Source: Streblomastix strix (taxonomy: Eukaryota). From it: a stretch of 32,735 bases of DNA. The stretch spans positions 1 to 32,735 of the forward strand of contig SNRW01000066.1 of assembly GCA_008636045.1 (NCBI GenBank), read 5' to 3'. Below the pieces are notes generated by a model. The model saw only the letters and a list, made by a program, of their open reading frames with translations, did no database searches and was not told the origin of the DNA. This document shows positions 1 to 32,735 of the stretch, piece after piece (the stretch's first letter is position 1; each line of letters begins with the position of its first letter). A program made the position numbers and the translations under genes.

Positions 1-686
1 ATCATAGAAGGATATGAAACATTCTGATACTCAACCACTGTATATATTCAACTCAGATGATGTATGGAGGCATCTGAATGTACCACTTCCTTTATTGTAG
101 ACATCACTATCTACTATAAAAGAAGGGCATGAATAAGAAAAAGAAAAAAGATTGCAGGAGAAAGAATAAAAATAAACTGATAAATCAAAAGTTAAAAACA
201 AGTTCTTCATCATAAGGAAAAGAACTTGAAGACATTGACAAACGTATTCCTATTCACATTCCATAGCCACAAAGAGCTGTGAATTATCTGGTGAAAGAAG
301 AAGAAGAAGGAAGAGCAGTTGTAGTTGTTGAATAAGGAAGTGAACTAAGGAAAGAAATATTAGATTCAGATGATTAATTAGATAAGAATTAGTCAGGAGA
401 TGTGAATAAGGCAATAAATAAAGAAATTGATGGAAGCGATGAGAAAGATGACGATTAAGAAGAAAACAAGCCCAGCGAAGATGCTTGATGATTGAAATGA
501 ATCAGAAAAGGAAGAATTACGCTGATTGGGTGAGTTAATATTTGACTATTTGACTTTTTATTATTAGTATTTATTTAAATATTGAATTTTTTGTGATATT
601 TGAAATGAATGAAATAAAATAAAATTTGATAGATATTTAATTTTTTACAATGGAAGCTTTTTCGGAGTTTATTTCGTAAATTTCTT

Positions 687-2780
687 TTGGATTTAGCTCC
701 TTTTGGATTGTAGTCCCTGTTATTGATATATACAATATCTATTCAATATATTAAGTAAACTAATCTTAAGAGAGATTCTAATCCAAAAGATAAGGATTAG
801 AATAAATCTAAGAAACTTAAGAATGACATTAATAAGAAGAGGATATACATTCCTAAAGATAAGAAGAATAAATGAATATTCAATCATCCTATTTGAATTC
901 AAATCAATGAATAAAATATAATATATTTTTTTTTTGAATTTTTAATGTTTAGTTAATTTAATGTATTTTATGAATTGGTTAATACAAATGATAATATTCA
1001 TATTAGTTTGATTAAAATGTAATGAATAAAATAAATCAATTTAAAAATAAATAAAAATTATTAAATGTAAATAAAATAAACTTCTTCTTCTTAATCTGCA
1101 TTCTTTCTCGCGTATAACAAATCCATCTCATTCAATAAAGGCTTTGTTGACTAATTCATATCAAATGAAGATGAAATAATTATCAAATATTATTTATATT
1201 ATTCATTTATATAATTCATTCTTTAGTTCTATGTAAGATATTTATGCACTAATTTGAATATGTTTATTCATTAGAATCAATCGTCAATGTCTTCAAATGA
1301 TTGTTTATCTCCTTTCAAATTAATTTATTTGTTATTTTTTTAGAATGGAAGAGTTGATAAATGCAAATTATTATTGTATCTTTTATAATCTTATCTCTAT
1401 ATTATTGAAATAGAGAATGCAATTTCTGATTATCATTGCTTGCTTACATTGCATTGAAATGTGGATGCGGTTGTTGATTGGATGATGTTTTTGTTCTTAA
1501 TAAGAAGAATAATGTTTATTGATTTCATTATGTTGGTTATAATCTATAAGAATAAGAAGGCTAAAATAAATGTATTAATCTAGATCTATGATTCTTGTTA
1601 TAGATTTGTAATCCGATTTCATTACTTGCTGATGCTGTCATGCATTCATTTATAACAGAATATCAAAGTGATGATTAATCAAGTTATCTGTTTGCAAAGA
1701 ACTAAATAATTACAAAAATTATTCAAGAAGTGATTATTCAGAGTCAAAATTATTCATCTATCTATCTATTAATGCTAAATAAAGAATAAGAAATTAATTC
1801 TAAAATAATTAGAATCCGATGATATTCTTATATCAGCAATAAAATAAGATAGAAAAGATAATGAACTTCGACTCCAAATAATCTAATCTGGAATAATTGA
1901 TGCAATTCTGCCTAAAGCCACAAATAGAGAACTTAATTAAGTCACATTTAGATGCTCAGATGCATTCATTCATCTTACATATCATTCTAATCATATAAAT
2001 CTGCAATTTGCGTGAATCTTTTGCAAATTAATAAGATAACTAGCAAGAAGAATCTTTAAATAGGTCCATTTGGGAAGAACTTATCTACTATTTTGCATTT
2101 TCTAAATAAAAAAGATAAAAAGAATAATTACAATATAGAAAATTAAATGAAAATATAAAAATAATAATTGTACGTGAATAATGAATGAGAAATAATTCAG
2201 AAAATAAAAATCAGTTTCTCACAATTATTTTAAGAATTAAAATTAATAATAATTGCATAAAGAACAGAAAAATAAAGATATTAATTAATATTTAAGATTA
2301 TAATCTATTTCTTTTATCATGACAATGAGTTATGCGATGATTAAAATTAGGAAAAGTTCGCTTGTATTCAGAACGATGCATAAGAAGTTGAATATATAAT
2401 TAATAAATGTTATGAATGTACAAATTGTAATAGCGTAAAATTATAAAGATTAATTAGAATATAAACTTAAATAGAAGCTGAAATTCGACTTTTTATTGTT
2501 CTGGTGTATATTGAAAATAAAAAGAATTAAAAACTAAAATATTATGCCATAAATAATGCATGCACAAAATTAATAAATATTCCGCATTGTTTGAACACAT
2601 GTACGCTGAATGGCGCGTATTTTTCCTTCCAAATAAGGCGCTGCTTTTTCTACTCCCCCTGTAATAAAATTATCTCACCATTTTTGCCTCTATTGTTTCT
2701 TGTGTTTGTGCGCTGTTTCTACAATTTACTTTAATTTATACAATTTTTCTATCACTTTTAAGCACAATTTTTTGAAAAAT
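687..2780. repeat. Host tandem-array block A, copy 1 (contains degenerate ARM-like coding fragments on both strands)
   Basis: Shares long near-identical stretches with 5633-7260 and 30272-32359 (e.g. TTTGGATTTAGCTCC..., AATCTGCATTCTTTCTCGCG...). Fragments QPHPHFNAM (- strand) and RKDNELRLQIIQSGIIDAIL (+ strand) are interrupted by TGA and frameshifts. Confidence 0.85.
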
Positions 2781-2983
2781 CGTTATTTTGCTGATTTAAA
2801 TCCATCCTTTCTATTTCCAAATAAGATATTTTCTAATTTTTCTTTAGTCACAACTATGTTATTTAATAAGTTTATAATGTTAACACATTTAATCTCTTAA
2901 ATTCTCCATTTATTTTCGATGAAATTTTAATTTTTATAATTTGCAAATGCCCAATCAATAAATATTAATTTTTATTTATTATT

Positions 2984-3054
2984 ATTTATTTTCTAATAAA
3001 TGTTACTCTCAAACATTTATTTTCTAATAAATGTTACTCTCAAACATTTATTTT
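2984..3054. repeat. 31-bp tandem duplication
   Basis: ATTTATTTTCTAATAAATGTTACTCTCAAAC occurs twice, followed by a partial third copy. Confidence 0.9.
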
Positions 3055-3136
3055 GATTTAAATTATTTTTTACTAATAAATTCGTCCGACATTAAACAAA
3101 TTTATTTTTTAACTTTGTTTTCTCCTATACTTTCAG

Positions 3137-5352
3137 TTGAAATGGAAGAAACAACTTTTCGACCTGATTAGACATCATTATTCGGTACAACAAGTGGGGC
3201 AGATATATAAGTATGAATATTTTATATTTTATTCTTATTTAATCACTTTATTAATTTTTCAGACAATTATTCCCAGTTTGATACAAGATCTCGAATCTGA
3301 TGTAACAAATCTGCATATTCCTGCACTTAGATAATTACTGGAGATTATATTGGATAGTATTATTTCATTATTTTATTCTATTATTCTGTTATATTCACAT
3401 TTACCTTTCTTATAATTTCAGATCGTGAAAACAAAGATTTGACATCGAAATACAAATTGATGCGTTTGTTGAACAAATTTGTTGAAAATGTTGAAAAGAA
3501 TTAAGAATATGTTTAATATTTAATTAATTTAATTAATTAATTTAATTAATTATTTTTATTTTAAAAAATTTATTAAATTTTATATTAATTATTTTTTATC
3601 AGGTTCTGAGCACAACAATCTTACATGTTATTGGAGTTCGAAATGGAAGTGATAACAAAATGATTCTTGCTTGTGCTGCAACCGATTCAATTATTCTTTC
3701 TTTATTTGTATATTAATCATATTATATTTTACTTACTTTTATAATTTATTTATTTATATTCAGTCTCCAGATGAAAAATAATCGAAATCCGGAAGCAAAT
3801 CACTTTGTGAACTTATTGAAGAAAATGAAATAATCCGAAATTCACTGATGACAACTGGATTCATCTTGAAAGTTCAACATTCGTTCACTAATAACTAATA
3901 ATCTTCTTCTTCATCTTCATCTTCTTCTTCCTCATAAACAGAAATCACAACACCTTATCACGTGAAATGTGGAATTCTTGATGTTTTACTGAAACTTATT
4001 ACAAGTTGTGATGATCTTGAACCAACTTCAATTCTTATTCCAATATTAACTGAATTTCAGAAGAATGGAGAAAAAGAAATAAAGAAAAAATCGGAAAATA
4101 TTTTCTTTTTATTAAATGCCAAAGGAATCAATTCTCCTTCATCTGAATCTGAATCTGAATAATTAAAAGAAAAAGATTGCAAGATTCAATAATTGGAAGA
4201 ATCTAACAAACTTAAGGATGCAGAAATAAATAAATTGAAATAAGAGAATTTAAAAGAGAAATAAGAATAAGAAAAAGAAAGAATTGAAAAAGAAAGAAAA
4301 GATTAAGAAATAAATAAATTGAAAGACTAGAATTAAAAAGAGAAATAAGAAAAAGAAAGAGAAAGAATTGAAAAAGATAGAAAAGAAGAAAAAATAAAAA
4401 AATTGAAAGATGAAAATAAAAAAATGAAAGAAGAAAATGAAAAATTGAAACCAAAACCACCTCAAGGTTTATTCTTCTTTATTTATTAATATAAAAAATT
4501 ATTTTATTTCCATCTTTTTATTCATTCAATTCATCTGTCAATTCAGATTTCCCCATTGCAATCCATAATCCAGATCCATCAGATATTGATTTCTCTGATA
4601 TTGATGGAAGGATGAAAAAGATAACAAATAAACAAAGAAGAAGTAAAACAATCTCATTGACTCAAATATTAGAGAATGGAATCTGGGAAATTGAAACTGA
4701 ATTCTCTGGAGATCTTTAATTAACATGTTTATTTCTATTATATTTTGTTTATTAAATTTATTAAATTTAATTTTTTTCAGGTATTGGAGTTATGAAAGAT
4801 TCACTCAACTTCTTATTTAGATAACATTCTACACGTTGTTCTGGTATATTATTTCTTTGTTATTTTCCCAATCACTATTTTATTTTCATATATTTAACTA
4901 TTTTATTCTATTTTAAGATCGATGTGTTTCATATTCCTCAAAGTATATTTATCTTATTTTCATTTATTATTATTAATTTATTCTATTATTATTTTATAAT
5001 ACAGATAATGGATTGATGGATAAATTTTTTATAAAAACAATTTAACATCTGGAAATGAAGGATATTCAGCAGGTCAGAAAGTGAAACAATAATTTGATTC
5101 AGAAAAAGGAACATTGATATTCTTTGTTGATGGAGTACAAGAACCTGTTTATATCTCAGGAATTAAAGAGAAAGTTCGTTTCTTTGTATGATTCATTTAT
5201 ATTTAATATTCACATATTTATTTATTATATAATTTAATATCGTTCAGATTTGCATGTACGATGCTAGTTCTTCATGCACCATTCGATCTCTTAAGAAACT
5301 CAGTTCACCAACTTCTGAACATGTTCCAAATGAAAAAGCAGTATAATGGTGA
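3137..5352 (+). CDS. Host multi-exon gene: ARM/HEAT-like region, coiled coil, C-terminal SPRY/B30.2-like domain (5' end not defined; may be non-functional)
   Basis: Exons are separated by ~55-90-nt AT-rich GT...AG introns (e.g. 5186-5247). K/E-rich coil at 4160-4460. C-terminus FDSEKGTLIFFVDGVQEPVYISGIKEKVRFF/ICMYDASSSCTIRSLKKL...AVQW*, with TGA at 5350-5352. Confidence 0.7.
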
Positions 5353-5632
5353 AATAACTGATCAACTTGAGTAATACAAAGATTAATCACGAGTGAAAGA
5401 ATAAAATAATTTCTTAAATAATATTCAAATAAATTCACTTGCAATCACTTCTTTTAATATCAAGCTTAATATACAATATAAAATTCACTTTTCAAAAAAA
5501 ATTAAAAAATTTAAATTATTTTTTTATCATTTTTTATTTGCTTTAACATTAAATATTATTAAAACATAATAATGAACATAAATATAATGAAATGAAATAT
5601 AAATTATCTAATTTATATCAAATGTCAATTCA

Positions 5633-7260
5633 TTTGGATTTAGCTCCCTTTTAATTGTAGTTCCTGATACTGTTATATTCAATATCTATTCAATACATTG
5701 AGATAACTAATCTTACTGGAGATTCTAATTCAAAAGATAAGGATTAGAATAAATCTAAGAAACTGAAGAATGACATTGATAAGAAGAAGATATACATTCC
5801 TAAAGATAAGAAGAATAAATGAATATTCAATCATTATTTTTCAGTTCGCATCAAAGAATTAAATAAAATATATTTTTTTGAATTTATAATTTCAAGTCAA
5901 TTTATTGTATTTTATGAATTGGTTAATACAAATGAAAATATTCATATTAGTTTGATTAAAATGTAATGATTAAAATAAATCAATTTAAAAATAAATAAAA
6001 ATTATTAAATGAATATAAAATAATCTTCTTCTTAATCTGCATTCTTTCTCGCGTATAACAAATCCATCTGCTTCAATAAAGGCTTTGTTGACTAATTCAT
6101 ATCAAATGAACATGAAATAATTATCAAATAATATTTATATTATTCATTCATAAAATTCATACCTTAGTTCTATGCAAGATATCTATGTATTAATTTAAAT
6201 TCATGCTTTGTCCATTCATCAGAATCAATCGTCAATGTCTTCAAATGGCTGCTTATCTCTTTTAGAATCAATTTATTTGTTATTTCGTTAGAATGGAAGA
6301 GTTGATAAATGCAAATTATTGTTGAATCTTTTATTCAATTATCTTTATTTTATTGAAATAGATAAAACAATTTCTAATTATCATTGCTTGCTTACATTGC
6401 ATTGAAATGTGGATGCGGTTGTTTATTGGATGATGTTTTTGTTCTTAATAAGAAGAATAAAGTTTATTGATTTCATTATGTTGGTTATAATCTATAAGAA
6501 TAAGAACGCTCTAATAAATGTATTAATCCAGATCTACGATTATTGTTATAGATTTGTAATCCGATTTCATTACTTTCTATTATTGTAATGATTTTATTTA
6601 TAACAGAATATCAAAGTGATGATTAATCAAGTTATTTGTTTGCAAAGAACTAAATAATTACAAAAATTATTCTAGAAGTGATTATTCAGAGTCAAAATTA
6701 TTCATCTTTCTATCTATTAATGCTAAATAAAGAATAAGAAATTAATTCTAAAATAATTAGAATCCGATGATGTTCTTATATCAGCAATAAAATAAGATAG
6801 AAAAGATAATGAACTTCGACTCCAAATAATCTAATTTGGAATAATTGATGCAATTCTGCCTAAATCCACAAACAGAGAACTTAATTAAGTCACATTTAGG
6901 TGCTCAGATGCATTCAACTATCATAAATATCAAACTAATCGTATAAGTCTTCAATATGCGTGAATATTTTATCTATTTATAAGAAAACTAGCAAGAAAAA
7001 TCCTGTAATAGGTCCTTTTCTGTTGGTTATAACTATTAATTTGCAATTTCTAAATAAAAAAGAAAATATGAAGAAGTATAATTTTGGAAATTGAACGAAA
7101 ATGAAGTTTAATTTAAAAGGTCATGAATTATGAATGAGAAATTGTTCCGAAAAATTAAAAGCAGCTTTAAGCTACTATTTAAAGAATAAAAATTATAATA
7201 AATTGTAAAAAGAATAGATAAATAAAATATTAAATAAATTTTTAAGATTATAGTCTATTT
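5633..7260. repeat. Host tandem-array block A, copy 2 (cut by the virus left end)
   Basis: Colinear with 687-2310; homology ends at ...AAGATTATAGTCTATTT immediately before AGTAGT. Confidence 0.85.
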
Positions 7261-7344
7261 ATAAGTAGTATATAAGTGAGAAGTTCGCCTCTTCATGTTT
7301 TGAAAGTCGTTTTGTATTTATAGCCCTCCAATAAATATAATAGT

Positions 7345-7420
7345 TTGGCTTTCATGGCTTAACGCTCATACGTTTCGCTGCTTGCGCAGCTCAACGATTC
7401 GCATTTCGCCATTCAGTCAA
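7345..7420 (-). other. Subterminal 76-nt hairpin with periodic GA/GA internal loops
   Basis: Plus strand TTGGCT-ttc-ATGGC-tt-AACGC-tc-ATACGTT-tc-GCTGC-[TTGC]-GCAGC-tc-AACGAT-tc-GCATT-tc-GCCAT-tc-AGTCAA. Confidence 0.75.
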
Positions 7421-7495
7421 TCCATTTACTTAATTAAAAAATTAAAAAATAAAATAAAAAAGTTTGTTTTCAAAGTTTGTTTTAAAACGTTAATG

Positions 7496-8086
7496 TCAAA
7501 TATATAATTCATATTCCCTCATTTGTGGCTAAGGTGGCAATTGTTAAATTTCGGGTTCTTCTTCTCTAACTTCTTCCTTCTAAATTATTTATTTTGGCTA
7601 TTTGTAGCCCTTTATTTTTTGCTTATATTTCTCTATTTGTTTAACAGCATCTTAATGTTATTATTTTATAAATGTATTTTCCGTTCTCAATCGTCTAAGT
7701 TCTTCCAAATCGAGCTACGGATTAGTATAATTTATCTATGGCTATTTTGAACTTTTAACTTTTCGCTTTCTGACTACTTTTTTTAATGGCTTTTCTCTTA
7801 CTTCGCTTTAACTTTATGAGCCTTCAGTTTCATTTTCATACTCCGCAATCTCATCTTCTTCTTCATCAATAGGTTTTTATATCTTCTTTTTCCCTATCCC
7901 CCCAGCGCTTCGTGCCTACAAAAGCACCTTATTTTATTATATCTAAGCTAATGCCCGCGCTGTTTTTTTCCCTTCTTCATAAACCTTTATTTTATTTTTT
8001 CCAACCTGCATAATATATCCATTATCGAAATATTCTATTTATATGCCATTCTCAATCAAATTTTTTAATGCATGTGCCTAATCCAT
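7496..8086 (-). CDS. Hypothetical viral protein (196 aa), charged/coiled-coil
   Basis: Open ATG 8086 to TGA 7496-7498 with TAR=Gln (MDQAHALKNLIENG...MREYELYI*). Confidence 0.65.
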
Positions 8087-8109
8087 TTTAATATTTTAAA
8101 AATAGTAAA

Positions 8110-8811
8110 ATGATTAAAGGAATCAAAAGAAATTAATTGCGCATGTCAAAGACAAAGAAATAAATGTCCCAGTTAAAATAAAAGGAACTACAGGACCAAG
8201 ATAAAATAAAACTGTAAATATTCGATGAAGCAATTAGCCGCATAAAAATAATGCCAGCAGAGGAAGCAACAACTGAAAGGTCTTTTATGTAGCCCCAAGA
8301 ACAGGAACAATCAGCAAGAAACCGTAAGAAATATAACATAAATAAATATAAAGAAGTGGAACGTACCACTGCACAAGTTGAGCCAGAAGAGGCTATATAA
8401 AAGCTTGCAGAAGAATAACCAAGAAATATATATTTATCTCATCCAAATTTAGAAGTTCAAAAGTTCGTCATTGACACAATTTGGCGAACAAATACCAAAC
8501 GCTAGCGTGGCGATGACGTTGTTTTCTCCTCGGATAACTTCATTAAATTCTGGGCACTAATCATCTAGAACGATGAGGAGGATGTTGAAATAGCATTAGA
8601 GGAAGCCATTATTTAACCGCATACATGCATACCAAAAAAGCTAAAGAAAAAGGACTTAATTAGAGTATAGGATATTTTAATCAAAAATGTATCCGTTAAA
8701 GTAATTGATAATGTATTGTATAATTCAATTGAAAAATTATTTCGGGTTAATTGTGATTTTATTCGTCTCAGTGATACACCAGAGACTGAAATAAATGAAA
8801 ATGATTTTTGA
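8110..8811 (+). CDS. Hypothetical viral protein (233 aa)
   Basis: Open ATG 8110 to TGA 8809-8811 with TAR=Gln (MIKGIKRNQLRM...TEINENDF*); divergent from 7496-8086 across only 23 bp. Confidence 0.7.
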
Positions 8812-8842
8812 AACATTAATAGAAACATTTAATTTTATATAA

Positions 8843-9880
8843 ATGGACACAGAAATTTTAAGAGATTTATAAAATCTCGATGAAGATGATTTAGCTAACG
8901 AACAATAATAGTTCCAACTATTGAAATAATAATAGAACGAGTAAATGAAATAAATTAAGTAAAAAATTCAATTAATGACAATCATTGATACTCAAACATT
9001 AAAGTGATTTTCTTATCAGTTTCAATTTTTTAAAAAGGATGTTGGTTTCGTTAATCTAAAAACCAATCAAACCATTCGCGGAATCAAAACATTTTTATCA
9101 CCTATTTATGTGGATAAAATAATCAAGCAAGGCGGCACAAATAGTTAAATTCTACTGGCTAATTGAGATACAACAGATATGGGGGATTTTTGCCTAAATA
9201 TTATCCTCATGCAATGGGGTAATTAATTATGGAGCCTAATGATGATATACGCAATTAAGGTATAAGGATAATGAAAAATAAGGCGAATTGGGATAGTTTC
9301 ATACTCACTGGCTGCAACGCCGATCCCTCAGATAGAGATGGTGAATGGAAAGTTGGATCTACTTCATCATAATTTAGGATATAAAAATAAGTAGATGATG
9401 CTTATGATTATAAGGGTATAATTATTGATTTCGATTGCACAACATTAAAATTTAACTATTAAATTGTTTCATCTTTACTTATCGAATATGCTACTTAATA
9501 AACACTTGGCATTGGTGTATTTGATTTCTGTACTTGGGGCTAAGCAACCTTATTAAATAACCGTGTGTATATTTTAATAGGTATAACTCACTCAAACCCT
9601 AATACTAATTGGAATATTGGATACACTCTATTTTCTGTTATACATGATTCTGCAATGTCAAACTTCAGTGGTTCATCTCGTAATTTACCCCTTAGTACTG
9701 TTATGTTAGTGACCAAGTAATCTAGTAATCCAGTGCTATAAACTAATGCTGTTGTTATTGATTGTTTTATTGACCCAGATGGGCAAATTAAAATTATTAC
9801 ATAATGCTAATTTAGTTTGCCTAATGATTTTTTTTGTATAAGTATGCGATTCATATGCTATTTATAATTAGACGAGTTGA
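8843..9880 (+). pseudogene. Second fibre-like gene, degraded
   Basis: Fragments QTIRGIKTF, IIKQGGTNSQILLAN*DT, QGIRIMKN and KGIIIDFDCTTLKFN parallel motifs in the 12368-14143 protein. Several frameshifts and an in-frame TGA at ~9164; the end coordinate is approximate. Confidence 0.6.
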
Positions 9881-9898
9881 TATTTTAATAATATATAA

Positions 9899-10024
9899 AT
9901 GAACCCCTATAATGAAACCATTATTTATATCCTTGATTAATTAAATATAAATTGACATGATATATTTTAAGCAATTTGGGAGGCAGCAATAAAATATGCC
10001 TGCGAAAGTAAGATATGCCGATGA
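9899..10024 (+). pseudogene. Very small viral ORF with one in-frame TGA
   Basis: TATATAAATG start context; MNPYNETIIYILDQLNIN*HDIFQAIWEAAIKYACESKICR*. Confidence 0.35.
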
Positions 10025-10038
10025 AAAATAATTATTTT

Positions 10039-12023
10039 TCAACCATTACGAATCATTGAGCCCCCCATCTCTCCAATCACCTCCATGATAAGCACTTATG
10101 TGTCTGGGTTATCATCAAACATTATCCTGACTATAGCATCACAAAGATAATGGGTAATTGGTGTCAGTCCAACCTATACAGGGTCAGGATACGCTCTTGT
10201 GCCACTAAATTCTGCAAAAACCTTTTATTTTTATGTATTATTTATATCCATTGTTTCATTAATTTCTAGCACTAAATTACCATTTAAAATAACCTATATA
10301 TTCGTTCTAGCACTAATTTTTGAAGAATTATAGCCTCGCATAAATGAATCATCAGTGGCTAATTTCCAAGCGAGCATAAATTTATTAGTGTATAATGTTT
10401 TAGTTTCTTTTGTTCCATTAAATAAAGTAGTTCGATAAAATATATTTGCTTGCTTCATATTGGCTGCTTCTGCGCTGTTATATCCATAAAAGTATTTTTA
10501 ATCGTCTGTATTTATATTCTCGAAGGTAAGAGAATAATACAAATCAGAGGGGGCACTAACTACATCCTAATTAACGAAACAATCAAACATTTAGCCATTA
10601 TCGGCTTAAGTTAATGCTTCATATGGTTATGGTATCACATGGCGCTAATCGATGACCAAATCGAAGGTGTGGAATAAGACAGTGAAAAACCACGTAGGAT
10701 ATTTAGGCATGGCGAAAGTCATAAACATAGCCTTAATGTTCGAGAATGACATAATACTTTATAGGCTGCCGCTTATGGTACCAAAATTATTAAATAGAAA
10801 ATTGGAAAATTATGACTTTATTACTTGTGTTGGGAAATTAATGATTTTTTGGCTTTGGATAAATTAAATAATCGCGTCCTCATTTTCTATATTGAAACAT
10901 ACATTTTATATTTTTAATTTTGTAAATACTGCATCTTTAATTTAGCTTATGGTGTTCTATGGTGCTTTACCATCAACAGCTACACCTTACATATTAACAA
11001 TTCGGGCACTAAATTTACCATAATTATATACATAGGTATCCGATTATGTGCCAGTGGTGACTACAACATGAGCAATGTCATTTTATAAATAAATTATATC
11101 TAGTTTCTCTGGTGGAATCATTTAATAAGCCAAATGACTATTTGCTACAGTATCAGTTTTATTTAGCCATACAACCTTCAAATCTTATAAGAAATCTTGC
11201 ATCCAGAGCTATAAATATAATGATGCGAAATTTCTTGTCAAAACAGGAAATGAATTAAATATCGGGTTCAATTAATTTAAATCAAAAACACCACTAAAAA
11301 CAATATCATCAGGTATTGGATAATACCATGCATTTGTTGCTGATCGTGTATTTATGTCGCTTAATGGCACGTCTATAAATACCCCACAATGGCGTTTTCC
11401 TGCTATGATACTTCTAGTGGTGAAACGCTGACGGAGTTATTAGTGCATAAATCACTTAATGAATTTGTACAAATTACGGCTTGCTCTCTTGCATAAATTG
11501 ATGTATCCCATAATTTCGTGCTATCTTTACATATGGTAAATTAATTAAATGGGCCGCAAGCAGTGGAAAATCCTAACCAAAAACGCAAAACTTCAATTAG
11601 TGCATATCTTTATGCCCCCTATGTCATATCGTCAGTTTGTTCAGTTGTTATACTCGCTTTTCCATTAAAATTTACAGCTGCATTAGCTGCTGCGTCGCTA
11701 TTAACGACCGTCGCAGGTACTTTATTTAATTATATTGCCAGTGTATTTTTAGGTATTTTTATAGCCCAATTTACTTAGCAAGTTTAAACCATTGAGCAAG
11801 TAGTCGATCCTCTTGCTGCTAGTGGAGCACGGGTATATTTAACACCGGCAGATTTTAATTGAGTAAATGGCTGGTCAAAAAATTCTTATTTTGATATGGT
11901 GAAAGATTATGGGTGAATGCTCATGGTTTTCAATACCTTCCCCATAGCCATATAGTCACTAATCTAGTCCGAGTGTTGCATTTTAGCCAATCTACTTAAA
12001 TAATCGCTTGAGTTGAATGACAT
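10039..12023 (-). pseudogene. Probable major capsid protein (double jelly-roll expected), one 1-nt frameshift
   Basis: ~660-codon reading frame MSFNSSDYLSRL...FWLGFSTACGPF...SIYAREQAVI...KFMLAWKLATDDSFMRGYNSS...EMGGSMIRNG*. One A is apparently missing at ~11412 (PLE/SIIAGKRHCG). The capsid assignment rests on size, beta-rich composition and context; there is no diagnostic motif. Confidence 0.65.
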
Positions 12024-12104
12024 TTTAAATAAATAAAAATAAATAATATAAACGATTAAATTAATGATTAAAACAAATGAATCTATTATTTTATTATAAA
12101 GTAA

Positions 12105-12311
12105 ATGGGATTTTTCAGTAAGATAGCAAATTTCGGTTCGAAAATTTTAGGTGAGGTTAAGCATGCGGCTCAGTGGATAGCTCCAACTCTTCATAAAGTT
12201 CTTACAACTGTTGCTGGACCAGCAGGAATGATCAATCCAGGCATTGGCGCCGCACTTGGTGCAGGTTCTAATCTTGCAGGGGCAGTGGATAGATTGGTAA
12301 ATAAACGCTGA
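12105..12311 (+). CDS. 68-aa peptide, MG N-terminus, amphipathic helix; candidate membrane-lytic virion protein
   Basis: Intact ORF ending in TGA, divergent from the capsid gene: MGFFSKIANFGSKILGEVKHAAQW..., with a Gly/Ala-rich C-terminal half. Confidence 0.75.
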   Translation: MGFFSKIANFGSKILGEVKHAAQWIAPTLHKVLTTVAGPAGMINPGIGAALGAGSNLAGAVDRLVNKR

Positions 12312-12367
12312 TAGATCCATCAATGGCCACATTAATGTTTCCGTTAATTATTTTTATTTTTATATAA

Positions 12368-14143
12368 ATGCAAAGAAATAATAATCCACTTTCATAGTAA
12401 TAAATTAGAACGATAAGGTAATTAATCACAAATGATATAGCTTATTATATCCAGTATCAAAATCGTGATAGTGGTTCACGTAGTGGCCAATTGCAAAATG
12501 AAGATTATTAACTGTTTATAGATAACGATAACGCTTTAGTTTATGCTGCCAATAATTAAATCATTGATTGCCAAGCTTCAGATTTTGCATTAAAAATAGC
12601 CGCTGATGGTTTATTGACAGTAAAAAATTTAAAGGTTCTAAATTTTGATTTCGTTGCATAAATTAATCAATTAATTAATGAAGTAAATTAATTATAATCT
12701 GCCGTTGGTTCTATTGACTCTGATATTATTGGGGTAAAAAATGATATAATAACCATATAATAAGAGCTTGCAAGACAGCAGCATTTTCGGGGATATTATT
12801 TACTGAACACGGATATTTAAAATTTATCAAATTCCGCTGATGGAGAATTTGCATTAAGTGCCGAGAGTGGGACAGTATGGATGTATGACTCTAATTGGTA
12901 TAATAGCGGCGATATTGTCCCAGACTAGGTAACGCCTGCCAGTGATGCGGTGCCATTAGTGGATAGTGGCGCAGGTGTTGCTGGTATTTGCACAGAATAC
13001 GCCAGAGGGGACCATTAGCACCCCCTTTAAATTTCCGATGCTTTACCCCATGCTGATACTACCACGGGAGAGGCAGACACCGCAAATACTTATGCTAAAT
13101 CTGACCATACCCATCATGTAAATCTAAGTAATGACGTGCCACTAAAAGATTCAGGAACGGGAACATCTGGCACATCTAATATTTATGCCAGTGCTCAGCA
13201 TTAACACCCCCTTAATGTTGATCCAACTGTTGCAAATGTGCCACTGGTAAATACTACCGCAGCAGCTAATGGGATGAGTGATTTTTATAGTAGAAATGAC
13301 CATGTCCATCCTCAATAATTAACATATACGGGACTATTAGCTTCTGCCATGTTTATTAAAAATGGTGCCTAGGCAACTGATGTATTACTCGCAAATGGTG
13401 ATTCAAAACCTAAATCAGATATTGCGGGTGATGGGTTTGTGGCTAAAACAGGTAAAACGTTGCAAGCAGTATAAGATGTTTTACGTCATAGTGGCGATGA
13501 TGAAGAGTCGGAGGATGATGAGGATTATATAACTAGGGGAACAATATATAATTAATATGTTTCTAAAACATCGCCAGATACAATAATAGGTAGAAAAATA
13601 TTTAAAAATGATTACTTTTGGATATAACCAGCATCATCAACAAACCCATTAATTTTATTCAAAAATAGTAACAATCTTATAGAGTAATTAATAAATAGTA
13701 ATGAATTGATATTGACTATAAATACTGTTGATCCAGTTGGCATTCCATTATATATTAATTATCGGGGGAGTAGTTTAAGTACATAATATCCAAATTCATA
13801 ATTAGTTTAAAATTATATTTTAAAGGCAAGTTCATCAACATCATTTGCAGGCGTTACTTGTGGGACTACTTAAATAGATCCTATGGCAGATAATTTTAAT
13901 GATGGTTTAAGAATATCAAGAACAATAGAAAGTACAGGCAGTGCTTCGATTCAGTTAGGATGTAGTAGATCATCAAATATAGGATAAATTGCAGGATAAT
14001 AAATTATTTATACAGCAACAAGTTAATAAGGTGTTAATGCTTTAAGTTTTAAAATATCATTAGCATCTGATGCTGGTAATGCTAATAGAGGATTAGTTAT
14101 TTCAGATGATGGAAACACATCAACATTTAACGGAAGAGTATGA
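12368..14143 (+). CDS. Tail-fibre-like protein with four HxH repeats (591 aa)
   Basis: Open from ATG 12368 to TGA 14141-14143 with TAR=Gln. N-terminal coiled coil, then repeats YARGDHQHP, YAKSDHTHH, YASAQHQHP, YSRNDHVHP, then FIKNGAQATDVLLANGD and a C-terminal RGLVISDDGNTSTFNGRV. Confidence 0.75.
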
Positions 14144-14175
14144 TGATTCCGTTGATTATTTTTATTTTATATAAA

Positions 14176-14643
14176 ATGGATAAGCCAATAAAATAATTGT
14201 TTAATGAACTTGTTAAATTTCATTTTGAAAATGAGGATACAATAAGGGTAGCCATTGATACCCTAAATAATTTACTTATCAAAGATAATAAAGAGCCATT
14301 GCATCCACTTTTGAAAGAATTACAGAGGATAAATGAATAATTTCTAAATTTATAAAATAAATTATAAAGCATAAAATAATATGTCGATGAAGAAGAATAT
14401 AAAAATAAACTATTTAATGAACAGGAGAAATATTTTAAAAATAAATATAATTAAATTAAAAAGCAATTGGATTAAAATAACCAACCCCTATAAATCAAAA
14501 AATAAATAATTTCCGAAGCTAACGAAACAGAGAAATAAATATACACTGATTTTATAAATGACGCATAAAATAGTAGCTTGGTCAATTATTATCAGCTAAA
14601 CTTAACTTCATCAGGTAATTTAAGTAATGTAAATAGTTAATGA
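14176..14643 (+). CDS. Hypothetical coiled-coil protein (155 aa; may originally have extended to ~14860 or beyond)
   Basis: ATG 14176 in TATATAAAATG context; first TGA at 14641-14643. Protein-like sequence continues in frame past this and a second TGA at ~14692. Confidence 0.55.
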
Positions 14644-14881
14644 GTTCATCGGTTTTATCACTTACGGGTTCAATAAATGTATGATGATTTTTGAATTGCT
14701 GATAGGTTTATTTTTCATCCTCGGTTAAAATAGTTGGTTCAATTAATACCTCGAATATTTTAAATATCTCCTAATCTGTCGCGTTATATTATAGGCCAAT
14801 GTTTGTGGCTAATTAAAACAATTGATGCAATCCGTCAGAATTTGCCGAAGGCATTTAAGTAAAAATAAAAATAAATATTTT

Positions 14882-15244
14882 TCATATCCCAACGCATGAC
14901 TCATCGACGTATTCGTTTATGGCTTCGTTTATGGCTACGTTAATGGCCCCAATTATGACCTTCTTCTTATGATTCGATTATATGATTTGTTTTATGCTTA
15001 TTTTCTATTCATTATTATTCGTATCATTAAAGAATATATATTTTTCGTTAAATTTCCCGTACGATTTTAACTTTGTATAATCAGTAAAATCGCTATTTTT
15101 GGCCTTAATTGATTGATAAAATTATATGTTCCATAAAATGTGTTCATAAAATTATATGCCATTGATTTACTCTATTAGTTGCCCGTCCTACTTTACCTAG
15201 TTTTAGTTTAAATAAAATTCGAGTTTTTCAAATTGACTTTCCAT
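14882..15244 (-). CDS. Hypothetical viral protein (120 aa)
   Basis: Open ATG 15244 to TGA 14882-14884 with TAR=Gln (MESQFEKLEFYL...DESCVGI*). Confidence 0.6.
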
Positions 15245-15278
15245 TTTATATCAGATAAAAAACTAAAAAATAAAAAAA

Positions 15279-15446
15279 TCAAACTTATTATTTATCGTTG
15301 GGTAAATTCAACATTTTCAAATATAAAATGTATCGCCAGTTTTATGCTAATTCAAAATCTTTATTAGCTATTGCTTCGTTTAGAAATGCCTCAATTTATT
15401 ACTCCGTTAATTTATTTCAATGAATTATATTTTGATTCTTTCCCAT
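15279..15446 (-). pseudogene. Small viral ORF with one in-frame TGA
   Basis: MGKNQNIIH*NKLTEQQIEAFLNEAIANKDFELAQNWRYILYLKMLNLPNDKQQV*. Confidence 0.35.
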
Positions 15447-15666
15447 TTTCCTTCTATAAAAAAAACTATATTATATAAATTGTTATGTTTAGCGGCACCA
15501 ATACTATATCTAAATATCCCCACAATTATTTATCTAAATTAACTGTGTCCGTTAATCTATTAGGTATTGACACGGATAAAATAGATATAATAAAATTGAT
15601 ACCATAAAACATATAATTCATCACCCCCTTAATCAAATTCAAAATGATCATTTTATCCTCATAAAA

Positions 15667-16740
15667 ATGACATTTTAGGAATTACAAAATATTTAATTCA
15701 CGAACTAGGATTTACTGAATGAATATAGGACTAGGCCATTGACGAAAAATTCAGTGTTCCTCATCAACGGTAACCACTATATTGTTGGGGCTGTTGACTC
15801 TGGTAAAACAACATTAATGTCCAAGCTAATTATTATGTATAAGAATGCAATAGTGTAAATGCCAGTAATGGAAAACAATAAGTAAATAGCGACTCGCTCC
15901 GCTCGTCTTGACCCATATATATTATATTTCTCTAATTTTGGAGCGAATGAAACAATGGCATTAAATTTAAATAGTAAAGGAATATAAATAGTGAATATAA
16001 CATATGGCGAGGCAATGGTTTTTTTGTCAGAATTTGATGAGGTAAAATATTCAGCAAAAGAGGTGTATATTTATTATAAGTTTGGGGAATAAAATTATGA
16101 TTACAATAGCAATTTTATTAAACGAATGAAAGAGAAAATAATGGAAAATAACCCAATTAAACATGATGAAAAGCCATTAGTGTATGTCGAAAGAATTGCC
16201 GAACTATTTTAATCTACAATAATGGAGACCATAAATAAATACTCATAACCTAGCCAAATATTGCGGTTCAAAATTCCAGCACTAATTTAAAATGTATCTT
16301 TTCAAAAAAAATTAAAAGTAATAGATGATAAATAAACAGCAGACATAAAAATATTAAAAATACCTATTCTAAATGATGCACAATTATTGAATACATTAAT
16401 GCTCTTCGATGATGTTGGACCCAAAGCTGATATACAACGTTTTAGTAGTTCATTAGCCAAGACCATTACCCACTTGGTTAGTTATTCACGTCATAGTAAA
16501 AATACCATATTTTTTATAGCTTAACGTCCCCAATATTTGTTTAAGAAAGCGAGGATATTGTTGCACGTCATTTGTCTCGGGGTTCATTTAGGCGAGAGTA
16601 ATTTAAAATAAATTTATGAGGAGAATAGCATTTAAGGGCTTGATTACGATGAATTTTTATTATTATATGGCACGCTAAATAAATATGAGTTTATGGTTTT
16701 AAATAAGTGGCTCGGAAAATTCGAGCTATTGAGGAATTGA
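15667..16740 (+). CDS. A32/FtsK-HerA-like genome packaging ATPase (~357 aa)
   Basis: Walker A YIVGAVDSGKTT, Walker B LMLFDD, then the SRH arginine motif and FFIAQ, in the order typical of A32-like ATPases. ATG at 15667 and TGA at 16738-16740 are in the same frame. Confidence 0.85.
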
Positions 16741-16825
16741 GTCCTTGCAATATAGCAACCACTGATAAAATGATTTTGAAAACAACTTTATTTTTTTATT
16801 TTTTTATTTTTTTAACGACATTAAA

Positions 16826-17736
16826 ATGGAAGCACCAACAACGGCCACACAACAAATAATTTCAAACAATGAAACTTTCACTTTTGAAACCTATATGATG
16901 TTCGAGATAATGATACGAGATAAAGATGGATATGTTAATGCAACTAAATTATTAGCATAAATTAATGAACGTGAAAATACTGATAAATAGCTAAGAAAAA
17001 TATTTGAGTCTCCAGTATATAGAGATTATAAATAATTTCTGCAATATTTGTGTAGTGCCTAAATTAGGCACCACCCCCAGAAGAACTAGATTATTTGCTT
17101 CCATCAATATTTAATAATAATGTTAGAGGTAAATATATCCATAAAGATTTAATTAATATCATTTGTATGAAAACATCAATTAAATATTTACACCATGTAA
17201 ATAAAATAATGGATGCAATTAATGAACGTATAATAGCTACGCATGATGAAACAACAAGTATTTAAGAGCACGCAGCAGATACCATAAATATGGTCATTGA
17301 AGAATAAAATATAGCTATCGAAGAATATTAAAATGAAATAAAATAATTGAAACATCAAGCAGTGCCTAAAGATAAAGAAACAACATATTTATTAGCTATT
17401 GAATTAGAAGAAGAATGGCAGGATAAAATCACTTATTAAGTTAGACAATTAAATAAAAGACATTTATGCAAAAAAGAAATTAACCTATTTAAATATTCGG
17501 CGTTATTCTTTGATAACCTACCAATAGCAATGACCATAAATGAGAGGTTAAAAGAAGAGCTATAAAAAGAATTCATAGATATTGATTTCTTTAGTAATAA
17601 AATAACAGTGCCAGATGCAGATGACCAAAGACTATTGGATAGCATCAGCCGTATCATTGATGGGCTATACCCATTAATGTATCCGCATAAAAATAGCCCA
17701 TTAATGCTCAATCAATAACGTAATCACTAGCCTTGA
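16826..17736 (+). pseudogene. KilA-N domain DNA-binding protein, one frameshift
   Basis: IMIRDKDGYVNATKL...VRGKYIHKDLI is the KilA-N/APSES pattern, followed by a coiled coil. The frame changes near the C-run at ~17075; TGA at 17734-17736 overlaps the polB 3' end. Confidence 0.8.
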
Positions 17737-20700
17737 GCCCATAAACGTAAGGGCAACAGCTTTAATCTTTTAGCACTATAACCTTAGAGTGTATCCCAGT
17801 AATGTCATTCTTTTGTATTTCTATTTTTGAGATAATATAGTTCTTTTGCCTTAGTCTCATATTAGTCGCTTTTGTTATCGTTCCTTCATTAATGTTATCC
17901 ACTTTATTTTATTTACTATTTTTAGTCGTTTTCTAATTGACACCTTTTAGTTTTATCTTTTCTTTCTCGCCAACTTTAACATATTAATTTTTAGTGGCTT
18001 ATGCTATTATTTCTGTTCCTTCATTTTCGATTGCTAAACCTAGAACCTTTTTTTTCATCGTGTAAATCATTTTCTATAGTCGGGAAGTAATATTTAGCAT
18101 TATCATCATAAAATTATTTATCTTTAATCACATAATCAAATTATTATTTATAGATTTCCGTTTATTATCTTCCATTAATAGTATTACCAATATCCGTATT
18201 CCCACTAACCGCCCAATAAGCCGAATCAGTATATCCCTCCACAAAATGGAGTTTATCCATATCCAAACATTTGTACATAAAATTATATATAAAATTAAGA
18301 TACCAATATTTAGCATTATCCAGCACAAAATATGCCTCCTATATGGGTGTTTTACAAGTGCAAGTCTCAGGGTTCATTTATACCGCGTATGCATTATAAC
18401 CCAATTATTGTTCATCCATAAACATATTTGACAAATGGGCCTTTAGTGCTTCCTTCTAATCCAAGACTTTAATTTCGGTATATTTCTCTGTGTTCATTCC
18501 ATCAGATCCATATGATGAGTTCATAGTAATTTTACAAAATTGTTCTAATCCTTTATTTCCATCTAATTTCGTTTAAATTCGCTTGCCTATAAATTCCTTG
18601 ACGAACAGATTAAATCCTTCATGCTTATTGAATAAAATTAATTGCTTTACATCATCTATATTAAAGTGGCAGTCATCAATTAAGAACCATAAATAGTATG
18701 AGTTAAAAGACATAACTTTTTTATTGTTGATAATAAATTTGTTAGTTTTCACAATTTTATTCTGTTTTAATGCCATTATTTTTCATATGGTTATACATAT
18801 AGGAGCCAATGGTATCCTCATTAGTGGTAAATTTATAATTTCTTAAAATATGGGGGAAATTTATGAAATCATTAATGCATTTTTCGTCAATGTGTTCCTT
18901 TATCTCAGCAATAAATAAGTAATCACGACCATTAATGATATCCATTATTTTATCCTTATCATCAGTGCCGTCAATAACAGAGCCAGCCATATACATTTTG
19001 CCACCCGCACTTCGTGGGCTTCGCGTATATTTAATAAATTTATGTTCCGCTGATAACATAACGCTGGGATATAGAGAATTGAAATCAACACCTACGACAT
19101 GAGAAATTACATTGTTTGACGTTTGAACATGAACCTTCTTTTCCTCATATACGAATTATTTTATTACCTCTTTACCAGCTATAATTTCCCTATGCATGAC
19201 GTTAGACAAGCCGCCAATTATGCCACTACGAATGAGTTTATAATCTTCAAAATTTGTTAAATTAGTCGGGAGACATTTAAGCATGCAAAATCTTTTAAGC
19301 TATATAAATAATTTACTAATATTTTTATCTTTATTTGAACAATATTTATTGCAATATAAACAACATGGTTTTAAGTTTTCTTTTGTATGAGGTAAATCAT
19401 TATTGATACGGTCAAGTATTGGACGGTTATTGAATGTAAATTTATCCCCACAAATGGCACATGCTGATGTCTCTAATAACTGCTTAAAATAATCGAAATC
19501 AATGACGGAAAGGGGCTCCGAAGGAGATCCAACGCTTTAGTGTTTACCAGCCGCAGGCAGAGGCCGTGCCGACCTAATGGTTTGCGGATTGCTCTGCAAT
19601 CCTTTTCCACGATGTTTAATTTAGTCCTAAAATCTATAGCAATCCACTTTATATTTCCAATAAGAGGGATATGAAACGAATTTATTTGAATTATCTGGAA
19701 AGGGGGGATAATTAGCATTTATGTCAAAGTCCTTATAGGCTAATACGTATTTGATAGTGTTTGCACATGCAACCATGGACATAAATCTAAACATATCAAT
19801 TTTATACTCTATATTCATTTTTATTAAATTGTCTATTGGTGCTATCAATATTTTTGTATCCTGTTCGTTGTAATACTATAAATAATCCCACCTATTTTTA
19901 AATTATTTTGCGTCGTCTAAATAATTTATATATTCGGCTTCGCTCATTGATGAATTCTTTAGTGTTGAATTGAATGCCTCTTGGGGGAATGGATCGGATA
20001 AATTTAATAGTTCGGTATAGTTATCGGTATTAATGTATTCATATGGAAATACGCCTTTTTCATTGCCTTCAATAGAATCTCCAAAATTTTTAGCAAAATC
20101 CTTCAATGTCATCGGCTGAACATAAACCATTATATGGATGATTCCGCCCAAAACCAACCATTAATCTTTTTTCATATAAATATCTTTTAAATAATTTTGG
20201 AAATAATTTTCGTAAATAAAAAAATCTTAATTATTCATATTTAAAAAAAAAGTATAAAAAATATAATTCTGACAATTTTACTGCAAGAATGTGACTTAGG
20301 TTTATTATTAATACTAATATTAATTTATAAAATGGATTAAATTTAAAAATTGCAACTTTTTTTATTTTTTAGCGGCAGTTAGAGCAAATATCGGCAATTT
20401 TTGACATTTTTCATTTTTGCATTACATATTGAGTCATACTTTTTATTTTTGGTAATTTTGAGTAATAAATATTATTTTATAAATGATAATATGAATAATT
20501 TTATTTTATGCTTTAAGCAATGCTCGCAATTCGCAAAAAAAAATAAAAAAACGCATTTTTACAATGTACAACTATTAAATTATGTTATTTTATTATTAAA
20601 TAACTGTAAAAAATAATGTATAAAAATAATTAACATAAAAACAACAAAATCAATCGAAACAATTGTAAAAAATGAAAAAAATAAAAAAATCAATTTTCTG

Positions 20701-23171
20701 CCCCCTGAGCCGCGGAAACTGTAATATTATATAATAAATATATTTTAAAAAATAAATAAATAAGTTTGGATACATATTGGTGATAAATACAACCAGATTC
20801 ATAAAAATAAATCGGAATTATTTTTTTCGCACTTTTTTCGAAATGTGCACAAATATGTTTTTTACATTTATCAAAATTAATTCTAAAATTATTTTAAATA
20901 TTTTTATATTAAAAAAACATTAATGTTGCTTGAGAGCGGAACCACCCATATCACAGAATTTTAATTTAATTTATGAGTGCCTATGTTTAACAATAATTGA
21001 TTTCGCTTATGATGAACTGCCAATATAGCTTTTAATTTCCCAGTCTAACGATTATAGATTTTTTAAATATTAATGCAAAATCGAACTTTGTGCTATTGAA
21101 TCCAACGAAGGGAACTTCATTTGTAGTTAAAACATTAATTATTTTATCGTCATATTAATTGTCTTATTAAATTTATTCCGCTTCTTTGAATATTTATTTG
21201 TGCGATTAATTTTTAAAATTATCTCCATTTCGAAAGTCACAATATGTTGTTTTATACCTTATCTATTCTTAATTGTCGAGGCTACAGAAAGAAGAACTAA
21301 TTATGAAATCTATTTGCTTGATTTGCCAAAATCGTTATTAACTACTTTCTCCACTGTTTCAAAATCAAAAGTGATATAGTACTATGTTGGTTTAAATTCA
21401 TTTTCTCGATTATTTGCTAGTAAATATTAATAGATTTTGTTTTATATTATTTATGGGCAAAAAGGTCTTTGCACTGCTTCCGATTTAATTTCTTTGACTA
21501 TTTTACCTTCAATTATCTCGCATTTATTAATGTTTTTCTCATATTGTGCAACGAAATGAATGTCTTTAGAGTCAAATGCTTTTTATTTACAGAAGGGGCA
21601 AAATTTCAATCCTGTTAAAGATTCTGTATTCGAGATATAAAAAGCATGTTGAATCGTTGGTGTTTATTCATCGCTGGCTATATCAAATAATACATTAAAT
21701 TCAGGTACTTCAACGGGTTCATTTATTGTTTCATCGCTGGATTCATCTGCGGCTTCATTAACGTCTTCATTATATATATATATACCTTTGATTAATAATA
21801 ATATGTTTAATTTTCCACTTAATAACTATAAATATTTACATTAATTTTCTCCCCTAAAACGAATTTATCAATTTCTGTTTCATTATCAAATCCAGTGAAT
21901 TCATTTAGCCATTTTTGGAAATCATTTTCAGCAATACCATAAAATTTAGCCATATGTTCTTTTGCAATATGCTCTCGTGAATGTTCTTTAATTCTTTTCT
22001 CTGGAGTATCGGGATATTTAAATATATTATAAGCGTAGAACCAGCATATATTGTATTTGCTTCTTGCCGTTCTCAAACAGTTTCTATGACCCTTCACATG
22101 AAAATCAATTAGTTCCTTAATGCTGCCGCCTATGTGATACTGAGATAGTTTGAACGTTTTTATCATCATTGAATAAATCGCTATGAATCGTAATTTTGTG
22201 CTATCTAAATTATAGTTCTACATTTCAATTATTTCAGATTTTACAAATTGTTTATATTCCTCGAGATATTATTTATTGATGATTGATTTAGGGGTGTGCT
22301 TTTATGTCCTTGATTCATTGGGCGTAATGTTTCCGTATGATACTGCCAGATGACCATTTTTGTCACTATTTTACTCCTCATAAATTACTCCAAAATCAAA
22401 GGTAATTTTAAAAGGTTTATGGTTTTATTTTTCATAGACTTCATCAATAAAATTATTTATCTCGCCTAAAGAATAAATGAGATTGTTATAATATGTATAG
22501 CTCATTTCACCTTCATTATCTTTTTCAAAATGATACCCTTGGCGTGCCTAACTAACTGCTTCAATAAATTTATCCCCGATTTATGGAGGCAAATAAAGCA
22601 AGGTATTATACCAGTCATTTTCAATTTCATTAACTTCACCATTATTGTATTAGTTAATTTTATCCTTAATTTCATCGTTCTATAATATATCAATGTATAT
22701 TTATGGAAGAACAAAATTGCGTCTGGTTTCGCTAAAGTTCAAGGGCTTAGTGAATTAAATTGTTTCGTTGAGCAAACGCTATTGGATCTATTAATCATAT
22801 TCCTATTATGCTTATTCCTATTATTGTTCGTGTCAATATTCAAGCAAATCCTATTCATATTAATTTTAATGGAAATAATTGATTTTGTTATTTTACTCCA
22901 TTAGTTGTTGCTATTATTGTTGATGCTATTGATGCTATTGTTGTTGAAGTTGGTAATTCTGTGCTTCTTGCTGGGCCCTTCGAACCTGCACTGCATTTGC
23001 AATATATATTAATTGGGTTAAATTATTTCTTCGCCTTTTGGGGTATTCTAATTAATCCAATATTTGATTTAGTTATTATTTTAGTGCTGGTACTCTTAAA
23101 CGACGATTAACATTATTTTATCCAACACATTCAAGCAATAATAAAATTTCCTTCTTCTTTAGATATGGCAT
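17708..23171 (-). pseudogene. polB: Protein-primed family B DNA polymerase (~1500 aa), disrupted by frameshifts and a MITE
   Basis: With TAR=Gln: ExoI YITFDFET (~21360), ExoII VGFNSTKFD (~21090), GVDFNSLYPS (~19075), CKITMNSSYG (~18520), EGDTDS (~18235), KLKGV near the C-terminus. ATG at 23171, TGA at 17708-17710. Frameshifts near 22860, 21240, 18750 and 18050; insertion at 20136-20947. Confidence 0.93.
20136..20947. mobile_element. Non-autonomous DNA transposon (MITE, 812 bp) inserted in polB
   Basis: Imperfect TIRs of ~140 bp (left GGATGATTCCGCCCAAAACCAACCATTAAT..., right reverse-complement GGGTGGTTCCGCTCTCAAGCAACATTAAT...). ATAT flanks both ends (20132-20135, 20948-20951). Removing the element plus one ATAT restores the frame LKFCD-IMVYVQPMTL. 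Confidence 0.9.
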
Positions 23172-23243
23172 ATTTATTATAAATTAAAAAAATAAAAAAA
23201 TAAATTTAGTTTGGATAAATTAATTATGTTATATATGGAAATA

Positions 23244-23352
<109 letters not shown>

Positions 23353-23353
23353 A

Positions 23354-23668
23354 TCAATGTTCAAATATAAATTCGTAGTTAATGGCATCAAATTCGGTTT
23401 TCAATTCTGGATATGATTAATATAAAACATTGATGATTTCTTTATCTTAATATAGCCGTTATTTGTATATTTTTATCCATTTTTATGCTTCATCAATAAC
23501 ATCATTAATTAGTTTCCGTTATTGAACCAATTTATGACATCCAAAAGGCATATACTATTGAGTATATTTATCTGGGTTAATTATTTAATCTTAATAAGCT
23601 TTAATCTTCCGAATACAGAAAGCGTAATCTATTGCTGTTTATTAGTAGTAATCGATTTTTTTGTCCAT
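23354..23668 (-). CDS. Hypothetical viral protein (104 aa)
   Basis: Open ATG 23668 to TGA 23354-23356 with TAR=Gln ([10 protein letters not shown]...YEFIFEH*). Confidence 0.65.
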
Positions 23669-23685
23669 TTATAATAAATAAAAAA

Positions 23686-25145
23686 TCATTAATATTAAGT
23701 TTCTAGTAGTAAATTATTGTACATATCACAATATTACGTCGGCACCTTACGCCCAAAGTTATCATATAATGTAAATACCACTGATTTATTTTAGCCAATA
23801 AAACACTCTTACGAAATCATGTTTTATCCCCATAAAACTGGGGCATCAACCAAGTTTTATTTGAAGCACACATTATTGAACCCATTACCCCCGACAGTCT
23901 CCATCGTTATACCCTTTAATTAATTATTTATGCATATAATTAACATCTGGGGATATTCTATAAAATTACCTATAAATGGACAGAATATTGGCAGGTCTGA
24001 TATCAAACTATTAGCAGAAAATTTAATCTTATAAACCAATGTTTCTAAATCAATCTATTTAATTGATGATGTGAAATTAACTAATTAATTTGCTTTATTT
24101 TCATTTAGCCCATCATATAAATCTAAGGCACCAACGAGTTAGGCATATAAATTTGGTGACAATATTAATTTTTTAGCATACCAATTAATATGTTCAACTG
24201 CTGCATATTCACAAACAACTTCAGCGATGAATTAACCTTAAAAACCAGTCCTTCCTACAGCTGCATAAATATCCATCCATTCGCTAGTGGTTAAAGCTGG
24301 TAGTGAGCATATTATTCTCATGGGGAAAGTATTTATATTATTGATTATTTATTGCATGGTCTATTATTATACATCAATTGGCTGGTCATCTAATGTTGTT
24401 ATCACGCCCACTGAACTAATATTTATACGCTTACCAAATAAATAATGTACAGATAATGCATTTGACGCTAAGGGCTCAACAGAAGTTATAAAGTTATTTG
24501 TAGTTGGGCAATATAATCGGATTAATCCTATTGCTCGATATGCTACACCATTACTATAATCCATTATCCAATAATGATAAAGGAACGCGTCAATTCTTAA
24601 ATTAATATAATTCACTGCTGAACTTACTATATCTGAACCACAATTTGTATTAAATGAAAATTGATTATTTGATAATTTTATGTATGTTCATTCTGGGGGT
24701 TATTGAAGCAAATAGTGCCTCGGTTTGTTGTTGTTTACTATTTGAAATATTTTTCTTATCCGTCAATCAAATTAGTAAATTAAGGAACTTAAAGAGCAAG
24801 CAATTATGGAACATATTTATATCCCTGATTATCTTAGTCATCAACGTATTAATTATTAATGGCTGTATTTAAATTTAGCCTGATAGGTGGCAACTCCGTT
24901 AATGCTTATAATGTAAAAGTATTATTTACGTTATCTAGTTAATAGTATATTTTTCAGTTGGGGGTAGAAATTATATTATGTTAAATTTCTATATAATCAC
25001 TATTTAAATAATAGGTTAAATTTATTGGGATATTATTAATGCTATTCACTTAAAATGAATTATAGCCTGAGGGTATGGTGGTCTTCCATGAAACGAAAGC
25101 TTCTTATGAGTCAGAGCTAATAATTTTTAAGCCAATGTTTGACAT
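23686..25145 (-). pseudogene. Frameshifted ~480-codon viral gene; candidate minor capsid/structural protein
   Basis: ATG 25145 in TATATAAATG context (MSNIGLKIISSDSQEAFVSWKTTIPSGYNSFQVNSI...). Long beta-rich open segments with several frame changes; the function is guessed from context only. Confidence 0.45.
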
Positions 25146-25169
25146 TTATATAAAATTAAATTATTGAAA

Positions 25170-25412
25170 TCATTATTGTTTTCCATTAATGCTTTTTCCA
25201 TTCAATAATTCAATTAATTTCATAACTGCATTTTAGCTATTTTCTTAGGCTATTAATATGATTTCTTTTAGCTCTTCCATCTTCAGACGCTTATTAAATT
25301 ATCTCAATAAAAATCGAAGTTCAATTTCGGGGTCTGATTTCGTGGCTAAAGAAACTAAAGAACTAAGAAACGAATTATAGACCATGAATTCTTCGCATGA
25401 TATTTTAATCAT
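25170..25412 (-). CDS. Hypothetical viral protein (80 aa)
   Basis: Open ATG 25412 (TATATAAATG context) to TGA 25170-25172 (MIKISCEEFMVYNSFL...). Confidence 0.6.
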
Positions 25413-25442
25413 TTATATAATGGTAAAAATATATTTTCATTT

Positions 25443-26486
25443 ATGTTTAAGAGCTAAAATTTGAGTTGTGAGAAGAATAAGACTAGATATAGAAAGTATA
25501 ATATCAATGGCTTCCATTTGTACCTAATTAAAATATAATATTATTATTAGAATATTTTAAAATCAAATAAAATTTCATAATTGAATCATAAAATAGGCTT
25601 GAAGTCATAAAGACAATATAATACACGAGTTAAAACAAAAGCTGCATAAGAAAAAGCAAAACATAAAAGATCAGCCAGCTCAATCCATATAGTTAGCCCA
25701 TAGGATTATATCCCCGCTGATTAAATCGGTAATGTAGAAGAATCAGATGATGACTTTATTTATAGGTAACAACGATAATATCAAAAATAAGCATTAATGG
25801 CAGCAAGACGCAACGCCATTAATACCATGCAAAATAGCTTGATAAATTAAGTTCAAGAATAAAACCATCTCTTTGGATTGCTTTACAGAATAAAGGACCC
25901 AGCTTTTACTGATATATATAACCATAATGCTGTGATAAACGAACCCGCTAATGATACAGTTAGCAGAACTATACCATGGCACATGATATAGTTATAAAAT
26001 TTAATATAATGTGGTTGCTAATCAAGTGGTGTATCATAATTAAGGAACGAAACTGATTTGTAATAAGGAACATCAACGTAAGACGCATTTAGCTAATAAA
26101 CGGATTAGGATATGGGGCAATCAGAGGGATAAAATATTGGTTAATAATTGCGGGAAGAATATTAATAGGCTAAATTATGGAGTGATTAATTAATATAGGA
26201 TAATAAAGAAACAAATAAATTAGAATATTAAGCAGGGGCCTCTGATTGGGGATAACCACCCATAAACAGCTCATATACTAATAATCCATATCCCCGAAGA
26301 AATACGGGATATTATATGAATGTGGGAGGTATGCCATCATTAATGTTGAAAAATGAAGTTTATGATAAATAGAGTAAAATAAATATACCAAAGGAGCGAA
26401 AAAATTATATAAAAACAAGCTAATTAATATAATCAGCCACCGCATAAGGAAGGCTATAGAAACACGGTAAAAATAAGAAAAAATGA
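25443..26486 (+). CDS. Hypothetical Gln-rich protein with basic N- and C-termini (up to 347 aa)
   Basis: No in-frame TGA between ATG 25443 and TGA 26484-26486; the true start is uncertain. Confidence 0.55.
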
Positions 26487-26488
26487 AA

Positions 26489-26977
26489 TCAAAAAGTTTA
26501 TACTGCTACATCTACCTGCTCTATATTCACTTCGATTATGTCAATGATTCTAATTAAATCCTCTTTTGATAAAACAACTTTATTTAGCATTTTTTAGGCT
26601 GATAATTATAGCTCAGAAATGTCAGATTTAAATACCCTTTATTTTTCTCTCAATCCTTATTTAAATTGTTTTCGTTGTAATCTAGCTATATCTCTAGCCT
26701 CCTCTTCAGTGTAATATTTCCGTGGCCTGCCTTGCCTTGGTGTTGCAGGCCTTGGAGATGGTGCCTCTGCTGACGGCTCAGTTGTTGGCTCTGCTAATGA
26801 TTCAGCTGACGGCTCCATAGGAGGCACCACTGATGGCTCCATTACTGGCTCTATTACTTGCTCCATTGATGGTTCCTCAATTGATATCGTTTATGTTTTC
26901 ACTTTTTTTACATATTTTTTATGTAGTTTTTTCTCAAGAATTGGCTTTTCGATTTGTTCATTTATTTTTCCTTCCAT
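26489..26977 (-). CDS. AT-hook-containing protein with EP-rich repeats (162 aa)
   Basis: Open ATG 26977 to TGA 26489-26491; EPxx repeats, then PRQGRPRKY (AT-hook GRP core) and a helical basic segment. Confidence 0.7.
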
Positions 26978-27015
26978 TTATTAATTGACAAAAAATAAAA
27001 AATTAAAAAAATTAA

Positions 27016-28180
27016 TCAATTTAATTTAAATGTTCGTTTATATTTCTATTGTAAAGTATCAATGGAGTCAGCCACTTTCTTTAAGTAAAAGGCAGGAACT
27101 TCAACAGTTTTAATATCTTTGTATGGTCTTATTAACTCACAAATAACGTTTCCATGGCTATAATTAATGAATGTTGCAATTTCATTAAATTATCGTCGTT
27201 TCTTTTCGAAATTATGCTGTGTTTTTGATAGGTCAAGATGTATCATTATTACATTACCTTAGTGAAGGTCTAATAATTTATCCCTTGTTTATAGTTCCTT
27301 AATGCTGGATGCATCTTTCATTTTCTAACGAATATATATCTTCTAAATCTTCTGATTCATTAACTTACTGAGGGGTAAATTTATTCTTGAACGCTGAATG
27401 CTTGGTGTTATTGTAGTCATCAACGACTTGCTACATTTGCTTATTATTAGCTATGAGCTGGTCATCGTCTTCAAATGCATTGCTTATTGTGCGGACTACA
27501 GAATCAACGATACGGTTTTTATTGATAAATTTGGAAGAGTTAAAATATTAGGTGATATTTTATTCTTTCGAATAATCCTTTATTTGATTGCTACCGAGGG
27601 CGGCCTCACCATCAGATCGAATATTGGAAACATGCTGGTCTTTTACTAATTATTTTAGGCATTTGAGTAATTCATTAGTTGATTTATCTTTGATAGGATA
27701 AACTATTAAATATTTTGTATTAATATTTATGGCGAAAAGATAATGCTAATTGATTTTATTTATGGTGGGATGCATAATGAAAATAACATCAATTTCCCAA
27801 CTACCTAATAAAGGCGAATAATATAGTCGTTGATATTTCATTAATGGGTTTAATTTAATATCTTGGACAATATTAGTTTTATCTTTCGCTTTACTTCTGA
27901 AGGGATTTTATATTTTCGGTGGCTCAATTTATTCCTTTATTTATTTTGGCTTGGTATTTTATTTAATTCTTTCAGCGTGATATTTTAAATAATTATGTAA
28001 ATAAATTTTATACCATTGCGATATTGATTTATTTTAAAATATCAATTCTAAATTATTTATTGTAAATTATTAATTAAAATAATTATTGATATTTCTAATG
28101 AAATCCTTTAAATTTATTTTATCATGCTTAAAACTTAAATTGTCAATTACTTGCTCAATTGGTTTATTTCTATTGGACAT
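27016..28180 (-). pseudogene. Retroviral-like (RVE) integrase, one C-terminal frameshift
   Basis: GSWEID...YLFAININTKYL...IRSDGE...NRIVDSVVRTI...YNNTKHS follows the RVE core layout. ATG at 28180, TGA at 27016-27018; an apparent 2-nt loss in the (AT) run at ~27332 lies downstream of the catalytic core. Confidence 0.85.
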
Positions 28181-28211
28181 TTTATATATTTTAAATTGTA
28201 TATTATTAAAT

Positions 28212-28390
28212 GCGCGCAAATGGCTCAGTGGGACTGGTCCCCCTATTACCAAGTCGAGTGTTTAGGTTCGACTTCCCCCGCTCACCGTCCTTTCGTTCGT
28301 AAAATTAACAGTTCATTTTAATTTTTTTACGAGCGGGGGGACCAACTGTTCTTGCTCCAACTCAAAAGAACAGTGACCGAGTCCGCCCAT
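28212..28390 (+). ncRNA. Candidate Pol III-type structured RNA or terminal structured element
   Basis: TGGCTCAGTGG (28221-28231, A-box consensus), GGTTCGACTTCC (28265-28276, B-box-like), T-runs at 28316-28319 and 28322-28328, and several inverted repeats. Confidence 0.35.
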
Positions 28391-28506
28391 CATAAAAAAA
28401 AGAAGATGGGTGTTGTGTAAGCCAATGCTTGCTCGAGGTTTTTTTTTAGTTTTTTATAATTGGGATAAAAATACGGGTAGGCATGGTATTTATATGTATA
28501 AATACT

Positions 28507-29804
28507 AATTACATAAAAATAAAGCAAAAGAAGAAGAAAATAAAAGAAAAGAATCGGAAACCGAGAAAAGGAAAATATGTGATGAAAATTATGAGATGAA
28601 AAGAGAGAATGAAAGAATGAAATATGAAGTTGCATAATTGAAGCATAAATATGGAAATGAAAACATTAAATCAGAAATTAAGATTATTGAAAATAAAGAA
28701 AAAGAAAAAGATTGCAAGATTCAATAATTGGAAGAATAGAAAAGAATTTAATAAACTGAAATAAATAAATTGAAATAAGAGAATTAAAAAGAGAAATAAG
28801 AAAAGGAAAAAGAAAGAAATGAAAAAAAAAGAAAAGATTCATTAATAAATAAATTGAAAGATGAAAATACGAAAATAAAAGAAGAAAATGAAAAATTGAA
28901 AACAAAACCACCTCAAGGTTTAATTTTTATTTATTAATTAATATAAAATTTATTTTATTTCCATCTTTAAATTAGTCAATTCATCTGTCAATTCATATTT
29001 CCCCATTGCAATCCATAATCCAGATCCATCAGATATTGATTTCTCTGATATTGATGGAAGGATGAAAAAGATAACAAAGAAACAAAGTAAATTGAATACA
29101 ATCTCATTGATTCAAATATAAGAGAATTGAATCTGGGAAATTGAAACTGAATTCTCTGGAGATCTTTAATTAACATGTTTATTTCTATTATATTTTTTTT
29201 TACTAAATTTATTAATTTTATTTTTTTTCCAGGTATTGGAGTTATGAAAGATCCATTCAACTTCACAGCTGGATAACATTCTACATATTATCCTGGTATA
29301 TTATTTCTTTATTATTTTCCCAATCACTATTTTATTTTCATATATTTAACTATTTTATTCTATTCTAAGATCAATGTGTTTCATATTCCTCAAAGTATAT
29401 TTATCTTTTTTTTATTTATTATTATTATTTTATTCAATTATTATTTTATAATACAGATAATGGGAAGATGGATCTATATGGTATAAGTTAAATTGGATAG
29501 ATGGAAATGAAGGATATTCAGCAGGTCAGAAAGTGAAACAATAATTTGATTCAGAAAAAGGAACATTGATATTCTTTGTTGATGGAGTACAATAATCTGT
29601 TTATTTCTCAGGAATTAAAGAGAAAGTTCGTTTCTTTGTATGATTCATTTATATTTAATATTCACATATTTATTTATTATATAATTTAATATCATTCAGA
29701 TTTGCATGCACTATGTTGGTTCTTCATGCACCATTCGATCTCTTAAGAAACTCAGTTCACCAACTTCTGGACATGTTCCAAATGAAAAAGCAATATTATG
29801 GTGA
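28507..29804 (+). pseudogene. 5'-truncated paralogue of the host coiled-coil/SPRY-like gene
   Basis: Near-identical to 4160-5352 including introns. Starts mid-coil at the virus right junction; in-frame GGA>TGA at ~29128; terminal TGA at 29802-29804. Confidence 0.75.
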
Positions 29805-30271
29805 AATAACTGATCAACTTGAGTAATACAAAGATTAATCACGAGTGAAAGAATAAAATCATTTCTTAAATAATATTCAAATAAATTCACTTGCAATCTC
29901 ATCTTTAAATATCAAGCTTAATATATAATAAAAAATTCACTTTATTGATAATATTATAAAAACAAATTTAATATTTAATTTTTTTTATTTGCTTTAACAT
30001 TAAATATTATTAAAACATAATATTGAACATAAATGCAATGTAATGAAATGAAAAATGAATTATCTAATTTAAATCAAAAGTCAATTCGGTATTCTGATGA
30101 TTATCCTGAATATCCTGAACCTCATCACAGTCTGGATGATCATATCAAATATCAAATATCAAATACAATCGAAGTCTATGGTCTCAAATGTTCATCAGAA
30201 TCCCTAATGTCTAATAGAAACATCCAACAATTGTCAATCTAAAGTTTCAATTGTTCTAATTCCTGTATTTC

Positions 30272-32359
30272 ATTTGGATTTAGCTCCCTTTGGATTGTAG
30301 TTCCTGTTATTGTTATATTCATCATCTACTCAATATACTGAGATAAATAATGATATTGGCGATTCTAATTCAAAAGATAAGGATTAGAATAAATCTAAGA
30401 AACTTAAGAATGACATCGATAAAATGAAGATAATCATTATTAAAGATAAGAAGAATAAATGTATATTCAATCATTATGTTTCAATTCGTATCAACAAATA
30501 AAATAAAACATACTTTTTTAAATTTTTAATGTTTAATCAATTTATTGTATTTTATGAAATGGTTAAATTAAATGATAATATTCATATTAATTTAATTCAT
30601 ATGCAATCATTAAAATAAATTAATTTAAAAAATAAATAAAAATTATAAAATGCAAATAAAATAGACTTCTTCTTCTTAATCTGCATTCTTTCTCGCGTGT
30701 AACAAATCAATCTCATTCAATAAAGGCTTTGTTGACTAATTCATATCAAATGAAGATGAAATAATTATCAAATATTATTTATATTATTCATTAATATAAT
30801 TCATACCTTAGTTCTATGCAAGATATCTATGTATTAATTTAAATTCATGCTTTGTCCATTCTTCAGAATCAATCGTCAATGTATTTAAATGATTGTTTAT
30901 CTCCTTTAGAATCAATTTATTTGTTATTTCGTTAGAATGGAAGAGTTGATAAATGCAAATTATTGTTGAATCTTTTATTCAATTATCTCTATTTTAATCA
31001 AATAGAAAAAATAATTTCTGATTATCATTGCATGCTTACATTGCATTGAAATGTGGATGTGGTTGTTTATTGGATGTTGTTTTTGTTCTTAATAAGAAGA
31101 ATAAAGTTTATTGATTTGATTATGTTGGTTATAATCTATAAGAATAAGAACGCTCTAATAAATGTATTAATCCAGATCTACGATTCTTGTTATAGATTTG
31201 TAATCTGATTTCATTACTTTCTTGTATTGCAATGATTTCATTTATAACAGAATATCAAAGTGATGATTAATCAAGTTATCTGTTTGCAAAGAACTAAATA
31301 ATTACAAAAATTTTTCTAGAAATGATTGTTCAGAGTCAAAATTAATCATCTTTCAATCTATTAATGCTAAATAAAGAATAAGAAATTAATTCTAAAATAA
31401 TTAGAATCGGATGATATTCTTATATCAGCAATAAAATAAGATAGAAAAGATAATGAACTTCGATTTCAAATAATCTAATCTGGAATAGTTGATGCAATTC
31501 TGCCTAAAACCACAAATAGAGAACTTAATTAAGTCACATTTAGGTGCTAGGATGCATTCATTCATCTTACAAATCATTCTAATCGTATAAGTCCGCATTT
31601 TGTTGTACTTAATTTCTATTCAATTAAAACATCAAAAATAATCCTTAAAATGGTCCTTTTCGGAAGAATCCATTTATTATTATGCAGTTTATAAATAAAA
31701 AAGAGAAAAAGAAGAATAATAATATAAGAAAGTAAATGGGAATTAAATTAAAATTAATAGAAAATGAAAAATAAAAAAAATTTTTCTGAAAATTATAAGT
31801 AGTTTTAAGCTATTATGTTAAGAACAAAAATCAAAATTGATTGTAAAAATTATAGAAAGATAACTTTATAATTACATTTTTTAAATTATAATTAATTTAT
31901 ATAATCTGGTTAACGAGTTATGAGAATATTAAAATAAGAAAAAGTTTACTTACATTCATAACGATGTATAAAAAGATTAATATAAAATTTATATTTGCAA
32001 TGAATATAAAAATTTCAATAACGTAAAATTATAAAGATTATTTCGAGTATAAACTTGAATAGAAGCTAAATTTTGACTCGTTAATGTTCTGGAGTATATT
32101 GATAATAAAAATAATAAAAACTGAAAAAATATGTCAAAAACAATGCATGCATAAAATTAATAAATATTCCGCATTGTTTGAACACGTGTACGCTGAATGG
32201 AGAGTATTTTTCCTTCCAAGAAAGGCGCTGCTTTTTCTACTCACACTGTAATAAAATTATTTCACAATTTCGCCTTTATTTTTTCTTGTGTTTTTGCGTT
32301 GTTTCTACAATTTATTTTAATTTCTACAAATTATATTTCACTTTTAAGCACAATTTTTT
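30272..32359. repeat. Host tandem-array block A, copy 3
   Basis: Colinear with 687-2773, including the GC-richer block TTCCGCATTGTTTGAACAC...; homology ends at ...AAGCACAATTTTTT. Confidence 0.85.
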
Positions 32360-32735
32360 AGGATGTTATCACGAAGTTCAATTGGTCAACCTCTTTATTA
32401 CGAGACTGCCATACTCGGCCGTAGGGACTGGATGCTCCCACGAGCTGTCCATCCCTATGGGTCGGCCATTATTTTAAATTTAAAGAAAGCTTGAAATGTT
32501 AATATACGATAAATCTGAAAATCCCTGTTACAGGAAGAACTGCGATGAGGTTTAAACAATTAAAGAAAAAAGGATTGATATGTGAGGAAAACATTAAAAG
32601 AAAAACTTACTCACCATAGTATTCTCGTTGTTGCGAGAGTGAGAAAAGAATATTAAATTCGTACAAAAAACCTCACAAAATACATCACGCAGTTAATAAA
32701 AAATTCCAGTGTTGCTATTGTTTGTTGTTTGTTTT

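Follow-up and report, generated by a model that had tools for sequence, protein, structure and literature searches.

The two copies of a SPRY-domain gene found in one stretch of the genome of Streblomastix strix, a protist of the termite gut, diverge mostly in predicted binding-domain loops, at about four times the rate of the neighboring introns. The stretch, hereafter the window, is 32,735 nt long (contig SNRW01000066.1 of assembly GCA_008636045.1, positions 1 to 32,735); its DNA is eukaryotic and AT-rich, and its reading frames follow genetic code 6. On balance, and with moderate confidence, we favor the reading that these genes belong to an S. strix SPRY family of at least 207 members forming a cytosolic repertoire, in which one loop face is under diversifying selection for foreign targets, e.g., proteins of Polinton-like viruses; the immune function of the family is putative. 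A preliminary description of the window had reported hypervariable SPRY-like loops between tandem paralogs, and its observation stands with corrections, while its interpretation is partly supported.

The locus and its two SPRY copies

Between the SPRY copies are 24 kb that hold a pseudogene (repeat B2) and a 21-kb viral element. The three copies of repeat B were located by self-comparison of the window, whose main features are:

680-2773: repeat B1
3142..5352, + strand: copy 1 SPRY gene, a 10-exon model with no internal stop under code 6
4547..5352, + strand: copy 1 SPRY domain (exons 4547-4726, 4781-4843, 4918-4942, 5005-5185, and 5248-5352)
5629-7263: repeat B2
7264..28500 (right end approximate): Polinton-like virus, a unique 21-kb stretch between the SPRY copies
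10039-11451, − strand: capsid ORF (270 relatives, of which several bear the name major capsid protein)
15571-16740, + strand: ATPase-like P-loop ORF
17008-17736, + strand: KilA-N
about 18021-20433, − strand: PolB pieces (DNA_pol_B_2, E=2e-8), split over several frames
27233-28312, − strand: rve integrase (E=1e-4, below cut-off)
about 28510-29804, + strand: copy 2 SPRY, with a coil-type N-terminal exon and the SPRY exons
28700..28701, + strand: ARM-type/coil-type junction, where the two kinds of N-terminus join the same downstream coil-SPRY and where the self-BLAST match begins
29128-29130, + strand: in-frame TGA of copy 2, glycine in copy 1 and in 8 of 8 paralogs
30267-32359: repeat B3

Copy 1 is intact, encoding 537 residues in 10 exons separated by 9 GT-AG introns. 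Its protein comprises, in order, an ARM-like N-terminus, a coiled coil with charged repeats in the coil region, and the SPRY domain, directly after which it ends. The N-terminus matches those of the ARM-type paralogs P0010 and P0004, and P0010 is the closest full-length paralog, alignable along copy 1. Copy 2 has five SPRY exons, each of the same length as in copy 1. Upstream of 28700, however, its matches (83–88%) are P0006, P0007, and P0009, whose N-termini are of the coil type, and three contigs of sequencing run X1 depart from copy 2 at 28700 into ARM-type sequence. No start was seen in copy 2, whose 5′ end is missing beside the viral element, and the usual SPRY acceptor reads AT, not AG, although a substitute in the same frame lies 21 nt upstream. 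None of the aligned sequencing-run contigs lies over its TGA or across the virus-to-copy-2 junction. Judged from its sequence, copy 2 is likely a pseudogene, and the earlier picture of two like tandem ARM-coil-SPRY genes is not confirmed in view of the TGA, the coil-type N-terminus, the missing start, and the distance between the copies.

An in-frame acceptor pair 21 nt apart precedes the SPRY domain in both copies (4525-4546 in copy 1, 28975-28996 in copy 2). Copy 1 retains only the downstream acceptor and copy 2 only the upstream one, so that a 7-residue linker is omitted or added; forms with and without it are both present among database paralogs.

The intervening element carries a Maverick/Polinton-like gene set (protein-primed PolB, capsid, integrase, and ATPase), and endogenous Polinton-like viruses in S. 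strix are described in the available portion of PMC10120064. The 120 listed of the 270 capsid ORF relatives are all from S. strix; neither phage records nor viral contigs gave a match to this ORF. The element opens with AGTAGT, which we take to be a typical Polinton end, exactly at the end of the repeat B2 homology, and no matching right end was seen. In a search for terminal inverted repeats, the left-end 17-mer had no second copy at 3 mismatches and there was no long end-to-end match. The right end has probably been lost, and the element seems to replace the B2 flank and the 5′ end of copy 2. Within it lie a 662-codon ORF with repeated ‘DH.H’ motifs (12155-14143), possibly a fiber or spike protein, which gave no meaningful Pfam match; a TA microsatellite of ∼100 nt (23246-23345); and, near the right viral end, a GC-richer stretch (28190-28400) with tRNA-promoter-like boxes and hairpin-like repeats, which is multi-copy in run X1 and had no ARAGORN or Rfam match. 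There was no tRNA or Rfam match anywhere in the window, and no RNA datasets are listed for it.

Repeat B, presumably ARM-like, might have been a second hypervariable gene, but we discarded this idea because B1, B2, and B3 all have stops and frameshifts in the frames shown and Pfam returned nothing meaningful. Its protein-like stretch runs on the + strand at about 1790-1975 and appears to continue on the − strand at about 1630-1100, which suggests an internal inversion common to all three copies. Pseudogene B1 is a mosaic with respect to B2 and B3 (clustering p=3e-4; runs test p=5e-5).

Divergence of the SPRY domain between the copies

Read in code 6, the sequence contains the four patches reported earlier, each in its reported place: KQRRSKT/KQSKLNT, SLNFLFRQHSTRCS/PFNFTAGQHSTYYP, QWIDGQIFYKNNLTSGNEG/QWEDGSIWYKLNWIDGNEG, and CMYDAS/CMHYVG. 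Over the whole SPRY coding sequence the copies differ at 49 of 553 nt and in 34 of 183 codons, a count that includes the stop, and the differences are clustered, with 29 short gaps against 11.7 expected (p=1e-5). The proposed dN/dS comparison gave pN 0.102 and pS 0.036, a ratio of 2.99 (Fisher p=0.025) that points to an excess of replacements and comes from this one pair. The introns had been described as almost identical. This does not hold, since the five differ at 8/78, 4/54, 2/74, 4/62, and 1/62 positions (1.6–10.3%; pooled, 19/330 = 5.8%) and the one quoted, at 1/62, is the best of the five. The degenerate repeat pair B2/B3, duplicated along with the genes, served as the neutral yardstick; it diverges by 7.7% with no clustering (p=0.22). 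Because the intron rate does not differ from that of B2/B3 (p=0.24), the introns are at the local neutral rate, and the fast part is the loops.

Variable patches were set from the 8 other close-subfamily proteins (P0004-P0011), the copy 1/copy 2 pair being excluded from the definition. Among these paralogs 117 of the 183 sites are invariant and 28 have at least three residues, giving 45 patch codons after merging, and 20 of the 34 changed codons of the pair fall inside them (p=2e-6). Patch pN is 0.276 (27.6%) against a patch pS of 0.08 (p=0.025), with 27 synonymous sites in the patches. It also exceeds the divergence of the pooled introns (0.058; p=7e-9), of even the worst intron (p=0.003), and of the B2/B3 pseudogene (0.077; p=5e-9). 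The framework of the pair has pN 0.044 and pS 0.022 and is 4.1% diverged; six or seven of its 14 differences seem private to copy 2, as decay predicts. In copy 1 the variable loops are:

4630..4650, + strand: variable loop 1 (residues 28-34, KQRRSKT), which follows the third predicted strand
4708..4725, + strand: variable loop 2 (residues 54-59)
4798..4922, + strand: variable loop 3 (residues 66-82), across intron 4844-4917
5005..5059, + strand: variable loops 4 and 5 (residues 90-95 and 100-107)
5248..5271, + strand: variable loop 6 (residues 150-157, CMYDAS)

The densest 36 nt, in loops 4-5, hold 15 differences. Loop 2 is unchanged between the copies, yet it is the most variable among the 8 other paralogs, with 6 and 7 states at sites 57-58. 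In each of the 8 other subfamilies (124 aligned sequences), the patches are 48–64% conserved as compared to 72–89% for the framework, which is supportive only, because loops generally vary more.

Within the loop region, the motif WIDG falls in the first half for copy 1 (5009-5020) and in the second for copy 2 (29487-29498), with coding sequences alike at 11 of 12 nt. The second-half form is common to copy 2 and P0011 and the first-half form to copy 1 and P0004; because these paralogs share the two forms, exchange or recurrence suffices as an explanation, rather than local copying.

SPRY fold and family

The model of the P0006 domain, folded with 124 sequences, reached a pLDDT of 96 and has the bent beta-sandwich of SPRY/B30.2 domains. 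Foldseek placed it with TRIM67 (E 6e-9), and its structural matches are the SPRY domains of TRIM67, SPSB3, RanBP10, TRIM9, Ash2L, and GUSTAVUS, the best at Z 18.5 (rmsd 2.4, 158 aligned, 17% identity) and identities to solved SPRY domains ranging from 10 to 19%. The SPRY-like character proposed for the loops' domain is thus borne out. Only the fold search succeeded among solved structures, sequence searches of which gave no SPRY domain at useful E-values. Pfam SPRY (PF00622) is matched by 60 of 124 members at E≤0.05, but among 9 proteins examined only P0022 passes the gathering cut-off, and single window exons had no match.

In the predicted model, 26 of the 28 hypervariable sites lie off the strands, as compared to 94 of the 183 sites overall. 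They are mostly in loops 28-32, 54-59, 66-82, 88-95, 99-107, and 153-157, and six loops or turns (7-12, 42-44, 121-124, 131-132, 135-136, and 141-145) have none. The peptide contacts of SPSB1 (R77, Y129, and W217, according to the available part of PMC2923778) land close to residues 28, 80, and 154 of the model, each of them part of a variable loop, in an approximate mapping that uses the end offsets of the aligned ranges (model 1-169, SPSB1 50-232) and topology, not coordinates. The modeled variable loops are therefore likely to match, approximately, the TRIM/SPSB peptide-binding face, and loops of this kind make up the ligand surface of TRIM5-type domains in the accessible text of PMC3137616. 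As regards the earlier expectation that the variable sites would map to one surface, they lie mostly off the strands, and the single face is an approximate placement; as regards its analogy to positively selected TRIM5-type loops, the replacement excess is seen in one pair, the face again coming from offsets.

All 41 homologs found in a first search with the main SPRY exon are named Streblomastix strix. A profile search gave at least 207 SPRY proteins among 7,991 scored candidates (all 120 listed being from S. strix), and a broader one returned 382 clusters at 50% identity; among 20 clusters looked up, 17 were from S. strix, 2 from Monocercomonoides exilis, and 1 from Blattamonas nauphoetae, and several were named kinases. 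Some database paralogs could be alleles. Searches with exact DNA patterns found no paralog DNA in metagenome, viral, or genome contigs.

The N-terminal profile, built from 22 long members, matches importin alpha ARM repeats (E=2.4e-5, profile positions 27-135; atlas ARM matches 0.92-0.94), a match that covers only part of the N-terminus, and 18 of 131 members are ARM-type by a crude motif count. A full-length model of P0010 made without an alignment (pLDDT 46.5) was used for the coil only: helix 250-316, its sole confident part, is a coiled coil before the SPRY domain. The preliminary proposal of an ARM-coil-SPRY family is sound for the ARM-like N-terminus of copy-1-type genes and for the existence of a large protist family, but not for copy 2 as a working member. 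By a crude motif, 32 of 131 members have an F-box-like motif before the SPRY domain, which copies 1 and 2 lack; the call is weak (Pfam F-box in 7 of 26, below cut-off; atlas score 0.79), and no solved F-box matched this part. The F-box-like-SPRY subgroup includes P0021, P0028, P0032, and P0068; P0039, P0053, and P0066 are ARM-coil-F-box-SPRY chimeras, P0130 matches HECT, and P0122 is fused to ketoacyl-synthase pieces. For 124 members, neither RING nor B-box appears in the 25 families shown out of 41, and 9 proteins checked have neither. A crude hydropathy test picks out just 3 of 131 members with any strongly hydrophobic stretch (19-residue value ≥1.8), and P0010, with a maximum of 1.18, has no signal peptide by this measure.

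Four-gamete tests found 10 of 21 framework site pairs incompatible, and the N-terminal type conflicts with 3 of 7 framework sites. This pattern suggests segment exchange between paralogs, with several of the incompatible sites being single-base Q/E swaps, changes that may have happened more than once. One contig of run X4 jumps over 474 nt of the window and has 293 letters in their place; the exon-only distance there is 284 nt, P0021 is longer by 3 residues, and both loose ends of the contig translate to motifs found only in P0021. Most simply, this contig would be a spliced transcript of the F-box-like P0021, from a run not recorded as RNA, and it says nothing for copy 1 itself.

Explanations for the variable loops and known systems

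Under the reading we favor, genes would duplicate and swap segments, keeping framework and introns alike, and exchange would move one SPRY type between ARM and coil N-termini. Diversifying selection would retain new loop variants while copies die, in a process of birth and death. The SPRY face would bind the target, for which we have candidate ligands only; the coil may dimerize for avidity, as in TRIMs, in which dimerization of the coiled coil gives avidity; and the N-terminal module (ARM, F-box-like, or kinase) may hand the target to degradation or signaling. Endogenous viruses would be the most obvious pressure, tied to the SPRY genes by shared genome and locus alone. A more far-reaching version, in which S. 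strix has, independently of animal TRIMs, evolved a germline-encoded, TRIM-like antiviral repertoire whose hypervariable SPRY heads, hundreds in number, recombine among ARM, coil, F-box, and kinase tails in an arms race against its own Polinton-like viruses, is a tentative proposal that we regard as doubtful.

The strong diversifying selection proposed from the pair is supported by its loop-focused replacement excess and by variation of the same loops in other paralogs, but the DNA-level signal comes from one pair with few synonymous sites, one partner of which is apparently a pseudogene. Moreover, because loops vary more than strands in any family, the protein-level pattern alone is no proof of selection. 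Given the mosaic B1 and the clustered divergence, imported tracts could make patches here without selection, and gene conversion of this kind, in which short distant tracts survive purifying selection only in tolerant loops, agrees with the mosaic signals in both the paralogs and B1, with two purely synonymous changes in or beside the densest patch, and with the sharing of one loop half by copy 1 and P0004 and another by copy 2 and P0011. Conversion, however, should lift synonymous divergence at least equally, whereas patch pN exceeds patch pS, and it sits poorly with up to 7 residues at one site among 8 otherwise close paralogs and with a framework that has diverged so little; we consider it unlikely. 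Somatic or targeted hypermutation of the loops, in line with the targeted diversification suggested earlier, is most improbable, despite the multi-base codon changes and sharp patches that it would explain. The check for base-biased mutation came out negative, the patch spectrum being like that of the pseudogene (p=0.15), and A taking part in 19 of 32 changes where the region's own A content is 41%. Third codon positions are the least affected (12, 13, and 7 patch changes at positions 1, 2, and 3), and together with the neutral-like spectrum this fits selection on protein rather than base-targeted mutagenesis. No template repeat of the loops appeared in the window self-comparison, and run X1 contains both the copy 1 patch, matched exactly over 134 nt, and a variant with 14 differences, at similar depths (38 and 41), as expected of discrete genomic copies, though contigs lose rare variants.

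Diversification to recognize or manage bacterial symbionts or their delivered proteins, rather than viruses, would leave the same signal of selection, and S. strix does have bacterial symbionts, going by the title of a reference cited in the available parts of PMC10703272 and PMC10120064. Surface display, as the symbiont recognition proposed earlier would have it, is disfavored because strongly hydrophobic stretches are so rare among the members (3 of 131, by the crude test); responding to bacterial proteins inside the cell is compatible with this result, but distant relatives occur in Monocercomonoides and Blattamonas, and we think the symbiont explanation quite unlikely. The SPRY domains might instead be adaptors for many host proteins, or be caught in internal genetic conflict, and diverge by gaining new cellular substrates. 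The closest solved folds (SPSB, RanBP9/10, and Ash2L SPRY) bind host proteins, and fusions named for kinase, F-box-like, and HECT parts are compatible with regulation; because housekeeping adaptors are expected to be few and conserved, in contrast to at least 207 members with rapid loop change between recent duplicates and a dead copy, we give this explanation little credence.

To our knowledge, how protists recognize viruses or other non-self inside the cell is largely open. If the favored reading of a selected cytosolic repertoire is true, the family would reuse the SPRY binding face with the signature of an arms race, carry the TRIM5/finTRIM/SPRYSEC pattern over to a metamonad, and provide a concrete, testable candidate: its variable loops are defined, there are candidate ligands, the genome contains viral capsid genes by the hundred, and the cultured relatives Monocercomonoides and Blattamonas have homologs. 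None of the open-access papers searched mentions both Streblomastix and SPRY, and among those listed for oxymonads none brings in SPRY; the genome paper of M. exilis (PMC6759080) has no word beginning with ‘spry’, and that of S. strix, which lies outside this literature, or its supplements might mention the expansion.

Several known systems resemble this family in part. As described in the accessible portion of PMC3137616, TRIM5-alpha and the fish finTRIM, btr, and trim35 proteins share with it expanded paralogs, a C-terminal SPRY beta-sandwich preceded by a coil, hypervariable loops, and recombination among paralogs, and their loops are positively selected. They differ in having a RING and B-box, where here none was found and the N-terminus is ARM-like or plain coil, and the S. 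strix family belongs to a unicellular host and has its function read from sequence only. In the available text of PMC5071358, the SPRYSEC effectors of Globodera pallida (about 300 SPRY genes) likewise number in the hundreds and undergo intergenic exchange, and their hypervariable surface A, the counterpart of the loops here, is under positive selection. SPRYSECs are secreted into the host via a signal peptide, whereas the S. strix proteins are without a hydrophobic leader by a crude test and have long N-terminal modules. The family thus falls outside both TRIM (no RING/B-box) and SPRYSEC (no leader). SPSB/GUSTAVUS proteins have the same fold (Z 17-18), with peptide-binding loops that correspond approximately to the variable loops here; in the parts of PMC2923778 and PMC4555926 available, however, their binding face is conserved and a SOCS box ends the protein, whereas the S. 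strix proteins have a hypervariable face and stop right after the SPRY domain. The F-box and MATH-BTB families of nematodes likewise show birth-and-death expansion and selection on the substrate-binding domain, and are proposed to sense foreign proteins and break them down, as far as the available text of PMC4334554 goes; in S. strix the substrate domain is SPRY, and the window copies are without the F-box-like motif.

Follow-up and report, generated by a model that had tools for sequence, protein, structure and literature searches.

Does the endogenous viral DNA of the oxymonad Streblomastix strix belong to the one published lineage, or does this host carry a second lineage as well? The question is raised by a window of 32,735 nucleotides (contig SNRW01000066.1, assembly GCA_008636045.1), which includes, from 7264 to ~28510, an endogenous Maverick/Polinton-type virus of ~21 kb. 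Its gene set comprises a protein-primed PolB (pPolB), an RVE integrase, an A32-type ATPase, a KilA-N gene, a likely penton gene, and a capsid gene. An earlier note described this element as a near-complete Polinton-like virus of a divergent metamonad lineage using the host's code. The affiliation and the code are supported by the analyses below; the completeness is supported only in part.

Extent and state of the element

The left junction between host and element is sharp. In the alignment, similarity to a host repeat ends at 7263, and the element begins with AGTAGT (7264..7269, forward strand), read here as its left terminus; Maverick termini are of the AG type. An identical read contig crosses this junction (7126-7336) and several more lie inside the element, in a comparison covering positions outside 20701-28510 and a single sample, from which the window itself may derive. 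The right boundary is approximate (28500..28510) and is placed where a host coiled-coil gene resumes, with neither a terminal inverted repeat (TIR) nor a target site duplication (TSD). GC content is 29.5% within the element and 23.6 and 23.9% in the flanks. The best inverted repeat pairing the two ends scored 26, below the shuffle maximum of 34, and no target duplication was found at the ends of this copy. The TIR and 6-bp target duplication that characterize Mavericks/Polintons in the broad sense are therefore absent from this particular copy, the right end of which has apparently been lost; the flanks do not rejoin as a single host repeat unit. The capsid, PolB, integrase, penton, and KilA-N genes are all broken, and by itself this copy is most probably inactive. 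Thus, the gene content fits the description of a near-complete element, whereas the broken main genes, the unpaired ends, and a right limit (28506) that is only approximate do not. A tRNA-like stretch at ~28221-28280 was identified neither as a tRNA nor as a member of an Rfam family.

Genetic code

Within 7264-28509, the standard code yields two open reading frames of at least 100 aa (3% cover) versus 19 called genes (86% cover) when genes are re-predicted with table 6, in keeping with the earlier description of an element largely invisible to standard gene calling. It should be noted that table 6 by itself yields 75 open reading frames of at least 100 aa in this AT-rich DNA, so that homology, rather than the number of frames, is the evidence. 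When all Gln codons were masked and the products compared with standard-code homologues, Gln was the commonest homologue residue at 16 of 77 TAR positions versus 35 of 1842 positions with non-Gln codons (Fisher p 2e-11); the same test gave 4 of 31 for CAR. This bears out the assignment of TAR to Gln. Of the 325 Gln codons of the element 243 are TAR, a share like that in two host exons, where 17 of the 22 are. The capsid, ATPase, and PolB genes stop at TGA where their homologues also end, and 10 of the 15 genes of a relative on a metagenomic locus (L002) terminate with TAA or TAG. A 2023 paper (PMC10120064) already described table-6 endogenous viruses of S. strix, and the match between viral and host code is a known phenomenon, not a new one.

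Virion genes

The major capsid protein is encoded on the reverse strand (10039..12023) with one frameshift near 11412. An intact relative, P0019, aligns to it in two frames, at 56% identity over residues 1-208 and 59% over residues 208-652, and the fold was predicted for this relative, 56-59% identical, rather than for the broken window gene. The resulting model (pLDDT 81.6; Foldseek E 2e-11) superimposes on the PBCV-1 capsid with Z 15.2 and rmsd 4.0 over 341 aligned residues. Its matches are spread across giant-virus and virophage capsids, among them that of mavirus (Foldseek E 5e-11), with higher scores for PBCV-1 and faustovirus (Z 15) than for mavirus (Z 12.6). A previous model built from 46 S. 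strix rows alone reached pLDDT 46 and had no structural match, and the capsid profile matched no PDB sequence. The window capsid is thus predicted, through its intact relative, to be a double jelly roll. According to the earlier note, the lack of a jelly-roll fold in this or any other gene, together with a PolB grouping with linear plasmids, would leave only a capsid-less self-synthesising element; the fold is predicted for the relative (pLDDT 82, Z 15), which supports a capsid-bearing Maverick/Polinton-type virus.

The packaging ATPase of the A32/FtsK-HerA type occupies an open frame on the forward strand (15667..16740), with Walker A at 15787, Walker B at 16396, and an arginine finger at 16483. 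An alignment of the family (A10) finds B204, the packaging ATPase of STIV (E 4.5e-4), and Pox_A32 matches four of the eight aligned members, the window's own not being among them; motifs and match together confirm the A32-like ATPase reported earlier. The window ATPase is 27% identical to that of L002 (E 1e-28) and scores 292 against it versus 46 against that of L012, a locus of the type used below as a proxy for the published viruses.

Beside the capsid gene, a 68-aa protein with an N-terminal amphipathic helix is encoded at 12105..12311 (forward strand). Its hydrophobic moment of 0.48 was reached by 0.1% of shuffles, it is 35% identical to the product of L002:3848-4057, and similar small genes adjoin the capsid genes of L002, L007, L012, and L041. 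By analogy with adenovirus protein VI, it is a likely membrane-penetration peptide. A frame of ~590 aa with repeated DHxH motifs (12365..14143, forward strand) is a likely fibre gene; it had no informative Pfam or PHROG match, and its pairing with a fibre-like gene of L002 was not significant. From the look of its sequence, g4 (9214..9915, forward strand, ~230 aa, no family match) may encode a fibre or tail piece. The fibre-like genes of the earlier note accordingly find no database support in Pfam or PHROG. The likely minor capsid (penton) gene lies at 23686..25145 on the reverse strand and is broken, with TGA stops in frame as well as a frameshift. Both its N piece and its C piece are similar to L002:7338-9440 (z 9.6 and 11.0, respectively), the homologue there has Atlas features of 0.91-0.92, and PF21507 V18-19 falls on 10% of one cluster, a lead only; the L002 candidate had no match in the five genomes searched (0/5). 

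Replication and integration genes

The pPolB gene (17708..23171, reverse strand) encodes a TP-like region, vOTU-like Cys/His residues, an exonuclease with full motifs, an HNH/EndoVII insert, and the palm. Its presence, as claimed earlier, is upheld by PF03175 (E 2e-8) and by P0277, which maps onto it in five pieces with at least three frameshifts. The TP and vOTU regions are assigned by position, not fold; at the vOTU position, Cys and His are each present in 23 of 23 sequences. The HNH insert matches phrog_1035 (E 4.9e-9), and the catalytic motif C is altered, reading GYTDS, with Asp in 66 of 69 rows and Tyr in the window alone. The PolB profile gave one chance match among PDB sequences. A MITE of 814 bp (20135..20948) lies within the gene, with arms of ~140 bp that are 76% alike (score 113 versus a shuffle maximum of 37), a flanking TA duplication, and a GC content of 20%; a (TA)n microsatellite (23246..23345) lies upstream of PolB. 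The conserved Cys/His pair, the HNH insert, and the MITE had escaped the earlier note. In a FastTree phylogeny of a 234-aa piece, with 16 of 84 rows dropped, the window PolB falls together with P0274-P0276 (0.82), and a separate group unites L012 with other S. strix PolBs (0.84).

The RVE integrase (27016..28180, reverse strand) has a D-D-D triad, its third acidic residue being Asp (motifs at 27799, 27619, and 27514), and one frameshift near 27340. Its identification rests on PF00665 (E 8e-5, under the cut-off) and on the L012 integrase, which maps to it in two frames (E 1.5e-30); its profile matched only foamy-virus-type entries among PDB sequences (E >0.5). The KilA-N gene (16826..17736, forward strand) spans two frames with an inferred break and matches PF04383 (E 1.5e-5; 25.2 bits, cut-off 23.8).

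The remaining genes are less informative. On the forward strand these are g2 (8143..8811, 222 aa), which matches no Pfam or PHROG family; g3 (8801..9007), a 68-aa Gln-rich frame known from its translation only; the helical g7 (14140..14643, 155-167 aa), weakly similar to L002:4089-4442 (z 5.6); and the Gln-rich g20 (25443..26486), with a basic tail and an uncertain start, possibly a core protein. On the reverse strand, g1 (7496..8086) encodes a charged 196-aa protein with no family over cut-off and a weak match to L002:11724-12320 (z 5.4) that may be compositional; g8 (14582-14854) and g9 (14882-15244) match no Pfam or PHROG family; g16 (23354..23668, 104 aa) and g19 (25170..25412, 80 aa) gained no assignment from Pfam or PHROG; and g21 (26489..26977, 162 aa) carries at 26731 a GRPRK motif of the AT-hook-like kind. 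No adenain-type protease was matched among 29 proteins searched against Pfam and 22 against PHROGs, and no fitting QxCG motif occurs in the called genes, in agreement with the earlier note; ~nine open reading frames carry no assignment.

The capsid family and the published S. strix cluster

In the available part of PMC10120064 (Table S4), 820 S. strix capsids are all assigned to one Trichomonas-type cluster (MMPC_40). The window capsid likely does not belong to that cluster, and it is here, a point missed in the earlier note, that the novelty lies. A total of 283 homologues of the window capsid were found, and all 120 among those listed are named S. strix, giving a family of at least 120 distinct proteins from this host, some of them named 'Major capsid protein' or 'Capsid protein' in UniRef. 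P0019 falls in a cluster of 29 members, 23 of the 120 listed capsids align over at least 620 of its residues (52-100% identity), and for many full-length capsids from S. strix the identity to it has fallen to 52-91%. In a FastTree phylogeny with a very distant outgroup, the capsids from S. strix fall into a single clade (0.83), next to which stand relatives in the standard code. These relatives sit on metagenome contigs of up to 22 kb, with those of P0199, P0270, P0210, and P0220 measuring 20-22 kb; one relative has the capsid, ATPase, penton candidate, and amphipathic peptide in common with the window.

The family was compared with 21 sequences serving as proxies for MMPC_40; these proxies (set A8) were linked to that cluster by eye, through agreement at ~31 of 73 positions of one printed sequence. 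The best BLASTP scores of 20 family members against the proxies were below 30 bits and not significant, far from the capsid thresholds given in PMC10120064 (E 1e-12, at least 23% identity over 100 aa), and HHalign (95.7%, 16% identity) indicated kinship at the profile level. None of 12 family locus tags occurs in the available supplements of that paper, a weak result as the rows covered in file 2 end before those of S. strix, and none of the seven S. strix tags printed there as MMPC_40 capsids is among the 120 listed family members. Pfam DUF4106 was absent from the family (0/46 and 0/10) but also from the proxies (0/17), and of the 37 proteins retrieved in a search aimed at the published S. 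strix capsids, not one came from this host. Queries of IMG/VR with capsid or PolB retrieved no relative, and the first metagenome scan (0/594 stretches) and a GTDB scan with P0144 (0/45) were likewise empty, so that no relative contig with both the family capsid and PolB is at hand. No paper on a second S. strix capsid family was found in a search whose scope excluded subscription papers and bioRxiv supplements. Because the family is related to the proxies only at the profile level, comprises at least 120 proteins, and has standard-code relatives, a second virus lineage that has not been counted is likely present in S. strix, and its capsids have likely been overlooked in the published surveys. 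The ATPase scores and the PolB grouping given above agree with a second family.

Interpretation and alternative explanations

Taken together, the locus is probably a decayed, integrated Maverick/Polinton-type virus of an oxymonad that reads TAR as Gln, with a predicted double jelly-roll capsid of what is likely a second family. By comparison with known families, working copies would make their genome with the protein-primed PolB, with the terminal protein likely freed by the vOTU-like domain; the A32 ATPase would pump that genome into a capsid assembled from the major capsid protein, the penton, and the fibre; the amphipathic peptide would help cell entry; and the RVE integrase would insert the genome into host DNA. 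The capsid clade, the 29-member cluster, and the 52-100% spread of 23 of the 120 capsids around P0019 suggest a long residence in S. strix, in which the family would have multiplied in a TAR=Gln host long enough to diverge widely.

The element could instead be a divergent member of the published MMPC_40 group, or of a group already counted in a 2025-2026 survey, which is unlikely but deserves serious weight: host, code, and gene set are those described in the available part of PMC10120064, the capsids are kin at the profile level, and PolB and integrase show a clear relationship to their counterparts in proxy-type elements. Against this stand the lack of BLASTP-level capsid similarity to the 21 proxies, far under the E 1e-12 threshold, the single cluster given for S. 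strix with no locus tags in common in the parts of the paper at hand, and the distinct window ATPase. That a standard-code virus integrated once and its dead copy drifted passively to TAA and TAG, with no replication in the host code, is very improbable. A change from CAA to TAA is silent in S. strix and favoured by AT drift, and the TAR share of the element does resemble that of the two host exons, but the shared TGA ends of the capsid, ATPase, and PolB genes, the TAA/TAG terminators of L002, and the many diverged full-length S. strix capsids argue otherwise. Least credible of all is a self-synthesizing transposon that lacks a capsid, or else a viral contig that is a misassembly or a contaminant; the missing TIR and TSD and the flanks that do not rejoin would fit it, and the predicted double jelly-roll fold, the match to the host code, and the identical read contigs over the left junction and inside the element (one sample, possibly the window's source) speak against it.

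A broader proposal, put forward tentatively, is that the capsid family stands for an undescribed double jelly-roll virus lineage of anaerobic protists, with standard-code genomes of 20-22 kb that occur, free or integrated, in metagenomes, one branch that became recoded to TAR=Gln in an oxymonad and spread there to hundreds of copies, a virion module of its own, and replication genes in common with Trichomonas-type Mavericks. If true, two or more virus lineages reside in S. strix, its viral DNA far exceeds the published estimate, and the viral share of 0.108 (a row of PMC10120064, available in part, with columns as read here) would be an undercount. According to the available part of a June 2026 preprint (10.64898/2026.06.19.733378), metamonad elements are still ungrouped and more genomes of related hosts are needed; the second capsid/ATPase/penton module and its standard-code relatives would provide new anchor sequences for unplaced metamonad Mavericks, and the standard-code and recoded relatives a matched pair for studying the move of a virus lineage into a host whose stop codons have been reassigned.

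Comparison with known systems

The closest known system is the Metamonada Maverick-Polintons of MMPC_40 (PMC10120064, available in part), which have the host, the table-6 code, and the double jelly-roll capsid in common with the window and, at the proxy loci, also pPolB, RVE integrase, A32 ATPase, and, adjoining the capsid gene, a small gene for an amphipathic product. The window differs in a capsid of ~650 aa, longer than the S. strix entries in print (553-562 aa), an ATPase 14-17% identical to those of the proxies, and a PolB in a separate clade. Animal Mavericks/Polintons (Polintoviricetes group 1; 10.64898/2026.06.19.733378) likewise have pPolB, RVE integrase, ATPase, major and likely minor capsid proteins, and a length of ~21 kb; unlike them, the window has no recognised adenain-type protease, has a KilA-N gene, and has a capsid that is not Pfam-alignable. 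Mavirus-type virophages resemble the element in pPolB, RVE integrase, and integration into protist genomes, although no cysteine protease gene was found in the window and its PolB, unlike that of mavirus (PMC11161782), has full exonuclease motifs. Finally, an HNH nuclease inserted in pPolB links the window to the pPolB2 of Polintons from nematodes and oomycetes (10.1101/2023.08.22.554363). In its available part that study calls the insert exclusive to those two groups, whereas HNH, compared by presence and not by insertion site, occurs here in oxymonad PolB and its metagenome relatives as well.

Capsid and virion genes

The element is real and belongs to the Maverick/Polinton class to which the earlier note had assigned it, as it carries pPolB, integrase, and ATPase genes together with a predicted double jelly-roll capsid. 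The capsid gene (12023-10039, minus strand) contains one frameshift. A capsid model built from S. strix rows alone was poor and gave no structural match; 16 distant relatives were added to the alignment before modeling P0019, an intact family member, and the resulting model (pLDDT 81.6, pTM 0.86) matched iridovirus, PBCV-1, and mavirus capsids (E 2e-11 to 6e-11) and viral capsids in BFVD, with Z scores of 15.2 against PBCV-1 and 15.0 against faustovirus over ~340 residues. The earlier note would have given up the capsid-bearing reading if neither 10039-12023 nor any other gene had a jelly-roll fold and PolB grouped with linear plasmids; with these matches of the predicted P0019 model to viral capsids, the reading stands. 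Walker A, Walker B, and Arg-finger motifs are present in the ATPase, and STIV B204 is a match to its profile. The capsid gene faces, head to head, a gene for an amphipathic protein of 68 aa. A penton candidate is likely, given its conservation with L002 (a standard-code metagenome locus) and an Atlas lead on the L002 homolog; of the fibre-like genes reported previously, a putative fibre is called from the look of the sequence. As before, no adenain-type protease was found among the element's called genes, and ~9 ORFs have no assigned function.

Genetic code and state of the window copy

Under the standard code, 7264-28509 holds 2 ORFs of at least 100 aa; under table 6 it holds 75, the majority spurious given 29% GC, and 19 called genes cover 86% of it, which bears out the view that the element is largely invisible to standard ORF calling. 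Its use of the host TAR=Gln code was likewise upheld by homology: when Gln codons were masked and the commonest residue in standard-code relatives was read off, this was Q at 16 of 77 TAA/TAG positions versus 35 of 1842 non-Gln codons (p 2e-11). Of the element's 325 Gln codons, 243 are TAR. TGA ends capsid, ATPase, and PolB where their homologs end; in standard-code L002, TAA or TAG ends 10 of 15 genes. At least 23 family proteins (23 of 120 listed) align to P0019 over at least 620 residues at 52-100%, and the 90% cluster of P0019 has 29 members, indicating a large and long active capsid family. The position of the TGA ends and these many long open capsids make replication in the host code a better explanation than passive drift.

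The window copy itself is a fossil. Described earlier as near-complete, it retains near-full gene content, but its capsid, PolB, integrase, penton candidate, and KilA-N genes are broken. PolB also contains an 814-bp MITE (20135-20948) that is flanked by a TA duplication and is presumably Tc1/mariner-like from its TA site. Contigs related to the MITE have a depth of 136 versus 30-42 for identical single-locus contigs, hinting at further copies. PolB motif C, as assembled, has Tyr in the window versus Asp in 66 of 69 rows, and reads from related copies show a one-base difference at the site of the capsid break.

The left host/element junction is sharp at 7263/7264 and is crossed by an identical read contig from one sample, possibly the same source as the window. 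At the right end neither an inverted repeat nor a target duplication was found, and the flanks do not rejoin to form one host repeat unit. These flanks (682-7263 and 28510-32359) are a tandem repeat with a ~4.95-kb unit and copies 85-89% alike, with the right flank taking up the unit ~1.7 kb past the point at which the left flank breaks off. The unit carries an intron-bearing coiled-coil gene, which we take to be SPRY-like; its scanned exons had no Pfam match. Upstream of the integrase, GC-rich 28221-28280 has A-box- and B-box-like words, and searches gave neither a tRNA nor an Rfam family.

A probable second capsid family

The code match between S. strix endogenous viruses and their host is already published, and with it the headline of the earlier finding, as the available portions of PMC10120064 report such viruses in table 6. 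They place S. strix capsids in a Metamonada group seeded by T. vaginalis, with 820 S. strix capsids in a single cluster (Table S4). Twelve locus tags of the window's family were looked for in the supplementary rows available, and none appears; none of seven S. strix tags collected for the published cluster is among 120 listed homologs of that family (120 of 283 matches, all S. strix). In place of the authors' own sequences, the comparison used proxies, namely capsids encoded on Maverick contigs of GTDB genomes; one of these, set by eye against the printed KAA6394011.1, agreed with it at ~31 of 73 positions. BLASTP of 20 family members against 21 proxies gave no match of 30 bits, whereas profile against profile comparison gave 95.7% at 16% identity. 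Pfam DUF4106 matched neither set and hence does not discriminate. Some members are already named capsid proteins in UniRef. Overall, we consider it fairly probable that S. strix harbors a second capsid family, hitherto uncounted, that has relatives using the standard code. Metamonad elements are still ungrouped in the accessible part of 10.64898/2026.06.19.733378, and S. strix is not named in the main text of 10.1101/2025.04.19.649669; the supplements of these preprints and of 10.64898/2026.10.13.758929 may contain the window's family.

Relatives and modular make-up

Standard-code capsids of full length, with 23-30% identity to P0019, are found on contigs of up to 20-22 kb. L002 (13.4 kb) shares with the window the capsid (26%), ATPase (27%), amphipathic peptide (35%), and penton candidate; no PolB or integrase was found in this 13.4-kb portion. 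Between its ATPase and penton candidate, L002 has three tandem related genes of ~200-220 aa (5380-7293), with no counterpart found in the window. The window ATPase scores 292 against L002 versus 46 against L012, a Maverick locus of proxy type, and for the integrase L012 is a good match. A tree of the PolB palm (69 rows; 16 of 84 left out for shortness or lack of a match) places the window with P0274-P0276, apart from S. strix PolBs adjoining L012. Together, these sequence relationships fit related replication genes combined with two different virion modules, and mosaicism of this kind is described for these viruses in the part of 10.64898/2026.10.13.758929 available. In the PolB tree the S. 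strix pPolBs form three clades, a hint of a third virus lineage (P0339, P0352). Contigs of Maverick-type viruses are also present in five GTDB genomes with bacterial titles (G001-G005; L003-L024, L025-L048), G001 by itself having 17 loci for PolB and 34 capsid matches; these are likely misbinned protist-virus DNA.

Presumed replication and integration, and comparison with known polintons

By analogy with Mavericks, and judging from the genes, in working copies a linear genome would be replicated through protein priming, the ATPase would pack it into a double jelly-roll capsid bearing penton and fibre, the amphipathic peptide may aid entry, and RVE would integrate it into host DNA. A search for expression or particle data found none. 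The integrase matches rve weakly and that of L012 strongly; its third catalytic position is Asp instead of Glu in the window (27514), L012, and L013. The pPolB gene (23171-17708, minus strand) is matched by homolog P0277 in five separate pieces and includes motifs of the exonuclease and palm; a 100-bp (TA)n tract (23246-23345) lies upstream of it within the element. All 23 rows share a Cys/His pair, located where the consulted part of PMC11161782 places a vOTU protease with a likely role in releasing the terminal protein. An HNH/EndoVII insert within pPolB (region of 19461) occurs also in the metagenome relative P0277, so both lie beyond the oomycete and nematode range given for such inserts in the accessible text of 10.1101/2023.08.22.554363. 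Similarly, KilA-N (16826-17167), which passes its family cut-off, is apparently restricted to polintons of Parabasalia according to the portion of 10.1101/2024.03.23.586382 at hand, whereas here it is carried by an oxymonad element.
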